64,000 nt of DNA from Gemmatimonadaceae bacterium. Its GTDB lineage: Bacteria; Gemmatimonadota; Gemmatimonadetes; Gemmatimonadales; Gemmatimonadaceae. Below are positions 1-64,000 of this stretch, in pieces. The notes under the pieces were generated by a model. The model saw only the letters and a list, made by a program, of their open reading frames with translations, had not been told where the DNA came from and ran no database searches. Each line of letters starts with the position of its first letter. Position 1 is the stretch's first letter. The DNA is taken from contig JBGAJQ010000023.1 in assembly GCA_044224875.1 (NCBI GenBank), forward strand, positions 1,060 through 65,059, given 5' to 3'. The translations under genes and the position numbers were made by a program.

Positions 1-1190
1 GAGTCGGGGAAGATCTGCGCGGTGTTGGTGCGACAGGCCGGCGGCGGACAGCGCGATTCCCAGTACAGCGAACCCAGCTCCTCGGCCACGATGCTCATCC
101 CCTCGTCGATCCATGAGGCACCATCGCTACCCCCGTTGATCACGACGTGCTGCGAATAGTTGATGAGATGCTGCAACTCGTGCAGGAAGGTCGCCGGGAT
201 GTCCTGGCCCAGACCGTCCACCGTGTGGGCGCAGCTGACGGTTCCGGCGGGGTCTGGCACGATGGAATAGAAGATCTCGCCCTGGTTGGAGTTGGGGTCG
301 GAGGCGCCGTTGAAATCGTCCGACATGAAGAACCCGCCAACAAAGCCCTGCGTGGAGCATGTCGACGCGGGGGTGTCGGCGTTCACTACGGGCGACATGA
401 GCATGACCACGCGTCCGTTGCCATCCACGTCCGATGGCGCCCCGAACGCATCGACCGCGATCGCATACAACGTCTGGTCGAAGTAGTCGCCAAAGTGTTG
501 GAGCTGATCGCTCGTGAATCCATTGGCCGGGGCGAGCGTATCGACGTACACCAGGACGCTGGCACCGGCATACGCCAGACGAGCGCCCACCACCTTGAAC
601 GCGCCGCTGCTCAGGTTGGACAGCACGTGAAAGGCCCGAACCGAACCCACGGCAGGCACCACCGCGGCCGTTGGCAGCAGGTCGAGCATTGGGTGAAGGA
701 TGGAGCGGTGTCCGGCCAAGGCCAGTCGCTGGCGCGCGCGCTGTCGGAGGGCCAGGTCGAAGGCCATCTGTGCGCGATTGGGGCGAGAGGGAGGCAACAC
801 ACCGGCTCCCGTGGACTCCACAGCGCCAAGGTGCGAGAGGTTGCGGCTGGCGAGCGCACTCGCACGGGAGACGATGGAAGCTGCCCCGCCACCACCGGTG
901 AACATTCGATACGAGATCAATTGGTTCACGCCCGTACCGGTCGCGAACTCGGGCACCACGATGTAACTCGCTCCACTGCCGGCCAAGGTGACCGTCGTTC
1001 CGCCGTTGCCGCAGTCGATGCGAGTCGACTGCAGTGCGGGAATCGTCACGGCTTCCGCACCGATACAGGGGTTCTTCGTCAAGGAGACTGGCGGGTTGGT
1101 ACCCATGTCGTTGCTCCAGCATCCCGACACGAGGGCCGACAGCAGCGCGGCGCCCAATGTGAAACGGAAGCGTTGAGTTCGTGAAGGCAT
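1..1190 (-). CDS. putative exported zinc metallopeptidase lipoprotein (HExxH); C-terminus cut by the window edge
   Basis: Missing from the supplied ORF track because it has no stop inside the window. The minus-strand frame opens with ATG at 1190-1188 and stays open to base 1 (about 396 codons). N-terminus is MPSRTQRFRFTLGAALLSALVSGCWSN (signal peptide plus lipobox Cys). Later comes ATFLHELQHLINYSQH, with HELQH encoded at 168-182. Third codon positions are G/C-rich in this frame. The two listed ORFs here (127..1260 minus, 147..1184 plus) translate to Arg/Gly/Pro-rich shadow sequence. Confidence 0.6.
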   Translation of the reverse strand, partial: MPSRTQRFRFTLGAALLSALVSGCWSNDMGTNPPVSLTKNPCIGAEAVTIPALQSTRIDCGNGGTTVTLAGSGASYIVVPEFATGTGVNQLISYRMFTGGGGAASIVSRASALASRNLSHLGAVESTGAGVLPPSRPNRAQMAFDLALRQRARQRLALAGHRSILHPMLDLLPTAAVVPAVGSVRAFHVLSNLSSGAFKVVGARLAYAGASVLVYVDTLAPANGFTSDQLQHFGDYFDQTLYAIAVDAFGAPSDVDGNGRVVMLMSPVVNADTPASTCSTQGFVGGFFMSDDFNGASDPNSNQGEIFYSIVPDPAGTVSCAHTVDGLGQDIPATFLHELQHLINYSQHVVINGGSDGASWIDEGMSIVAEELGSLYWESRCPPPACRTNTAQIFPD

Positions 1191-1325
1191 GATGGCGTAG
1201 GTTTGCGTGCCCGTCTTCGTGCGAAGCGACTCGATTCAAGTGAACACACGTCGCCGGCATCCCCCTCTGTCAGCGCGAGAGCGCCACCCGGAGGTGGCGC
1301 CCTCATCTGTCATTTCGATGCAGCG

Positions 1326-1664
1326 CTACGGCACGACGAGGCCCACGTGATCGCCGTTGCGCACTTCAATGAAGCCGCTTTCCTGCTCAACTCCTCCCTT
1401 CGGGTGAACGAAGAAGTCGATCGTGGCGCCGCCCGCAACCATGAGATCGGGAATACGGAGCGTCACCACGCTGTCCGGCGGAACGATGCCGAGCTTGAAC
1501 TCGCCGACATCATCTTGTGCGTATACGGTGACGGGCTGCGGGCGATCGTTCTGGATCAACACGACGGTCATGGCCGAAGAATCGGGCATGGCCGAACGCG
1601 GATGATGATGCGATGGAACTCCCGCCAGAAATGGCAGGGTGATCAGTGCCAGAATGCTGCTCAT
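1326..1664 (-). CDS. small secreted hypothetical protein
   Basis: 112-aa ORF with an N-terminal hydrophobic leader (MSSILALITLPFLAGVP), a His-rich stretch, and normal non-shadow composition. No family recognised. Confidence 0.55.
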   Translation of the reverse strand: MSSILALITLPFLAGVPSHHHPRSAMPDSSAMTVVLIQNDRPQPVTVYAQDDVGEFKLGIVPPDSVVTLRIPDLMVAGGATIDFFVHPKGGVEQESGFIEVRNGDHVGLVVP

Positions 1665-2044
1665 GGTGCGCTCCCTTGCTCGACGCGACTGGCGTCATTT
1701 GCGTTGTTCGCCCGTTCGCGGGCGAGTCGGACGGTCGTGTGGAACACGCCGGCATGGCCATCGAAGCGGCGAGACCTGCGATTCACGCCAGCGACCACTC
1801 GGGAGGGTGTGATCGCTCGGGCGAACCCTCGCGTCACTTCGACCATTCGACGACGGCGATCTTCAGTCGTTAGGTTCGCCACCGACCGTTCATCTGCCAT
1901 TGAGGTTGGCGCCCTGGAACGATGGAAGCGGACGACCGACGACGTCTGTAGGCGCGCGGCTTCGTCAGCTGACATGAGGGTTGCAGCTGAAGGGTGCGCA
2001 GGAGCGCCTCGCCGCCCATCGGTCCCACGTCCGCCATGGAACAC
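1661..2044 (-). CDS. possible small Arg-rich hypothetical protein (start uncertain)
   Basis: Its TGA stop overlaps the ATG of the downstream gene 1326..1664 as ATGA, an arrangement typical of translational coupling. Third-position GC is only moderate and no family is recognised. Internal Met codons could be the true start. Confidence 0.3.
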   Translation of the reverse strand: MFHGGRGTDGRRGAPAHPSAATLMSADEAARLQTSSVVRFHRSRAPTSMADERSVANLTTEDRRRRMVEVTRGFARAITPSRVVAGVNRRSRRFDGHAGVFHTTVRLARERANNANDASRVEQGSAP

Positions 2045-2178
2045 TCCCTGGCGCTACGCCTACAATGATGCCCGGTCGAAGGCTCCAACCGCCGATTCGT
2101 CCGTCCACCGGCGTCGCCCCTACCCCACCCCTCCACCCCTAGCCATCTTCATGTTCCGGCGAGTACGTCGCCGCCGAC

Positions 2179-3801
2179 TTGCCGATGCCCGCCATGCCTG
2201 AAATGTTCGTGTCCAGAAGCCTAAGTCGCACAATCACTTCCGCACTTTGTCGCGTGGCGCTCGTGCTGCTGGTCCTCGCGCCCCTTGCCGCCTCGGCGCA
2301 GGCAAAGCCGCGCCGGCCACCGGCTAAGGCTCCCGCAAAAGCAGCCAAGACGTCTGCGGCCGACTCCGCAAAGAAGGTCGCCGAGCCCGTGTCGCCAGCG
2401 CCCGAGCCGGCACCGCCGATGGCCACCGTCACCGGCGTGGTGATCGACAGTGTCCATGCCACCTTCCTGCGCGGCGCGTCGGTGTCGCTGGAAGGCACCA
2501 CGATGATGCGCCTCACCAACGAGCAGGGACGATTCCAGATCGACTCCATCCCGCCGGGTACGTACCAGGTCCGGGTGGACCACGAACTCCTGGACTCGTT
2601 AGGTCTGCAGATGCTGAGCGCGCCGCTCACACTCGCCGACAAGGAGAGCAAGGAAGTCTCCCTGGCTGTCCCGTCAGGCGAAACCTTGGTGACCCTGTCG
2701 TGCCCGTCGGCGCGACGGGCCTTGGGACCGTCGGCGATCATTGGCCGCTTGCTGGACGCTGACACCGACACTCCCGTGGACAGCGCCCGCGTGTCGTTCG
2801 CCTGGTCCGAGCTCTCGCTGCAGTCGCTCCGACGCGTGCCCAAAGTGCGCGACGCGCAGACCGGCAAGGACGGCGTCTTTCGTATCTGTGGGCTTCCCAG
2901 CGAACTGGAAGGCGGCACCCTGCAGGCGTCCAAGAGCGGCGTGCTGACCTCCGAGGTCCGTGTGAACATCCAGTCACAGGCGCTGGTGATTCAGGGGCTC
3001 CGCATTGGAAACACGAGCACGGTAACGAAGGCAGAGTCGGACAGCGCCGCCAAGCGAGCCCGTGAAGCAACCACCGGGCCGACGTTCAGCGCCGTGACGG
3101 TTCAACGCGGCAACGCCGAACTCACGGGACGCGTCCTGAATGCCAACGGCAATCCAGTGGTCGGTGCCCGCGTGGACGTCGTGGGCACGCCAGGTGCAAC
3201 ACTCACCCGTGCCAACGGTGAGTTTGCCCTCTCCGGGCTGCCATCCGGCACGCAGTCACTCGTCGTCCGCCAGCTGGGCTACGAACCGGTCGAGCAGGCG
3301 ATCGAGCTGTCGACGCGAGCCCCCGCCAAGGTCACGGTGGTCATGACAAAGCCGGCGCAGGTCCTGGCCCCCGTCGTCGTGACGGCGGAAGCTGAGGCTG
3401 GGCTGGACCGCGTCGGCTTCTCCCAGCGAAAGAAGTCCACCGGCGGCACCTTCATCACGGGCGACGACGTCATGAAGCGGGCACCCAACATGCTCTCGGA
3501 CGTCTTCCGCACGGTGCCTGGCCTCCGCGTTGTACCCGTCGGAAACGACTACCAGATCGAGAGTTCGCGCAACGTCATCGGCGGATGCGTGAAGTACTGG
3601 GTAGACGGCGCTCCGTGGGAGGCCCTGTATCCCGGCGACGTCGACCGGCTCTATCCACCCCAGGAAATCGCCGGCATCGAGGTTTACCAGGGTGGATCCA
3701 ACGTGCCGGCGCAATTCCAGATGGCAGGACAAAGCTCCTGCGCGGCCGTTGTCATCTGGTCGCGGACCCGAACGGAGCGAATGCCTAACAGAAAGCGTTA
3801 G
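2179..3801 (+). CDS. CarboxypepD_reg-like repeat protein with C-terminal TonB-dependent-receptor plug-like domain
   Basis: 540-aa ORF with a signal peptide (ALVLLVLAPLAASAQA). It has repeated TGVV.D....L.GA.V.L......T...G.F.....P.G.Y motifs typical of carboxypeptidase regulatory-like domains. The C-terminal region (FITGDDVMKRAPNMLSDVFRTVPGLRV) resembles a TonB plug. The listed start is TTG; ATG alternatives are at 2185, 2194 and 2203. Confidence 0.7.
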   Translation: MPMPAMPEMFVSRSLSRTITSALCRVALVLLVLAPLAASAQAKPRRPPAKAPAKAAKTSAADSAKKVAEPVSPAPEPAPPMATVTGVVIDSVHATFLRGASVSLEGTTMMRLTNEQGRFQIDSIPPGTYQVRVDHELLDSLGLQMLSAPLTLADKESKEVSLAVPSGETLVTLSCPSARRALGPSAIIGRLLDADTDTPVDSARVSFAWSELSLQSLRRVPKVRDAQTGKDGVFRICGLPSELEGGTLQASKSGVLTSEVRVNIQSQALVIQGLRIGNTSTVTKAESDSAAKRAREATTGPTFSAVTVQRGNAELTGRVLNANGNPVVGARVDVVGTPGATLTRANGEFALSGLPSGTQSLVVRQLGYEPVEQAIELSTRAPAKVTVVMTKPAQVLAPVVVTAEAEAGLDRVGFSQRKKSTGGTFITGDDVMKRAPNMLSDVFRTVPGLRVVPVGNDYQIESSRNVIGGCVKYWVDGAPWEALYPGDVDRLYPPQEIAGIEVYQGGSNVPAQFQMAGQSSCAAVVIWSRTRTERMPNRKR

Positions 3802-3803
3802 GC
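3783..3803. repeat. inverted pair of the GTTAGG-core motif (GCCTAAC-N7-GTTAGGC) forming a 7-bp stem hairpin over the stop codon
   Basis: Read directly: GCCTAAC at 3783-3789, loop AGAAAGC, GTTAGGC at 3797-3803. The TAG stop of the 2179..3801 gene is 3799-3801, inside the right arm. The pair lies between convergent genes. Confidence 0.8.
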
Positions 3804-3808
3804 TCGAC

Positions 3809-4123
3809 TCAGGGCGTCTTCGGTGGCACGTCGTGGAAGTCGGTCTTGCCTTCACGAAAGTCGTAGACGCAAGACACCGGGTGTGCCGGAGTTCCTTCTT
3901 TTTCGACCGTCAGGGCAACCTCGTAACGGCCCGCACCCTTGAACTCCGCCTCGCCGATCTGGAGCACCGTCAGTCCCCCTGCCCGCGCATCGGCGAGGCA
4001 CTCACGCCGCGCCTCGCGCCGGCCCCCCGACGTGCTCTTCACGTACGTAATGCAGCCACCCGTCAGTACCAGAAGCGCCACGAACAACGGCCGCCGAATC
4101 ATGCCTCGCACTGAGACTCTCAT
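3809..4123 (-). CDS. small lipoprotein, hypothetical
   Basis: 104 aa with leader RRPLFVALLVLTGGC (lipobox). Its ATG overlaps the TGA of the upstream CDF gene as ATGA at 4120-4123. Confidence 0.6.
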   Translation of the reverse strand: MRVSVRGMIRRPLFVALLVLTGGCITYVKSTSGGRREARRECLADARAGGLTVLQIGEAEFKGAGRYEVALTVEKEGTPAHPVSCVYDFREGKTDFHDVPPKTP

Positions 4124-5016
4124 ACTGGTGTCTCCGCCGTCGCTGACGCAAAAGGCTCCATGTGGACGAGCACGCCGGCCACCGGAGGAACGGCAGCTCG
4201 AATGCTCGATTTTACCTTGCCGCTGACAATGTGGGCGTCGTGGAGCGACATGTCGGCATCGGCCTGGACGTGCAGGTCAACGTAGAGTTTCGTTCCGTGA
4301 CGCCTGACGCGGAGTTTTTCCACCGATCGCACGTCAGGGACAGCCAGGGCGGCGAGTTCCATGCGTGAACACACGTCGGCATCCGGTGCACGATCCATGA
4401 GGTCCCCGATCGCCGGCCGCAACAGCTGGATACCATTGAAGGCAATGACCGCGGCCGCCACGAGTGCCGCCCAGTCATCGGCGGCCTCCCAACCGGCGCC
4501 CTTCCACAGGGCGACACTGATGCCGATGAATGCCGCCAACGAAGTGATCGCGTCACTCCGATGGTGCCATGCATCCGCGCGCACCGCCGTGCTTCCCGTT
4601 TCGTCCGCCACATCGAAGATCTTTCGAAACATCGTCTCCTTCACCACCACCACGCCAACCAGAATCATCAACGTGAACGGCGCTGGGGCATGGTGCGGTA
4701 TGCGAATCTCGCGCACGGCCTGGATCACGATGCCGATGGCGGCACCACAGAGCAGCAACGCCACCATGGCAGCTGCAACAGACTCCGCCTTTCCGTAGCC
4801 CCAGGGGTACTCGTCGTCAGCTTCACGCGAAGCAATGCGCAGACCGCCCCAGACGATAGCCGAGGAGAAGATGTCGGCGGTGGACTCTACGGCATCGGCA
4901 ATCAACGCATACGAATTCCCGAGCACGCCAGCCACGAGCTTGATCGCGGCCAGCAGTGTATTGGCGAGGAAGCCGACTTGAGCGGCGCGAATGCCGCGTC
5001 GATTGGCGTCGGTCAT
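4120..5016 (-). CDS. cation diffusion facilitator (CDF) family metal efflux transporter
   Basis: 298 aa. N-terminal AAQVGFLANTLLAAIKLVAGVLGNSYALIADAVESTADIFSS and later HHRSDAITS and DLHVQ segments match the CDF/FieF-type architecture (six TM segments plus a cytoplasmic domain). Confidence 0.9.
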   Translation of the reverse strand: MTDANRRGIRAAQVGFLANTLLAAIKLVAGVLGNSYALIADAVESTADIFSSAIVWGGLRIASREADDEYPWGYGKAESVAAAMVALLLCGAAIGIVIQAVREIRIPHHAPAPFTLMILVGVVVVKETMFRKIFDVADETGSTAVRADAWHHRSDAITSLAAFIGISVALWKGAGWEAADDWAALVAAAVIAFNGIQLLRPAIGDLMDRAPDADVCSRMELAALAVPDVRSVEKLRVRRHGTKLYVDLHVQADADMSLHDAHIVSGKVKSSIRAAVPPVAGVLVHMEPFASATAETPV

Positions 5017-5312
5017 GGGGTGTCGGGGACGAGCCGTGCGGTTGCCGAGACCAAGAATCTACTCGACCGAGCCAGAAGGCGGGCGATGGGTCGCGCTCGT
5101 CCCATACCCCATGCATCGATCCATCACCGAATTCAGCCAGCGCCCCACCCGAAGCGTCGACCCCGACGGTTCGTCAACGCCGGTCGCGCACCGCACGCTG
5201 GGTGAATGCGCGTCGCGTGCGTGTGATGCACCTGCTCAAACGGTCGAGGAGCCGCAGTCACGGCCCCTCGTCGCATTACCACCTGGTCCTGCGGCGAGGG
5301 CTTATCTCAAGC

Positions 5313-8000
5313 TCATTCGCTGCGCAGCACGCGCGCTGGGTCGGTCCGCGCCGCCTGTCGGGCTGGGAGAAGACTCGCAGTGACCGCCGCCAGCAGCAGA
5401 ATTCCCGCCACACCGGCGAAGATTGCTGGGTCACGCGGTGACGTCTCGAAGAGCAGCGTGGCCATGAACGGGGTGCTCACGAAGGCGAGCACGAGGCCGG
5501 TGATGACACCCACGCTCGTCGTCCGCACGCCGTGGCCAACTACGTCCTTCAGGACGTGTAGTCGCCGGGCACCTAACGCCATGCGCACCCCAATCTCGCG
5601 GCGTCGTTGGGTCACGTCGTATGCTACCACACTGTAGGTCCCGACAATCGCCACGACGAACGCCAGCAGACCGAAGATGCTGAACATGGTAGCCCCGAGT
5701 CGCCACGTTCGGAGTTCCGGCTCCATGACCTCATTCATGGTGCGGACGTCGGTGTAGGGCAGCGCCGAAGACATCTCGGCGAGCACGCGTCGAATGGGCG
5801 CCACAGCGGCTTCCGGACTACCAGCCACTCGCACGAACATCACGCGCATGTCGGGTGCCCATTGCGCGAGGGGCAAGAAGTACTGGGGTTCCGGAGGCTG
5901 GCTGATCGTCGTGACACGCGCGTTGGCCACGACTCCAACGATCGTCGAACAAGGCGCCGTATCTGCCGAGATGCGAAAGCACCTGCCTAACGCATCCTGG
6001 TTTGGCCAGACGGCGCGAGCCATGGCATCGTTGATGATCACAACCGGGGTGCTTCCCTTGACGTCGGCCTCGGTAAACGCACGGCCACGCAGGATACGTG
6101 TCCCCGCCGTCGCGAAGTAGTCTGGAGCGACGCCATTGCTGTAGGGCCCGCCGCCCTTGAGCGGCGGCAGCTTACCGCTCTCCGGCAAGTAGATGTCATC
6201 CTGCCACTGCGATTCAAACGGCGTCGTCACACTCTGGCTTGCGCTGGTCACTCCCGGCAATGCGCGCACGCGTTCAACGGCCGTCCGCCAGCTCTCCTCG
6301 TAGGCCTCCGTTGTCTTGGAGATCACACTGAGCTCGGGGCGGGCAACGAGCAGGTGTTCCGTTGTCATGCCCAGGTCCAGCGTCGTCGCACGACGGAATG
6401 ACATGGCAAAGAGCCCAGCCCCAACGAGCAAGGACACGGAAAGGGCCGCCTGCGTGATGATGAGCGTGGACCGCAGGCGCGATCGCCGTCCCCCACCCTC
6501 CCTCGCCCCAGCCTTGAGCGACTCGGTGAGATTGGCGCGAGTCGAGGTGAGAGCCGGTGCAAGGCCCGCCAGCACGCCTGTCACGGCGATCACGGCAGCG
6601 GTAAACAAGGCGATCCTCCCGTCGACGGGTGCGCCCTCCCACGCCATGTCTCGCAGCAGGGTGGAACGAAGCGCCAGAGATCCCCAATACGCGATCAGAA
6701 GCGCCGCCACGCCACCAAGTGCCGACAGGGTCGTCGACTCGGCAAGCAGCTGCAGGATCAACCGACGACGCGCGACACCCAGTGCCAGTCGGACGGCAAG
6801 CTCGCGACGCCGGCGGGTCGCGCGGGCCAGTAGCAGATTGGCCACGTTGGCGCATGCAATGAGCAACACGATGCCCGACACTGCCGACAGCCACAACGCG
6901 ACCTTGGCTTGTGTCGAACTCTCCGGGCCACGCGATTGGATCATCGAGCCGGCGATGACGCTGACCGTGGAGTCGCCCTTTTTCACGCTGCGCCCGAACT
7001 GTTGATGGGCAACGGTCGCGGCGCCGCTGGCACTCGCGGCACTCACGCCCGGCCGGCGATGGGCCACCATCTCCAGCCACCGCATGTCATTTGTGGTGCG
7101 CCACTTGGGGCTGGCTTGCGTCGGCGCCGCCACTGCGAACGGCACAAACACGTCGGCAGCCAGGTTGCGGGGCCCCGTGAAGCCTCGTGGGGTCACGCCC
7201 ACCACCACATAGGAGATCATGTTCAGTTCCAGCGACTTGCCTAACGCGGCCTGCGCACTCCCAAACTCCCGGTCGGCGAAGCCACCAGAGATCACCGCCG
7301 TGTTCACGGCGGGCTGGCTCCAATCGTCCGGCGTGAAGTACCGTCCGGCAATCGGCTGCACGCCAAGCATCGAGAAGAGGTTCGGCGTCACCATCATCCC
7401 TTCTACTCTCCGCGCTTCTGCACCGCGGCCTAGCGAGGCGGCATTACGCCACCAGGCCGCCACGTCGTCGAAGACATCGTGCCGCGCGCGAAGATTCTCA
7501 AATGCCGGGTACGAAGCGCTCCGATACGTCACGAGGCCAAATTCCGGCGTCTGCCTTTGGAAGTAGATGAGCGACAGCCGACCGTCGTCCTTCACGTGGG
7601 GAGCGGGCTGCAGCAGTAGTCGATCCACAACGCCAAACATTGTCGCGTTCGCGCCAATCCCAAGTGCGAACGTCAGCGCGACCATCGCCGTGAAGCCTGG
7701 CTCGCGAAAGAGCCCACGCACTGCCTGCCACAGGTCGGTGCCCACGTCTCGCCAGCGCTCGATGCGTACCTCTCGGCTCACACGATCGCGGTCGATGGCA
7801 CCAAGCGAGGCGCGTACCCGTTCGACATCGCCAAACCGACGCCTGGCTTCCAGACGCGCGGCAGTTGGCTCAAGGCCGGACGCGATCAACTCCCTCGTCG
7901 TGGCCTCCAAGTGAAACGCAATCTCGTCATCCACTTCGCGCTCGACGGCGGGACGCCGTGTGGCGAGTCGAAAGAGACGCTGAAATCGGGAGGAGCTCAT
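5313..8000 (-). CDS. ADOP-family (duplicated MacB/FtsX-like) ABC permease without adjacent ATPase
   Basis: The listed ORF is 5313..8276, but its first 92 codons overlap padR. The ATG at 8000 lies 9 nt downstream of the padR stop and gives MSSSRFQRLFRLATRRPAVEREVDDEIAFHLE, the typical ADOP N-terminus. Two FtsX-like halves are present, each with a large periplasmic loop, giving 896 aa. Confidence 0.85.
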   Translation of the reverse strand: MSSSRFQRLFRLATRRPAVEREVDDEIAFHLEATTRELIASGLEPTAARLEARRRFGDVERVRASLGAIDRDRVSREVRIERWRDVGTDLWQAVRGLFREPGFTAMVALTFALGIGANATMFGVVDRLLLQPAPHVKDDGRLSLIYFQRQTPEFGLVTYRSASYPAFENLRARHDVFDDVAAWWRNAASLGRGAEARRVEGMMVTPNLFSMLGVQPIAGRYFTPDDWSQPAVNTAVISGGFADREFGSAQAALGKSLELNMISYVVVGVTPRGFTGPRNLAADVFVPFAVAAPTQASPKWRTTNDMRWLEMVAHRRPGVSAASASGAATVAHQQFGRSVKKGDSTVSVIAGSMIQSRGPESSTQAKVALWLSAVSGIVLLIACANVANLLLARATRRRRELAVRLALGVARRRLILQLLAESTTLSALGGVAALLIAYWGSLALRSTLLRDMAWEGAPVDGRIALFTAAVIAVTGVLAGLAPALTSTRANLTESLKAGAREGGGRRSRLRSTLIITQAALSVSLLVGAGLFAMSFRRATTLDLGMTTEHLLVARPELSVISKTTEAYEESWRTAVERVRALPGVTSASQSVTTPFESQWQDDIYLPESGKLPPLKGGGPYSNGVAPDYFATAGTRILRGRAFTEADVKGSTPVVIINDAMARAVWPNQDALGRCFRISADTAPCSTIVGVVANARVTTISQPPEPQYFLPLAQWAPDMRVMFVRVAGSPEAAVAPIRRVLAEMSSALPYTDVRTMNEVMEPELRTWRLGATMFSIFGLLAFVVAIVGTYSVVAYDVTQRRREIGVRMALGARRLHVLKDVVGHGVRTTSVGVITGLVLAFVSTPFMATLLFETSPRDPAIFAGVAGILLLAAVTASLLPARQAARTDPARVLRSE

Positions 8001-8008
8001 CGGCAGCC

Positions 8009-8347
8009 TCACACTGCTTGAAGGACCCGTGCGACCGCAGCTGCATAACGAGTCCACTGCTCGGTGCGCCGTCGTAGTTCGGTGCGCCCCCCGGACGTCA
8101 TGGCATACAGCTTCACGCGCCGGTTCTCGTCGTTGACACCCCATTCCGAGGACAGCCAACCGCGATGCTCCATGCGATGGAGGGCGGTATACAGGGCGCC
8201 ATCGTCGATCGAGAGCTCCTCTTTCGTGGTCTCTCGTATCCACCGGGCCACGGCGTATCCATGTCGTGGTCCCCAAATCAGGGACTTCAGCACCAGTACG
8301 TCGAGCGTGCCTTGGAGCAGTTCCAGGTTGCTAGCAGATGGCGACAT
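8009..8347 (-). CDS. PadR family transcriptional regulator
   Basis: 112 aa. LDVLVLKSLIWGPRHGYAVARWIRE...DDGALYTALHRMEHRGWLSSEW is the PadR winged-helix signature. It lies directly upstream of the ADOP permease, a pairing that recurs in Acidobacteria and Gemmatimonadetes. Confidence 0.9.
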   Translation of the reverse strand: MSPSASNLELLQGTLDVLVLKSLIWGPRHGYAVARWIRETTKEELSIDDGALYTALHRMEHRGWLSSEWGVNDENRRVKLYAMTSGGRTELRRRTEQWTRYAAAVARVLQAV

Positions 8348-8373
8348 CGGGATGATGATCTCGCGGTGAATTG

Positions 8374-8455
8374 ACCCTTAGATGTTGAGGGTACGAAACG
8401 CAGCAGCGCGAGTTTCAGGTACTGTCGCGGCCCCTACCCTCAAGTGTTCAGGGTA
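8374..8455. promoter_or_regulatory. two operator-like inverted repeats ACCCT-N9-AGGGT upstream of padR
   Basis: Site 1 is ACCCT TAGATGTTG AGGGT at 8374-8392. Site 2 is TACCCT CAAGTGTTC AGGGTA at 8435-8455. Both have the same arms, the same 9-nt spacer length and similar spacers. They lie 27 to 108 nt upstream of the padR ATG (8347). Confidence 0.45.
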
Positions 8456-8506
8456 ACCCGCAGGCCCAAGACCAGTCAAGGTGCTCGAGCCCGCGGGGCA
8501 CGGTCC

Positions 8507-9955
8507 CTACTCCACCACGACCCGCTTCACCAGGGAACCGGCCGGGATCGTCTGGGTCGGCTCCACGCCATTGATGATGGCCAGCAACTCGATGGGAATC
8601 GATGACGGATTCGCAGCGTTGAACTCAGTGATCGTCATCGCTCGGTTGACCTTGACCAGCCGCACGCGGTTTGGCTTGACGCCGAGGATCTTCGGGTCGG
8701 TTTCTGGACGAAAGGAACCGATTGCCTGCTGAAAGACGCCGGCATAGGACGCCGCGCGCGCCGTCGGCGCATATGTGAGCAAGCGATAGTTCGAACCGTT
8801 GTGGCTGACGAAGGCCACGGTGCCAGCAATGGTGGTGTTCGCGTCTGGCTGGGCGGCAAACTCGCCCCACGCCGCCTGCAGGGTGTTGATCGGTTGTGCT
8901 GATGTGCGACCCGCTTGAATGCCTTGTTGCCCAAGGAACGCCGAGAGGAGCTGCGACGGCGTCCCGGCGGAGGCGGCGCTGACCACCATCATCGCGTCTT
9001 TGGCACTGCTGACGCCGACGACCTGCGTGGTCTGATTCTGCGTCTGCCATCCCCCCGGAAAGTCCACTCGGAACCGCAAGTCGGGATGGTGGTACACGCT
9101 GCCCTCGAAGAAGCCCTCGCGAGGGTTCTCACCGAACACCAAGCCGTCCACTCGAGCAAGGAACTCGTCGCGCCCGACCTTGGTGCCGGAGAGCGACCGG
9201 TTCAACGCAGTGATGCGCGCCTCGGTGTTTGCAACGCGGTTGTCGGGGTTGGGGTGGGTTGACTGCCACTCCGGAATGCGGCCCTCGGCTCCGCCGGCGA
9301 TCTTGTCGAGCACGCGGAACATGTTGGCCATTTCGCGCACGTCGTAGCCGTTGCCGAGCGAGTACTTGAATCCCAGCTCGTCGGCCTGCAGTTCGTCGCC
9401 ACGGCCGAACTTCAGGAAGAGCAGCCCCAAACCGGTTTGCGCGACGTCGCCCAGCTGCGCGATGCGCGGCGATAGGATAGAGCCGGCGACCAGTCCGACT
9501 TGCGCGAGCTGGGCGTTCGTCATCTGGCGCACGGAGTGTCGGGCGGTCACGTGACCCATCTCGTGTCCCAGCACCGATGCCAGCTCGGCCTCCGACGTCA
9601 TGTGCGTGAGAATGCCGCGGGTGATGAAGATCGGACCACCTGGGAGGGCGAATGCGTTCACCGCGGGATCGTCCAGTACGATGAACGACCATGGAACGGC
9701 TGGCCGCTCCGTTGTCTTGGCCATCGACATTCCGATACCCGACACGTATCGCTGCAGCGCGGAGTCTCCGACGACCGCGGACTCCTTCAGGACGCTCTGC
9801 TTGCCGTCCTGGCCCATGGCGATCTCCTGGCTTTCCGAGACCAACGTGAGTTCCCGTTTGCCCGTCGCCGGGTTCGTGGCGCAGGCGGTGAGGAGGACGG
9901 CGAGGCTTAAGCGCAATCGATTTCTGAGCATGGCGGTGGTTCTAGGGAATCCCAC
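8507..9955 (-). CDS. M48 family zinc metalloprotease, exported lipoprotein
   Basis: HEMGHVTARH (HExxH) within an M48/BepA-like core, plus leader LSLAVLLTAC. The listed start is GTG at 9955; ATG at 9931 (MLRNRL) is the likelier start. Confidence 0.85.
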   Translation of the reverse strand: MGFPRTTAMLRNRLRLSLAVLLTACATNPATGKRELTLVSESQEIAMGQDGKQSVLKESAVVGDSALQRYVSGIGMSMAKTTERPAVPWSFIVLDDPAVNAFALPGGPIFITRGILTHMTSEAELASVLGHEMGHVTARHSVRQMTNAQLAQVGLVAGSILSPRIAQLGDVAQTGLGLLFLKFGRGDELQADELGFKYSLGNGYDVREMANMFRVLDKIAGGAEGRIPEWQSTHPNPDNRVANTEARITALNRSLSGTKVGRDEFLARVDGLVFGENPREGFFEGSVYHHPDLRFRVDFPGGWQTQNQTTQVVGVSSAKDAMMVVSAASAGTPSQLLSAFLGQQGIQAGRTSAQPINTLQAAWGEFAAQPDANTTIAGTVAFVSHNGSNYRLLTYAPTARAASYAGVFQQAIGSFRPETDPKILGVKPNRVRLVKVNRAMTITEFNAANPSSIPIELLAIINGVEPTQTIPAGSLVKRVVVE

Positions 9956-10131
9956 GTGGTAAGGTGGTGCGGGTGCGCCGGCAGCTCATACCGCTGAAGC
10001 CGGCACTACGAGGCATAACGTGTCTCCGAACGTTGCGCGGTCCCGGGTTCTTTGGAAAGGGTTTTCCCAGCGACTCGGCTCTTTCGGCCAAGCCGTTTCG
10101 GCCATACGTTCGGCCGTCCCCTAACGGATGG

Positions 10132-10839
10132 ATGCGCACGGTGAAGAAGGCATATTCGCTCCTGTTTTCCGGAGCTGTGTTGGCGGTCCTTGCGGCGCCA
10201 ATGGAACGCGGTTCATCGCTGGAGGCACAGGCCGCAGGTGGTGAGTGGCACTCACTCTTTGATGGTAAGTCGCTGGATGGTTGGCGTGGCTACCAGATGT
10301 TCAGGGCACCTGTGGGTTGGGAGGCCTCGAACGGCGTGTTGAGCAAGCGCTTTCCCACCGAGGACCTCATCAGCGACGGCGTGTACGGCGACTTTGAGCT
10401 GGAACTCGAGTGGCGCATCGCGAAGGGCGGCAATGCCGGGATCTTCTACCGAGGCACCGAGCGCTACAACCACGTTTACTGGAGCGCCCCCGAATATCAG
10501 CTGCTCGACGATGCGTCGGCTTCCGACGCGACTGACCGCCTAACGTCGGCCGGGGCCGCGTACGCGGTCTATCCGTCCCCTGCAGGAAACGTGAAGCCGG
10601 CCGGTGAATGGAACCTGACGCGGATCGTCTGCCGCGGGGCGCATGTCGAGCACTGGCTGAATGGAAAGAAGTTGCTCGAATACGAGCTGTGGAGCCCCGA
10701 CTGGAAGGCTAAGGTCAAGGCCAGCAAGTTCAACGAATTCACCGAGTACGGAATGGCCAAGGTGGGACACATCGCCTTCCAAGGTGACCATGACGGTGAG
10801 CTGGCGTTCCGAAACATCCGCATTCGCAACTTGAAGTAG
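10132..10839 (+). CDS. DUF1080 (3-keto-disaccharide hydrolase-like, concanavalin-type) domain protein, secreted
   Basis: WHSLFDGKSLDGWRGY...GDFELELEWRIAKGGNAGIFYR...GHIAFQGDHDGELAFRNIRI is the DUF1080 pattern. ATG at 10132 precedes a signal peptide; the part of the listed ORF 5' of this ATG (9964-10131) looks non-coding. Confidence 0.8.
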   Translation: MRTVKKAYSLLFSGAVLAVLAAPMERGSSLEAQAAGGEWHSLFDGKSLDGWRGYQMFRAPVGWEASNGVLSKRFPTEDLISDGVYGDFELELEWRIAKGGNAGIFYRGTERYNHVYWSAPEYQLLDDASASDATDRLTSAGAAYAVYPSPAGNVKPAGEWNLTRIVCRGAHVEHWLNGKKLLEYELWSPDWKAKVKASKFNEFTEYGMAKVGHIAFQGDHDGELAFRNIRIRNLK

Positions 10840-10882
10840 CGCGGCGTTCCCAGGTTCTTCCTGACCCCCACACCCCGCCCAC

Positions 10883-12085
10883 ATGTCCGCACGCGTGAAG
10901 CTGTCGATCATGATGTTCCTCCAGTATTTCATCTGGGGAAGCTGGTTCGTCACCATGGGCACGTACCTCGGCCAGACGCTGCATTTCACGGATTCGCAGA
11001 TCGGATTGGCATACGGTGCCACGGCCATCGCCGCGCTGGTGTCGCCGTTCTTCATGGGCATGATCGCCGATCGCTTCTTCGCGACGGAAAAACTGCTGGC
11101 GGGCTTGCATGTCCTGGGCGGCGTTCTGATGTGGGTGGTTTCTTCCCAACAGTCGTTCAGCGCGTTTTACCCGATCCTGATCCTCTACGCGCTGTGCTAC
11201 ATGCCGACGTTGAGCCTGACGAACTCGATCTCCTTCCACAACGTGAAGGACCCGGCACGTGACTTCCCGTTGATCCGGGTGCTCGGCACGATCGGCTGGA
11301 TCGTAGCCGGTATCATTGTGGGAAAGGTCCTGAAGGCCGACGCACTCAACACTCCGATGCGCGTGGCGGCGATTGGTTCGTTCCTCCTCGGGATCTACTC
11401 GCTCACCCTGCCACACACGCCGCCGAAAGCCGCCGGAGCGCCGTTCAACGTTCGCGACGCGCTGGGTCTGGACTCGTTGCAGCTCCTGAAGGACCGCGAC
11501 TTTCTCATTTTCGTACTCGGCTCCTTCCTGCTCTGCATCCCGCTGCAGTTCTACTACACGTTCGCCAATCCCTTCTTGAACGAGATCAAGGCGCCGGAGC
11601 CAGCGTTCATCCAGACCTTCGGACAAATGTCGGAGATCGGCTTCATGCTCCTGTTGCCGCTCGCCCTCAAGCGCTTTGGCATCAAGACGATCATGCTTGG
11701 CGGCATGGCGGCGTGGGCCCTCCGGTATCTCGCGTTCAGCAACGGCAACGCGGACGCTGGTATGTGGCTGGTCTACGCGGGCATCCTGCTCCATGGCGTG
11801 TGCTACGACTTCTTCTTTGTGGCGGGACAGATCTATACCGACGAAAAGGCCGGTCCCAAGATTCGTGCGGCCGCACAAGGCTTCATCAACTTCGTCACAA
11901 ATGGTGTGGGCTATTTCATTGGCGCCTTCGTTTCTGGTGCGGTCGTGAGTCGTTATGCAACCCAGTCCGCCTCTGGTGTCACGCATGATTGGCACGGCAT
12001 CTGGCTCGTGCCGTCGGTGATGGCCGCGGTGGTCCTGGTGTTGTTCCTTCTCGCTTTCCGGCCGTCGGCCCGTCCTGCCGCGTGA
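10883..12085 (+). CDS. NupG/XapB-type nucleoside:H+ symporter family MFS transporter
   Basis: N-terminus [60 protein letters not shown] aligns closely with my recollection of E. coli NupG. It has 12 predicted hydrophobic segments. Confidence 0.8.
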
Positions 12086-12231
12086 CCACCTGGGTGGGTG
12101 CGTGGTTGGCGTGCCGACAGGATGGCGCGACATGGGCCAAGTCGCCGAGCGTTGGGCGGCACCTGTCGGCGATCCACCGAATGCTTTTGCGCGACGTTTC
12201 CCTCACGTGATGCTTCCCAACCGGACCTGCC

Positions 12232-13491
12232 ATGGCTGATCCTATCTCCCGACGCGACTTCGTCTCCGAGGCCTCGTTCGCCGCCGCTGCATTCACCATT
12301 GTCCCGCGTCACGTGTTAGGCAGGGGATACCGCGCCCCATCCGACACCCTCAACGTGGCTTGCATTGGTGTAGGCGGCATGGGATTCAATGACGTGAAGG
12401 GCATGTCGATCGGGTACCGGGACTTCCGCGAGTTGTTAGAGAAGGAGAAGACCATAGACGCCGTCACGGTGACGACGCCCGACCACGTGCACGCCGCGGC
12501 CGCAATGATGGCGCTTAGGGCTGGGAAGCACGTGTATTGCCAGAAGCCGCTTGCGCGGACCGTGGGTGAGGTACGCGCGCTCAAGGCCGAAGCGGCGCGG
12601 CGGCCGAAGCAGGCCACACAGATGGGCAATCAGGGGCACGCCGGCGACGGCGTGCGCCAGATGCGGGAGTGGATTGAAGCTGGCGCGATCGGAACGGTTC
12701 AACGGGTGGAGTTATGGACTAACCGACCGATTTGGCCGCAGGGAATCAATCGGCCGACCGAAGCACATAACGTTCCGCCAACGCTCGACTGGAATCTCTG
12801 GTTAGGCCCCGCCAGCGAACGGCCCTACCATCCGGGTTACGCGCCATTCAACTGGCGTGGGTGGTGGGATTTTGGCACGGGCGCCATGGGCGACATGGCC
12901 TGCCACATCATGGACGCGTCGTTCTGGATATTGGGACTGAAGTACCCCGCGCGCGTGATTCCGGAATCGTCACCGCTGTTCCCGGAAACCGCGCCAAAGT
13001 CATCGCGCATCACGTACGAGTTCCCCGCACGCGGCGATCGCCCGGCCGTGACCGTGGTCTGGCGTGACGGCGGGATCTATCCGCCACGGCCCGAGGAGTA
13101 TGGAAGGGAACGTGCGTGGGTCCCAGACAACGAAGGGGGCCAACTCTGGATTGGTGACAAGGGCTCGATGATTGCCGGCACGTACGGTGCCGACCCAAAG
13201 CTGTGCGATGAAACAAAGCACGCCGCCCTCATCGCCAATCCGCCCGCGGTGAAGTACCCGAGGACGGAGGGTGTCTACAAGGAGTGGATCGCGGCGATCA
13301 AGAGTGGTGGGCAACCCGGGTCGAACTTCTCATCTCACGCTGGCCCACTGACGGAGATGATCACGTTAGGCAATCTGGCAGTGCGGGCCGGGCGAACGGT
13401 GGAGTTGGATCCGGAGACTGGAGCGATCAAGACCTCGGGCATTCCGAGCGAGTGGATCACCCCCGTGTATCGCTCCGGTTGGAGCCTCTAA
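12232..13491 (+). CDS. Tat-exported Gfo/Idh/MocA family oxidoreductase
   Basis: Twin-arginine leader (ISRRDFVSEASFAAAAF), GxGxxG-like CIGVGGMG, and TPDHVHAAAAMMALRAGKHVYCQKPL. The C-terminal alpha/beta domain is typical of the periplasmic glycoside-oxidoreductase-like subgroup. Confidence 0.85.
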   Translation: MADPISRRDFVSEASFAAAAFTIVPRHVLGRGYRAPSDTLNVACIGVGGMGFNDVKGMSIGYRDFRELLEKEKTIDAVTVTTPDHVHAAAAMMALRAGKHVYCQKPLARTVGEVRALKAEAARRPKQATQMGNQGHAGDGVRQMREWIEAGAIGTVQRVELWTNRPIWPQGINRPTEAHNVPPTLDWNLWLGPASERPYHPGYAPFNWRGWWDFGTGAMGDMACHIMDASFWILGLKYPARVIPESSPLFPETAPKSSRITYEFPARGDRPAVTVVWRDGGIYPPRPEEYGRERAWVPDNEGGQLWIGDKGSMIAGTYGADPKLCDETKHAALIANPPAVKYPRTEGVYKEWIAAIKSGGQPGSNFSSHAGPLTEMITLGNLAVRAGRTVELDPETGAIKTSGIPSEWITPVYRSGWSL

Positions 13492-13514
13492 CCCACCACC
13501 CTGGTTCCTGAGAG

Positions 13515-14933
13515 TTACCAGATACCGACCCAGCCCTTCACCGAGGCAATCAGCTTGGCTGGGTCGTAGCCGACTCCGTCCTTGAAGACCAGCTTCACGT
13601 TGCGGACGTCGGCGATGCGCTGCGACGGATCGCCATCGACCAGCACCAGGTCCGCGCGCTTGCCGACCACAATCGAGCCGACCTCGTCGCCGCGCCCCAA
13701 GTAGGTTGCACCGTTCAGCGTACCAATGCGAATTGCCTCGAGCGGGGTGAAGCCCGCTTCGACGAGAAGTTCAAGCTGCCGCTGGTTCGAATAGCCTGGG
13801 ATCACGCCACCCGCGCCGGTGGGATCCGTTCCCGCCACCAGTACGCCGCCAGCGCGTGCGAAGGCCAGCTCCATCGCCATGGCCTTGGGAAAAAGTGAGC
13901 GATAGATCGACTGCGTGGATGTGGACGCGTTGGCAAAGAACTTTTCGAATTGTTCCTTGAGCTGCGGCGTGAGGACGTCCAGCCCCGGCGGCATTGGCCG
14001 GCCTGGCGTGAACGTCTCGAACACCGTCAGCGTAGACGTCACCGCCACATGATGCTTCAGCAACACGTCCATCACTCGTCGCAGGTCCGGCGACGCGGGA
14101 TCGAGTGCATTCACACTCTGCTGTCCCTTGCCCTGGCCCGGACACTCGTCAGGCTTCTTGTCGGCCACGAAATCCGTGGAGGCAAGGAAGCCATGCTCGA
14201 GGTTGTCGATCCCCAGCTGCGCCGCCTCGGCATATGTCACCGAGCAGAGGTGGCCCGTCACCTTCAAGCCGCGCTTGTGTGCGGCGTCGATCGCCGCCTT
14301 GAGCTCGTCCCTGCTGATGTGCATGTACGCCTTGTACGACGTGGCGCCATGGTCCGCCCAGTAGTTCACGAGTGCGCGCGCGTCGTCGGGACCCGTGAGC
14401 CCCTTCATTTGCCCAAACGATCCCGCCGCACCTTGCAGGTACGGCGCCGTCGCATCGATCCATGGGCCCGCCTTCTGCCCGCGATCGATGGATTGCTTGA
14501 TGTTGATCTCGCCGAAGCCGTTCATGTTCCCGCCCGTCCGCATCGACGTCACGCCGCCCGCCAGATACAACCGAACGAACGACTCCGCGAGATTGCCGTA
14601 GACTCCTGGCCCCGTCGGGTAGAACAGGTGCTCGTGCACCATCGCCATCCCAGGCATGACACTTTGCCCCGACGCGTCGATAACGCGCGCACCCTGAGGG
14701 ATCGAAACAGAACTGGCCGCTCCGACGGCGCTGATACGCCCGCCCGTCACCAGGACTGTCTGCCCATCTCGCGCTGGCGCGCCAGTGCCATCGATGACAC
14801 GGACGCCGCGCAATGCCACAACGGAATCGTCTACGGCGATGAACGGCCTAACGCTCGGTGCAAAAACCGGACGTTGTGCCGTCGCGCTCGTCGCGACACC
14901 GACCAGAAGTATCAACCCGAAAAGTTGCCTCAC
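13515..14933 (-). CDS. amidohydrolase family protein, secreted
   Basis: Signal peptide, then VIDGTG...VLV.GGRI..VG...IP.GA.VID..G..VMPG and HEH motifs of the metal-dependent amidohydrolase superfamily. The C-terminal GKRADLVLVDGDP motif is also present. Confidence 0.8.
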   Translation of the reverse strand: MRQLFGLILLVGVATSATAQRPVFAPSVRPFIAVDDSVVALRGVRVIDGTGAPARDGQTVLVTGGRISAVGAASSVSIPQGARVIDASGQSVMPGMAMVHEHLFYPTGPGVYGNLAESFVRLYLAGGVTSMRTGGNMNGFGEINIKQSIDRGQKAGPWIDATAPYLQGAAGSFGQMKGLTGPDDARALVNYWADHGATSYKAYMHISRDELKAAIDAAHKRGLKVTGHLCSVTYAEAAQLGIDNLEHGFLASTDFVADKKPDECPGQGKGQQSVNALDPASPDLRRVMDVLLKHHVAVTSTLTVFETFTPGRPMPPGLDVLTPQLKEQFEKFFANASTSTQSIYRSLFPKAMAMELAFARAGGVLVAGTDPTGAGGVIPGYSNQRQLELLVEAGFTPLEAIRIGTLNGATYLGRGDEVGSIVVGKRADLVLVDGDPSQRIADVRNVKLVFKDGVGYDPAKLIASVKGWVGIW

Positions 14934-14954
14934 GCGATCCTCTTCTTTGGCGAG

Positions 14955-16412
14955 TCAGTCGGCGTGCAGGGACAGTGTGCTCAAGCGTATCGCGCCGAGT
15001 GACGACTCCGCTGTCACGCGAAGGCGCTCCACCGTCGCCACCGGAAAACGCACGAGACGACAATAGCCGATGGTCGTGCCCTCCGCGAGCGTCGTGGTCC
15101 CGGCTGTCGTCATGGCCTCGACGCGAAATCGTTCGATCGTCTGGCCGAGGGCTATTGGCTCCTGCAGTCGAAGCACCGTGCACGGCGTAGCGTGACGAAG
15201 CTCGATGACGAGCGATGCCGACGCGGCATCCGGTCGGGCGCTCCAAAACGACCCTGGATCTCCGTCCAGTGCGCGCTTGCCCTGACCCGCCGCGCGTGCT
15301 CCCTTCGCATAGTCCGTTCCCAATAACCGATCTCGCGCGCGCCCAAACGCGAGCAGTTGTCCGGTGTCCGTTGGATGGAGGAGACCGTCCCGAGTCGGTG
15401 GAACGTTCAGCAGGAGCTTGCTGTTCCTGCCCACTGAGGTGAAGTAGAGCGACATCAAGTCGGCCGCGGTGCGCACCTTGTCGTCCTCTGCGGGATGCCA
15501 GAACCATCCTGGCCGGATCGATACGTCCGTTTCTCCAGGCCGCCACACGGATCCGTTGGGATGACCACGTTGCAGGGTTTCGCCAACACCGGGCGCGTCA
15601 TAACCGGCATACGGCACCGCGTCGGGGTCGATCGTACTCCAGCACGTCTCGCCAGCTACACCGCGCTCGTTGCCAATCCACCGAACGTCTGGCCCCGCAT
15701 CGCTGAACATCACGGCCTCGGGTTGCAACCGACGGACTGTTCTGTGAATGCGCGGCCAATCGTACACCTGACGCTTCCCACTCAGACCCTCGCCGTTCGC
15801 TCCATCGAACCACACCTCGGCCACGCGTCCGTAGCGCGTCAGGAGTTCCTCCAGCTGCGCGACATAGTGGTCCATGTAGCGCGCGGAATCGCCGTAGCTC
15901 GGCTCGTGCCGATCCCACGGAGAGAGGTACACTCCAAGGCCAAGCCCTTCGGCACGGCAGGCCTCCGCCACATCGCGCACCACGTCGCCATTGCCACCAC
16001 GCCACGGACTCGACTGCACGGAGTGCGCGGTGCGCGCGCTTGGCCAGAGGCAGAAGCCATCGTGGTGCTTTGCCGTGAGTACGAGCGACCGGAAGCCTGC
16101 CTGACGAGCGGTGCGTGCCCAGACCCGTGCGTCCAGTTGCGCGGGATTGAAGATGGACGGTGATTCCGATCCGTCGCCCCACTCGCGATCGGTGAAGGTG
16201 TTGACGCCAAAATGCAGAAAGAGCGCGAGTTCATCGTGCTGCCAAGCCAATTGTGCGGGCGTCGGCACCGGGCGTCGCACGCGCGATGCATCGGTTAACG
16301 CCCGTGCGCGCCCAGGTATCGCGGCAGCCAACGTGGCGGCGGCCGCGGCGCGCACGAACGCGCGCCGGGTCCAGTCGGGCGCTTGCTTGGGTCTCGTCAC
16401 CTGCCGCGCCAC
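14955..16412 (-). CDS. alpha-L-fucosidase (GH29) with C-terminal carbohydrate-binding-like domain, Tat leader
   Basis: TRRAFVRAAAAATLAAA leader. QLAWQHDELALFLHFGVNTFTDREWGDG...LVLTAKHHDGFCLWPS is the GH29 N-terminal signature. Confidence 0.8.
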   Translation of the reverse strand: MARQVTRPKQAPDWTRRAFVRAAAAATLAAAIPGRARALTDASRVRRPVPTPAQLAWQHDELALFLHFGVNTFTDREWGDGSESPSIFNPAQLDARVWARTARQAGFRSLVLTAKHHDGFCLWPSARTAHSVQSSPWRGGNGDVVRDVAEACRAEGLGLGVYLSPWDRHEPSYGDSARYMDHYVAQLEELLTRYGRVAEVWFDGANGEGLSGKRQVYDWPRIHRTVRRLQPEAVMFSDAGPDVRWIGNERGVAGETCWSTIDPDAVPYAGYDAPGVGETLQRGHPNGSVWRPGETDVSIRPGWFWHPAEDDKVRTAADLMSLYFTSVGRNSKLLLNVPPTRDGLLHPTDTGQLLAFGRARDRLLGTDYAKGARAAGQGKRALDGDPGSFWSARPDAASASLVIELRHATPCTVLRLQEPIALGQTIERFRVEAMTTAGTTTLAEGTTIGYCRLVRFPVATVERLRVTAESSLGAIRLSTLSLHAD

Positions 16413-17641
16413 GCTCCCCGTGCCACGGCCGGCTGGAACTTCTCAATTCCCTTGGGCGGAAAGTCGAGCGTTCGCCCCTGCTCTGCGCTGCGATAGGCGG
16501 TCATGAGCACCTTCACCACTTCCACACCGTCATCGAACGTCAGCCGCGGCGCTTCCTTGCCCAGGAACGCGCGAACGAAATGACGATCTTCTCCCGTGTA
16601 TCCGTACGCGACGTATTCCTCAGGCACGACGGGCATCACGCCCATCTCCGCGTTTTGCTTCTCGACCAGGTCTTCACCGGAACGTCCCTTGACTTCGCGC
16701 GAGAAGAAGAGGTTCAACCCGCTGTCGAGCGAGTTCCATTTGAGCGAGTACTCGGGGCCCAGGAGCTCAGCCGACAGCCGCAACCCGGCTCCCACGTAGC
16801 TCCACGACGTCGTGGCTTCGCCGATCGCGCGCGTCCCATCGTCGGTCTCGAACTCGATCGAGACGCTGGCAAAGTCCTCGGATGGCGCCTTCGCGTAATC
16901 CACCTCCTTCCCCATCGTCTTCTTGAGCTTCGCGACATACTCGGGTCTCGACCACTTGAGCGACGCGATGTGTCCGGTGATCCTGACGGGGCGAACCGTG
17001 GAGAGGGCATCACCGGGTCGAGTGAGCAGGTGGCGAACGACCAGCGCCGAGTGGCACATCATGTCGTTCAGCACACCGCCGCCCTGCAGGGGTCCTTGCC
17101 AAAACCACGGGGAGTGGGGCCCGCTGTGCTCTTCGGCAGCGCGTGCCAGATACGGACGACCGGTTGTTGCTGCGCCGCGTGCCCACAGCAGCGCCTTCCC
17201 GGCTTCTACGTGCGGCGAGAACAGTTGATTCTCCAGGTAGGCAGTCTTGAGCCCTACCGAGGCAGCCAGACGTTGTACCTGTCGAGCCTCAGCCACGTTG
17301 CGCGCCAACGGCTTCTCGCAGGCCAAGCCCACCAGCGACCCTCGACCACGCGAGATCGCATCCACGATCTCCTCGATGTTTTCGACGCGCGCCTGGTTGG
17401 CGCCGCACACCCAGATGGCGTCGATCGCTGGATCAGCCACCATGTCCGCGATCGTCTGGTACGGCTTTGCGTTGCCAACGTCCAAATCGCGCGCCAGCGC
17501 CGCGGCGGATGCGGCGTTCTTCTTGTTTGGGCTCCAGACGCCGAGCACGTCCGCGTCTCGCACGCCACCCCAACCCATGATGTGAAACCGTGTGTTGAAT
17601 CCTGATCCGACGAAACCGATGCCGAGTCGCTTGCTGGTCAT
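16397..17641 (-). CDS. Gfo/Idh/MocA family oxidoreductase (cytoplasmic type)
   Basis: IGFVGSGFNTRFH Rossmann start and the ACEKPLARNVAEA motif. The gene overlaps the downstream fucosidase start by 16 nt. Confidence 0.85.
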   Translation of the reverse strand: MTSKRLGIGFVGSGFNTRFHIMGWGGVRDADVLGVWSPNKKNAASAAALARDLDVGNAKPYQTIADMVADPAIDAIWVCGANQARVENIEEIVDAISRGRGSLVGLACEKPLARNVAEARQVQRLAASVGLKTAYLENQLFSPHVEAGKALLWARGAATTGRPYLARAAEEHSGPHSPWFWQGPLQGGGVLNDMMCHSALVVRHLLTRPGDALSTVRPVRITGHIASLKWSRPEYVAKLKKTMGKEVDYAKAPSEDFASVSIEFETDDGTRAIGEATTSWSYVGAGLRLSAELLGPEYSLKWNSLDSGLNLFFSREVKGRSGEDLVEKQNAEMGVMPVVPEEYVAYGYTGEDRHFVRAFLGKEAPRLTFDDGVEVVKVLMTAYRSAEQGRTLDFPPKGIEKFQPAVARGAWRGR

Positions 17642-17856
17642 TGCCCGAAAATTGATGGTGAGTCGTGCGGCGTTGGCGGCGGAATCCAGACGAGGAATGC
17701 CGCATTGCTCCCCGTGCTTCCATGCACCGTGCTTCCCAAAGGGTATCAGTCCGCTCGGCCTTTGGCGAATGCTGCGAACGGACTTAACGGCTCAGAGGCA
17801 ACCGCGTCCAATCGGTCGATGGTTTTCCACCTCTCCACGTTGACACGGATGTTCTT

Positions 17857-18594
17857 ATGAAGACGCGAATTCTGGCCATGGCTGCGTTGGCCCTCACCTC
17901 CTTAGCCGGCGCCCAATCTCCGCGCCGCGGTGGCCCGCCGGTCGATCGCCCACTGTTCGGACCACCAGGTGCCCACGGCGGTGGCTTAGCTACGATGCTG
18001 ATCGACGCTCGTCGCGAATTGAATCTCTCGCCCAAGCAACTTGTGGCTCTTGATTCCGTCGAGCGGGCGGATTTCGCGAGACGACGACAGGACATGGAGG
18101 CGATGCGTACGCGACGCGACTCCGTCTGTGCCAAGCGGGATCCCTGCGAATTGACGCGAGACGAGATGCAACAGATGCGCAGTCATGCCGTCGGTCAGAT
18201 GGCGCTCCGACTGCGGGCAGATTCGGCGATGCATTCGAAGATCTTCGGGATGTTGGACACTACGCAGCGCAGGCTCGCCGACCGAATCGAGTACCGTCGC
18301 GAGCTGCTGGGCACCGGACGAGGATCGCGGCAAATGATGCGCGAGACCAGATCGCACGACTTCGGTCCCGGTGGATTTGGGCCTGGCTTTGGTCCACGCG
18401 GATCGAGACCCCGTGGTCCCGGCCGTGATGACCTGTCAGCTCCTCGCCGCCGAATGGAGGGCGGGTCTCAGCCCGACGTGCCTCCCGCGCGTTGGCGAGA
18501 CGACGGGACGTTGAGGAATCGCCGTTGGCGACCCGAACTTGACGACAGTCTCCCGCCAGACTCATCAGCGCAGCCCATTCCATCGAATCGGTAA
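17857..18594 (+). CDS. secreted hypothetical protein, Spy/CpxP-like helical N-part with Gly/Pro/Arg-rich tail
   Basis: Signal peptide MKTRILAMAALALTSLAGAQS. It has LxxxQ-type motifs (LSPKQL, LDTTQRRL) and a low-complexity C-terminus. The family assignment is weak. Confidence 0.5.
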   Translation: MKTRILAMAALALTSLAGAQSPRRGGPPVDRPLFGPPGAHGGGLATMLIDARRELNLSPKQLVALDSVERADFARRRQDMEAMRTRRDSVCAKRDPCELTRDEMQQMRSHAVGQMALRLRADSAMHSKIFGMLDTTQRRLADRIEYRRELLGTGRGSRQMMRETRSHDFGPGGFGPGFGPRGSRPRGPGRDDLSAPRRRMEGGSQPDVPPARWRDDGTLRNRRWRPELDDSLPPDSSAQPIPSNR

Positions 18595-18673
18595 CGGTCA
18601 CCGGATCGGGACGCGCATACCCGGGGTCGGACGTCAGCAGCTCAGCGTCTAAATGGCACGACCCGACGCTGAC

Positions 18674-19036
18674 TTATGATTGTTTCGTCGCCCGATGCAG
18701 CTGCAACAACGGGGGGTTTCCAACGAATTCAGGACATATCGTCCTGTCAAACTCGTAGGGGCCCCCAGTTTCAGCATCGGTCCACGGGAAGCCGCGGCAC
18801 ACCGCGGGATAGAATGTTTCCCGGTAAATCGAGCAGCTGTTGTCGGAGAGAAAGACGCAGCGCCTGTTCTTCACCCGAGTGCGCCATTCGCCCCACCGCG
18901 TCCTGTACAGCTTCTGAGGGCCGTACCGGTTCGTGATTGCCTCGGCCTCCGCATCGCTGAGTGTGACGCCGTAGGCGCAACACGCCGAGTGGTGCGGGCA
19001 CGGATAGCAGGGGAGCGCCGGAAAGCTTGCCTTCAT
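18674..19036 (-). CDS. YkgJ-family cysteine-cluster (putative Zn/Fe-binding) protein
   Basis: CYPCPHHSACCAYG at the N-terminus, followed by RRCVFLSDNSCSIY and CRGFP, matches the CxxCxxxxxCC pattern of UPF0153/YkgJ. Confidence 0.7.
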   Translation of the reverse strand: MKASFPALPCYPCPHHSACCAYGVTLSDAEAEAITNRYGPQKLYRTRWGEWRTRVKNRRCVFLSDNSCSIYRETFYPAVCRGFPWTDAETGGPYEFDRTICPEFVGNPPLLQLHRATKQS

Positions 19037-19161
19037 CTCGGCATTTAAGATACGGTCAATCGATCGCGGCCACGAGGTCGTTCAAACTGGCGACCGCCGC
19101 GGAACGAAGAAGCTGCCGACGTTGCGCGGTTTTACCTCGCGGGAAATGTCTGTACCTTACG

Positions 19162-19707
19162 ATGGCGCTGTCGCCCCCTGACAACCCGTCACTACAGCGT
19201 CGTCGACACCATGACCCCGGACGTCCCGTGAGTGAATGGACTCGTCGTGATGTAGGACCCGTGCTGGAGTTCCTGCGCGTCCTATGGCGCGTGAACCACG
19301 GCATGGAGAAGCGTTCCAAACGCATGCAATCCTCGTTAGGGGTCACCGCGCCTCAACGGATGGTGATCCGCATGGTCGGTCGCTTTCCCGGCATTTACGC
19401 CGGTGATCTCGCCGAGTTGTTGCACGTGGATCGCGGCACACTGTCGAGCGCCTTGCGCCGGTTGGAGTCCGACGGTCTGCTGAAGCGGACGGTGGATGCG
19501 GAGGATCGCCGCCGGGTAGCGATCCATCTGACCAGCCGCGGCAAACGCATCGACGATGTCACCGAGGGCACCATTGAAAGCGTGGTGAAGTCAGTGATCG
19601 GCGGCGAAAGCTCCGAGTCGCTGCGCGCGACGCACCGTGTGCTCTTGGCACTGGCCAACGACCTGGAGCGACCGGCGAAGCGGAAGTCGACACGCGCTCG
19701 ACGCTGA
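19162..19707 (+). CDS. MarR family transcriptional regulator
   Basis: GVTAPQRMVIRMVGRFPGIYAGDLAELLHVDRGTLSSALRRLESDGLLKRTVDAEDRRRVAIHLTSRG is a winged-HTH MarR core. ATG at 19162 was chosen because the 5' part of the listed ORF (from 19027) overlaps the divergent ykgJ-like gene. Confidence 0.85.
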   Translation: MALSPPDNPSLQRRRHHDPGRPVSEWTRRDVGPVLEFLRVLWRVNHGMEKRSKRMQSSLGVTAPQRMVIRMVGRFPGIYAGDLAELLHVDRGTLSSALRRLESDGLLKRTVDAEDRRRVAIHLTSRGKRIDDVTEGTIESVVKSVIGGESSESLRATHRVLLALANDLERPAKRKSTRARR

Positions 19708-19719
19708 CCGACCTGGGCG

Positions 19720-21027
19720 TCACGCCTTCGGTTGTTCTTTCGGCAGCTTGAACGTGGCCGCGAGTTTGGGGTCACCGGGATCGCCGTGCACCCGCTTCGC
19801 GATATAATCGCCGAGCACGGGTCCGAACTTGAACGCCTCGGCGTTGCCACCCCCGGTGATCCACACGTTGCCTAACCCTGGGTGCTTGTCGATCAGGAAA
19901 TTCCGGGTGGAGCTCAGCTCATAGTGGCAGCTGCGCGTCTCGTTTATCGGTGACGTGGCGAGGATGGGAAAGTGCTCCTTCACGAACACCCGTGATGCCT
20001 TCATGGCCTTTTCGGGAATCCACCGGCTGCTGTAGTCCGGGTCGTACAAACGTTCGCCACCCGTGCGCACGCGAAAGCCACGATTGTCGGGCAGGAGCGA
20101 TGGCCAACCCGTCACTCCGGGGTAGTTCCAGCTCGGACAATTCGGGTACGTGAAGCGATCGTCTGCCGGTGGCGTGGCGTAATAGAACACACTTCCCATG
20201 GGCGTGCGGATCACCCTGCCTAACAGTTCTGGGAAGATCTTCGGCAACCACGGACCGCATGCAAACACGTACGTGCCGGCACTTACCGTTTCGTTGGTGG
20301 ACAGCACCAAGTGATCCAGCTGGCCGCCCGTCTGCGTCCCGAGCCAGGCGTGGGCAATCTTCACCTCACCACCGCGGGACTTGAACACTTCGGCCACTGA
20401 CTCGCAGGCTCGCCGAGCTCGAACCACTCCCGCATCCGGCTCATAGAGCACTTCCTGAATGTCCGTGGTGTTGAAGATCTTCCAGCGCTTCTGGACCTCA
20501 TCGCCCTTGAACACTTCATGCTTCACGCCGAGTTTGGTCCAAAGTTCCTTGGTGCGCTTGGTGAAGTTCTCCTCCGCCTTACGCATGATGATGTCGCCGG
20601 TCTCATAGAAGAGCTGTGTCTTGAGCTGCTTCTGCCACTCGGCGTCCCAGTCACGCCAGCGGGTCATGGCCACGCGAGCCCAGCGCATCCACTGCTCCGC
20701 CTGTTCGCCCGTTCGGTCGCCGTAGGAACTCCGCACACCACGCGTCTCGTCGCCTGACGTTGACCGAGAGTTTCCGGGTCCGTACGCGTCGATGAGCAGC
20801 ACCTTCATGCCGAGCTGTTGCAGGTGGTAGGCGGTCCAGCCGCCAAAGGCGCCGGCACCAAGGACGATGACATCCGCCGTGCCTCCTGATTTCGTCGGCC
20901 GCGGCTCCGGCAGTGGAGGCATCGGACCGGGAGGCACGAAAGGCAGTGGCCCAGCGCTCCGGCAGCCTGCCAGCAGGCCGACTTGAAGGCCTGCCAGTTT
21001 GACGAAATCGCGGCGTTTGAGAGTCAT
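19720..21027 (-). CDS. Tat-exported FAD-dependent oxidoreductase (DAO/sarcosine-oxidase-like) lipoprotein
   Basis: MTLKRRDFVKLAGLQVGLLAGC (twin-arginine motif plus lipobox), then DVIVLGAGAFGGWTAYHL (FAD GxGxxG). The ATG at 21027 overlaps the TGA of the upstream cytochrome c gene as ATGA. Confidence 0.8.
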   Translation of the reverse strand: MTLKRRDFVKLAGLQVGLLAGCRSAGPLPFVPPGPMPPLPEPRPTKSGGTADVIVLGAGAFGGWTAYHLQQLGMKVLLIDAYGPGNSRSTSGDETRGVRSSYGDRTGEQAEQWMRWARVAMTRWRDWDAEWQKQLKTQLFYETGDIIMRKAEENFTKRTKELWTKLGVKHEVFKGDEVQKRWKIFNTTDIQEVLYEPDAGVVRARRACESVAEVFKSRGGEVKIAHAWLGTQTGGQLDHLVLSTNETVSAGTYVFACGPWLPKIFPELLGRVIRTPMGSVFYYATPPADDRFTYPNCPSWNYPGVTGWPSLLPDNRGFRVRTGGERLYDPDYSSRWIPEKAMKASRVFVKEHFPILATSPINETRSCHYELSSTRNFLIDKHPGLGNVWITGGGNAEAFKFGPVLGDYIAKRVHGDPGDPKLAATFKLPKEQPKA

Positions 21028-21530
21028 CGGGTCGTGCGAAGTGGAGCGGAGTGAGACAAATACCACCCGGAGCGGGCACTCGCGGGAAATGACGGAGACG
21101 GCTTGGGTCTTGCTTCTACCATGATCGCCTTCAACTGCTCGGGGTCGTTGGCGAGCACCGTCTGCCCGGCCGGATATCCCGACAGCTTCAACATGTAGGC
21201 GACGATGTCGGTGTATTGCTGATCGTTCAATTTTCCGGGTTCATCATCCGGCATCGTGGTCTTGATCTTCACGAAGAAATCGTAGAGTGGATGTCCGACC
21301 CAGGCTTGCTCAAACACGTCGCCAGCATGCTCCGTGGCCTCGTGGCACGCGACGCAGAACTTCCCATACGTACTCTCGCCCTTCTTGGCCTGATCGTCGG
21401 TGTAGACGCCCTTGAGAATCGGGGGGATCGGCGCGGCCGCGGTGGAGTCTTGGGCGCGTCCTGCCACGGGCAGGGCCAGGAACAGGAGCGCGAGAAAACG
21501 GCAGGACTGGATTGAGGCGGCCATCGTCAC
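21024..21530 (-). CDS. monohaem c-type cytochrome, secreted
   Basis: Signal peptide and a single CVACH haem-binding motif. It is translationally coupled to the FAD oxidoreductase. Confidence 0.8.
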   Translation of the reverse strand: MTMAASIQSCRFLALLFLALPVAGRAQDSTAAAPIPPILKGVYTDDQAKKGESTYGKFCVACHEATEHAGDVFEQAWVGHPLYDFFVKIKTTMPDDEPGKLNDQQYTDIVAYMLKLSGYPAGQTVLANDPEQLKAIMVEARPKPSPSFPASARSGWYLSHSAPLRTTR

Positions 21531-21752
21531 TCAGCGACTCCGGGTGAAGCGTGCGTTGGTTGTCGGAGGAGAAAAGAGGCGCGACCACGCGGTGCGGGTC
21601 AAGGGCTACGGCGCGCCTTAAGCGGAGCAGCCGGTGTCACTTGCGTGCTCCTTGGCGATCGCCAGCCGCGGCCTAGGTCGCTCGGGACGGCGGCACGCCC
21701 GGAGAGGCCGCCGCGTTCGCGTCAACACCGGGCTGCGCGAGCGCGGTGAGAA

Positions 21753-22700
21753 TCAGTAGCGGTCCAGATCGTTGGCGATGACAACCTTGCCGCGATACCC
21801 CCCGCGCCTTACGCCGGCGGTGAGTTCTTCCGGGGTAAACGCGCCAACGATGTGATACAGCACCAGGAGCTTCACCTTTGCCTTGGCCGCGACGCGCCCC
21901 ACTTCCACGTCTGACGCGTGGAAGGCCTTCATGTACTGGGGCCACGTGCTGCCGCCAGGCCGCCGCTCAGCTTCCACTCGCGCGGATGAATAGACCTCGT
22001 GGATCAGCACGTCTGCCTGTGAGGCAGCGCTAGCGAGTTCTGGACTATATCGCGTATCGCCGGAGATCACGACGGACTTTCGTGGCGCGTCTACCCGGTA
22101 TCCGAACGCGTACTTCCAGCTTCCATGCGGGACGGCGAATGCGGTGATCTTCACCCCCGCGCTGTCATAGACGACGCCAGCCGTGACCTCTCGTGTGTCG
22201 ACGCGATGGCCGCCCGGGCGACCATGTTCGAGGCCATTCGTGCGGATGTCGATGTCTTCTGCCCACGCCGCGATGAGGTGGTCCGTCATGGCCTTTGTAC
22301 CTGGCGGGCCATAGATGCGGAGCGGGGTGGATCGCCCCATCACCCAGGAGGTGAAGATCAGGTCGGGTAGGCCTAACGTGTGGTCGCTGTGCAGGTGAGT
22401 AAGGAAGAGTGCAGCAGGTCCATCGATCGGCAAACCCGCGGCGGCAATGCGACGCTCCACGCCTGGTCCCGCATCGAAGATGAAGACACGCCGGCCCACG
22501 ACGACGGCGGTGGACGGTCCCGAGCGCTCGGGGTTGGGAGCGGGCATGCCCGTGCCCAGCATGATCACCGTCGTGCTGTCGCCAGTGCCGGTCCAAGGGC
22601 CGCCGCCTAACGTCCGCTGCCCTTCCAGCGGCCGGCTCGCGGCGATCACCACGCACAGGCCAACGCCCAGCCACCAGGCGCACTTCCAGCGCGGCCGCAC
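21753..22700 (-). CDS. MBL-fold metallo-hydrolase (RNase Z/arylsulfatase-like), secreted
   Basis: HLHSDHTLG (HxHxDH) motif and a signal peptide. The GTG start at 22700 sits 1 nt after the stop of the upstream gene. Confidence 0.8.
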   Translation of the reverse strand: MRPRWKCAWWLGVGLCVVIAASRPLEGQRTLGGGPWTGTGDSTTVIMLGTGMPAPNPERSGPSTAVVVGRRVFIFDAGPGVERRIAAAGLPIDGPAALFLTHLHSDHTLGLPDLIFTSWVMGRSTPLRIYGPPGTKAMTDHLIAAWAEDIDIRTNGLEHGRPGGHRVDTREVTAGVVYDSAGVKITAFAVPHGSWKYAFGYRVDAPRKSVVISGDTRYSPELASAASQADVLIHEVYSSARVEAERRPGGSTWPQYMKAFHASDVEVGRVAAKAKVKLLVLYHIVGAFTPEELTAGVRRGGYRGKVVIANDLDRY

Positions 22701-22701
22701 G

Positions 22702-24420
22702 TTAGGCGCTCTTGGGGTGGACGGTCCGGCCGCCCGCGACGGTCCGGATCACCTTGATGTCCTTGATAGCGTCCGGGTCCACGGCGTGCGGGTCCTTCTC
22801 CAGGATCACGAAGTCCGCCCACTTTCCTGCCGTGATGGATCCTTTGGTTCGCTCCTCGTAGGAAGCGTACGCCCCGTGGAGGGTGGCAATACGGAGCGCC
22901 TCGTCCACCGTGACCTTCTGGTTCGGGCCCCACTCGCGGCCCTTGTAGTCCTTGCGCGTCACCATCGACTGGATTGCCATCAGCGGCTCAAACGGTCCGG
23001 GACCGTAGTCCGAGGCTCCTGGTACGCGAATGCGGTAGTCGAGGAACGACCGATGGGCAAACATCCACTTCAGCTTCTCATCGCCGTATTGCGACCACTT
23101 CTCCCCGTGATAGTAGACGTATGTCCAGAATGGCGTGGGTATGGTGCCCGTGGTCTTGATGCGTGCGAGCAGTTCGGGATTCACGAGCGTGCAATGCTCG
23201 ATGCGATGCCGTCTGTCGGGATGTGGCCACTGTTGCAATGCGCGCTCATACGCCTTCAGCACCATGTCGATCGTGACATCACCGTTCGCATGAATCCCCA
23301 CTTGCCAGTTGTGCCGATGCGCGTCATCGACCGCGTCGTAGATGTCCTGCTGCGTCATGGTCAGGATCCCGTAGTCGCTGGTGCCAACGTACGGGGTACT
23401 CATGCGCATCGTCCGCTCCGATGCGGAACCATCGGCGGCGAACTTGACACCGCCGATCCGTAGCCATTCGTCGCCAAATCCTGAGTACACACCGGCGTCG
23501 CGCAGCTGCGGATAGGCCCCGCGTATCATGAGATAGGCGCGATGTCGGAGCTCGCCGTTCCGGTACACATCCTCGTACGCGCGAATCTTGTCAGGCCCCG
23601 CGCCAGCGTCATGCACGGTCGTGAGTCCCACGGAAGCAAACCATTCGGACATGAAACGCATGCCGCTGCGCGCACGCTCTCGCTCCTGCTCGGGCGTGTA
23701 GGCGGGCTCCGTTCCCACCTTGTCGAAGACCTCGCGCGCGCGCTCAGCAACGCGTCCCGTCAGCTCGCCGGCATCCCGAAAGAAGCGCCCGTGGTCCGGA
23801 TCTGGTGTCTGCATGGTGATGCCAGCCAGATCGAGTGCTTTGGTGTTGTACCACGACGTGTGGCCCCCCCGATGATGCACCCCGATCGGATGCTGCGTGG
23901 AAACGGCGTCCAGGTCGTGGCGATTGAGCACTTTGTCAAACTTCGTGTCGTCGAACATGAACCCGTTCACCCATTGGCCGGGTGGCGATGTCGCGACTCG
24001 CTTCTTCAGGTTGGCCTGCAACTCCGCCAGCGTACGCACATTGGCGTTTGGTTCATACAGCTCGCTGACGCCGTCGGGATGACAGTGACAGTCGGCGAAT
24101 CCGGGCAACACGGTCATCTGCTGTGCGTCCACGACGGTGGTGCGCGCACTGGCGAGATTCCGGATGTCCGCGTTGGAGCCGACGGCGAGGAAGCGACCGT
24201 CCTTGATGGCGAACGCGTCGGCACGCGGGGTCGCGTCATCCATGGTGATGGCTCGCGCGTTCGTCACGATCATGTCCGCCTGGATCCCGCCCCCGCGAGC
24301 CTGCGGAATCATCGGCGGTTCTGTTACCGCCTTGCGAAGCGTCGGAAGCTTCGGCAGGGCAAACGCGCCGGCGAGCATCGCGCCGAGTCCAAGAAATTCC
24401 TTCCGGGTGTACCGCGACAT
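22702..24420 (-). CDS. amidohydrolase-3 (YtcJ-like) family metal-dependent hydrolase, Tat-like leader
   Basis: The true start is ATG at 24420 (MSRYTRKEFLGLGAMLAGAFALP). The listed ORF continues to 24921 only by running antisense-frame through glnK. It has PGFADCHCHPDG and GIHANGD motifs of the amidohydrolase superfamily. Confidence 0.8.
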   Translation of the reverse strand: MSRYTRKEFLGLGAMLAGAFALPKLPTLRKAVTEPPMIPQARGGGIQADMIVTNARAITMDDATPRADAFAIKDGRFLAVGSNADIRNLASARTTVVDAQQMTVLPGFADCHCHPDGVSELYEPNANVRTLAELQANLKKRVATSPPGQWVNGFMFDDTKFDKVLNRHDLDAVSTQHPIGVHHRGGHTSWYNTKALDLAGITMQTPDPDHGRFFRDAGELTGRVAERAREVFDKVGTEPAYTPEQERERARSGMRFMSEWFASVGLTTVHDAGAGPDKIRAYEDVYRNGELRHRAYLMIRGAYPQLRDAGVYSGFGDEWLRIGGVKFAADGSASERTMRMSTPYVGTSDYGILTMTQQDIYDAVDDAHRHNWQVGIHANGDVTIDMVLKAYERALQQWPHPDRRHRIEHCTLVNPELLARIKTTGTIPTPFWTYVYYHGEKWSQYGDEKLKWMFAHRSFLDYRIRVPGASDYGPGPFEPLMAIQSMVTRKDYKGREWGPNQKVTVDEALRIATLHGAYASYEERTKGSITAGKWADFVILEKDPHAVDPDAIKDIKVIRTVAGGRTVHPKSA

Positions 24421-24455
24421 CGCCGCTCCTTGCGTGGGGGAGTCCGCGCGGTGTA

Positions 24456-24812
24456 CTAGATCGCCTTGCCCCCGCGTTCGCCCGTGCGGATGCGAATACA
24501 CTCTTCGAGTGGGAGCACGAAGATCTTGCCATCCCCAACCTCCCCATCGCCAGTACGTGCCGACGACAAAATGGCCTGGACGGCTGGCTCGAGGTATTCG
24601 TCGTTGACGCCCAGCAGCAATTGCGTCTTCTGAACCATGCGCTGGCGCACGGCCTGACCCCGGAAGTACTCGATCTCGCCATGCTGGCGGCCGTGACCGT
24701 CCACACTGGCCACGGTCAGTCGGTAGTTGTCTCCCTCGTCGAGCGCTTGTTGCAGCGCAGCCTGGACGGCGTCGAGTTTTTCCTGCCGAATGATGGCGAC
24801 GATGAGCTTCAT
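24456..24812 (-). CDS. glnK: P-II family nitrogen regulator (GlnK-type, next to amt)
   Basis: MKLIVAIIRQEKLD...GHGRQHG...GDGKIFVLPLEECIRIRTGE matches the PII signature blocks. It lies 9 nt downstream of the ammonium transporter. Confidence 0.9.
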   Translation of the reverse strand: MKLIVAIIRQEKLDAVQAALQQALDEGDNYRLTVASVDGHGRQHGEIEYFRGQAVRQRMVQKTQLLLGVNDEYLEPAVQAILSSARTGDGEVGDGKIFVLPLEECIRIRTGERGGKAI

Positions 24813-24821
24813 GCTGGAATC

Positions 24822-26060
24822 CTACAGGTGGTAGCCACGTTCGCCATGGACCGCGATGTCCAGACCGTCGCGCTCCGCCGCGTCCGGAACCCGCAATCCC
24901 ATGGTCTTGTGGATGAGCCAACCCAGAACGAAGGTGCCGACCGCCGCGTAGGCAGCGCTACTCCCAACACCCACGACCTGCTTGACGAACTGTCCGGGGT
25001 TCCCGTGAAACAGGCCCGCCACCGGAATCGTGCAGAGGAGACCGGTCGCCAGCGCGCCCCAGGCGCCACCCACGCCGTGGACCCCAAACGCGTCAAGAGA
25101 GTCATCGTACCCGAACCGTGTCTTCATCCGCACCGCGCCGTAGCAGATGAGTGACGACAGGCTCCCGATGACGATGGCCGACGCCGGAGTCACGTGACCG
25201 GCGGCCGGTGTGATGGCCACCAACCCCGCCACGATGCCCGACGCCATGCCTAACGAAGTGGGCTTCCCGGTATGCTGCCATTCGATGAGCATCCACACCA
25301 AGGCAGCGCTCGCTGCGGCCGTCTGTGTGGTGGCGAATGCCAGCCCCGCCGTCGCACCGGAGACCGGAGGAGTAAATCCCACCGCGCTGCCCGCGTTGAA
25401 GCCGAACCAGCCGAACCAGAGCAGCCCCGCGCCCGTAAGCGTGAGCACCAGGTTGTTCGGGAGAATTGCCCCTTCCGGATAGTCGCGGCGCCGGCCCAGC
25501 ATCATCGCCAGCACCAACCCCGACACACCGGCCGCCACGTGTACCACGGTGCCGCCCGCGAAGTCGAGCACGCCGTACTCGTAGAGCCACCCGCCCGACG
25601 CCCACACCCAGTGCGCCAGCGGACAATACACCAAGGTCGTCCATAACACGATGAAGACCACGTAGCTCGACAGCTTGATCCGCTCGGCGATCGCGCCGCT
25701 GATCAGCGCCGGCGTGATGATGGCGAACTTGCCCTGAAACATCACGAACACGAGTTCCGGGATCTGCTTGTCGCTCAGCAACCGATCAGGGGGAACGCCG
25801 TTTAAAGCGACCAAGTCGTTTGACCAGCCAAAGATCCCGCCGTGTGACGTGCCAAACGCGATCGCGTATCCGATAACGATCCACTGCACGCCGATCACGG
25901 CCATGGCAATGAACGAGTGCATCATCGTGGTCAGGACGTTCTTGCGACGAACCATGCCGCCGTAAAACAAGGCAAGGCCGGGCACCATCAGCAGCACGAA
26001 TGCCGATGACGTCAGCATCCACGCGGTAGAACCGGAGTCGATTTGTGTGGCTGGGTTCAC
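24822..26060 (-). CDS. amt: ammonium transporter
   Basis: DSGSTAWMLTSSAFVLLMVPGLALFYGGMVRRKNV, DFAGGTVVHVAAG and DDSLDAFGVHGVGG are canonical Amt/AmtB motifs. Confidence 0.95.
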   Translation of the reverse strand: MNPATQIDSGSTAWMLTSSAFVLLMVPGLALFYGGMVRRKNVLTTMMHSFIAMAVIGVQWIVIGYAIAFGTSHGGIFGWSNDLVALNGVPPDRLLSDKQIPELVFVMFQGKFAIITPALISGAIAERIKLSSYVVFIVLWTTLVYCPLAHWVWASGGWLYEYGVLDFAGGTVVHVAAGVSGLVLAMMLGRRRDYPEGAILPNNLVLTLTGAGLLWFGWFGFNAGSAVGFTPPVSGATAGLAFATTQTAAASAALVWMLIEWQHTGKPTSLGMASGIVAGLVAITPAAGHVTPASAIVIGSLSSLICYGAVRMKTRFGYDDSLDAFGVHGVGGAWGALATGLLCTIPVAGLFHGNPGQFVKQVVGVGSSAAYAAVGTFVLGWLIHKTMGLRVPDAAERDGLDIAVHGERGYHL

Positions 26061-26261
26061 GGAGAATCGAGGCGAGAAATGCGGATCGCGACGTGCCGGG
26101 ATGAACCGCGATTATGAACGGCCTGAAGCGATCGTATCGTGTCCGGTCGTCCTTGTCGAGTGGAGAAATGCCTCGACTTCTCACGCACTCGATTGCGCAG
26201 TTTGTGCGCCGCTCGGAACTTTCCCTGCGGAGGTGCGTTCTCTTCGTCTCACACACTTTGC

Positions 26262-26930
26262 ATGAGGCGTGCAGTGAAGCTTACGACGATTATCGTAGGG
26301 CTCAGCCTGTCCGGCGTGATGTGTCTTGTTCCCGCGTTGGCTGCCCAAACGATGCCGCTCAGTCAGCGAGCGACCGTTTCACAGTCCGTCGGCTTCACCC
26401 GGATCACAGTGGACTATGGCCGCCCGACGGCGCGAGGCCGTCAGCTCTTTCCCGGCGTGGTTGCGTGGAAGCGCGTGTGGAACCCCGGCGCCGATTCCGC
26501 GACGCGTGTTGGTGTCGATCACGCGATACAGGTGAACGGCCATGCACTTCCCGCTGGCGACTACTCGATCTGGGTGATTCCGCAGGAGCAAGGTCCTTGG
26601 GACGTCATCTTCCACAAGGCCGGGCACGTCTTTCACACGCCATATCCTGGTGACGGTGGAGTCGCCGTGCGCCTGCTGGTCGTTCCAGAGCAGGGCGAAC
26701 ACATGGACGCTCTGGCGATCTACTTCCCGTCCATTACGCGGGATTCGGCCGTGATGCGAATTCACTGGGGCAAGACGGTGATCCCCGTGTCGATCGTTGC
26801 GCCTTGGCGGCCAGGATCGAGCGATGCGAGCTACTTCTTCAACAGTGACTTCGGGAACATCATGTGGACGCCCACATTGCCATCCACGAGCTGGGTGATG
26901 CGAAGGTCGGCAGCGACGCTCGCCAACTGA
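26262..26930 (+). CDS. DUF2911 domain protein, secreted
   Basis: ATG at 26262 precedes a signal peptide. ATVSQSVGFTRITVDYGRPTARGR...PAGDYSIWVIP...WDVIFH fits the DUF2911 pattern. The last ~100 nt overlap the convergent formamidase gene. Confidence 0.7.
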   Translation: MRRAVKLTTIIVGLSLSGVMCLVPALAAQTMPLSQRATVSQSVGFTRITVDYGRPTARGRQLFPGVVAWKRVWNPGADSATRVGVDHAIQVNGHALPAGDYSIWVIPQEQGPWDVIFHKAGHVFHTPYPGDGGVAVRLLVVPEQGEHMDALAIYFPSITRDSAVMRIHWGKTVIPVSIVAPWRPGSSDASYFFNSDFGNIMWTPTLPSTSWVMRRSAATLAN

Positions 26931-27883
26931 TAGGCCTCCACGCGTGTGAGCTTGAGCTTTTCCATGAGGAGTCCGACCATGTTCTGGACGGCGAGCCTGG
27001 TGGCTACCGTGAGGTCGGCATCCATCCCCATGGTGATCCAGCTGGTCGGCGTTTCCGCGCGCGGCCAGTCGAAGGAGAGGTCCTTGCGCACGACGAGCTG
27101 CAACTTTCCGCGTAGCGCGGTTTCGATCGCGGTTTGATCGACCTCGCCGTCGCCCTGTGCGGCGTGACCGTCGCCGACTTCGAACAGCGCACCGGCGACG
27201 TGTACGGGGATGTAGAGCGTGGTGCCCGCGACGAGCTCCTTGTTGTCCAGGTTTCCCGCATGCGTGTGTGGTGGATTGCTGCTCACGCGACCGAGTGCCT
27301 TCGGCGGCGCCACACCCATGCTCCCAAAGAAGGGATGCAAGGGGACCTCGATGCCCGGCGCGAACATCCCCACCTGTCTCTTCGCATCCAGCCGAATGAT
27401 GCGCGTGAGTGGTGACGAGTCCTTTTCGCAATTCTCCTTCACGAATCCGCTGCAGCCGTTGTAGCCGTAGGGAATATCGAGATCGATCGTGAGGATCCGC
27501 ACCTCGAGCACATCGCCCGAGTCTGCCCCTTCGACAAAGACCGGGCCCGTGAGTATGTGGCCCCCAGGGCCGCGATCCGTCACCTGCGATACGATGTCAC
27601 GCAGATTCTGCTGAACCTCGTGTGGTGGCACTCCAGCCGCTTCCAGCCGATCGGGGCGATTCGTGATCATTGTGTGGACGTCGATGATGTCGCCCGACGC
27701 AATGCGCAGGACTGGCTTGGCCTCTGCCCAGTAGTAGCCGTACGCCACGGTCGCTGGTGTGGCCGGGAGCTCATGCACCCGCGGTGACTGCGCCCAGAGC
27801 CGAGTCGCCGAGATCGCGGCCAGGGCGGCCACTCCAATCAACCCACGGCGCACACGTCTGGAAACTACCATGTCACAGTTCAT
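26831..27883 (-). CDS. acetamidase/formamidase family protein, secreted
   Basis: GDIIDVHT...GGHILTGPVFVEGADSGDVLEVRI...GNLD...LYIPVHVAGALFEVGDGHAAQGDGEV is the FmdA/AmdA family core. Confidence 0.85.
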   Translation of the reverse strand: MNCDMVVSRRVRRGLIGVAALAAISATRLWAQSPRVHELPATPATVAYGYYWAEAKPVLRIASGDIIDVHTMITNRPDRLEAAGVPPHEVQQNLRDIVSQVTDRGPGGHILTGPVFVEGADSGDVLEVRILTIDLDIPYGYNGCSGFVKENCEKDSSPLTRIIRLDAKRQVGMFAPGIEVPLHPFFGSMGVAPPKALGRVSSNPPHTHAGNLDNKELVAGTTLYIPVHVAGALFEVGDGHAAQGDGEVDQTAIETALRGKLQLVVRKDLSFDWPRAETPTSWITMGMDADLTVATRLAVQNMVGLLMEKLKLTRVEAYQLASVAADLRITQLVDGNVGVHMMFPKSLLKK

Positions 27884-27953
27884 CGTTAGGCTCGGCGAGA
27901 GTGAAGAGTCCCGGTGGATGGCGGCTGGTCAGCCGCATGTCCGTCGACTACGA

Positions 27954-30098
27954 CTACCTCGTAGGTCCGGTGAGGCCGCGGTCGCGCAGCAACGCCGCGA
28001 CGGTCGGGTCTCGTCCCCGAAATGCTCGGTACATTGGTCCTGCGTCCAGCGTGCCGCCGCGCGAAAGCACCATGTCGCGAAGGCGCTGGCCGTTCTCTCG
28101 CGTCATGCCACCGTGTTCCACAAACCACTCGTACGCGTCGTTGTTGAGCACATCACTCCAGAGGTACGCGTAGTAGCCTGCCGAGTATCCGCCGTCCCAG
28201 ATGTGCGAGAAGTAGGCCGTTCGGTAGCGCGGAGGCACTTCCGGCAGGTTGACCTTGTAGCGCGCGAGCGCGTCCTGCTCGAATGAGACCACCTGATCCG
28301 CGCTCGCACTGTCCGTGCGCGTGTACCACGCGAGATCGAGTAGCGCCGATGCGACGTACTCCATCGTGCCGTAACCCTGGTTGAACGTCTTGGCACTCTG
28401 GAGCCGCTTCACCAGCTCCGCTGGCATCGGTTGCCCGGTCTGGTAATGCTTCGCATAGTTCGCGAAGACCGTCGGCTCCATGGCCCAATGCTCGTTGAAC
28501 CCGGATGGGAATTCGACAAAGTCGCGCGGTGTGTTCGTGCCCGAAAACGTCGGATACTGCACCTTGGAGAAGATCGCGTGCAGCGCGTGACCGAATTCGT
28601 GGAACATGGTGGTAACGTCCTCGGAACTGATGAGGGCGGGCTGTCCGGCTGCCGGTTTCGTCAGGTTCGCGACGTTGTAGACGACGGGCTTCTTGCCAAG
28701 GAGCGCGGACTGATCGACGAAGGCGTCTTCCCATGCGCCGCCACTCTTGCTGGCCCTGGCGAAGTAGTCGAGGTACACCAAGGCCAGCGATGAGCTGTCG
28801 GCATCGAACACCTCGAAGACGCGTACGTCGGGGTGATACGGCGGAATGTCCGTTCGTTCCTTGAACGTCAGTCCATACATCTTGTTGGCGGCGTAGAACA
28901 CCCCGTCCTTCAGTACACGATCGATCTCGAAGTACGGTGCTACCTGTGCCTGATCGAGCTCGTAGTCGGCCCGGCGTACCTGCTCGGCGTAGAACTCCCA
29001 GTCCGATGCCGCCAGCTTAAACTCACCCTGTTCGCCGTCGATGATTTGTTGCATCCGCCGCGCCTCGGCCTGGGTCTTGGCCGTCGTCGCCGGCACGAGA
29101 TCCGTAAGGAGCTTGATGGCTGCAGCGGGCGTCTTGGCCATCGCGTCGTCGAGCACGTAGGCCGCCCACGTCGCGAATCCCAACAGCTTCGCCTTTTGCA
29201 GGCGGATGGTGGCAAGGCGAGCCACGAGCGGTCGCGCATCGGTTGCCCCGCTCGTAAGACCGCGTTCGAGCGATGCCTTCAGCACGCGCTCCCGCATCGC
29301 ACGGTTCTTTAGCGATGCAAGGACGGGCTGCTGCGTCGTGTTCTGAAGCGCCAACACCCACTTTCCCGCCAACGAACGTGACTTGGCTTCCTCGCTGGCT
29401 GCCGCCAGGTCGCCCGCGCTCATACCGGCCAGCATCGAGGTGTCTGCCAGGACGACGGCGGCGTCATTCCGCGCGGCCAGCAGCCGATGCTCGTAGTCGG
29501 TACTGACCTTCGACTCCTCTTCGTTGAGCGCGCGCAGGGTCGCCTTGTCCGCCGCGGTCAGTTTTGCGCCAGCTCGAACAAAGTCGCGATAGTAGCGCTC
29601 GACCAGGTGGCGCTGCTCGTCGGTGTACCCGGCCTTCGCTCGCCCATCAAAGAGGTGTTGAACGCGAGCAAAGAGCTTGTCGTTGAGATAGATCTCGTCG
29701 TGATGCGCGGCCAGTTTTGGCGCAACGGCTGTCTGTACGGCTTGCAGCGAGTCGTTGGTGTTCGCCTGTGTGATGCCGCTGAACACCCGCATCACGCGAG
29801 TGAGCAGGGCGCCGGATCGTTCCATGCCCTCGATCGTGTTCTGAAACGTCACGGCCGAGGTGTCGTTGGCGATGGCTTGGACTTCGGCCTGCTGTTGGCG
29901 CATGCCCTCTTCAATCGCCGGCTGATAGTGACTATTTCGAATGCGATCGAACGGCGGTGCCTCGAACGGAAGTGTGCTCGCCGTCATGAACGGGTTCACG
30001 CCATCCGCTTCAGACGCGGGCTTCGACTTCGAACCGGCGTTGCACGACACGGCGACGGCCAACCACATCAGCGCCACGAACGACCTTGCTGACTGCAT
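27954..30098 (-). CDS. dcp: M3 family peptidyl-dipeptidase (Dcp-like), exported
   Basis: HEFGHALH zinc motif within an M3 fold-length protein. ATG at 30098 is preceded by AAGGAG and followed by a lipoprotein-like leader (ALMWLAVAVSC). The upstream part of the listed ORF was rejected. Confidence 0.9.
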   Translation of the reverse strand: MQSARSFVALMWLAVAVSCNAGSKSKPASEADGVNPFMTASTLPFEAPPFDRIRNSHYQPAIEEGMRQQQAEVQAIANDTSAVTFQNTIEGMERSGALLTRVMRVFSGITQANTNDSLQAVQTAVAPKLAAHHDEIYLNDKLFARVQHLFDGRAKAGYTDEQRHLVERYYRDFVRAGAKLTAADKATLRALNEEESKVSTDYEHRLLAARNDAAVVLADTSMLAGMSAGDLAAASEEAKSRSLAGKWVLALQNTTQQPVLASLKNRAMRERVLKASLERGLTSGATDARPLVARLATIRLQKAKLLGFATWAAYVLDDAMAKTPAAAIKLLTDLVPATTAKTQAEARRMQQIIDGEQGEFKLAASDWEFYAEQVRRADYELDQAQVAPYFEIDRVLKDGVFYAANKMYGLTFKERTDIPPYHPDVRVFEVFDADSSSLALVYLDYFARASKSGGAWEDAFVDQSALLGKKPVVYNVANLTKPAAGQPALISSEDVTTMFHEFGHALHAIFSKVQYPTFSGTNTPRDFVEFPSGFNEHWAMEPTVFANYAKHYQTGQPMPAELVKRLQSAKTFNQGYGTMEYVASALLDLAWYTRTDSASADQVVSFEQDALARYKVNLPEVPPRYRTAYFSHIWDGGYSAGYYAYLWSDVLNNDAYEWFVEHGGMTRENGQRLRDMVLSRGGTLDAGPMYRAFRGRDPTVAALLRDRGLTGPTR

Positions 30099-30266
30099 TT
30101 TCGGCTCCTTATCCTGTAAAACCACCAACAATCCCGAACACTTCAGAGCGCGAAGTGTGGGGCCTCGCTCCCTCGAAAGCGCAAACCTTTGTGAGAGCGT
30201 ACAGGCGCGATGTAGTCGCGGCAAGGGCGGCGCCTTCACCGGACATCATTGGTTAAACTCCGTTCC

Positions 30267-31628
30267 ATGACATCGCATGCATTTTCGCTGGACGCGCGAA
30301 TACGCGCGTGCCTTCTCCTATCCTTGGGCGCCCTGATTCCGCAACTGTTGAGCGGCCAAGCTCGCGCTTCAGTCGAGACCCTTTCATCCACGGAACGCGC
30401 TATCACACGCGCGGTGGACAAGGGGAACGCCGATGCCATCGCGCTTCTGCAGCGCCTCGTCGACATCAACAGCGGGTCGATGAACTTGAACGGCGTACGG
30501 GCCGTGGGCGATGCGCTCCGTCCAGCGCTCGACGCGTTGGGCTTCAAGACGCGTTGGGTCGATGGGACGCCGTTCAAGCGCGCCGGACACCTGATCGCGG
30601 ACCATCCGGGGAGCGGGCCACGCTTGCTGCTCATTGGCCATCTGGACACCGTGTTCGAGCCGTCGAGTCCGTTTCAGCGCTTTGACATGCTTCCGGATTC
30701 CATGGCCAAGGGACCCGGCATCATCGACATGAAAGGTGGCGACGTCATCATCATCCAAGCCCTCAAGGCGCTAAAGACCGCCGGCGCGTTGGAGCGAATG
30801 AACGTCCTGGTGGTGTTTCATGGCGACGAAGAGAAGTCCGGCGAACCGTTGCATCTGGCGAGGGAAGAACTGACCACGGCGGCCAAGACCGCCGACTATG
30901 CGATCGGTTTCGAAGACGGCGCCGCCGACCCCAAGACGGCCGTCATCGCCCGGCGCAGTGCGGGCGGTTGGGTGTTGCATGTGACGGGAACCCCTGCCCA
31001 CTCCTCGCAGATCTTCCGCGACGATGTGGGTGCAGGGGCGATTTTCGAGACTGCCCGGGTGCTGAATGCCTTTCGTGAGCGCCTCCAGGGTCAGCAGTAC
31101 CTCACCTTCAACCCGGGCGTGGCGCTTGGCGGGACGTTGGTGCGACTGGACAGCACCAGCACCGACGGCTCGGCGTCGGGCAAGTCCAACGTGGTGTCGG
31201 CGAAGATGGAGGTGAGCGGCGACCTGCGCACGATTTCCCCCGAGCAACTGGCCGCGGCCAAGGCCACCATGCGAGAAGTGACCGCTGCCAGTCTCCCCCA
31301 CACGTCATCGACCATCGAATTTTCTGATGGGTATCCGCCCATGGCCCCGACGGACGGCAATCGCCGGCTGCTCGCCATGTACGATTCCGTCAGCCGCAAC
31401 CTCGGTCTTGGTGGAGTGGTGGCTGTGGATCCGTCCAAGGCCGGTGCCGCTGACGTTTCGGTCGCCGCCCCGTACGTGAAGGGAGCCATCGACGGCATCG
31501 GCCTCTCCGGCCACGATGATCACACCGAAAAAGAGACCGCCGACCTGCGCATGCTGGCGCCACTCACCAAGCGCGCGGCAATCCTGCTCCTGCGCCTATC
31601 GTCGACCCCAGCGCCCCCTCGCCCGTAG
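30267..31628 (+). CDS. M20/M28-type peptidase (glutamate carboxypeptidase-like), secreted
   Basis: GHLDTVF, IIDMKGG and HGDEE motifs of the M20 family. The listed ORF starts at TTG 30249; the first ATG is 30267. Confidence 0.85.
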   Translation: MTSHAFSLDARIRACLLLSLGALIPQLLSGQARASVETLSSTERAITRAVDKGNADAIALLQRLVDINSGSMNLNGVRAVGDALRPALDALGFKTRWVDGTPFKRAGHLIADHPGSGPRLLLIGHLDTVFEPSSPFQRFDMLPDSMAKGPGIIDMKGGDVIIIQALKALKTAGALERMNVLVVFHGDEEKSGEPLHLAREELTTAAKTADYAIGFEDGAADPKTAVIARRSAGGWVLHVTGTPAHSSQIFRDDVGAGAIFETARVLNAFRERLQGQQYLTFNPGVALGGTLVRLDSTSTDGSASGKSNVVSAKMEVSGDLRTISPEQLAAAKATMREVTAASLPHTSSTIEFSDGYPPMAPTDGNRRLLAMYDSVSRNLGLGGVVAVDPSKAGAADVSVAAPYVKGAIDGIGLSGHDDHTEKETADLRMLAPLTKRAAILLLRLSSTPAPPRP

Positions 31629-31722
31629 CGAGGGGTCGGGCCACGCCGCACCACACAACACCGAACCTCAACGAGCCGTGAGGTCGGCATCGACCCTCGT
31701 CCGACGTTGCCCGACGCTTGGG

Positions 31723-33006
31723 CTAGTTGACCACCGCCTGATAGACAAGGTTCGCGAAGCGATCGCGAAGCGACGACCCATTCGGCATCAGCTGCATCAT
31801 CAAGACGATCACCATCCGTTCCTGCGGATCCACGCTGTACCAGGTGCCGTAGGCCCCACCCCACCCGTAGGTACCAACGCTGCTCATGCCGCTCGCCCCG
31901 TACCGCCCAATGGTTTCGAACCCTAGCCCGAAACCTTTGCCGGACTGTCCATAGGTCGCGCCGAGTTGATCGGACTTCATGAGGCGCACGGTGTGCGGCG
32001 CCAGCACGCGCACACCGTCGAGTTGGCCGTCGTTCAATGTCATCTGCAGGAAGCGCGCATAGTCCCGCGCTGTGGAGAGCAAACCCGCGCCACCAGAGAA
32101 GCTGCGGCGAGGACCGTCCACATAGTGCCCCTGTCCCCTGGCGCCATCGGGGGCACGCTCGATCTTCCCGTCCGACTTGCTGCCATAGACCGCCGTTAGG
32201 CGGCTGCGCTGTTCCATTGGCAGGAAGTAGTGCGTGTCCGTCATGCGGAGAGGGCCAGTGATGTTCTCGCGGACATACGCGTCTAACGCCTGGCCCGACA
32301 CACGTTCCACCACGCAGCCGAGGATGTCCGTGTTGTAGCCGTAGACAAACGCCTCGCCGGGTTGGGCGACGAATGGCAGCGTTCCCAAGCGCTCCATGGT
32401 AGCGCAGACGGGTTCGTCCTTGTCCGCCGTGTACCAGCCGTACCCGGCCGCCGGCCCCAGACCCTTGGCATCGTAGAGCTTGGCGACCGATGGATCGGTT
32501 CCGTATGAAATCCCAGCCGTGTGCGTGAGCAGGTCGAACAAGGTGATCGCTCGCTTGGCAGGCACCGTGCTTCCGTCAGAGAGCATGACGGAAGTCTTGG
32601 CAAATGTTGGGATATACTTCGACACAGGGTCGTACAGGCTCAACTTCCCCTGCTCGTAAAGCTGCAGGAGGGCCGCACTCGTCACGGCCTTGGATTGGGA
32701 GGCAATCCGGAAGATGGCATCGGAAGTCATTTTTCGACCGGCTTCCTTGTCTGCCCAGCCGACCGATCGCTCATACGCCACCTGGCCGTCGCGCAGGATC
32801 AGGGCGACGACTCCGGCGACCTCATTGCGATCCACGTAGCCTTGAAGGGCCTGATCAATCCGCGCGACACGGCGGGCATCGAGTCCTGCGACGGCGCGAT
32901 GTGTGCGGGGGCTTGGCGCGGCAACCTGCGCAAGCGCTGACGATGTCGTAAGCGCGACGATCGCACATTGCGCCAGCATCCGACGAATCAAGAAGACGTT
33001 AGGCAT
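31723..33006 (-). CDS. beta-lactamase-fold serine hydrolase (class C / DD-peptidase-like), secreted
   Basis: FRIASQSKAVTS (SxxK), a signal peptide, and length and layout typical of family S12. Confidence 0.85.
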   Translation of the reverse strand: MPNVFLIRRMLAQCAIVALTTSSALAQVAAPSPRTHRAVAGLDARRVARIDQALQGYVDRNEVAGVVALILRDGQVAYERSVGWADKEAGRKMTSDAIFRIASQSKAVTSAALLQLYEQGKLSLYDPVSKYIPTFAKTSVMLSDGSTVPAKRAITLFDLLTHTAGISYGTDPSVAKLYDAKGLGPAAGYGWYTADKDEPVCATMERLGTLPFVAQPGEAFVYGYNTDILGCVVERVSGQALDAYVRENITGPLRMTDTHYFLPMEQRSRLTAVYGSKSDGKIERAPDGARGQGHYVDGPRRSFSGGAGLLSTARDYARFLQMTLNDGQLDGVRVLAPHTVRLMKSDQLGATYGQSGKGFGLGFETIGRYGASGMSSVGTYGWGGAYGTWYSVDPQERMVIVLMMQLMPNGSSLRDRFANLVYQAVVN

Positions 33007-33033
33007 CGAAGTGCGTGATGATTGGGGAACGGT

Positions 33034-34518
33034 TTAGGCGGGGTGTTGGGCGGCCGTACCGGTGGAACGAAGGGCCTCCGTGCCTTCGGCCGCGGGAAAG
33101 AACGTGTCAATGACCGACCGGGAGGCGGGAGGGGTCGCCAAACTCACGGCCAGCATCAACACGCCGCTCGCGAGTACGCCCGCCTCGGCCGGATCCAGCC
33201 CGAGGAAGTAAGGTGACCCAAGCTTGGACCAGACGAGACATGCTGCCATGCCGCCAAGCATGGAGGCAATAGCACCGGCACGTGTCGCCCGCCTCCAGTT
33301 GAGCCCCACAACCACCGGCACAAACAGGAACGATACCATGAGCTTGGCCGCCCAGATCACGATGAAGTTCACCAGATCAAACTGGCGGAAGGCCAGCGCC
33401 ACGGGAATCGCGCTGAAGGTTACCACAGCCAGACGGCTCGCCAGCACCCGCGTCTTCTCACTCGCCGAAGGTCGAAGCAGTTCGCCGTAAATATCATGCG
33501 AAACGGCGGACGCCACGGTGAGGAGGATGGCGCCACCAGTGCGAGTGAACGTCACCACGGCCGCCAGCAACACCGGGAGCCCAATCCACGGCGGAAGGAT
33601 AGACATCCCCAGCACAGGGGTCGCCAAGTCAGGCGCCGGTAACTGCGGCATCACGACGCGCATCGACAGCCCGAAAATCAGCACGCCAAGTCCGACACCA
33701 CCCTGAAACAGGAATGAGTATCCGATCGCCAGGCGGGTGGCCCGTTTGCTCTGCATGGAATAGATCGCCGATATCTCGTAGGGTGACGCCGCCAGCCCCA
33801 ACCCAATCGCCATGGAAATGGCCAAAAGCTGCCTCCACCCAAACCAGTTGCCGCTGAGGCGCGGGTCGATCGCCGTCAACGCGTCCCCAATCACCGACAA
33901 GCCGCCCACATGCTGCACCAGATACGGTACAGCGAGCGCGTAGCCGCCAAGCAACAGCATGGCCTTGAGCATTCCGACGTATGCGTTGCTATACATCCCA
34001 CCGAGAACGGTGTAGAGCGTGGTGATTCCGGCGACGAGCAGTACGGCACGTGGATACGACATTCCGCCTACCAAGCCAAACAGCAGGCCGCCAGCCTGGT
34101 ATTGTGCGGACAACATCATGGCGTAAACCACCAGGATGAACACAGCAGAGATGGCGCGCGCCGCTCGACTCTCGAAGCGCGCAGCGAAGTAGTCGGGGAG
34201 TGTGAGACCCGCGATCCGACGAATCCGCGGCGCAACGAACAACGCGGCGACCACCCATCCGATCCACACCAACGGCCACGTCCACGCGTAGCTGATTCCG
34301 GAGAAGTAGTGAAATCCCACCATGCCGATCGTGGCGCCGGCACTCACCTGGTTGGCCATCAGCGTGGCCCCACCGATGATGGGTCCCAGACTTCTGCCAG
34401 CCGCGAGGAACCCTTCCTCGGTCGACGCCCGCCGGTAGTTGTACAGCCCGATGCCGCATACCAGCGCGAGGTACGCTCCCACTATGACGTAGAATGCCGT
34501 GAGATGTGCTGGCGTCAT
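33034..34518 (-). CDS. sodium:solute symporter family (SSF) transporter
   Basis: 494 aa with about 13 hydrophobic segments. The N-terminal YRRASTEEGFLAAGRSLGPIIGGATLMANQVSAGATIG is the SSF signature region. Confidence 0.9.
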   Translation of the reverse strand: MTPAHLTAFYVIVGAYLALVCGIGLYNYRRASTEEGFLAAGRSLGPIIGGATLMANQVSAGATIGMVGFHYFSGISYAWTWPLVWIGWVVAALFVAPRIRRIAGLTLPDYFAARFESRAARAISAVFILVVYAMMLSAQYQAGGLLFGLVGGMSYPRAVLLVAGITTLYTVLGGMYSNAYVGMLKAMLLLGGYALAVPYLVQHVGGLSVIGDALTAIDPRLSGNWFGWRQLLAISMAIGLGLAASPYEISAIYSMQSKRATRLAIGYSFLFQGGVGLGVLIFGLSMRVVMPQLPAPDLATPVLGMSILPPWIGLPVLLAAVVTFTRTGGAILLTVASAVSHDIYGELLRPSASEKTRVLASRLAVVTFSAIPVALAFRQFDLVNFIVIWAAKLMVSFLFVPVVVGLNWRRATRAGAIASMLGGMAACLVWSKLGSPYFLGLDPAEAGVLASGVLMLAVSLATPPASRSVIDTFFPAAEGTEALRSTGTAAQHPA

Positions 34519-35198
34519 GACTCACGTCCTTCCGAGCGCCGAGCCCAGAGCAAGTAGCCCGGTACCCACGTCACCATGATGGCCGCGAGTAACCAGAAGC
34601 GCCACGCCAAACCGCCGTCGTTAGGCGCGCGGTCCGGGGGAGCGCAGGGCGCACCGGATGCGCGGAGCCCGCTCACATGCACGAACGCCGGTACGGCGAC
34701 AAAGCGCGCGCTCCACTCGTTTTCCTCGATGCGAGCCATATGCGGGAACTCGACGCGTCCGCCGCCACTCGCGAACCGCACCGTGACTTCCACCGCCCCT
34801 TCGCGGGCCCGATCGTCCTTGGCCAACGGCCGCGAGAGATGGACCAACGGTATGTCTCCCTCAGCCTCCCCCTCTCGACCCGTCAGGTTCACGTCGTACG
34901 CCAGGGACACTTCGCGCTCGGCCGTCCGCGCGGCGTCGGACGAATCGACATACTCGAGCCAAGGTCCGTGCGGTAACGGGGCCAACGTCCTCGGTGCATC
35001 CGCAACGGTGACGTTGACTGGGCCGATGCGCGAGCAGGGGCGCTGCAACACGCGAAAGCGCGCGGGCCCGCTGTCATTCGTCAGACGATACCGCTGTTCG
35101 ACGTGAGTCACGCCCACCGAGTCCACACGTACGACGATTTTGGCACTCGACGGTGACTGGGCCCGGACGGGTGCGCCGAAACTCAAACCCCCAACCAC
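34515..35198 (-). CDS. hypothetical protein with C-terminal membrane anchor; true start probably upstream of the listed GTG
   Basis: Its stop overlaps the SSF start as ATGA. The C-terminal WRFWLLAAIMVTWVPGYLLW is a TM segment. The open frame continues upstream to 35252 and encodes the missing part of a signal peptide (see findings). Confidence 0.55.
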   Translation of the reverse strand: MVGGLSFGAPVRAQSPSSAKIVVRVDSVGVTHVEQRYRLTNDSGPARFRVLQRPCSRIGPVNVTVADAPRTLAPLPHGPWLEYVDSSDAARTAEREVSLAYDVNLTGREGEAEGDIPLVHLSRPLAKDDRAREGAVEVTVRFASGGGRVEFPHMARIEENEWSARFVAVPAFVHVSGLRASGAPCAPPDRAPNDGGLAWRFWLLAAIMVTWVPGYLLWARRSEGRES

Positions 35199-35252
35199 AC
35201 ACAGGACACAAGCGGGGTGGGGCCGCCGTGACGCTCGGTACGAGACAATGCG

Positions 35253-36257
35253 TCAGTCCGTGTAGGTGGTCGCTGTGGCTTCGTTCCCGATCATGAAGGC
35301 GTAGTCACCGGGGTGGATACGCGTCATGTAGTTGCGGCATAGCACTACGATGTTGTGTTCGAACGGAACGGTCATTGTCTCGAGCACGTCGAACGTGTAT
35401 GGGCTGACGATGTCGGCGAGCGCCGTACCGGATGGAAGTCGCTGGCCGGGTGTGAGTGCCTGACGAGGCACACAGAGCCCACCGGCCCGGGGCCGCATGA
35501 CCTTCATGTCACGCATCAGGACCTGGCCGGCGCGCCGCTCCACTTCGCCTCTCAACGCACCGACGTACCGCAACTGATTGAGCACCCCCTTCAGTCCATT
35601 GGCCACGTGGACGTCTTGCTCGCGATAGCCGCCGCCAATTTCCACCACCATGCAACGGACGCCACGCTGCTCGGCGTACGTAGCGGTGGTGTTCGGATAT
35701 GAGGCCGCGGGTTTGTAAAGCAGTTGTGGCAGGAAGGCGCGAGAAAGACCCTCGTCATTCACCACATAGCAGTAGTCCACCCACGGGAACGTCCCTCCAG
35801 CGTGGATGTCGATCAGGACTTCGATGTTGTCGATGAACTCGTGGGCGATGGCGTATGCTTGCTGCTCACTCAACCAGCCGTCGGGTGATCCAGGGAACAG
35901 GCGGTTCATGTCGAGCATGTCCGTGGGCGTGTTGCGCGTGACGCCCTCCATGGCGAGTGGATTCGCCACACCGAGGATCCACAGGCTCCCGCTGAGCGCG
36001 GAGGGGTCGATCACACGATGCAGCTCCCGCGCGATCAGGAGCCCTTCCAGCTCGTCTCCGTGAATCATCGCCGACACCCCGACGGCTGGCCCGGGGCGCT
36101 TTCCCTCGATCACATGAATCGTTAGGCCGAGTTGTAGGCCACTGGCCATGGTGGTGATGGGGGCAAAGCGGCGCGTGCGTCCGGCACCAAGGTCGGTAAC
36201 GATAACGGAAGGCGACGTCATGAGGTCAGCGTGTGGAGATGATGAGTTCCTGCCCAA
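35253..36257 (-). CDS. succinylglutamate desuccinylase/aspartoacylase (AstE/AspA, M14-like) family deacylase
   Basis: VGVSAMIHGDELEG...NRLFPG...LIDIHAGG are the Zn-ligand blocks of the AstE_AspA family. The start may be the internal ATG at 36221. Confidence 0.8.
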   Translation of the reverse strand: MGRNSSSPHADLMTSPSVIVTDLGAGRTRRFAPITTMASGLQLGLTIHVIEGKRPGPAVGVSAMIHGDELEGLLIARELHRVIDPSALSGSLWILGVANPLAMEGVTRNTPTDMLDMNRLFPGSPDGWLSEQQAYAIAHEFIDNIEVLIDIHAGGTFPWVDYCYVVNDEGLSRAFLPQLLYKPAASYPNTTATYAEQRGVRCMVVEIGGGYREQDVHVANGLKGVLNQLRYVGALRGEVERRAGQVLMRDMKVMRPRAGGLCVPRQALTPGQRLPSGTALADIVSPYTFDVLETMTVPFEHNIVVLCRNYMTRIHPGDYAFMIGNEATATTYTD

Positions 36258-36445
36258 ACGCGAGTGGATGTCGGCGTCGCCTGGCAGCTTGGTCGACGCG
36301 CGACAGAACTTGTCGAGTAGCCTTTGTTGTCCGTTAGGTGCAACGGGCTCCGAGCGTCCACGTTGACAGCCGGGGCCGCCGCGTCCAAGCTACCTCCACT
36401 CCACGCTCAACGCACCCCGCGCAGTCCGTGGGGTACCTGGGTGCC

Positions 36446-37162
36446 ATGTCAACTCCAGCAGAGAGGATCACCTTGAGCGTGCACCGCCGTTCTGCGTCAT
36501 GGCTCCTGTGCTTCGCCGCCGGACTTCTCCTGGCAGCTGGAGCTGCATGCGGTGGCGAGACGGAATCCGCCGTCGAGAAGGACGCCGTTCAGCCGCCCGT
36601 CACAGGCACGGAGCGTGACAGCGAAGCTGAGCGGTTGAATGCGTCGCAGGGTGTGGCGCGACGCGTCGGGGATACCCTCGTATTGCGGCTTCGGAGTGGG
36701 CAGGAGGTGCGCTTGGCACACGACACCGCCGGGTCCGACAACTGGGTGCTCTATTCCTTTGAAGGCCACCTGAGTGGTATGCCCTTCTACGGCATCCGTG
36801 TATCGTACTTCGAGGGAAGCGGCTACCTCATCGTGCATGACTCGACCGGGCGCCGGACGCAGCTCGATGCCGCGCCCCTACCCTCGCCCTCGGGGAAGTC
36901 GATCGGGACTGCCTCGCTCGACTTGGTCGCGGCGTTCGACCCCACGCGGCTCTTCGTCGCTACCCTGGTCGGCGACACACTGGCGACAGAGTTTGAGCTG
37001 TCGCCGACAGATTGGGGCCCGGATTCTCTGCGGTGGGATGGTGACGACACGCTTCGCTTCGTGCAGCAGTGGGTGACGGACGAGCCTGGGGTCTATCGCT
37101 CGAGCGCCGCCCAACTCGTCCGTTCCGCCGCGGGCTGGCGACTCGTTGAATCACACCGCTAG
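36446..37162 (+). CDS. hypothetical lipoprotein
   Basis: ATG at 36446 gives MSTPAERITLSVHRRSASWLLCFAAGLLLAAGAACGG (lipobox). No family recognised. Confidence 0.55.
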   Translation: MSTPAERITLSVHRRSASWLLCFAAGLLLAAGAACGGETESAVEKDAVQPPVTGTERDSEAERLNASQGVARRVGDTLVLRLRSGQEVRLAHDTAGSDNWVLYSFEGHLSGMPFYGIRVSYFEGSGYLIVHDSTGRRTQLDAAPLPSPSGKSIGTASLDLVAAFDPTRLFVATLVGDTLATEFELSPTDWGPDSLRWDGDDTLRFVQQWVTDEPGVYRSSAAQLVRSAAGWRLVESHR

Positions 37163-37301
37163 ACGCGGTCGATTCTGGCGACGACGCGTCGGTACCGGCA
37201 CTCGCCGCGAATCGCCACAACGCTCGTCACATCACGCATCTCTGCAATCGCGAAGCCTCAAGAGATTTTGGAAGCGCTTGTGACCAGCGTAAGTGGGCCG
37301 C

Positions 37302-38894
37302 TTACTTGTAGGCCTCAGCTGCAACCTCGCCAAGCACCTGCCCTACCATTCGCTTCACGGCATCGGGATCGTCCGCCACGTGGACGTTGTTCACGTAGAT
37401 CGCGAACGCCAATTGCCGGCCATTGGCCGTGGTGATGTAGCCGGCCAGTCCTTTCCCGGTCACCAGTGGCCGGCGGTGCAGCGGATCGTAGGTGACATAC
37501 GTGCCGGTCTTGGCAAAGACGTGTCCCGCTGCGGGTGACTTCATCTGAATGTCGAACAGCGTGCCGTCCTTTCCCAAGACCGGCAACGCGCGATGAAATT
37601 GCGGGAAGAACGGTCGCTGACTCATGTACTCCAGGTAGCTGACCATGAACGCCGGAGAGAAGTGTGCGTCGCCGCCGGCGCCGTCACCCTGATGAGCCCC
37701 GGAGATGTCCAGGCCAGCACTGGTGAGAAACTCGCGTTCGATGTCAAAGCCGGTGCGTGCGGTGTCCTTCTTTCCAACGATCGCACCCAACAGCAGCGGT
37801 CCCATGCTGGCGTGCAAGTTCTGGCTCACCTTGAGGGTGACCTTCGCCTCCTCAGTCTGCGGCGCCGAAACGTGCTCGGCCACAGCGTTGGCATCGGTGT
37901 AGCTGGCGGAGAGCTTCGCGAAATCCACCGTGCCCTTGGCTGTGTTTGCCACCACCGTGACCCCGGCCTCACGCAGGGCATCCGTGAAGACCATTTGCGC
38001 GAAGCTGCGTGGCGAAGGCACTCGATACGCGTAAAGGATCGGCGCTGATCCCGCGGGCAGGCTTCCCCTGATCTTCACCACGTGCGATCCATTGGCCAGC
38101 GTGCTATCTGCATACATGTCCACCGTGCGCCGGCTGTCGGCGGCGCCCGTCTTCATCTCATTCACGAACCTCACATAACGACTCTCGGGGGAAACCCGGA
38201 TCGACATCGGGGCGCCCTCCGCGGTTCCCGGCGTCACGGTCACGTCGATCACATTGTCGTTCACCACGATCGGCGAAAGCACGACCCCTGTGCCGAGTTC
38301 GCGATCCCCTTCGGGAAAAAGGGAAGCATCGACCAGCACGCGACCGGAAACTCGCTTCACCTGCGTTGCGACCTGCTTGGCCAGCGATCGAACCACCACC
38401 AATGGATCACCTGGCACGGCCTTCGTCTCCGGCGCGCCGTCATACGAATGGTCCTCGTCTTCGAATGCCAATGAACCGTCGGGTTGCATGCGTTGTGACA
38501 GGTTCGGATCGCCGCTGGCCACCAACACGAGATCACCAGTCAGCGCTCCGCTACGCAATGCGCCCGCCGCATAGACCTTGGTGTGGAAGCGATAATCCGG
38601 CCCCAGGACACTCAGCAGGGTGCCGGCTGTCAGCAGCTTGGTCGTTGAACCTGGCGTGAAGAGCGCATCAGCGTTTCGGTCGTACAGGACCTGTCGGCTG
38701 CCGAGGTCGTAGAATCGCATGCCCCAGAGCGCATGACGAAATTCGGGGCGGTTGAGGATTGGCTCGATGCGGGCCGCCAGCGCGGCGTCTGTTCCTTGCG
38801 CGAAGACCGTGGTTGTTGACAGGCAGAGGAGGGCGACGAGGAGCAGGCGGAAGCGGTTTCGTGACATTGAACGGAGTTGTGGAGGTCGACGCAC
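37302..38894 (-). CDS. dacB: D-alanyl-D-alanine carboxypeptidase/endopeptidase (PBP4, S13 family)
   Basis: PGSTTKLLTAG (SxxK) and FAKTGT (KTG) motifs, a signal peptide, and PBP4-like length. Confidence 0.85.
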   Translation of the reverse strand: MRRPPQLRSMSRNRFRLLLVALLCLSTTTVFAQGTDAALAARIEPILNRPEFRHALWGMRFYDLGSRQVLYDRNADALFTPGSTTKLLTAGTLLSVLGPDYRFHTKVYAAGALRSGALTGDLVLVASGDPNLSQRMQPDGSLAFEDEDHSYDGAPETKAVPGDPLVVVRSLAKQVATQVKRVSGRVLVDASLFPEGDRELGTGVVLSPIVVNDNVIDVTVTPGTAEGAPMSIRVSPESRYVRFVNEMKTGAADSRRTVDMYADSTLANGSHVVKIRGSLPAGSAPILYAYRVPSPRSFAQMVFTDALREAGVTVVANTAKGTVDFAKLSASYTDANAVAEHVSAPQTEEAKVTLKVSQNLHASMGPLLLGAIVGKKDTARTGFDIEREFLTSAGLDISGAHQGDGAGGDAHFSPAFMVSYLEYMSQRPFFPQFHRALPVLGKDGTLFDIQMKSPAAGHVFAKTGTYVTYDPLHRRPLVTGKGLAGYITTANGRQLAFAIYVNNVHVADDPDAVKRMVGQVLGEVAAEAYK

Positions 38895-38899
38895 GCGCG

Positions 38900-39499
38900 T
38901 CAGGCGTCGGGAATTGGAGGCAGGGGACGCGGTGCCGGTCCGTGACCCGGGAAAACTTGCTTCGCGCCCTTGTCCCGAAGCAACATCCAGCTGTTGCGCA
39001 CCGTGTCGTACGCCGTCTCGTCCGCCATCGTGGGGAGCGTGAGATCGCCAGTGAACGCGGAGCCGTCATCGGTTAACAGCGTCACACTATCGTCGGTGTG
39101 GCCCGGTGTCGCATGAATTTCCCCGTCGATCCCTAGCGTCCGCAGGAATGACCGGCTGTCCGAGAGCGCAAGCACCCGGTTGTCATGTTCCGCGATCGGC
39201 ACATAGTGATTGGACGGCTTCATCCACGTGGCTAACGTAGCGATGGCCGATTGTTGCTCCTCCAGCACGAGCAGTCGCAGTCCGGCGTTCTTCAGCTCCT
39301 GCGCCGCGCCAGCGTGATCCGGATGAAAGTGCGTCGTGAGGAGCCACGGGATATCGCCCAGCCGGATGTCCTTCCGTTTGAGCTGAGCATCGAGCTTGGC
39401 CAAGGTGCCCGGCCAGCCTACGTCGATCAGCAGCCGTGCGGACCCCTGGCCAAGCACGTAGTAGTTGGTCGAATCGTACCCAACGTTCACGATGTTCAT
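38900..39499 (-). CDS. MBL-fold metallo-hydrolase
   Basis: LLTTHFHPDHAG (HxHxDH). 199 aa, with a 4-nt overlap with the upstream pirin gene. Confidence 0.8.
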   Translation of the reverse strand: MNIVNVGYDSTNYYVLGQGSARLLIDVGWPGTLAKLDAQLKRKDIRLGDIPWLLTTHFHPDHAGAAQELKNAGLRLLVLEEQQSAIATLATWMKPSNHYVPIAEHDNRVLALSDSRSFLRTLGIDGEIHATPGHTDDSVTLLTDDGSAFTGDLTLPTMADETAYDTVRNSWMLLRDKGAKQVFPGHGPAPRPLPPIPDA

Positions 39500-40419
39500 A
39501 CGCCGGGAGGACGAGCTCCATGCTTGATGAACGTCCCATCGCGCAATTCGGCGAGCGTCTCCTGCAATTCTTCGCGCGTGTTCATCACGATTGGACCATA
39601 CCAGGCGACGGGCTCTTTCAGCGGTTTCCCGGACACCAGCAGGAACCGGATCCCTTCGTCGCCAGCTTGAACCGTCACCTCATCGCCGCTATCAAACAGG
39701 ACGAGCGATCGGTTGCCGGTCATTTCACGTTCGACGGTTTCAACCGGCCCATCTTTCTCGGTCAGTACGCCGAAAGGCTCGGACGCATCGCGGAAGGTGC
39801 CACTGCCTTCAAAGACGTAGGCGAACGCGTGGCGGTACGTCTCCACTGGCAGCGTCTTCCGTCGGCCTGCCGGAACAAACACGTCCAGGTACCGCGGCTG
39901 CGCGGCAATCCCATCGACCGGTCCCTGCTGACCCCAGAAGTCACCGCACACCACGCGAACCGTGGTACCGTCGTCATCAACCACCTCGGGAATCGCGTGG
40001 GACGTCACGTCCTGGTATCGCGGATTCGTCATCTTCAGGGACGATGGCAGGTTGGCCCACAACTGAAAGCCATGCATGCGCCCCTGCGGGTCCCCGGTTG
40101 GCATCTCCTGGTGCAGGATACCGCTCCCCGCAGTCATCCACTGGACGTCTCCAGCACCTAACGATCCGCGGTTCCCCAGTGAGTCCATGTGATCGACCGT
40201 TCCAGCCAGAACGTACGTGATGGTCTCGATGCCCCGGTGCGGATGCCAGGGAAATCCGGCTCGATAGTCAGCCGGACGTTCATTCCGAAAGTCGTCGAGC
40301 AGCAAGAAGGGATCGAATTCCTCTGTCGCGCCAAACCCGAACGCACGGCGGAGCTTGACCCCTGCTCCCTCCATGGTCGGTGTGGCTTCGACAATGCGTT
40401 TCACTGGTCGAATAGACAT
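39496..40419 (-). CDS. pirin family protein (bicupin)
   Basis: FDPFLLLDDF...GFPWHPHRGIETITYVLAG...GDVQWMTAGSGILHQEMP is the pirin N-terminal cupin signature. Confidence 0.9.
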   Translation of the reverse strand: MSIRPVKRIVEATPTMEGAGVKLRRAFGFGATEEFDPFLLLDDFRNERPADYRAGFPWHPHRGIETITYVLAGTVDHMDSLGNRGSLGAGDVQWMTAGSGILHQEMPTGDPQGRMHGFQLWANLPSSLKMTNPRYQDVTSHAIPEVVDDDGTTVRVVCGDFWGQQGPVDGIAAQPRYLDVFVPAGRRKTLPVETYRHAFAYVFEGSGTFRDASEPFGVLTEKDGPVETVEREMTGNRSLVLFDSGDEVTVQAGDEGIRFLLVSGKPLKEPVAWYGPIVMNTREELQETLAELRDGTFIKHGARPPGV

Positions 40420-40555
40420 GGTTTCCTCCCGAAGTAGTCGCCGAACGGCTGACTACCGTGCAGTCTAGCAAACCACGCAAGCTCTGGGGACATCCCCGAT
40501 GGTCCCAAGGTCGAGCGTGGTGGAACGTGACCAGGCGTTGGGTTCGTGAGACCCT

Positions 40556-41266
40556 TTGACCTCCATGCATATGCCGCAGACTCCGCACATCGAGCAGCAC
40601 TTCACGGCTTCCGAGTCTGTTCGCGACGTCGTCATTGGTATGTCGGACGGGCTTACGGTCCCGTTTGCTCTGGCCGCTGGACTCTCCGGAGCCGTCGCTG
40701 CTAGCGGCGTGGTCGTTACCGCGGGCCTCGCTGAGGTTTCCGCAGGGGCGATTGCCATGGGGCTCGGTGGGTATCTCGCCGCGCGCACCGACGTGGAACA
40801 CTACGCCAGTGAGTATGCCCGTGAGGTCGCTGAGGTACAGAAGGTGCCAGAGCGCGAGCGTCAGGAGGTGTTTGACCTGCTCGCCTCGTACGGCATCGAT
40901 CGCGCGGCCAGCACACCTGTGGTCGACGCGTTAGCGGCGCGACCCGAGCAATGGGTGCAGTTCATGATGCGCTTCGAGTTAGGGCTGGAAGAACCAGACG
41001 CTCGTCGCGCGCTACGCAGTGCCTTGACCATAGGCAGTGCGTACGTAGCGGGGGGTCTCATTACATGTGTGCCGTACATGCTGGTGGACAACCTGTCTAC
41101 CGCCTTTGGCATCTCGGTGGTGGTGACGCTGGTGGCGTTGGCAATCTTCGGTTTCATAAAGGGTGGATTCACAGGGTCGCCGCGCTGGCGCAGTGCAGCA
41201 CAGACGCTGATCATCGGCGGCGTCGCGGCCGCCGTCGCGTTCGCCATTGCGCGTGCCATTGGTTGA
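40556..41266 (+). CDS. VIT1/CCC1 family iron/manganese transporter
   Basis: VRDVVIGMSDGLTVPFALAAGLSGA...AGAIAMGLGGYLAA, a central acidic helical region, and C-terminal TM segments. Confidence 0.85.
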   Translation: MTSMHMPQTPHIEQHFTASESVRDVVIGMSDGLTVPFALAAGLSGAVAASGVVVTAGLAEVSAGAIAMGLGGYLAARTDVEHYASEYAREVAEVQKVPERERQEVFDLLASYGIDRAASTPVVDALAARPEQWVQFMMRFELGLEEPDARRALRSALTIGSAYVAGGLITCVPYMLVDNLSTAFGISVVVTLVALAIFGFIKGGFTGSPRWRSAAQTLIIGGVAAAVAFAIARAIG

Positions 41267-41291
41267 GTCGCCGACACCTTCTATCGAATCC

Positions 41292-41924
41292 ATGGACCCT
41301 TGCACGAGGCAGCAGGCGATGTGCCAGTCGATGACGCGACGTGTTGGAGGTAGCCAAGGCACCGTTGGGCGTTTGACACGAGCGGGGTTCGGCGCGCTGT
41401 CGCTCCTTCTAGTTCTTGTCGCCTTCCCACGTCGCGTGGCTGGGCAACGTCTCGACGCCACTCGGGCTGGACTTGCGCCGGCCTCCGCGATCCGCGGCGG
41501 CGTCCCCACGTCATTTCGCTTCCAGCAGTCGACAGGTGCGCAAATTCCCGCCGTGCCGCATTGGCACCGCGGGTTGCAGCTGGTGGGGGGACTCGCCGGG
41601 GCATGGACTGGGGGACTCGTTGCCTACAAGACCGCGGAACACCTCGCCGACGATCGCCGCGTCAAGGGCGACGAGGGATACTCACCAGCCGGGAATTGGG
41701 CGTACGTCGCAGGCTCACTCGTTGGGGCTGCGTTGGGAGTCGCCGGTGCCGGACACCTGCTCCGCGACCATGGTGCGGTGCCCGCGGCATTGGCGGGAGC
41801 GGCGGCACCGACGCTACTTCTGCTGACTGTGGTGGATGATCCGTACCTTGCCATTTACGGCTTGGTCTTCGCAGCACCGCTGCAGGCGGTCGGCGCGATG
41901 TTGGGATATGCGCACCGCGACTAG
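41292..41924 (+). CDS. hypothetical membrane protein (start uncertain)
   Basis: Gly/Ala-rich hydrophobic segments (GLQLVGGLAGAWTGGLVAY, WAYVAGSLVGAALGVAGAG, YGLVFAAPLQAVGAMLGY). No family recognised. Candidate starts are 41292, 41319 and 41331. Confidence 0.5.
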   Translation: MDPCTRQQAMCQSMTRRVGGSQGTVGRLTRAGFGALSLLLVLVAFPRRVAGQRLDATRAGLAPASAIRGGVPTSFRFQQSTGAQIPAVPHWHRGLQLVGGLAGAWTGGLVAYKTAEHLADDRRVKGDEGYSPAGNWAYVAGSLVGAALGVAGAGHLLRDHGAVPAALAGAAAPTLLLLTVVDDPYLAIYGLVFAAPLQAVGAMLGYAHRD

Positions 41925-42054
41925 CACTTGCTTGCGCCGCGACCCCGGTAGAGCGAGAATGCACCGCTGAGCGGCGAGCGGCATCGCCGCCATCAGCCTG
42001 AACAGGCGTCCCACACCGTGCATCGCCGAACACTTGAATGGACTGGAGCCATCC

Positions 42055-44076
42055 ATGCGTTTCGTCCGCCACCTTCACCGCGCCCTTTTCATCGCCTTCG
42101 CGATGCTTGGGTTGGCGCACCCTCGGGTCGCAGCGGGTCAGACTGCAGTCGCCAAGCTGGTCGCCGAGCCTAACAAGCTGACATTGCGGGCCGGTGAGTC
42201 CGTCGCATTTCGCGTCCGTGCCTACGACGCCAGCGGCCAGGAGATCACCAATGCCCCACTCCGTGTCAGCGCCCCACGACAGGCGATGACCCTCGGGAAC
42301 GGAAGCCTCAAGGGTCTGCGCGCGGGATCCTACACGATCGTCGCCACCGCGTTCGACGCCAACTTCGGCGAAGCGGCAACGTTGGAGGTGCCAGTGCTTA
42401 TCACCTGGCCCGCGCTCGCCAAACTCGAGCTCAGCGTCGAGGCAGGACGTCTGGTGCCGGGCGTGGTGTTGATGCACACGGCCAAGGGGTATCATGCAGA
42501 CGGCAGTCCCCGGAATCCACTGACGGTCACCTGGCGCAGCTCAAACTCCGCGGTTGCCTCGGTCGACCGCTTTGGCAACGTGACGGGCGTGCGACCGGGC
42601 AGCGTCACTATCTCCGCCGAGGCCGACGGTATTTCCGCACAGAAGTCGTACGTCGTCAGCCCAAACCCGGTCGCCAGCATCGAGTTGGGAGTCAAGGAAG
42701 GCGCCATTAGCACGGGTGATGTCGTGCACCTGACGGCTCTCGCCAAGCGCGCCGGCGGAGCCGTGGTCCCCGACGCGAAAATCTCCTGGAGCTACGAGTA
42801 CGTGCCGGACGACACCATCGCCGCACCGGGAGGACCCGGTATCATCGAGCGCGGGCTGTTCGCGCCGAATGCGCCCGGCCGCTTCACGCTGATCGCGCAG
42901 TCTGGCACGGCCGTGGCGCGCACGGTACTCGACGTGCGGCCACGGGATGTCCGTCGCCGCATCACCGTCACGGGTCGCGGCAGCATAACGAACACTCACA
43001 CCTCGGACCTCTGGCCGTGGACCGGGAAGGATGGCCGAGACTACTGCCTCGTTGGGACATGGGGCGGCGATGGGTACGGCATGGTGTTCGACATCACGGA
43101 CATGAACAACATCGTGAAGACCGACTCCATCAAGGTGGACGCTCGCACGATCAATGACGTGACGGTTTCGCCTGACGGTCGCTATGGAGTGCTCTCGCGC
43201 GAGGGCGCCTCGAATCGCGTCAATGGCGTCGTCATCCTCGATCTCGCCAACCCAGCGCACCCGAAGGTCGCCTCCACGTTCGACCAGGACCTCACCGGTG
43301 GCGTGCACAATGTCTTTGCCACAAACGACTACCTGTATGCGATTTCCGGCGGACTGAAATACCTGATCATCGACGTTCGCGATATCTATCATCCCAAGTA
43401 TACCGGCGAGTACAAGCACCCAAACGCGAGAATCCACGACCTCTGGGTACGCGACGGCATCGCCTACTCGGCGCAGGGTGGCGTCGGCACCGTCGTGGTC
43501 GACGTCGGCAACGGAAAGTATGGCGGCTCGCCAGAACACCCCAAGCTCATCACCGTCTTCCCCATCAACTCCGGACATGAGATCTACCCGTACTACCAGA
43601 AGTCCACGGGCAAGACCTACCTGTTCATCGGCGATGAGGAGATGGACCGCCGTGGCCGCGTGTGGGAAGGCACGAACTACTTCGGCGGCATGTACCAGAG
43701 CGGCGGCGTGGCGCAGACTTCCGGCGGCTACACGCACATCGTGGATTTCACGGATCCCATGAACCCGAAGAACGTCGCCAAGTACCACCTGGAAGACTAC
43801 GGCTCACACGACATCATCGTCGAGAATGATGTGCTCTATCAGGCGTACTACGACGGTGGCGTTCGCGTGGTCGATGTGTCTGGAGAGTTGTTAGGCAACC
43901 TCGCCGACCAACGCCGCGAAGTCGCGGTCTTCAAGCCGTACGACCCCAAGGGCTTCACCGCCAACGCCCCATTCGTCATGAATGCCATGCCGTGGAAAGG
44001 GCAGGTGCTCTTCACCGACTTCAACTCGGGACTGTGGGCGGCCAAGCTCGAACCGAAGCGGCCAGTCACTCCGTAG
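42055..44076 (+). CDS. secreted protein with Ig-like (Big_2-type) domains and LVIVD-repeat beta-propeller
   Basis: Signal peptide. N-terminal repeats of the SxxVASVDxxGxVTGVxPGSVTISA type. C-terminal repeats such as GVVILDLANPAHPKV, YLIIDVRDIYHPK and GVRVVDVSG fit LVIVD repeats. Confidence 0.7.
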   Translation: MRFVRHLHRALFIAFAMLGLAHPRVAAGQTAVAKLVAEPNKLTLRAGESVAFRVRAYDASGQEITNAPLRVSAPRQAMTLGNGSLKGLRAGSYTIVATAFDANFGEAATLEVPVLITWPALAKLELSVEAGRLVPGVVLMHTAKGYHADGSPRNPLTVTWRSSNSAVASVDRFGNVTGVRPGSVTISAEADGISAQKSYVVSPNPVASIELGVKEGAISTGDVVHLTALAKRAGGAVVPDAKISWSYEYVPDDTIAAPGGPGIIERGLFAPNAPGRFTLIAQSGTAVARTVLDVRPRDVRRRITVTGRGSITNTHTSDLWPWTGKDGRDYCLVGTWGGDGYGMVFDITDMNNIVKTDSIKVDARTINDVTVSPDGRYGVLSREGASNRVNGVVILDLANPAHPKVASTFDQDLTGGVHNVFATNDYLYAISGGLKYLIIDVRDIYHPKYTGEYKHPNARIHDLWVRDGIAYSAQGGVGTVVVDVGNGKYGGSPEHPKLITVFPINSGHEIYPYYQKSTGKTYLFIGDEEMDRRGRVWEGTNYFGGMYQSGGVAQTSGGYTHIVDFTDPMNPKNVAKYHLEDYGSHDIIVENDVLYQAYYDGGVRVVDVSGELLGNLADQRREVAVFKPYDPKGFTANAPFVMNAMPWKGQVLFTDFNSGLWAAKLEPKRPVTP

Positions 44077-44110
44077 CCAGTCAATCGCGGCGTCCTCGAC
44101 TCGTATGCGG

Positions 44111-44146
44111 AACGCCCGCCTCCACCGGATGCGGGCGTTTTGCTTC
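44111..44146 (+). terminator. rho-independent terminator candidate
   Basis: AACGCCCGC (44111-44119), an 11-nt loop, GCGGGCGTT (44131-44139), then TTTGCTT. It begins 35 nt after the stop of the 42055..44076 gene. Confidence 0.6.
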
Positions 44147-44204
44147 ACCAACACCTCCTGTTCGGCACGGGCCGATTCGCGCCCACACCCTCTCGCCTCG
44201 AATC

Positions 44205-45029
44205 ATGAGTGACCGCATCCGCGTCTGCGTAGCCGGCGCAACCGGCTGGACAGGCAAAGCCATTACGACCGCCATCCTGACCTCAGAACGGTTTGAGCTG
44301 TCGGGTGCGGTCGCGCGTTCCGCCACCGGACAGGACGTCGGCGTCGCACTCGGTGGTGCGGCCGCTCGCGTTCGCATCTCAGCCACCGTCCAGGAAGCCC
44401 TCACAGCGCACACCGACGTGTTGATCGACTACACGACGCCCGGAGCCGTGAAGGCGAACACGCTTGCCGCCCTTCGAGCTGGCGTGTCAGTCGTCATTGG
44501 AACCTCGGGACTCACCGCCGATGACTTTGACGAAATCGATCGTGTCGCGCGAAACGCGGACCGAGGCGTCATCGCCTCCGGCAATTTCTCACTGACTGCG
44601 GCCATCGCGACCCACTGCGCCCTCCTCGCGGCCCGCCATCTCCCCAGCTGCGAGATCGTCGACTACGCCCACGCCGGAAAGATCGACATGCCGAGTGGCA
44701 CCACCCGCGAACTCGCGGAACGCCTCGCGACCGTGCGCCAGAACCGAATGGGCCGTCCCAAAGCCGAACTGCTCGGACCTCTCGAAGCGAGAGGCGCAGA
44801 GATCGCGGGGACGCCCGTACACTCCGTCCGGCTCCCGAGCTACGTGATTTCCTTCGAGGCGATCTTTGGACTTCCCGATGAGCGCCTGACGATTCGCCAT
44901 GACTCCGGCAGCGGTGCGCACCCGTATGTCGGAGGAACATTGATCGCGGCGGCGGAGGTTGTACGAACCCGGGGTGTGGTGCGCGGTCTCGATCTCCTGC
45001 TCTTCGACCGAGGTCCAGACGCTACTTAG
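44205..45029 (+). CDS. dapB: dihydrodipicolinate reductase (DapB) family protein
   Basis: ATG at 44205 gives MSDRIRVCVAGATGWTGKAI (Rossmann). VVIGTSG and HAGKIDMPSGTT align with my recollection of the DapB substrate-binding block. The first of the two adjacent His in the E. coli HHRHK block appears replaced, so it may be a paralogue. Confidence 0.7.
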   Translation: MSDRIRVCVAGATGWTGKAITTAILTSERFELSGAVARSATGQDVGVALGGAAARVRISATVQEALTAHTDVLIDYTTPGAVKANTLAALRAGVSVVIGTSGLTADDFDEIDRVARNADRGVIASGNFSLTAAIATHCALLAARHLPSCEIVDYAHAGKIDMPSGTTRELAERLATVRQNRMGRPKAELLGPLEARGAEIAGTPVHSVRLPSYVISFEAIFGLPDERLTIRHDSGSGAHPYVGGTLIAAAEVVRTRGVVRGLDLLLFDRGPDAT

Positions 45030-46024
45030 CGTGATGCCGCTTGGCCAAAGGGGAGCGACACCCCCAGCCGCCCAGGACCAACCATGGGTTGCAGCTGTAC
45101 ACCGCGGCTTCCCGCACCGTCATCGCTCACTCGCCCTCGTCGCACCGCCACCTCCGCCACCGTGCGCCCCAAGGCAACGGCCAGCGGGTAGTCGCTCGCC
45201 CAATGCACCCCATTGTTCACCATCGCGAATGACAGGGCGGTGAGCAGCGTGTAGCCAATTGGCCGCACGAGACGCTGCTCCGGGTAGTTCCTGGCGATCA
45301 CTTCCACAGTTGCGGTCGCCACCGCCAGGTGCCCCGAGGGAAAGGCATCGTGACCAGGGACGTTCTCATTGTATGCCGACCAGCTCGGGAACCAGTTCCA
45401 TTTTCCGCGTGGCTGCGTCGCTTCGGACGGTGTCTGCCGCCCCGTCAGGTGCTTCAGTACCTGGGTGAATGTGCCAGCCGCCAGGAGCGATTCCGTGATC
45501 TGACTCGCGGTACGTGACGCTCGGTTGTCGTCCTTCCACGCACCAACGGCCAGGAAGCCTCCGGCAATACCAAGGCTTACCGCACCATCCCCAAGAAAGT
45601 AGATCGCCGAGCCAAGCGTCGTAGGGAGTGGCACCAGCTTCAACGAACCAAGGCGCACGTTGACACTCGGATGGTTGGGTGGTAGACCGACATTGTGTGC
45701 CAACGCGCGCGTGCGATCGAGCATCCATTCGTCGGCGGCAATGCTGGCCGCTGTCGTCGCCGCCACCAGCGCCCATTCGGCCAAACGATCCCGCCGGAAC
45801 GAGTCGGTCAACGTACCGGCAATCGTGCGCGGCGCGTTGCGAATGGACTGTAGCACCCCCGGCGGCGTATAGCCGTATCGACCGTGCACACCCAAGTCGT
45901 ACCATTGGAGGCGGGCGTGCGCACTGTCCGAGAGCCCGGCGTTACCCGTCGATGGCTGCGCGCCTCCCGCAGAGGCAAGTCCCACACCGCATAGCGCGAT
46001 GCATGCGAACCGCGCCAGATGCAA
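45026..46024 (-). CDS. PAP2 superfamily phosphatase, membrane/secreted
   Basis: FPSGHLAVATA and NGVHWASDY are acid-phosphatase motifs 2 and 3. Confidence 0.8.
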   Translation of the reverse strand: MHLARFACIALCGVGLASAGGAQPSTGNAGLSDSAHARLQWYDLGVHGRYGYTPPGVLQSIRNAPRTIAGTLTDSFRRDRLAEWALVAATTAASIAADEWMLDRTRALAHNVGLPPNHPSVNVRLGSLKLVPLPTTLGSAIYFLGDGAVSLGIAGGFLAVGAWKDDNRASRTASQITESLLAAGTFTQVLKHLTGRQTPSEATQPRGKWNWFPSWSAYNENVPGHDAFPSGHLAVATATVEVIARNYPEQRLVRPIGYTLLTALSFAMVNNGVHWASDYPLAVALGRTVAEVAVRRGRVSDDGAGSRGVQLQPMVGPGRLGVSLPFGQAASR

Positions 46025-46035
46025 CGCGCGATCCC

Positions 46036-46869
46036 TTACGGTACGGTCAAGCGTCGGTGGGCGACGTGGTAGCCGCTCAACGTGCCGATGGCGGCGCCCG
46101 CGAACACGTCACTGGCCCAGTGGGCATTCTCATACATCCGGGAGAAACCCACAGCCGTCGCCGCGCCATAGAGACCTAACGCAATCCACCGCGAGTGTCG
46201 TGGATGTGCCTTCGACAGCTCCAATGCCAACACGCTAGCCCCGGCAAATGCAGCGCTCGTGTGGCCCGACGGAAAGGACGCCCGATCGTTGTTGAAGAAC
46301 CCACGACCCGGGTAGAACATGTCCGGATCTTCCGGCATGCTCCGCGGTCGCGCGCGCCCGACCGTTCCCTTGATCGCTGCCGTGATCACTCCGCTCGTCA
46401 CCACGGCGCGCGTGACGTCGACGCCTAGGTGCTTCGTGAAATCGTTGTGGAATGCCCACCCCGTGACGGCCAACGTCCCGCCGGCGGCCAATGGCAGATA
46501 CCCACCGATTGAGCTGGTGAGCAACGACACGTGCTGCATCCCGGGTCCCGACGACGCGCGAAACTCGCGGACTTCGTCGGCGATGCTCCCGTCGAACAGT
46601 GAGATCGTGGCGGCCCCGGCAAGGATTCCAACGGCGGCACTCGTCGTTCGATGCGACAGGAAGAATCCGCTGAATGAGGAGCGCGTGGCGGAGTCCAAGG
46701 GCGCCTGCGCGTGCAGGCAGGGCGTACCGAGCGCGAAGCACAACGCCGCCCTCACACAATTCTGGACCGACAGATTCACGCTCCGGCTCCTTGTGGAAGG
46801 CGTACGTTCGGCACACCTACGCATCCATCGATCGGCCATGACGATGCCGATCAAGGAACACACAGTCAA
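46036..46869 (-). CDS. PAP2 superfamily phosphatase (tandem paralogue)
   Basis: SFPSGHTSAAFA and NAHWASDVFAGAAIG motifs. The start is uncertain; an internal ATG lies at 46824. Confidence 0.8.
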   Translation of the reverse strand: MTVCSLIGIVMADRWMRRCAERTPSTRSRSVNLSVQNCVRAALCFALGTPCLHAQAPLDSATRSSFSGFFLSHRTTSAAVGILAGAATISLFDGSIADEVREFRASSGPGMQHVSLLTSSIGGYLPLAAGGTLAVTGWAFHNDFTKHLGVDVTRAVVTSGVITAAIKGTVGRARPRSMPEDPDMFYPGRGFFNNDRASFPSGHTSAAFAGASVLALELSKAHPRHSRWIALGLYGAATAVGFSRMYENAHWASDVFAGAAIGTLSGYHVAHRRLTVP

Positions 46870-46941
46870 GACGACTCCCTCACGACAACGTCAGAGCGTC
46901 GTGCCCGCCTCGCCCGAAAATGTGCCCACGCTCACCTAGAC

Positions 46942-49221
46942 CTACCATTTCATCACGTGCAGCACGTCGGAGTAGTCGTCAGTCCACACTCGGGCGCTCG
47001 AAAAAGGTGGGAAGATGTTCCATCCTTTTAGTCTGACGAGCGGCGACAGCGTTTGCACCTTCGGCGCCATCACCGCCCACCGGGACCCGTAGTACATCTT
47101 GAACCGTTGCTCCTTGGTCACATCCATGTCACCAACCACCCCCGGGATGTTGGCGTCGATGGCCAGTGAGAAGAGCACCGGCCGGAGCTCCAGATACCGG
47201 TTACTGATGTGAAAGACGACCGCGCCGCCCGGCCGCAGCTTCCGCAGGTACATCGCCAGCGCTTCCCGCGTCATCAGGTGCACCGGAATGGCGTCGGAGC
47301 TGAACGCGTCGAGGACGATCAGGTCAAACGTTGAATCCGGTTCCTGCGCCAACGATAGTCGCGCGTCGCCGAGCTTCACGTCGATGTGTGGTGGGCAGTC
47401 CTTCAGGTAGGTGAAGAGCCTCGGGTCCCGCGCGATCGTCGGCACCAGCGGGTCGATCTCGTAGTAGGTCCATCGTTCATCTGGACGCCCAAAGCAGGAA
47501 GTAGCACCAGACCCCAGACCCACCACGGCCACGCGTCGCTGCGCCACGTCGGGCAACAGCTTCGACATGATTTCGCCAAATGGCCCCTCGGCGTGATAGT
47601 ACGTCAGTGGGTCGCGGCGATGCTCCGCTAGCCAGTTCTGGCCACCGTGCGTGGTCGTTCCGTGTTGCAGGATGTGGTACTGGTAAATGCGCCGGACCTT
47701 GTACACACCAAAGAACGAGCGCGCCTGGTACAGTGTGTCCGGGTCGTTTGCATCGGCCGCTCGGACACCGGCGTAGATGGCCCCCACGGAAAGCGCCAAA
47801 CGCAGCGGCCGACGAAACGCGAACGCGGCGATCAGTGCCGCACCACCAAGGAAGATGTTCATGCCGTACGTTCCCCATTCGTCCGGGGGCGTCGGCAGCT
47901 TCATCGCCACAAAGATCGCCGCGAACATTGTCGCGGGCACCAACAGGTCCAGGAGCTGCGAGCGGCGCGTCCCCATGGTCTTGGACGTGTGCGGCCGCAG
48001 CCCAAGCGCGATGACGAGGGCGAACGGATACTCGACGACGGTCTTGTACAGGACAGGCGCCACCAGGACGTTGAAGGCACCACCCAGCACGCCACCCAGG
48101 GACATCCACAGGTAGAACTCGGTCAGGTGTTCGGGGGATGGGCGTGAATCGGCAAGTTCCCGGTGGCACACCATCGCCGTGACGAAAAACGCCACCAGGT
48201 GTGTCGTGCTCTGGATGGAAATGCGCCGGCTCCCACCCATGGTGATCAGCACGATCAGGGTCACCGACAGGATCAGCTGCAACCAGAGCATCACCTCCCG
48301 ATTCAACGGCGGCTTGTTGGCGAATACCAGCACGAAGGTCAGCAGGTACAACGCCAGTGGTACGACCCACAGGAATGGCACGGCAGCGATGTCCGTGCTC
48401 AAGTACGTCGTGACGCCAACCAGGAGACTCGAGGGGGCGAACGAAAGCAGCAACCAGCGCAATCGCCACGCCCGCCCCGGCACGACGGCATGCGATACCG
48501 GAGCTGCTGACCCTGCCGTTGACGGCATCGTCCCCTCCCCCGTGCGCACGTAGCGCATCGCCAGGACCGCGCACCCGACGATCAGCCCAAGGAGACCCAG
48601 ATAGATCAGGAGCCAGAGCCGACTCTGTTCACCCAATCGCAGGGCTGGCTCAATCAGGACAGGGTAGGACAGGAGCGCGGCAAAGCTCCCGAGATTGCTG
48701 GCAGCGTATAGGAAGTAGGGATTGCGTGCGGATGGATGGCGGAGACCAGCAAACCAGCGCTGCATCATCGGCGCCCCCGCCGACAACAACACGAACGGCA
48801 AGCCCAACGATGCAGTGAGTAGCCCCAGCAGGTACGGGATCGGCAGGGATGAAGCCGGAGGCTGCCGCCAGCCAGCGGCGACGTGCAAAGGGAGGAACAC
48901 GAGGGCCAGTAGAAGCAGCGTCAGATGGAGGACGGCTTGCTTCCCCGCCGGCAGCCAGCGCGAGGTCAGATGGGCGTACAGGTACCCGACGAGCAGCGCC
49001 CCCTGAAAGAACAGCAGCGCCGTGTTCCAGACGGCTGGCGTACCCCCAAGCAGCGGCAGGACCATCTTGGTGAACATCGGCTGCACGGAAAACAGCAGCG
49101 TCGCGTTGACAAAGATCGCCACCGAAAACAATGCAAGTACCGCCCGATCCTTCCACAACGCGTTTTCAGGTCCGGTCGCCGCGCCCGCGACCAGCCCACT
49201 AGAGGTCGTCTGTTGGGACAT
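46942..49221 (-). CDS. fused polytopic membrane domain / spermidine-synthase-like (class I MTase-fold) protein
   Basis: The N-terminal ~480 aa are many hydrophobic segments. The C-terminal VAVVGLGSGATS...DLIVLDAFSSDAIPVHLMTREA...LRPGGAVVFH is a spermidine-synthase-like fold. Confidence 0.75.
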   Translation of the reverse strand: MSQQTTSSGLVAGAATGPENALWKDRAVLALFSVAIFVNATLLFSVQPMFTKMVLPLLGGTPAVWNTALLFFQGALLVGYLYAHLTSRWLPAGKQAVLHLTLLLLALVFLPLHVAAGWRQPPASSLPIPYLLGLLTASLGLPFVLLSAGAPMMQRWFAGLRHPSARNPYFLYAASNLGSFAALLSYPVLIEPALRLGEQSRLWLLIYLGLLGLIVGCAVLAMRYVRTGEGTMPSTAGSAAPVSHAVVPGRAWRLRWLLLSFAPSSLLVGVTTYLSTDIAAVPFLWVVPLALYLLTFVLVFANKPPLNREVMLWLQLILSVTLIVLITMGGSRRISIQSTTHLVAFFVTAMVCHRELADSRPSPEHLTEFYLWMSLGGVLGGAFNVLVAPVLYKTVVEYPFALVIALGLRPHTSKTMGTRRSQLLDLLVPATMFAAIFVAMKLPTPPDEWGTYGMNIFLGGAALIAAFAFRRPLRLALSVGAIYAGVRAADANDPDTLYQARSFFGVYKVRRIYQYHILQHGTTTHGGQNWLAEHRRDPLTYYHAEGPFGEIMSKLLPDVAQRRVAVVGLGSGATSCFGRPDERWTYYEIDPLVPTIARDPRLFTYLKDCPPHIDVKLGDARLSLAQEPDSTFDLIVLDAFSSDAIPVHLMTREALAMYLRKLRPGGAVVFHISNRYLELRPVLFSLAIDANIPGVVGDMDVTKEQRFKMYYGSRWAVMAPKVQTLSPLVRLKGWNIFPPFSSARVWTDDYSDVLHVMKW

Positions 49222-49482
49222 CGGCCGAATGTGATGCCTCCGTCACGGCTCGTCCATTGCCTCGCGCTCCAACCGCGACGCCTCGTCCCGCGTCCAGGAC
49301 CGGTCGCCCTTTGCAGCGGGGACTTCGCCCTTTTATGCACGCTCTCAACGTTCGCGGTGTCAGATTTCGAGCCTGACACTCGTGAACCGTAGACGCCGTA
49401 CTGGCCACTCGACCCGCTGGCACCCGATTCCATCACGCCTGCCCGCCTGGCACGCTGTGCCACCACACCATCCTCACTGTCC

Positions 49483-51123
49483 ATGTCTACCCGCAGAGAC
49501 TTCCTGAAGCACGGCGGCGCGGCCGTCGGCGCCGTTGCCATCGGCAGCGCGCTGCACCCGGCGCAGGCGATGGGCTTGCCGCCAGGCGAGCCGTTCGCGC
49601 CAGCGACCACCGACTTGACCCCGATGGACGCCGGCGTGAAAGACCTGCTGATGGACGCCCTCAACGCGGCGAAGATGAACGGGGCATCCTTCGCCGACGC
49701 ACGAATCGGGCGCTATCAACAGAACTTTGTCTTCACGCGCGAAAAACAGATCCTGAACGTGGTGGACACGGACTCGATCGGGATCGGTGTCCGCGCGCTG
49801 GTGGAGGGTACGTGGGGCTTTGCCGCGTCGCGTACGCTGACGCCCGAGGGAGTGGCAGGCGCGGCGAAAGAAGCAGTCGCCATCGCCAAGGCCAATCGCG
49901 TGGCCCGTGACCGCGCTGTCGAGTTGGCCCCCGCCCCGTCGCACCCCTCCGCATCCTGGAAGAGTGCCTACGAGATCGATCCCTTCACCATACCGGTCGA
50001 ACAGAAGGCGGACCTGCTCATCCAAGCCAACACCGAAGGGATGAAGGCGCCTAACGTCAAGTACGTCTTCAGTGGCTTCTTCTTCCGGAAGATGGAGCGC
50101 AATTACGCCAACACCGATGGTTCGGTCATCAATCAGACAATCGTCCAGAGCGCGTTGCAGCAGCAGTTCACCGCGGTGGCCCCTGATTTTTCGGACTTCC
50201 AGAATCGCGGGAACACCCTTCCCCCGGTCGCCCGCGGGTGGGAATGGGTGCAGCAGCAGAACGTCGTCGAGAACTCCAGAAAGTGGGGCGAGGAAGCCAG
50301 CCAGAAGCTCAAAGCGAAGCCGGTCGAAGTCGGACGCTACGACCTGGTGTTGCACCCGTCGCACCTGTGGCTCACCGTTCATGAGTCGGTTGCCCACCCC
50401 ACGGAACTGGACCGCGCCATGGGTTACGAGGCCAATTACGCCGGCACGAGCTTCGTGGCGCCGCCAGAAAATTTCCTCGGCAAGTTCAAGTACGGGTCGG
50501 AGCTAATGAATATCGTTGGCGATCGCGCGCAGCCAGGCGCCCTCGCCACGATCGGTTATGACGACGAAGGCGTCCAACCCGATGAGTTCACCATCATCAA
50601 GAACGGCGTCGTCAACGACTATCAGACCACACGCGAGCAAGCGAGCTGGTTGCGCTGGTGGTACGACCAGCAGAAGCGGCCCACCCGTTCCCACGGGTGC
50701 TCATACGCCGACAGCTGGTCCAGCGTCCAGTTCCAGCGCATGCCTAATGTGTCGCTGCAGCCAGGCAGCAAGGACCTCACGTGGGATGACCTCATTGCCG
50801 CTACCGACAAGGGAATCGGCATCATCGGCGATGGCTCCTTCTCGATCGACCAGCAGCGCTACAACGCACAGTTCGGCGGCCAGGTCTTCTACGAGATCAA
50901 GGGCGGTAAGATCGTTGGGCTGCTCAAGGACGTCGCCTACCAGATGCGAACCCCGGACTTCTGGGGTGCCATGGACATGATCGGCGGAAAACGAAGCTAC
51001 GAAGTCTGGGGCAGCTTCTTCGACGGAAAGGGACAGCCCGGACAGGTGAACGCAGTTTCCCATGGGTCAGTGCCGGCCCGCTTCCGCAACATCAACGTCA
51101 TCAACACTGGCCGGAAGGCGTGA
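49483..51123 (+). CDS. tldD: TldD-like metallopeptidase with twin-arginine signal peptide
   Basis: MSTRRDFLKHGGAAVGAVAIGSALHPAQA leader. The HESVAH (HExxxH) motif is encoded at 50380-50397. The protein is TldD/PmbA-family over its full length. Confidence 0.85.
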   Translation: MSTRRDFLKHGGAAVGAVAIGSALHPAQAMGLPPGEPFAPATTDLTPMDAGVKDLLMDALNAAKMNGASFADARIGRYQQNFVFTREKQILNVVDTDSIGIGVRALVEGTWGFAASRTLTPEGVAGAAKEAVAIAKANRVARDRAVELAPAPSHPSASWKSAYEIDPFTIPVEQKADLLIQANTEGMKAPNVKYVFSGFFFRKMERNYANTDGSVINQTIVQSALQQQFTAVAPDFSDFQNRGNTLPPVARGWEWVQQQNVVENSRKWGEEASQKLKAKPVEVGRYDLVLHPSHLWLTVHESVAHPTELDRAMGYEANYAGTSFVAPPENFLGKFKYGSELMNIVGDRAQPGALATIGYDDEGVQPDEFTIIKNGVVNDYQTTREQASWLRWWYDQQKRPTRSHGCSYADSWSSVQFQRMPNVSLQPGSKDLTWDDLIAATDKGIGIIGDGSFSIDQQRYNAQFGGQVFYEIKGGKIVGLLKDVAYQMRTPDFWGAMDMIGGKRSYEVWGSFFDGKGQPGQVNAVSHGSVPARFRNINVINTGRKA

Positions 51124-51134
51124 GGACCTGACCA

Positions 51135-52550
51135 ATGCCACGCAATCACACGACCGACGTCCTGAGCGCACCCCGTCGCCTCATCCCCCGCGATGGCGCC
51201 GCGTTGCCTAACGGCACCGTGCTCTCGCGCGACGAGGCCCAGTCCCTCGTCGAACGCATCACCAAGCTCTCCAAGGCAGACGCGATCGAGGTGCAAATCG
51301 GTGGCGGTTACTCCGCCAACGTCCGGTTTGCCGACAACCAGATGTCCACCGCCGGAGGGGTCACCGACTTCCAAATCGGCGTGCAAAGCTCCTTCGGACC
51401 CAAGCATGCCGTCGTCACCACCAACGAGACGACCGACGAAGCCTTGCGCGCGGCGGTGGAAAAGTCAGAGCGACTCGCCAAACTCGCACCCGACGATCCC
51501 GAGGCCATGCCTCAACTGGGACCCCAGCAGTACACGCCGGTGGATGCCTACTTCTCCTCCGTGGCCGACATGGACGCGGCCGAACGCGCCAAGATCGCCC
51601 TCACCGCGCTCGAGCCCGCGCGCGGCGCCGGCGACCTCACGGCCGCTGGCTTCCTCGTCACCAACGTGCAAGCTGGCGCCCTTGGCAACAGCAAGGGACT
51701 CTTCGCCTACCATCGCAGCACCAACGCCAACTACACCCTCACCGTCCGCACCAAGGACGGCACTGGCTCCGGCTGGGCCGGAGCCGAGCATAACGACGCG
51801 AGTAAGGTGGACTTCCGCGGCGTGAGCGAGCGCGCCATCGAAAAGGCGCGCCTCTCCCGCAATCCGGTCGCCATCGAACCGGGACGCTACACCGTCATCA
51901 TGGAGCCACAGGCCGTGGGTGACCTGTGCCAACTCGTCGGCTTCTACGCCGACGCTAGATCCACCGACGAAGGACGCTCCCCATTCGTGAAGCAGGGTGG
52001 TGGCACAAAGATCGGCGAGAAGATCATGGACGCGCGTCTTAGCATCTACGCCGATCCGCGCGATCCCATGGTGCTCGCCCAGCCATTCGACGGCGATGGG
52101 CTCCCGTTAGGCCGCCAGGTGTTTATCGAGAATGGTGTCCTCAAGACACTCTACTACTCCCGATTCTGGGCGCAGAAGAAAGGCGTTGAGCCCACCGGCG
52201 CACCGACCTCCTTCCTGATGTCGGGCGGCGACACCAGCGTCGAGGACATGATCAAGTCCACCGAACGCGGCATACTCGTCACGCGACTCTGGTACCTCCG
52301 TGAGGTCGATCCCAGGACGATTCTCTACACCGGGCTCACCCGCGACGGCACCTTCCTCATCGAGAACGGAAAGATCAGCAAGTCGGTGAAGAACTTCCGT
52401 TTCAATGACTCGCCGCTGTTCATGCTCAACAACATCGAAGCGCTTGGCCGGCCAGTCCGACTCGCCGGCACCGAGGCAGGGGGCGCGGTAGTTGTCCCAG
52501 CCATCAAGGCCAAGGACTTCAACTTCACGAGCCTGAGCGACGCTGTTTAA
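51135..52550 (+). CDS. pmbA: PmbA/TldE-like partner protein (no signal peptide)
   Basis: TldD/PmbA-family layout 12 nt downstream of the tldD-like gene. It lacks the HExxxH motif, as expected for the PmbA-type subunit. Confidence 0.8.
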   Translation: MPRNHTTDVLSAPRRLIPRDGAALPNGTVLSRDEAQSLVERITKLSKADAIEVQIGGGYSANVRFADNQMSTAGGVTDFQIGVQSSFGPKHAVVTTNETTDEALRAAVEKSERLAKLAPDDPEAMPQLGPQQYTPVDAYFSSVADMDAAERAKIALTALEPARGAGDLTAAGFLVTNVQAGALGNSKGLFAYHRSTNANYTLTVRTKDGTGSGWAGAEHNDASKVDFRGVSERAIEKARLSRNPVAIEPGRYTVIMEPQAVGDLCQLVGFYADARSTDEGRSPFVKQGGGTKIGEKIMDARLSIYADPRDPMVLAQPFDGDGLPLGRQVFIENGVLKTLYYSRFWAQKKGVEPTGAPTSFLMSGGDTSVEDMIKSTERGILVTRLWYLREVDPRTILYTGLTRDGTFLIENGKISKSVKNFRFNDSPLFMLNNIEALGRPVRLAGTEAGGAVVVPAIKAKDFNFTSLSDAV

Positions 52551-52569
52551 CGCGATCCGCCTGCAAGCC

Positions 52570-52596
52570 AACGCGCCGAGCCCAACTCGGCGCGTT
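52570..52596 (+). terminator. stem-loop terminator candidate (no clear T-tract)
   Basis: AACGCGCCGAG (52570-52580), loop CCCAA, CTCGGCGCGTT (52586-52596), giving an 11-bp perfect stem that begins 20 nt after the pmbA-like stop. Confidence 0.5.
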
Positions 52597-52679
52597 GTGT
52601 ATTCCGTCGTGTCCGCGGACTTGAACTCGCCGGTAAGCGGACAGGTGACGCAGCCTGTGGCGCGAGATAATCTCCAGTC

Positions 52680-53453
52680 GTGAACACGTTCCTCGCACTG
52701 GCCTTTCTTGTGGCGTCTATCGCCGCCCATCGGCCACTGACAGCTCAAACGACTCAGACCGTTGTGGCTGGTGAAGTACAGCGACTGGCAGAAGAGGGGG
52801 CGGCCGCCGGTCAGCTGACCCTCGTCAGTGATGCCATCACGGTCGTCGAACGTGCGCTCCATGACGCGCCATCGGACTCCGTTCTCCTGCACTACCTCGG
52901 TTACGCCTACTACCGGAAGGGCACGGTGCTGGCGGTCATGGGTCGCCGCGGTGAAGCCGGCCGCGCCCTGGATTCAGCGGAGTCGACCCTTCGCCGCTCC
53001 GCATCGACGCTGCGCTGGCCGGAGAACGCGGCGCTCCTCGGCGCCACGATCGGACAGAAGATTGGACTCAATCGGAATCCGTTTTCCGCGATGCGTAACG
53101 GTCCACGCTCAAATGCCGAATTGGATCGCGCCGCACTCCTGGATTCGACCAACGCGCGGGTGTTGCTCCTGCGCGGCATTGGCGCGTACTACAAGCCTTC
53201 GATGTTCGGCGGCGGCGCAGACAAGGCGGCGCAGGAACTCGAGCGTGCCGTTGCTGCGTTCGAAACGGACCAGCCAGTTCCCCCGCACCCATCGTGGGGT
53301 CATGGCGAAGCTTGGACCTTTCTCGGCATGGCACGCGCTCGTCAAGGCAGGATCGCTGAAGCTCGCGCGGCGTACGAACGCGCGTTGACCTTCTCGCCAC
53401 TCATCCTCAGCGTGCGCGACTCGTTGCTGCCTGCGTTGGGCGCTCCGCGCTAA
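52680..53453 (+). CDS. secreted helical-repeat (TPR-like) hypothetical protein
   Basis: GTG start, signal peptide MNTFLALAFLVASIAAHRPLTAQ, and Ala/Leu/Arg-rich helical repeats (YLGYAYYRKG, GEAWTFLGMARARQGRIAEARAAYERAL). Confidence 0.55.
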   Translation: MNTFLALAFLVASIAAHRPLTAQTTQTVVAGEVQRLAEEGAAAGQLTLVSDAITVVERALHDAPSDSVLLHYLGYAYYRKGTVLAVMGRRGEAGRALDSAESTLRRSASTLRWPENAALLGATIGQKIGLNRNPFSAMRNGPRSNAELDRAALLDSTNARVLLLRGIGAYYKPSMFGGGADKAAQELERAVAAFETDQPVPPHPSWGHGEAWTFLGMARARQGRIAEARAAYERALTFSPLILSVRDSLLPALGAPR

Positions 53454-53455
53454 GA

Positions 53456-54064
53456 CTACGCCCGCCCGCGTTCGAGCACCGCCGTGCAGTCACTGAGGTC
53501 GTCCGGCAAGTACACGTGCATGCCGCAGGGCACAAAGCCAGTCGAGCGAAAGAGACGGCGCCACCACGCGGAGCTTCGCATTTCACGCCGCGAAAAGTCG
53601 CCCGTCGCGTTGTCCTCCGAGGTGAAGACCTCGAAGTAACACACGCCGGACGCGAGTTGCCGGATTGACTCCAGTCCGCGGCGCAGCTCGTCAGGTGCCA
53701 CGTACATGAGAACACCGCAACACATCACCAGGTCCACGCGCCGCGGTAGCGACAAGGCGTTCAACGTCCCGAACGTGCCCAACTGGATGTTTCGGCGCTT
53801 TCCCCATCGGGCGACCGCGTACTCGCTCGCATCCACACCCCAGTACTTGGCCGTCGGGCGCAACCGCCGCAGGGGCGGCGACCAATTGCCTTCGCCGCAT
53901 CCCACGTCCAGCACACGCTTCACGGGCCGCTCCAGCAAGTACTCCGTGGCACTCACGATGAGGCGCAGCTGACGGGCGATGTCTTCTGGAGACTTCACTC
54001 GATGCCGCGGATGGCGGTACCACTTGTCGAAGTACGCCTTGTCGTAGTGGGCGGGAGTACGCAT
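53456..54064 (-). CDS. class I SAM-dependent methyltransferase
   Basis: VLDVGCGEGNW (motif I) and DLVMCCGVLMYV (motif II-like). The ATG directly abuts the stop of the upstream 958-aa gene. Confidence 0.8.
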   Translation of the reverse strand: MRTPAHYDKAYFDKWYRHPRHRVKSPEDIARQLRLIVSATEYLLERPVKRVLDVGCGEGNWSPPLRRLRPTAKYWGVDASEYAVARWGKRRNIQLGTFGTLNALSLPRRVDLVMCCGVLMYVAPDELRRGLESIRQLASGVCYFEVFTSEDNATGDFSRREMRSSAWWRRLFRSTGFVPCGMHVYLPDDLSDCTAVLERGRA

Positions 54065-56941
54065 CTAGAACGGCAGCGAGATCAGGAGGTTGTTCCGTAC
54101 ATGCGGGAGTTCGTCCACACGATAGTTTACGCGAAGCCCAAGGCGCATCGTGGAACGGAGCTGAATCGGCGACATGTCGGTCGTTACCTCGCCACCGAAT
54201 GATCGGAGGAGCAGGTGAACCGAATTGTCGCGCCGGGCCGCATATCCGTAATCGTAGTACGCCGCGCCCTGCACGCGCCGGAAATAGGCAAAGGGACCAA
54301 CGGCAAAGTCCGGGTAGAATAGCGGGAACGCATAGGTCACGCCCACGCGCTCAAAGCGCTCCGCCGTGAAGGCATCGTAGCCGCGCGACACGTCATGCAG
54401 CGACGAGAACAAGTAGTTGACGCGCCGTTGTTCCTCACGTTGTGCCTCCAGCACGACCCCGTGATGCCTGACGAGCCCCGGTAGGAAGAGTGCGCCCTGA
54501 ACCGAGAGTTGGTGTCCTTGATAGTCGCCTTCGAGCGGGGTGTGTCGGTACACCAGTGACCCCGACGCGCCACGCGGCAGGATGTCGCGGGTGGCGCTCT
54601 CCACGAACCTGCTTCCGGCCACGGTATACGTCAGTGGCAGGAACGACCCGTTGTTGTTCGAGAACCGACTGTTGAAGGTCTTGCCATCGACCCACGTGTA
54701 CCCAACCGCTGCGGATGCCGAGAGGCGCTCCGTCGTCAACCCGCGCACTCGCACATACGGGAGCCGCACGCCCACCTGCGCCGATCGCTCGGACCAGTGA
54801 TACCGAACACGTGTCGAGTCGAGGTCGGCCACTGAGGCCCGGGTCCCATAGCGCAACGCACCATCGAAGATCGGCACATGTGCCGCGTAGCTCGCTCCCA
54901 GCTCGAACGACCCTGTGTGCTCTGCCAGGTTCGCGATGGCACCCACCGAAGTTGCGAATGTGTTGAGCACATTTCGCGATTGGAGCACCAACCCCTGGTT
55001 GTGCCCATCCCCACTCGGCGCAAGGCTCAACGAATGGAACTTGAAGATGCGTTCCAATCCATCGTACGGAACAGCCTTCCACTCCGTCGGCTCCAACGGT
55101 TGCTGGGCTGGCGCGACCGCTTCCTGGTCCAACAACGGCGCGTAATACGCCACATCCCGGCGGCGGACGGAGTCGACTGGACGGAAGGCGCCACTGTCGA
55201 TGCGCATTTCCGCGATGTCGTATCCGTCTTCACCGTAGTCTTGAAACAGCAGGTGCGCACCATCGGCGGACACGGTTGCCCCGCGTGCGGCATATCGACG
55301 GCTCGTGACCTGGAATCGCGTCCCGGTCTTGAGGTTGGTAGCTTCGATATTGTCGATGCCGGACGCCGGCGATCCATAGTACACCCAGTCGCCGCGAAGC
55401 ACGGGCCGCACGATCGCGTCCAGTCGAAACGGAATCACTGTATCCGGGGGTGCGCCGTCGAGCGGCACACGCACCAGAGCATTCCCTCGTGCATGGTGCC
55501 GATCCAGCGCCACCACGTAGATGCTCTCGCCGTCAGGCGACCACGCGGGCGTTGCGAGGAAGTGATCGTCCGAATTCGGCAGCGACTGCACGGTCGCCCC
55601 CGATTCACTGTCGATGATGTCGACAAAGGTGCGCCCCCCTTCCGTGAACCGGACCGCCGCCACCCTTCGAGCGTCGGGAGACAACACCGCTGCGAAGTGA
55701 CGCGCGCCGCTCGTCAACCGGTGCACCTGACGAGTGCGAAGGTCCAGCATCCGCAGCGTCAGGTAACCCCGCTGGACGAACCGAGGGTCCACCTCCAGCT
55801 CCGACCACACCACCTTGTCGCCAACTACGTCGAACTGCTGTTCGCCGCGGGTGGGGAACTGCCGAACGAGCGTCTCCTGCTTCCCGTCCTTCAATCGCAC
55901 CAACGACGGCACGGCAGACATGTCCCAGTACTCGGCCACGATGCTCCCGTCGCCAGCATACTGCGGCAAGCGCCACCCGTGGTAGTCGGCATTGGCTGGA
56001 GATCGCGGCGTCGCCGCCGTGGTATCGAGCCCCGCGACCTGTGCGCGCCACAGCAGGTCGAGTTCGTGGATCGCGTCACGGTGGATCTGCGTCAGGGACT
56101 TCCCCGTTGCCTTCTTGAGCCCGTGCGAGATTGCCAGTGGCGGAATCGGCCAACGGGACGCGCTGGCGATCGCCTTCCGCCACGCATCGGCGCCATATAC
56201 ACGCTTCACATGCGTCGTCAGCACATACCCGAGTTGATACCAGTCGGGATAAAACGTGCGGTAGGAGCCATTCCATGCCGCGTAGTAGGGATATCGGTCA
56301 CCGTTCAGCCGCAACGTCCGGATCCGGTTGCCGAATGACGGCTGCCGTCCCCTGCCCGCATTGCTGAGCGCCGTCTCGGTTCCTACGGCGTCCCCCTCCC
56401 AAAACCAGGCGGGAAAATAGAGCGACCCCGCGACAAACGCCGTCGTCCCCTCACCAAACATCCGACTCACGAGGCCCACCCAGCCATCGCGCACTGCATC
56501 CTCCTGTACGATGTGTCGGCCCTCGTGCACCGCCAACAGACTGAACCAGTCCACTGGGCCAAACTCGTCCAACCCACCGGGCGGAATCGCATACCACTCC
56601 GATCGGCGCGGAGCCCAGGACACAAAGGCGTTGGAGATCGCCGACTGGTTGTTGAGGACGACGGGGATGCGATCCGGCGATCGATCAAGTGTCTTGCCTA
56701 ACGGCAAGTACGCGCGCTCCAGCAGCGCGGCAGCACGTTGCGCCTCCGCCGCCATCGAGTCCGGGTAGATCACGTCAAAGTGCGGCGTTACCAGCTTCCA
56801 CCAGCGCAGCGAGGAAGGAAACTGCGCCCCCCCGATCCGGACCCAGAGTGGCGCTTGTGCGCGCGCGCTCGTGGCCATGCCGACGAGCAGCACGACCGCC
56901 TGCAGCACTCGTCTAGTAGGAAACCACCCTCCCACCCTCAC
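54065..56941 (-). CDS. large exported protein: N-terminal HExxH region, TolB/PD40-like beta-propeller, C-terminal beta-barrel-like domain
   Basis: Signal peptide (VVLLVGMATSARAQA) and LLAVHEGRHIVQ (HExxH). PD40-like repeats are present (AAVLSPDARRVAAV, TPAWSPDGESIYVV, ATVSADGAHLLFQ). The C-terminal ~350 aa have alternating beta-strand-like sequence ending in LLISLPF, with a terminal aromatic residue as in outer-membrane barrels. Confidence 0.7.
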   Translation of the reverse strand: MRVGGWFPTRRVLQAVVLLVGMATSARAQAPLWVRIGGAQFPSSLRWWKLVTPHFDVIYPDSMAAEAQRAAALLERAYLPLGKTLDRSPDRIPVVLNNQSAISNAFVSWAPRRSEWYAIPPGGLDEFGPVDWFSLLAVHEGRHIVQEDAVRDGWVGLVSRMFGEGTTAFVAGSLYFPAWFWEGDAVGTETALSNAGRGRQPSFGNRIRTLRLNGDRYPYYAAWNGSYRTFYPDWYQLGYVLTTHVKRVYGADAWRKAIASASRWPIPPLAISHGLKKATGKSLTQIHRDAIHELDLLWRAQVAGLDTTAATPRSPANADYHGWRLPQYAGDGSIVAEYWDMSAVPSLVRLKDGKQETLVRQFPTRGEQQFDVVGDKVVWSELEVDPRFVQRGYLTLRMLDLRTRQVHRLTSGARHFAAVLSPDARRVAAVRFTEGGRTFVDIIDSESGATVQSLPNSDDHFLATPAWSPDGESIYVVALDRHHARGNALVRVPLDGAPPDTVIPFRLDAIVRPVLRGDWVYYGSPASGIDNIEATNLKTGTRFQVTSRRYAARGATVSADGAHLLFQDYGEDGYDIAEMRIDSGAFRPVDSVRRRDVAYYAPLLDQEAVAPAQQPLEPTEWKAVPYDGLERIFKFHSLSLAPSGDGHNQGLVLQSRNVLNTFATSVGAIANLAEHTGSFELGASYAAHVPIFDGALRYGTRASVADLDSTRVRYHWSERSAQVGVRLPYVRVRGLTTERLSASAAVGYTWVDGKTFNSRFSNNNGSFLPLTYTVAGSRFVESATRDILPRGASGSLVYRHTPLEGDYQGHQLSVQGALFLPGLVRHHGVVLEAQREEQRRVNYLFSSLHDVSRGYDAFTAERFERVGVTYAFPLFYPDFAVGPFAYFRRVQGAAYYDYGYAARRDNSVHLLLRSFGGEVTTDMSPIQLRSTMRLGLRVNYRVDELPHVRNNLLISLPF

Positions 56942-58530
56942 GGCGTGCGCTCTCGTCGCAGGGCGCGACCGGCGAGTGCATGCGTCAACCGCCCGCCGTC
57001 AATCGCCAAGCGCCCGTTCACCATGACGTACGTGACACCCACCGACAGCTCTGTCGGCGCTTCGTACGTCGACTTGTCGGAGAAGACCGACGGGTCGAAG
57101 ACAATCACGTCCGCGAATGCGCCACTCGCCAGGACGCCGCGGTCCTTCAAGCCGAACACCATGGCCGGCATTTGGCTGCTCCGATGCACGAACTCCGGCA
57201 GCGTCAGCAATGCGCGCCCCTTCACGTACTCCCGGTACTTCTTGGGAAACGTGCCATACTTGCGCGGATGCCCGTCGGACCCGTCCGAACCAGTTATCGT
57301 AAACTCCGCGCGCATGAAACGCGCGATGTCATCCTGGTTCATGTTGAAGCTGGCAACCGACGCGTCGCCGCTCAGGATGATCTCGATCGCCGCTTCCAGC
57401 GCCGACACGCCACGCGAGGCGGCAATCTCGTTCAGGCGCCTGCCTCCGTACCCTCGTGCATCATGATCCGTGATGAGGAGCGACTGTGCCCCACCGCGCC
57501 GTCGAAGGTTCTCCGACATCTCCGCCGAGATACGAGTCCGCGTCGGGACGTCCGAAAGCCGCTTCTTCAGTGAATCGGCGCCGCCGGCTTCAGCCCAACG
57601 CGGCAACAGCGATGCGCCAACACTCGAACCGCTCGCGTCATACGGGTACTGGTCGGCGGTCACGCGCTGGCCAGCGTCGCGCGCAGCACGAATCAAGGCG
57701 ATCGCGGAATCGCTCTTCCCCCATACATCCACTCCCAGCGCCTTGATATGCGAGATGTTCACTGCGGCACCGGTCTCGCGACCGATTCGCAGGGCCTCGC
57801 CGATGGCGCCTAGTAGACCAATCGAGTACGAGCTCTCGTCGCGGAGGTGCGTATCGTACACCCCGCCCATCGACCCCACGTCTCCCGCGACCGCAATGAC
57901 CTCGTCAACGCTCGCGTAGCTCTGCGGCGCGTAGTACAAGCCGGCGGACATCCCGACGGCCCCCTGCGCCATCGCGCCCCGCACCATCTCGCGCATCCGC
58001 CCGACCTGTGCCTGCGTGGCCGGCGATGACGACATGCCCAGGACCGACGAACGCACGCTGCCGAATCCCACAAACAACGCGGCATTGGTGCCAATACCAG
58101 TGCGCGTCCATTGCGCCAAGCGCCCGCCAACATCTGTCGGTCCGCCCCCATCGTTCCCCGTGAGCACGGTAGTCACACCTTGCGCCAGATACGCCGCGTT
58201 GTGTCTCCGGCTCGCGACGCTATTGGACAGGTCCTCGAACGTGTGAGTGTGGGGATCGATAAATCCTGGTGCCACAACCAAACCGGCCGCTTGCAGCGTG
58301 CGTTTGGCCGTCACCCGCGTCGCGCGGGCATCACCGACAAAAACGATGCGGTCGCCTCGTATAAGAACGTCGGCAACACGCTCGGGCGCTCCGGTGCCGT
58401 CGACAACCCGTCCACCCTTGATCAGGATGTCTCCGATCTGTTGGGCCACGGCGGCTTTGCTCACAAACGCAGCGACCAGCACGCCGTAGGTCGCCAGCCG
58501 CGCAAAACGCGCCCACCATGTGCGATTCAT
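56938..58530 (-). CDS. N-acyl-D-amino-acid deacylase (D-aminoacylase) family amidohydrolase, secreted
   Basis: ATG at 58530 (MNRTWWARFARLATYGVLVAAFVSKAAVAQ). ILIKGGRVVDGTG...DVLIRGDRIVFVG...PGFIDPHTH is the D-aminoacylase N-terminus. Its stop overlaps the next gene's start by 4 nt. Confidence 0.8.
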   Translation of the reverse strand: MNRTWWARFARLATYGVLVAAFVSKAAVAQQIGDILIKGGRVVDGTGAPERVADVLIRGDRIVFVGDARATRVTAKRTLQAAGLVVAPGFIDPHTHTFEDLSNSVASRRHNAAYLAQGVTTVLTGNDGGGPTDVGGRLAQWTRTGIGTNAALFVGFGSVRSSVLGMSSSPATQAQVGRMREMVRGAMAQGAVGMSAGLYYAPQSYASVDEVIAVAGDVGSMGGVYDTHLRDESSYSIGLLGAIGEALRIGRETGAAVNISHIKALGVDVWGKSDSAIALIRAARDAGQRVTADQYPYDASGSSVGASLLPRWAEAGGADSLKKRLSDVPTRTRISAEMSENLRRRGGAQSLLITDHDARGYGGRRLNEIAASRGVSALEAAIEIILSGDASVASFNMNQDDIARFMRAEFTITGSDGSDGHPRKYGTFPKKYREYVKGRALLTLPEFVHRSSQMPAMVFGLKDRGVLASGAFADVIVFDPSVFSDKSTYEAPTELSVGVTYVMVNGRLAIDGGRLTHALAGRALRRERTP

Positions 58531-58777
58531 GATATTTGCCGTTACGGTCGTCCAAACGTATGTCTGAGGCACCGCTCTCCGCACCCCATGCCCGAATGGC
58601 GGGGCAGGCCTTTCACGTGCATTGACACCGCGGAAGGGTGTTGCCCTCCCGCCAACCAGAATCCATCGTAGCCTCGTCGACTTCAACTCTTTCAAGTAGC
58701 GGCACCGCGAGGGACCCCCTGTGAGTCACACCGTTCATTCCTTGCCCGTCGGGTATCGATTCGTCACCAGCGCCCGG

Positions 58778-61003
58778 ATGCGCATCGCCGCAGCCCTCGC
58801 CCTGTGCTCCGGAACGTTAGGCGCCCAGGTCGCAACGCGGCCAATGACCTTTCTGGATTCGCAATTGATGCGAAGCGTTCAAGGCCTTGACCTGAGCGCC
58901 GATGGCCGCTGGGCGCTGTACTCCCTCTCGACGCCCGATTGGAATGAGGCGAAGCGCTACACCGACGTATACCTCGTCTCCGCGGATCGCGGGGTAGCGT
59001 CCACACGCCAACTCACGTTTACAAAGGACAAGAACGAAAACAGTCCCAAGTGGGCGAAGGACGGCACGTGGTTCGTCTTCTCCTCGAATCGCGACACACC
59101 GAACGGCGGCGCGAGCATGCAGCTATATCGCATGCGTCCAGACGGCGGCGAGGCACAAAAGCTGACCGACGTAAAGGACGGTGTTGGTGCCTACGCGTTC
59201 TCCCCTGACGGTCGCTGGCTGGTATATGCGGCTGGAAAGCCGGACGAGCAGCAGCTGTGGTCCATCGACGCGTCGACCGCTAATCCGACCTCGCCCACAC
59301 AACTCACCAAACACGCAACGCCCATCGGTTCTTGGCAGTTCTCCAAGGACGGGAAACAGCTCTTCTTCTTGTCTCCGGACTCCGTCGACAAGGACAACAA
59401 GGATCGCATCGAAAAGAAGTTCGATGTCAGAGTCCGAAACCAGGATCTCCCGCTGAATCATCTCTGGGTTGTGTCCTTGGCGGATCGATCAGAGAAGCGC
59501 CTCACGTCAGGCGCTGCGTACAGTGTGGAGAGTGTTACGCTCTCCGACGATGGCGCGTGGGCTGGCTTCCGCGCCTTGCCCAACAACCGCTACGAGCGAA
59601 CAATCACGGAATCCAGTGACTACGGCGACTTGTACCTCCTCAACGTCGCCAGCGGCAACGTTGAACGGCTGACAAACAACGAGGTCATTTCCGAGAGCAA
59701 CCTGAGTTTCGCACCCGACGGCAAGACGATTGCCTTCTCGGCCTCCGACGACTTCGTGTACTTCCGAGCCAACAAGGTGTACACGCGAGCGATCACCGCG
59801 CCTGGCACCTCATGGACCAAACTCGGCGCCTCCTACGACGGCGATGTGAACATCGGCTGGTGGTCCGATGATGCCAAGACGATTTTTTACATAGACGGCG
59901 TTCGTGCGACCAACCAGCTGATGGCTCTCGATCTGGAGCGGAACACCGTACGGCAAATGACCGACGTCAAGGCTTCACTCTTCGCATCCAAGGATGACGA
60001 GAGTGGCAAGATCCTCCTTAACTACTCAGACCCGAAAACACCACCCACCCCGTTTCTGGTGGCCTCGGTAGCCGACGTGTCCAACCGCGCCAACTGGCGA
60101 CAGCTCGCGGAACCCAATCCCCAGGTTGCCCAGCTCGCGTTAGGCGACGAGGAGGAGGTCTCGTGGAAGTCGAAAGACGGTCGTACGGTCGGCGGCATTC
60201 TCATCAAGCCGGTCGGCTACCAGCCTGGCAAACGATACCCGTTGATCGTCGCCATCCATGGTGGCCCTCAGAGTGCCGACGTCCTCAGCTTCAACGGTGG
60301 TTACGGCGCTCAAGTCTACGCCGGTGACGGCTACGCCGTGCTGCTTCCCAACTACCGTGGCTCCACCAACTACGGCGAGAAGCACAAGTGGGAAATCGTC
60401 GGTAACTACTTCCAGAAGGGGTACGAAGACATCATGACGGGCGTCGACAAGCTCATCGCCGATGGGCTCGTCGACAGCTCGAAAATGGGTGCGCTGGGCT
60501 GGAGCGCGGGCGGCCACTGGTCCAACTGGATCCTCACGCACACGGATCGTTTCAAGGCGATCTCTACCGGAGCCGGTACGACCAACTGGATCTCGATGTA
60601 CGCGCAGAGCGACATGCAGTACGTGCGCATGCATTACCTCGGCGGCAAGCTGCCATACGATGACTTCGAGGCCTACTGGAAGCAGTCACCCATTCGCTAC
60701 ATCAAGAACGCCAAGACGCCAACCATGATTCACGTCGTCGATGGCGACCCACGCGTTCCTCGCCCGCAAAGCGAGGAGCTCCATATGGCCCTGAAGAAGC
60801 TCGGCGTGCCGACAGAATTCTTCGTGTACCCCGGCGCGTCCCACGGCATTCCCGATCCTCGAAACCAACTGGTGAAGTCTGTCGCCGAGAAGGCCTGGAT
60901 GGACCACTGGATCCTCGGCAAGGGCGGCTTCCAATGGAAGGATGTCTTGAAGACGCTCGAGGAGAAGTCCGCCGCCACGGCGACGTCCTCCGACTCACGC
61001 TAG
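58778..61003 (+). CDS. S9 family serine peptidase (prolyl oligopeptidase/dipeptidyl peptidase type) with N-terminal beta-propeller
   Basis: GALGWSAGGHW (GxSxGG). PD40-like repeats are present (FSPDGRWLVYAA, FAPDGKTIAFSA). The C-terminal VDGDPRVP and GASHGI carry the catalytic Asp and His. The listed ORF starts at GTG 58721; ATG 58778 gives a signal peptide. Confidence 0.9.
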   Translation: MRIAAALALCSGTLGAQVATRPMTFLDSQLMRSVQGLDLSADGRWALYSLSTPDWNEAKRYTDVYLVSADRGVASTRQLTFTKDKNENSPKWAKDGTWFVFSSNRDTPNGGASMQLYRMRPDGGEAQKLTDVKDGVGAYAFSPDGRWLVYAAGKPDEQQLWSIDASTANPTSPTQLTKHATPIGSWQFSKDGKQLFFLSPDSVDKDNKDRIEKKFDVRVRNQDLPLNHLWVVSLADRSEKRLTSGAAYSVESVTLSDDGAWAGFRALPNNRYERTITESSDYGDLYLLNVASGNVERLTNNEVISESNLSFAPDGKTIAFSASDDFVYFRANKVYTRAITAPGTSWTKLGASYDGDVNIGWWSDDAKTIFYIDGVRATNQLMALDLERNTVRQMTDVKASLFASKDDESGKILLNYSDPKTPPTPFLVASVADVSNRANWRQLAEPNPQVAQLALGDEEEVSWKSKDGRTVGGILIKPVGYQPGKRYPLIVAIHGGPQSADVLSFNGGYGAQVYAGDGYAVLLPNYRGSTNYGEKHKWEIVGNYFQKGYEDIMTGVDKLIADGLVDSSKMGALGWSAGGHWSNWILTHTDRFKAISTGAGTTNWISMYAQSDMQYVRMHYLGGKLPYDDFEAYWKQSPIRYIKNAKTPTMIHVVDGDPRVPRPQSEELHMALKKLGVPTEFFVYPGASHGIPDPRNQLVKSVAEKAWMDHWILGKGGFQWKDVLKTLEEKSAATATSSDSR

Positions 61004-61089
61004 TCGCTCGTCTGCGGTGTGCCAGGTAGCGAGTCGCTTGGAAGCTGACTCACTATCTGGCGACCGTTAGGCAGGACCCACATCACCCG

Positions 61090-62880
61090 ATGCAAAGCCT
61101 TCCTACCGACCGACTCGCACGCCGGCCACTCGCTCGTGTGCTCGATGCGCTGGCCATTGTAGCGTCGTTCGGGCTTCTGGCGGGAGTTGTCCACAGCCTG
61201 GAGTTGCTCGTCAGCCGACTGCTGTTGAACGAGCTCGTCTGGGTCAGCCGCGACTTTGCGTGGATGTCGCCACTTGCCTACACCGCGCTGCTGTTCCCGG
61301 TCGCGCTTCTGTCGGCCATCGCCAGTGCCGTCACTCCCGCCGGATGGGTGCCGCGCCTGACGGTGTTCGCCTGTGCCAGTTTCGCGGTGTTCGGCGTCCT
61401 TCTGCCGTATTCGCAAATCGCACGCATCGCGTCGCTTCTCCTGGCTCTGGGGGCGGCGTACCAGCTCGCTCGCGCATACATGCCTCGCGCTCTCCGCTGG
61501 TACCGAACGTGCGCCGTCGCCGGGATGGTAGTTGTCGGAGGTATTGCCTTCCTCCAGCCTCGGCTGCGGGTGTGGGGCGCACAACGGGCCCTGGACAGCG
61601 TACCGGCAGATGCAACAGAACGGACCAACGTGCTGCTCATCATCCTGGATACGGTGCGCGCCGCCAGCATGGGGTTGTACGCGCCGGCCGATTCCACCAC
61701 GCCGCACGTCGATCAGTGGGCGAAGGATGCCACCGTGTTCGATGCCGCGTATTCCGTCGCGCCGTGGACGCTCCCTTCCCACGCTTCGTTCTTTACCGGC
61801 CGCTATGCGGGCGAGGTCACTGCGGACTGGAAAACGCCGCTCGATCGCGCGGACTCCACGCTCGCCGAGCTGTTTCGCGCCCGTGGCTACGCGACCGGTG
61901 CATTCATGGCGAACATGCACTACACAGCTTGGGATTCAGGGCTGGCGCGAGGCTTCTCCATCTATCGCGACTACCGCACCTCGTGGTGGCAGTTGGCCCG
62001 CAGCACGTCGTGGACACAAACCGTCATGTTCGACGAGCTGCGCAGCGCACGATCCGTTGCAGCCGTATTCTCGGCCCTGCTTCACCCGAACTTGTCGATT
62101 GATCCCAAGCACACGTTTGATCGCAAGCTTGGAAGCGAGGTGACCTCACAATTTCTCGGTTGGCAAAGAGCAGCCGGGAATAGACCGTTCTTTGCGGTGT
62201 TGAACTACTTCGATGCGCACCAACCCTACTACGCACCACGCGCATTTCTGCATTTTCCGCGAACGTCGGGTACCGCGCGGTATAAGGGGGCGATCGCCTA
62301 CCTTGACGCGAATATCGACTCCATCCTCAAGACGCTTCAGGCGCAGAAGGTCCTCGAGAAGACCTTGGTGGTCGTGACGTCAGATCACGGGGAGTTGTTC
62401 AACGAGCACGGGTTGAGTGGTCACGCGCATGACCTGTATCGAAATGTGCTCCACGTCCCCCTGATGTTGCGGCTGCCGAACATCGTGCCGTCCGGCGCTC
62501 GGGTTCCGCGCGTCGCTTCCCTGCGCGACCTCGCAGCCACCATCGTGGACCTTGCGGCGATCAAGGACGCGCGTGTGCCGGGGCAGTCGCTGCGTGCGCT
62601 CTGGTCCGATTCAGTGGCCGGTGCCAGCTTGGCGTTGGCCGAAGTGAGCCAGGCGCCGAACGTCGATCCCACATACCCGACCGCCAAGGGACCCATGAAG
62701 AGCCTGGTCGACGACACCGTCCACTACATTCGCAATGGGGACTCCACCGAACAACTGTTCAAGTTCAGGTCGGACACAGCTGAGTCGGTGAACCTGGCAG
62801 TAAACGGCTCTCCCGTCGCTGTTCCCTGGCGCCTGCTGGTGGACTCGATCCTCTCCACGCGGCCGCGCCAGCGCCCGTAG
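61090..62880 (+). CDS. membrane-anchored sulfatase-like hydrolase/transferase (alkaline-phosphatase superfamily)
   Basis: About five N-terminal TM segments, then NVLLIILDTVRAASMG...APWTLPSHASFFTG...VVVTSDHGELFNEHG, typical of LTA-synthase/sulfatase-like enzymes. Confidence 0.8.
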   Translation: MQSLPTDRLARRPLARVLDALAIVASFGLLAGVVHSLELLVSRLLLNELVWVSRDFAWMSPLAYTALLFPVALLSAIASAVTPAGWVPRLTVFACASFAVFGVLLPYSQIARIASLLLALGAAYQLARAYMPRALRWYRTCAVAGMVVVGGIAFLQPRLRVWGAQRALDSVPADATERTNVLLIILDTVRAASMGLYAPADSTTPHVDQWAKDATVFDAAYSVAPWTLPSHASFFTGRYAGEVTADWKTPLDRADSTLAELFRARGYATGAFMANMHYTAWDSGLARGFSIYRDYRTSWWQLARSTSWTQTVMFDELRSARSVAAVFSALLHPNLSIDPKHTFDRKLGSEVTSQFLGWQRAAGNRPFFAVLNYFDAHQPYYAPRAFLHFPRTSGTARYKGAIAYLDANIDSILKTLQAQKVLEKTLVVVTSDHGELFNEHGLSGHAHDLYRNVLHVPLMLRLPNIVPSGARVPRVASLRDLAATIVDLAAIKDARVPGQSLRALWSDSVAGASLALAEVSQAPNVDPTYPTAKGPMKSLVDDTVHYIRNGDSTEQLFKFRSDTAESVNLAVNGSPVAVPWRLLVDSILSTRPRQRP

Positions 62881-62926
62881 GCGCACGAGGCGGTCCCACA
62901 CGCCCCGTGCGACTCGGACGTCCTTG

Positions 62927-63295
62927 TCAGAATGGCGGTATCGTCAGCTCAATCACGTCGCCGCGACTGATCATGATCTCATCCGAGACCGTCTGGCCGC
63001 GGGCACCGATCGGATGGACGACGAACTTCATGGAGTACAGTCCTCGATCGAGGTACTTCGGCAGCGTGAACTTCGACGTCGTGTTCCCTGTGGCGATCCC
63101 AAGCCGATACGACGCGCCGTCGCGAATCGCGTACACCACCGCGTCCAGCCACGCCTGATTGCGCACCTCCACCGTCGTGGCGGCGCTGTCCTTGGCGGCT
63201 ACCACTATCGTATCCGCGCCAACGCTCGTCGCGCGCGCGGGCGACGCAACCGCCAGTACGGCCAGCGTACCAAGCATTGTAAGAGCGGTTCGCAT
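62927..63295 (-). CDS. small secreted hypothetical protein
   Basis: ATG at 63295 is preceded by AAGGAGG. Signal peptide MRTALTMLGTLAVLAVASPARA. Beta-rich sequence with no family recognised. Confidence 0.55.
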   Translation of the reverse strand: MRTALTMLGTLAVLAVASPARATSVGADTIVVAAKDSAATTVEVRNQAWLDAVVYAIRDGASYRLGIATGNTTSKFTLPKYLDRGLYSMKFVVHPIGARGQTVSDEIMISRGDVIELTIPPF

Positions 63296-63472
63296 CCTTG
63301 CCTCCTTGCTGAGCACCCTTCCCCGTGAAGGGTTTGTGTCCGCTGCTACCCTTGGCCTGAGCAAAGGTTCGCGCATCGGTCATCGTTGGGTCGACATGAC
63401 CCGCCGTGTCTGATCCACCGTGCCCGCTGCCCGACCGCATGCCCAGCCGCCGCGCCGTGTCTGATCACGCCG

Positions 63473-64000
63473 TCAGTTCGAACTCTTGGAATCGGACGGC
63501 GCAGCCTCGAACCACTGCTGAGAGATCTCCAAGTACGCGCGGACGCCTTCCGAATCCCTTGCTTGCACTGCCGCGCGAATGGCACGCAGGCTGGCCTCCA
63601 CGGCCTCGAGCGCGCGGGTGAGAGGAACCTGGTTTTCCTCCGCGATCGCTGTCCACACATCGGGTGAACTGCCAGCCAGCCGAGTCGCGTCGCGCCCCCC
63701 GGGGCCCAAGGCACTCCGATGCACGCCGGCCTCGCACAGGGCCGTCGCCAGCGCACAGGAGACGAACTGTGGCAAGTGGCTCGACCACGCCAGGAGATTG
63801 TCGTGTACCTGCGCGGACGTGAACTCGGGGACGGCGCCTAACGCGCTCCAGAAGGACGCTGCACGCGCGATCGCTGAACGGTCCGTCGCTTCGCCAGCGC
63901 AAAGGTACACGCGTGCCGCGGCAAACCTCCCCGCGCGCGATGCTGGCCAACCGCTCCGATGGTCACCCGCCAACGGATGTGCCCCGACAAACGTGCGCAT
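63473..64000 (-). CDS. tyrA: prephenate/arogenate dehydrogenase, C-terminal part (N-terminus beyond window)
   Basis: FVGAHPLAGDHRSG (HPMAG-type motif) and SHLPQFVSCALA...GGRDATRLAGSSPDVW match the TyrA dimerisation domain. The frame is open to base 64000. Confidence 0.75.
   Translation of the reverse strand: MRTFVGAHPLAGDHRSGWPASRAGRFAAARVYLCAGEATDRSAIARAASFWSALGAVPEFTSAQVHDNLLAWSSHLPQFVSCALATALCEAGVHRSALGPGGRDATRLAGSSPDVWTAIAEENQVPLTRALEAVEASLRAIRAAVQARDSEGVRAYLEISQQWFEAAPSDSKSSN

Follow-up and report, generated by a model that had tools for sequence, protein, structure and literature searches.

A clade-specific octamer in uncultured soil Gemmatimonadaceae and its resemblance to DNA uptake sequences

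Described genomic words

Among comparable genomic watermarks, only those of the Neisseriaceae and Pasteurellaceae have as yet been assigned a function, namely DNA uptake. Sequence-specific uptake words are listed for two proteobacterial families only, and in density, dialects, frame bias and conservation these match the word described here (PMC3630211; bioRxiv 10.1101/2025.10.24.684340), and about half of the Neisseriaceae and Pasteurellaceae uptake sequences sit in terminators (bioRxiv 10.1101/2025.10.24.684340). The octamer CGTTAGGC is dispersed through a 64-kb stretch of Gemmatimonadaceae DNA (the window). Like DUS (GCCGTCTGAA, Neisseriaceae) and USS (AAGTGCGGT, Pasteurellaceae), it is short, non-palindromic, present at approximately one copy per kb on both strands and confined to one clade, within which sub-lineages differ slightly in the form of the word. 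In addition, all three words occupy few permissive reading frames, are conserved at orthologous positions, have enriched one-off variants and are atypical in composition for their genomes. The octamer differs in belonging to another phylum (Gemmatimonadota, an uncultured soil lineage), in being known from sequence alone and in having 8 specified bases (6 strict) rather than 9-12 nt. No flanking consensus was seen around it, nor flanking AT tracts, which are present in USS; moreover, unlike DUS and USS, it is 82% intragenic and essentially without inverted-repeat/terminator copies.

HIP1 (GCGATCGC, cyanobacteria) is likewise a clade-specific 8-mer, over-represented tens of fold, conserved within and between ORFs, and explained at neither the peptide nor the RNA level. 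It shows every sequence-level property listed for the octamer, with a function that, as far as is known, is not uptake (PMC5861425). HIP1 is, however, a palindrome with GATC/CGATCG methylation sites and reported long-range periodicity, whereas the octamer is asymmetric, comes from another phylum and is known only from short contigs. Chi (GCTGGTGG in E. coli, with lineage-specific equivalents) resembles the octamer in being a non-palindromic and over-represented word (5-8-mer) that is lineage-specific and lies mostly within genes. Chi sequences are G-rich and oriented with replication, however, whereas the octamer shows a perfect strand balance, far stronger enrichment and an AT-rich core. KOPS and other architecture-imparting sequences (FtsK-orienting GGGNAGGG) share its character as an over-represented 8-mer dispersed through genes, but are defined by a strong replichore polarity that the octamer lacks relative to local GC skew.

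The word and its positions in the window

The window contains 39 GTTAGG/CCTAAC cores, 20 on the plus and 19 on the minus strand, of which 23 are the full octamer, 8 are CGTTAGGT or its G-ended form, 7 are DGTTAGGC and 1 is AGTTAGGG. A sequence-only reading of the window had given the same 39 positions, strand split and flank classes, all reproduced exactly on recounting, and its three one-mismatch relatives were also found in place. In the consensus, C-GTTAGG-C, either end position may be T; CGTTATGC is a minor variant. Only the end-position variants CGTTAGGT (24) and TGTTAGGC (12), together with CGTTATGC (14), are raised; the mutational intermediates CGTTGGGC and CGCTAGGC are at expectation, and no neighbour word is clearly depleted, several having expectations too low to tell. 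Favouring of the whole word, with only soft-edge variants raised, is the pattern expected of a protein recognition motif with soft edges.

Sense copies begin with CGTTAGGT at 2597-2604 (+, TCG-TTA-GGT) in gene 2179-3801 (CarboxypepD_reg/Plug). The MacB/FtsX permease 5313-8276 carries CGTTAGGT at 5571-5578 (GCG-TTA-GGT) and CGTTAGGC at 5985-5992 and 7239-7246 (GCG-TTA-GGC), all on the minus strand, and the GFO oxidoreductase 12232-13491 has TGTTAGGC at 12314-12321 (GTG-TTA-GGC), GGTTAGGC at 12800-12807 (TGG-TTA-GGC) and CGTTAGGC at 13364-13371 (ACG-TTA-GGC), all on the plus strand. A MarR gene contains CGTTAGGG at 19334-19341 (+, TCG-TTA-GGG), and the DAO oxidoreductase 19720-21066 contains GGTTAGGC at 19870-19877 (-) and TGTTAGGC at 20218-20225 (-, CTG-TTA-GGC). 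CGTTAGGC occurs at 22371-22378 and 22605-22612 (both -, ACG-TTA-GGC) in gene 21753-22700 and at 25248-25255 (-, TCG-TTA-GGC) in the ammonium transporter 24822-26060. Further downstream are CGTTAGGT at 40156-40163 (-, TCG-TTA-GGT) in the pirin gene 39496-40419, the core-only AGTTAGGG at 40977-40984 (+, GAG-TTA-GGG) in the VIT1 gene 40556-41266, TGTTAGGC at 43889-43896 (+, TTG-TTA-GGC) in the Big_2 protein 42034-44076 and CGTTAGGT at 46174-46181 (-, GCG-TTA-GGT) in the PAP2 gene 46036-46869. The remaining sense copies are CGTTAGGC, at 52105-52112 (+, CCG-TTA-GGC) in gene 51135-52550, 56696-56703 (-, CCG-TTA-GGC) in gene 54065-56941, and 58815-58822 and 60138-60145 (both +; ACG-TTA-GGC and GCG-TTA-GGC, respectively) in the S9 peptidase 58721-61003.

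Antisense copies read as CCT-AAC are TGTTAGGC (GCCTAACA on the plus strand) at 3783-3790 (-), CGTTAGGG at 10119-10126 (-, gene 9964-10839), TGTTAGGC at 42168-42175 (-, Big_2 protein) and CGTTAGGC at 34619-34626 (+, gene 34515-35198), 50049-50056 (-, TldD/PmbA gene 49483-51123) and 51206-51213 (-, gene 51135-52550), together with CGTTAGGC at 32997-33004 (+), which forms codons 2-3 (ATG-CCT-AAC) of the beta-lactamase-family gene 31723-33006. Three same-species contigs terminate at 34625, inside the site at 34619-34626. The CTA-ACG frame is used by CGTTAGGC at 10538-10545 (-, gene 9964-10839), 32194-32201 (+, beta-lactamase-family gene) and 36120-36127 (+, gene 35253-36257).

Outside these frames, CGTTAGGC at 3796-3803 (+) supplies the TAG stop codon of gene 2179-3801, and at 22700-22707 (+) the minus-strand TAA stop of the amidohydrolase 22702-24420, adjoining the GTG start of gene 21753-22700. 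CGTTAGGC is intergenic at 27884-27891 (+), between the start of 26831-27883 and the stop of Dcp (27954-30239), and at 61065-61072 (+), between 61003 and 61090; CGTTAGGT at 36332-36339 (+) is intergenic and overlaps a putative GTG start at 36338. The copy of CGTTAGGC at 14846-14853 (-) lies in a 5' extension of ORF 13515-14933 and is probably intergenic, because a same-species contig calls the gene at 380 aa. CGTTAGGT at 1868-1875 (+) and CGTTAGGC at 63836-63843 (-) are in the GTT-AGG frame of uncertain ORFs (1203-2201 and 63465-63950). The sites at 3783 and 3796 are the left and right arms of the sole inverted pair.

Enrichment and reading frames

The octamer is a genuine DNA-level feature and not an artefact of codon pairs or composition. 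Its 23 copies in the window compare with 2.5, 1.2, 0.75 and 1.05 expected under Markov models of orders 0-3, and it is the top-ranked 8-mer under orders 2-3. For the hexamer GTTAGG, an expectation of about 23 had been given earlier, which holds for independent bases but understates the excess, the order-2 model giving 5.1 against 39 observed. Orders 5-6 expect 22.6 and 23.9 octamers and reproduce the count only because its 6- and 7-mers scarcely occur outside the octamer; 39 of 64 TTAG in the window fall within GTTAGG. Within genes, 19 octamers compare with 1.3 +/- 1.1 after synonymous shuffling (maximum 6 in 300; z 16.5) and 4.9 +/- 1.7 after dinucleotide-preserving third-base shuffling (maximum 9; z 7.8), and the octamer ranks first among all 8-mers under both protein-preserving shuffles, remaining the top over-represented word with codon usage and dinucleotides controlled.

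The cores comprise 21 Leu-Gly, 7 Pro-Asn, 3 Leu-Thr, 3 Val-Arg and 5 intergenic copies. The few tolerated frames named by the sequence-only reading were thus borne out, with the same 3 Leu-Thr; its tallies of 22 Leu-Gly, 6 Pro-Asn and 1 Val-Arg differ slightly from these because the ORF calls at 1869, 14847 and 63837 are uncertain. Its shares of TTA-GGN among Leu-Gly dipeptides (3/4 in the GFO oxidoreductase, 2/7 in the S9 peptidase) were recovered on recounting. The general preference for Leu-Gly is not TTA-GGC, as CTC-GGC is commoner, and all 21 TTA-GGN are preceded by NNG. Of the synonymous opportunities, 10/47 (21%) are occupied in the sense frame xCG-TTA-GGC and 3/11 (27%) in the antisense frame G-CCT-AAC-G; this like occupancy in unrelated frames of opposite strands indicates that the target is the duplex, and not mRNA or a codon pair.

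Conservation, distribution and placement

The octamer is kept in position through synonymous sites. Between the window and a related locus, L005 (79% nucleotide identity, third codon positions only 54% identical), 7/8 octamer sites are kept compared with 15.7% for ordinary 8-mers (P about 2e-5): those starting at 22371, 22605, 22700, 32194, 32997, 34619 and 36120 are conserved, and that at 27884 is not. Among the variants, the site at 20218 is conserved in L005 and those at 19334 and 19870 are not; the octamer at 25248 lies in a segment without an aligned L005 counterpart. In many other locus pairs sites are likewise kept in place, falling off with distance and turning over between more distant relatives, and positional conservation is 3- to 5-fold over background. 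Octamers are gained and lost synonymously at conserved S/A-L-G tripeptides.

The octamer is restricted to one lineage of uncultured soil Gemmatimonadaceae, at one copy per ~1.5-3 kb on both strands. Enrichment reaches beyond the window, since the octamer is present in 13/13 other non-redundant loci of the closest relatives at a pooled density of 0.41/kb (~0.2 Mb of clade DNA, all from incomplete genomes), compared with 0.0045/kb in 1.34 Mb of other Gemmatimonadales, Acidobacteriota and Proteobacteria. Besides L005 and L010, each of the 15 closest metagenomic loci (50-58% aa identity, GC 63-74%) contains the octamer. It is missing from the 64 loci ranking next and from 11 other Gemmatimonadales loci; relatives with matching GC content and codon style lack it.

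The strand symmetry proposed earlier holds. In the window, octamers are divided 12:11 by strand, with GC skew negative in 15/16 bins; over the 137 pooled sites, orientation relative to local GC skew is 68:69, and a 75% bias is rejected (P = 3e-10), local GC skew of short contigs being an imperfect replichore proxy. Such symmetry argues against Chi/KOPS-type polarity. Sites are spaced slightly more evenly than chance would give (combined p about 0.03), and 25/137 are intergenic (18%, compared with 13% non-coding DNA).

Possible functions

That the octamer has no function and simply reflects codon-pair preference, context-dependent mutation or composition is so improbable as to be effectively refuted. 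The high-order Markov fit and the predominance of the Leu-Gly frame would be in keeping with this, but the former arises since the sub-words occur almost only inside the octamer, and the top rank after both shuffles, the equal occupancy of the unrelated antisense frame, the 25 intergenic copies, the positional conservation and the absence from compositionally similar relatives all speak against it. A target of a clade-specific methyltransferase (orphan or R-M/BREX-type), or of sequence-biased mismatch repair, that would have built up because a methyl-dependent function was selected or because correction was biased, is improbable. A lineage-specific enzyme would give the clade-specific distribution, there are adenines on both strands, and HIP1 has been discussed in connection with methyltransferases. 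However, a 30-90x enrichment is out of keeping with host R-M and BREX targets, which are as a rule neutral or avoided; the window genes include neither a DNA methyltransferase nor an R-M gene; and the undepleted single-step neighbours, with intermediates at expectation, argue against VSP-like conversion of near-cognate words.

Equally doubtful is a Chi-like word, enriched in self DNA in both orientations, that would switch a RecBCD/AddAB-type helicase-nuclease from degradation to RecA loading. The octamer is a non-palindromic, mostly intragenic, clade-specific and over-represented 8-mer, and with ~0.2 sites/kb per orientation either entry direction would meet about the E. coli Chi density; nevertheless, it has no orientation bias and is not G-rich, and its 23-90x enrichment is, to our knowledge, far above the values published for known Chi sequences. 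That the octamer is maintained by selection for a chromosome-level role, for example as binding sites of an abundant nucleoid-associated or domain-organising protein, and has nothing to do with DNA uptake is unlikely, yet the data agree with such a HIP1-like role about as closely as with uptake. The phenomenology agrees with HIP1 as reported (PMC5861425): over-representation is of the same order (23-33x), orthologous sites are conserved within and between ORFs, frame occupancy points to neither a peptide-level nor an RNA-level role, sites are mostly intragenic and spacing is slightly even. The palindromic HIP1 is suited to dimeric binding or methylation, whereas the octamer is non-palindromic, and the analogy gives no mechanism because HIP1's own function is unknown.

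Tentatively, the octamer may best be regarded as a word by which a sequence-specific protein recognises self DNA, most likely as an analogue of the DNA uptake sequences. As a genome-wide identity word of one lineage, its complete 8-bp duplex would be recognised in either orientation by a DNA-binding protein, most probably part of the uptake step in natural transformation, a process for which no record in Gemmatimonadota was found in the literature searched. Octamer-bearing fragments would be preferentially taken up and then recombined, as for DUS and USS, and this bias, whether or not uptake of self DNA is itself under selection, would introduce the octamer at every permissive position (in genes mainly [S/P/T/A]-Leu-Gly read xCG-TTA-GGC, plus Pro-Asn on the opposite strand) and hold it at roughly one copy per 1.5-3 kb. 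An AT-rich core in a 63-74% GC genome should make the word rare in foreign DNA and a good discriminator. The analogy had been proposed on density, symmetry, frame tolerance and an inverted pair at a gene end; the first three stand, whereas the 137 sites include only one such pair, and it is no canonical terminator, having a 7-bp stem, a 7-nt loop and no T tail. Clade restriction, the enriched CGTTAGGT/TGTTAGGC end variants and the slightly even spacing add support to the likeness to DUS.

Abundance and codon context of the word in the window

A recount of the window (63.3% GC) matched exactly the core positions given in the sequence-only reading, with 20 copies of GTTAGG on the plus strand and 19 on the minus strand, and the one-mismatch relatives and per-gene Leu-Gly counts of that reading were also correct. 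The full octamer CGTTAGGC (reverse complement GCCTAACG) accounts for 23 of the 39 cores, 12 on the plus strand and 11 on the minus strand, and the remainder are CGTTAGGT/G (eight copies), DGTTAGGC (seven) and AGTTAGGG (one). Markov models of orders 0-3 predict 2.5, 1.2, 0.75 and 1.05 octamers, respectively, and by this measure the word is the top over-represented 8-mer of the window, the next ranks being filled by its own overlapping shifts. At orders 5 and 6 the predictions rise to 22.6 and 23.9 copies, but this fit is no refutation, because the 6- and 7-mer sub-words are almost absent outside the word; a maximal-order Markov model is therefore uninformative and was rejected as a refuting test. 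TTAG itself occurs 64 times, 39 of them within GTTAGG and 23 within CGTTAGGC.

Coding controls were applied to 46 genes, called by codon-usage likelihood and adjusted by synteny. These genes contain 19 octamers, compared with 1.3 +/- 1.1 (maximum 6) after a synonymous shuffle in which codons were permuted within each gene in 300 runs, and with 4.9 +/- 1.7 (maximum 9) after a stricter shuffle of third bases with all dinucleotides preserved. The word ranked first among all 8-mers under both protein-preserving shuffles (z 16.5 and 7.8), so that the proposed over-representation survives control for codon and dinucleotide composition. TTA supplies 42 of the 1792 leucine codons; half of these are followed by GGN, and in 21/21 such cases the preceding codon is NNG. 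Moreover, the commonest Leu-Gly pair is CTC-GGC and not TTA-GGC, and the word is thus more than a Leu-Gly codon-pair preference.

An opportunity was defined as a place where the protein sequence permits the octamer synonymously. The word occupies 10/47 [S/P/T/A]-L-G opportunities (21%) and, on the opposite strand, 3/11 P-N opportunities (27%), with lower occupancy where rare codons are required (CTA 3/27, AGG 2/44). Similar occupancy of two unrelated frames on opposite strands indicates that the target is the DNA duplex, and the apparent sense-strand excess arises because Leu-Gly is common and Pro-Asn rare. Across the clade (the window lineage and its closest relatives carrying the word) pooled frame counts are 60/30/17/5, a reading-frame bias inside genes. 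Word copies also supply stop codons, a TAG at 3799-3801 and a TAA at 22702-22704, the latter kept in L005, the closest syntenic relative. The copy at 22700-22707 both provides the TAA stop of an amidohydrolase gene and adjoins the GTG with which the following gene starts, an arrangement conserved at L005 15900-15907.

Host genes and distribution of the word

The genes of the window are ordinary chromosomal genes (peptidases, transporters, GFO/IDH/MocA oxidoreductases, DapB, Amt and a duplicated MacB/FtsX permease), with best protein matches in Gemmatimonadaceae MAGs. A GFO/IDH/MocA oxidoreductase gene varies at strain level: the same-species contig L166 carries a 75-bp (25-codon) in-frame insertion at 4380-4454, corresponding to window 12412/12413, and encodes 444 aa vs 419 aa in the window. 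The reading frames at 46942-49221 (759 aa) and 54065-56941 (958 aa) are clearly coding and have no Pfam match. The 759-aa protein is conserved and probably membrane-located, with the motif FYLWMSLGG and hundreds of homologues in soil/sediment metagenomes.

A genome-collection scan centred on the Dcp peptidase listed 80 matches. L005 (GCA_046327745.1), 79% identical to the window in nucleotides, has 8 octamers in 22 kb. Among the matches listed from the genome collection the sole enriched locus is L010 (Gemmatimonadaceae SMAG_U6300), where 5.9 kb contain 10 cores, 7 of them full octamers; essentially no word is present in 11 other Gemmatimonadales loci or in any of the Acidobacteriota, Proteobacteria and Bacteroidota loci listed. 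When the metagenome collection was scanned with the lineage-specific 759-aa protein as query, the word was found in 15/15 of the closest loci listed (50-58% aa identity, GC 63-74%), at 0.3-0.9 cores/kb, and was not carried by the locus at 49% identity or by the 64 more distant loci listed. Overall it occurs in 17/17 clade loci and is absent from about 150 others among the matches listed. Synteny between the clade loci and the window is only partial, and the word is therefore a property of genomes and not of one region.

Pooled non-redundant clade DNA (209 kb, 14 loci) contains 86 octamers vs 2.6-3.7 expected (23-33x, Markov order 2-3), a density of 0.41 octamers/kb and 0.65 cores/kb. Non-clade DNA of GC >=60% (1.34 Mb) holds 0.0045 octamers/kb, so that the enrichment first noticed in the window extends well beyond it, with a clade excess of about 90x. 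This difference in density makes the word a practical marker for contigs of the lineage in metagenome bins, and it should likewise flag foreign DNA within such bins. L065, a 22-kb contig from an Acidobacteriaceae MAG outside the clade, has three copies of CGTTAGGC (1831, 12115 and 12736) where about 0.3-0.5 are expected; it was rejected as a carrier, since about 150 loci were examined and the occurrence is probably due to chance.

Anatomy of the motif

The 137 aligned clade sites carry zero information beyond the eight bases, and a longer repeat or mobile element was rejected on these grounds; an Rfam search gave no match. Position -1 is C in 117 sites and T in 14, and position +7 is C in 103 and T in 24. 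The site set was built on the inner hexamer, which is therefore invariant in it, and the strictness of the hexamer is shown by neighbour counts. Of the 24 single-substitution neighbours counted in the 209 kb of clade DNA, only CGTTAGGT (24 copies, with 0 in non-clade DNA), TGTTAGGC (12 copies), CGTTATGC (14 copies, about tenfold over non-clade density) and, weakly, CGTTAGGG are enriched. Copies of CGTTATGC lie at window 8043, 10013, 11951, 42983 and 51788 and elsewhere in the clade, e.g. at L087 478, L089 1249 and L101 1700. The copy at 51788 has a conserved orthologous counterpart in three further species, and CGTTATGC may be another form in which the word is accepted. In the sub-lineage L093-L097, CGTTAGGT makes up 10/28 vs 13/79 elsewhere in the clade, a weak signal of a possible incipient dialect.

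No neighbour with adequate expectation is depleted in the 209 kb, several expectations being near 1, at which zeros are uninformative. The near-cognate CGTCAGGC occurs 36 times vs 15-21 expected and CGTTGGGC 16 times vs 14-15, and the synonymous intermediates on the path from common leucine codons to TTA, CGTTGGGC and CGCTAGGC, are at expectation. Enrichment of the soft-end variants together with intermediates at expectation argues for protein recognition of the complete word, and the lack of clear depletion, with the same intermediates, argues against context-dependent mutation or VSP-like (repair-type) near-cognate conversion.

Genomic placement and conservation

Intergenic sites make up 25/137 (18%) vs 13% non-coding DNA. 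The inverted pair at a gene end, which the sequence-only reading took as a trait of uptake sequences, is present (window 3783-3804, a 7-bp hairpin), but it is the only one among 137 sites, unexceptional (z = -1.4) and without a T tail, and a role of the word as terminator hairpin was rejected. The words are spaced a little more evenly than chance would give, the Greenwood statistic falling below expectation in 11/12 loci (combined p about 0.03), and word-free gaps span 4-8 kb with the GC of their surroundings.

Three independently assembled same-species contigs from different SRR runs (L001, L002 and L003, 99.9% identical) all end at window 34625, inside the copy of CGTTAGGC at 34619-34626, and a fourth same-species contig spans this position. 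The shared end points to a variant in the population that begins at the final base of the word, although it may be a coincidence, because 0 of nine other distinct contig ends lie near a word; the contig ends are uninformative about an association of words with assembly or recombination breakpoints. Within-species SNPs inside words number 0/72 (0.3 expected), which is equally uninformative.

Between the window and L005, third codon positions are 54% identical and ordinary 8-mers are unchanged in 15.7% of cases (10-22% in any codon phase). Against this background, 7/8 aligned octamers and 8/11 cores are kept in place (P about 2e-5), which bears out conservation at synonymous sites in a related genome. 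Retention in clade pairs at 78-81% nucleotide identity is 3/3, 4/4, 5/5, 2/2 and 6/7, and drops towards background at 66-73%; the pooled value is 40/84 vs 0.157, the pairs not being independent. In the 759-aa protein, four species have one word at a shared S-L-G tripeptide and a second word is common to two species, while other species keep the tripeptide with a different spelling. Gain and loss of the word therefore proceed by synonymous change, at peptide opportunities that are themselves conserved. The segment 24578-26339 of the window, with an ammonium transporter gene at 24822-26060, has nothing aligned to it in L005, which is syntenic elsewhere, and still bears one copy of the word (25248-25255).

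Possible functions of the word

The word is clade-specific, strand-symmetric, positionally conserved, hyper-abundant and recognised as a whole. Genome-wide identity words with an assigned function are very few, namely DUS/USS in uptake, Chi in recombination and KOPS in segregation. DUS and USS, of Neisseriaceae and Pasteurellaceae, raise uptake or transformation via a dedicated receptor (ComP; predicted ComN/PpdA), and their hosts encode a competence machinery of type IV pilus, ComEA, ComEC and DprA, for which no genes were found within the 64-kb window. The single most likely mechanism for the word is tentatively considered to be a DUS-like role in self-recognition. As the sequence-only reading had held, density, strand symmetry and frame bias fit such a role, and clade restriction and conservation fit it too. 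By the published features of uptake sequences (PMC3630211, PMC2397512, bioRxiv 10.1101/2025.10.24.684340), the likeness covers density (about 1 per kb and hundreds to thousands of copies in DUS/USS, 0.41 octamers/kb here), clade restriction shared by relatives, dialect variation (here a weak signal), orientation symmetry, frame bias inside genes, enriched soft-position variants, positional conservation and atypical composition. The word differs in its length, and also in that about half of DUS/USS and most of the inverted repeats lie in terminators, whereas the word is nearly without such copies.

Polar words fare poorly in comparison. Chi is recognised by RecBCD/AddAB, whose degradation of DNA it attenuates, and is oriented with replication. 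GC skew in the window is negative in 15/16 bins, and yet octamers are divided 12:11 and cores 20:19; when clade sites are oriented by the local GC skew of each locus the ratio is 68:69, which is incompatible with a Chi-like bias of 75% (P = 3e-10). The argument from strand balance in the sequence-only reading thus stands: a Chi-like role is improbable, and a KOPS/AIMS reading fails equally on polarity, since the strong replichore polarity of those words is not seen. A methylation- or repair-linked role has a similarly slender chance, as repair of the VSP type is expected to deplete near-cognates and none were found depleted in 209 kb (with limited power). A codon-pair, composition or mutation artefact is rejected by the two shuffles, by equal antisense-frame occupancy, by the intergenic copies and by the lack of the word in relatives with the same GC, and a non-functional bias is highly implausible on the same evidence. 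A chromosomal role like that of HIP1, the cyanobacterial octamer, is unlikely, though it ranks above these. HIP1-type words have a periodic distribution at 10-90 kb, and HIP1, unsolved after decades, has to our knowledge no established function. It shows the same sequence-level features as the word (PMC5861425), with a 15- to 300-fold excess and orthologous-site conservation (23-33x, about 90x and 7/8 for the word); however, HIP1 is palindromic, whereas CGTTAGGC and GCCTAACG differ.

Under the DUS-like reading, the lineage, one of uncultured Gemmatimonadaceae from soil, would tag its own genome with CGTTAGGC, and DNA carrying the tag would be preferentially taken up and recombined. It is conceivable, if rather doubtful, that the word is the first DNA uptake sequence outside Proteobacteria. 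Species-selective natural transformation would then occur in one of the most abundant and least studied soil phyla, and the uptake receptor would have no relationship, or only a distant one, to ComP. A 2025 survey (bioRxiv 10.1101/2025.10.24.684340) limits the known uptake-enhancing sequences to two families, Neisseriaceae and Pasteurellaceae. A full-text literature search found no paper containing the word, and no report of an uptake sequence or of natural transformation in Gemmatimonadota was found in the literature searched. Whatever its function, a genomic feature of this type is new for Gemmatimonadota, none being known there before. As a third example, independent of the first two and sharply bounded by its clade, the word could bring a dominant soil phylum within the range of sequence-selective transformation, which would bear on recombination and species cohesion in soil; alternatively, a second, non-palindromic HIP1-like system could aid in cracking HIP1 by comparison.

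Other repeats in the comparison loci

In a screen of 168 loci for other recurrent dispersed words, none rose above codon-level noise. Candidate equivalent 'dialect' words in six loci were rejected as local tandem or clustered repeats. Five of these loci carry tandem arrays unrelated to the word: a 17-nt unit in inverted copies (L008 5552-5600 and 11138-11190), a 26-nt unit (L016 4557-4800), a 70-nt unit (L009 4827-4975), a CAGGGG hexamer array (L050 14933-15890) and a 13-nt unit at a contig end (L087 14498-14560). In the sixth, the non-clade metagenomic contig L117, three intergenic clusters of ACGGAATA(CGCAAT)ACGGAATA in both orientations (6011-6970, 8768-8826) look like arrays of regulator binding sites.
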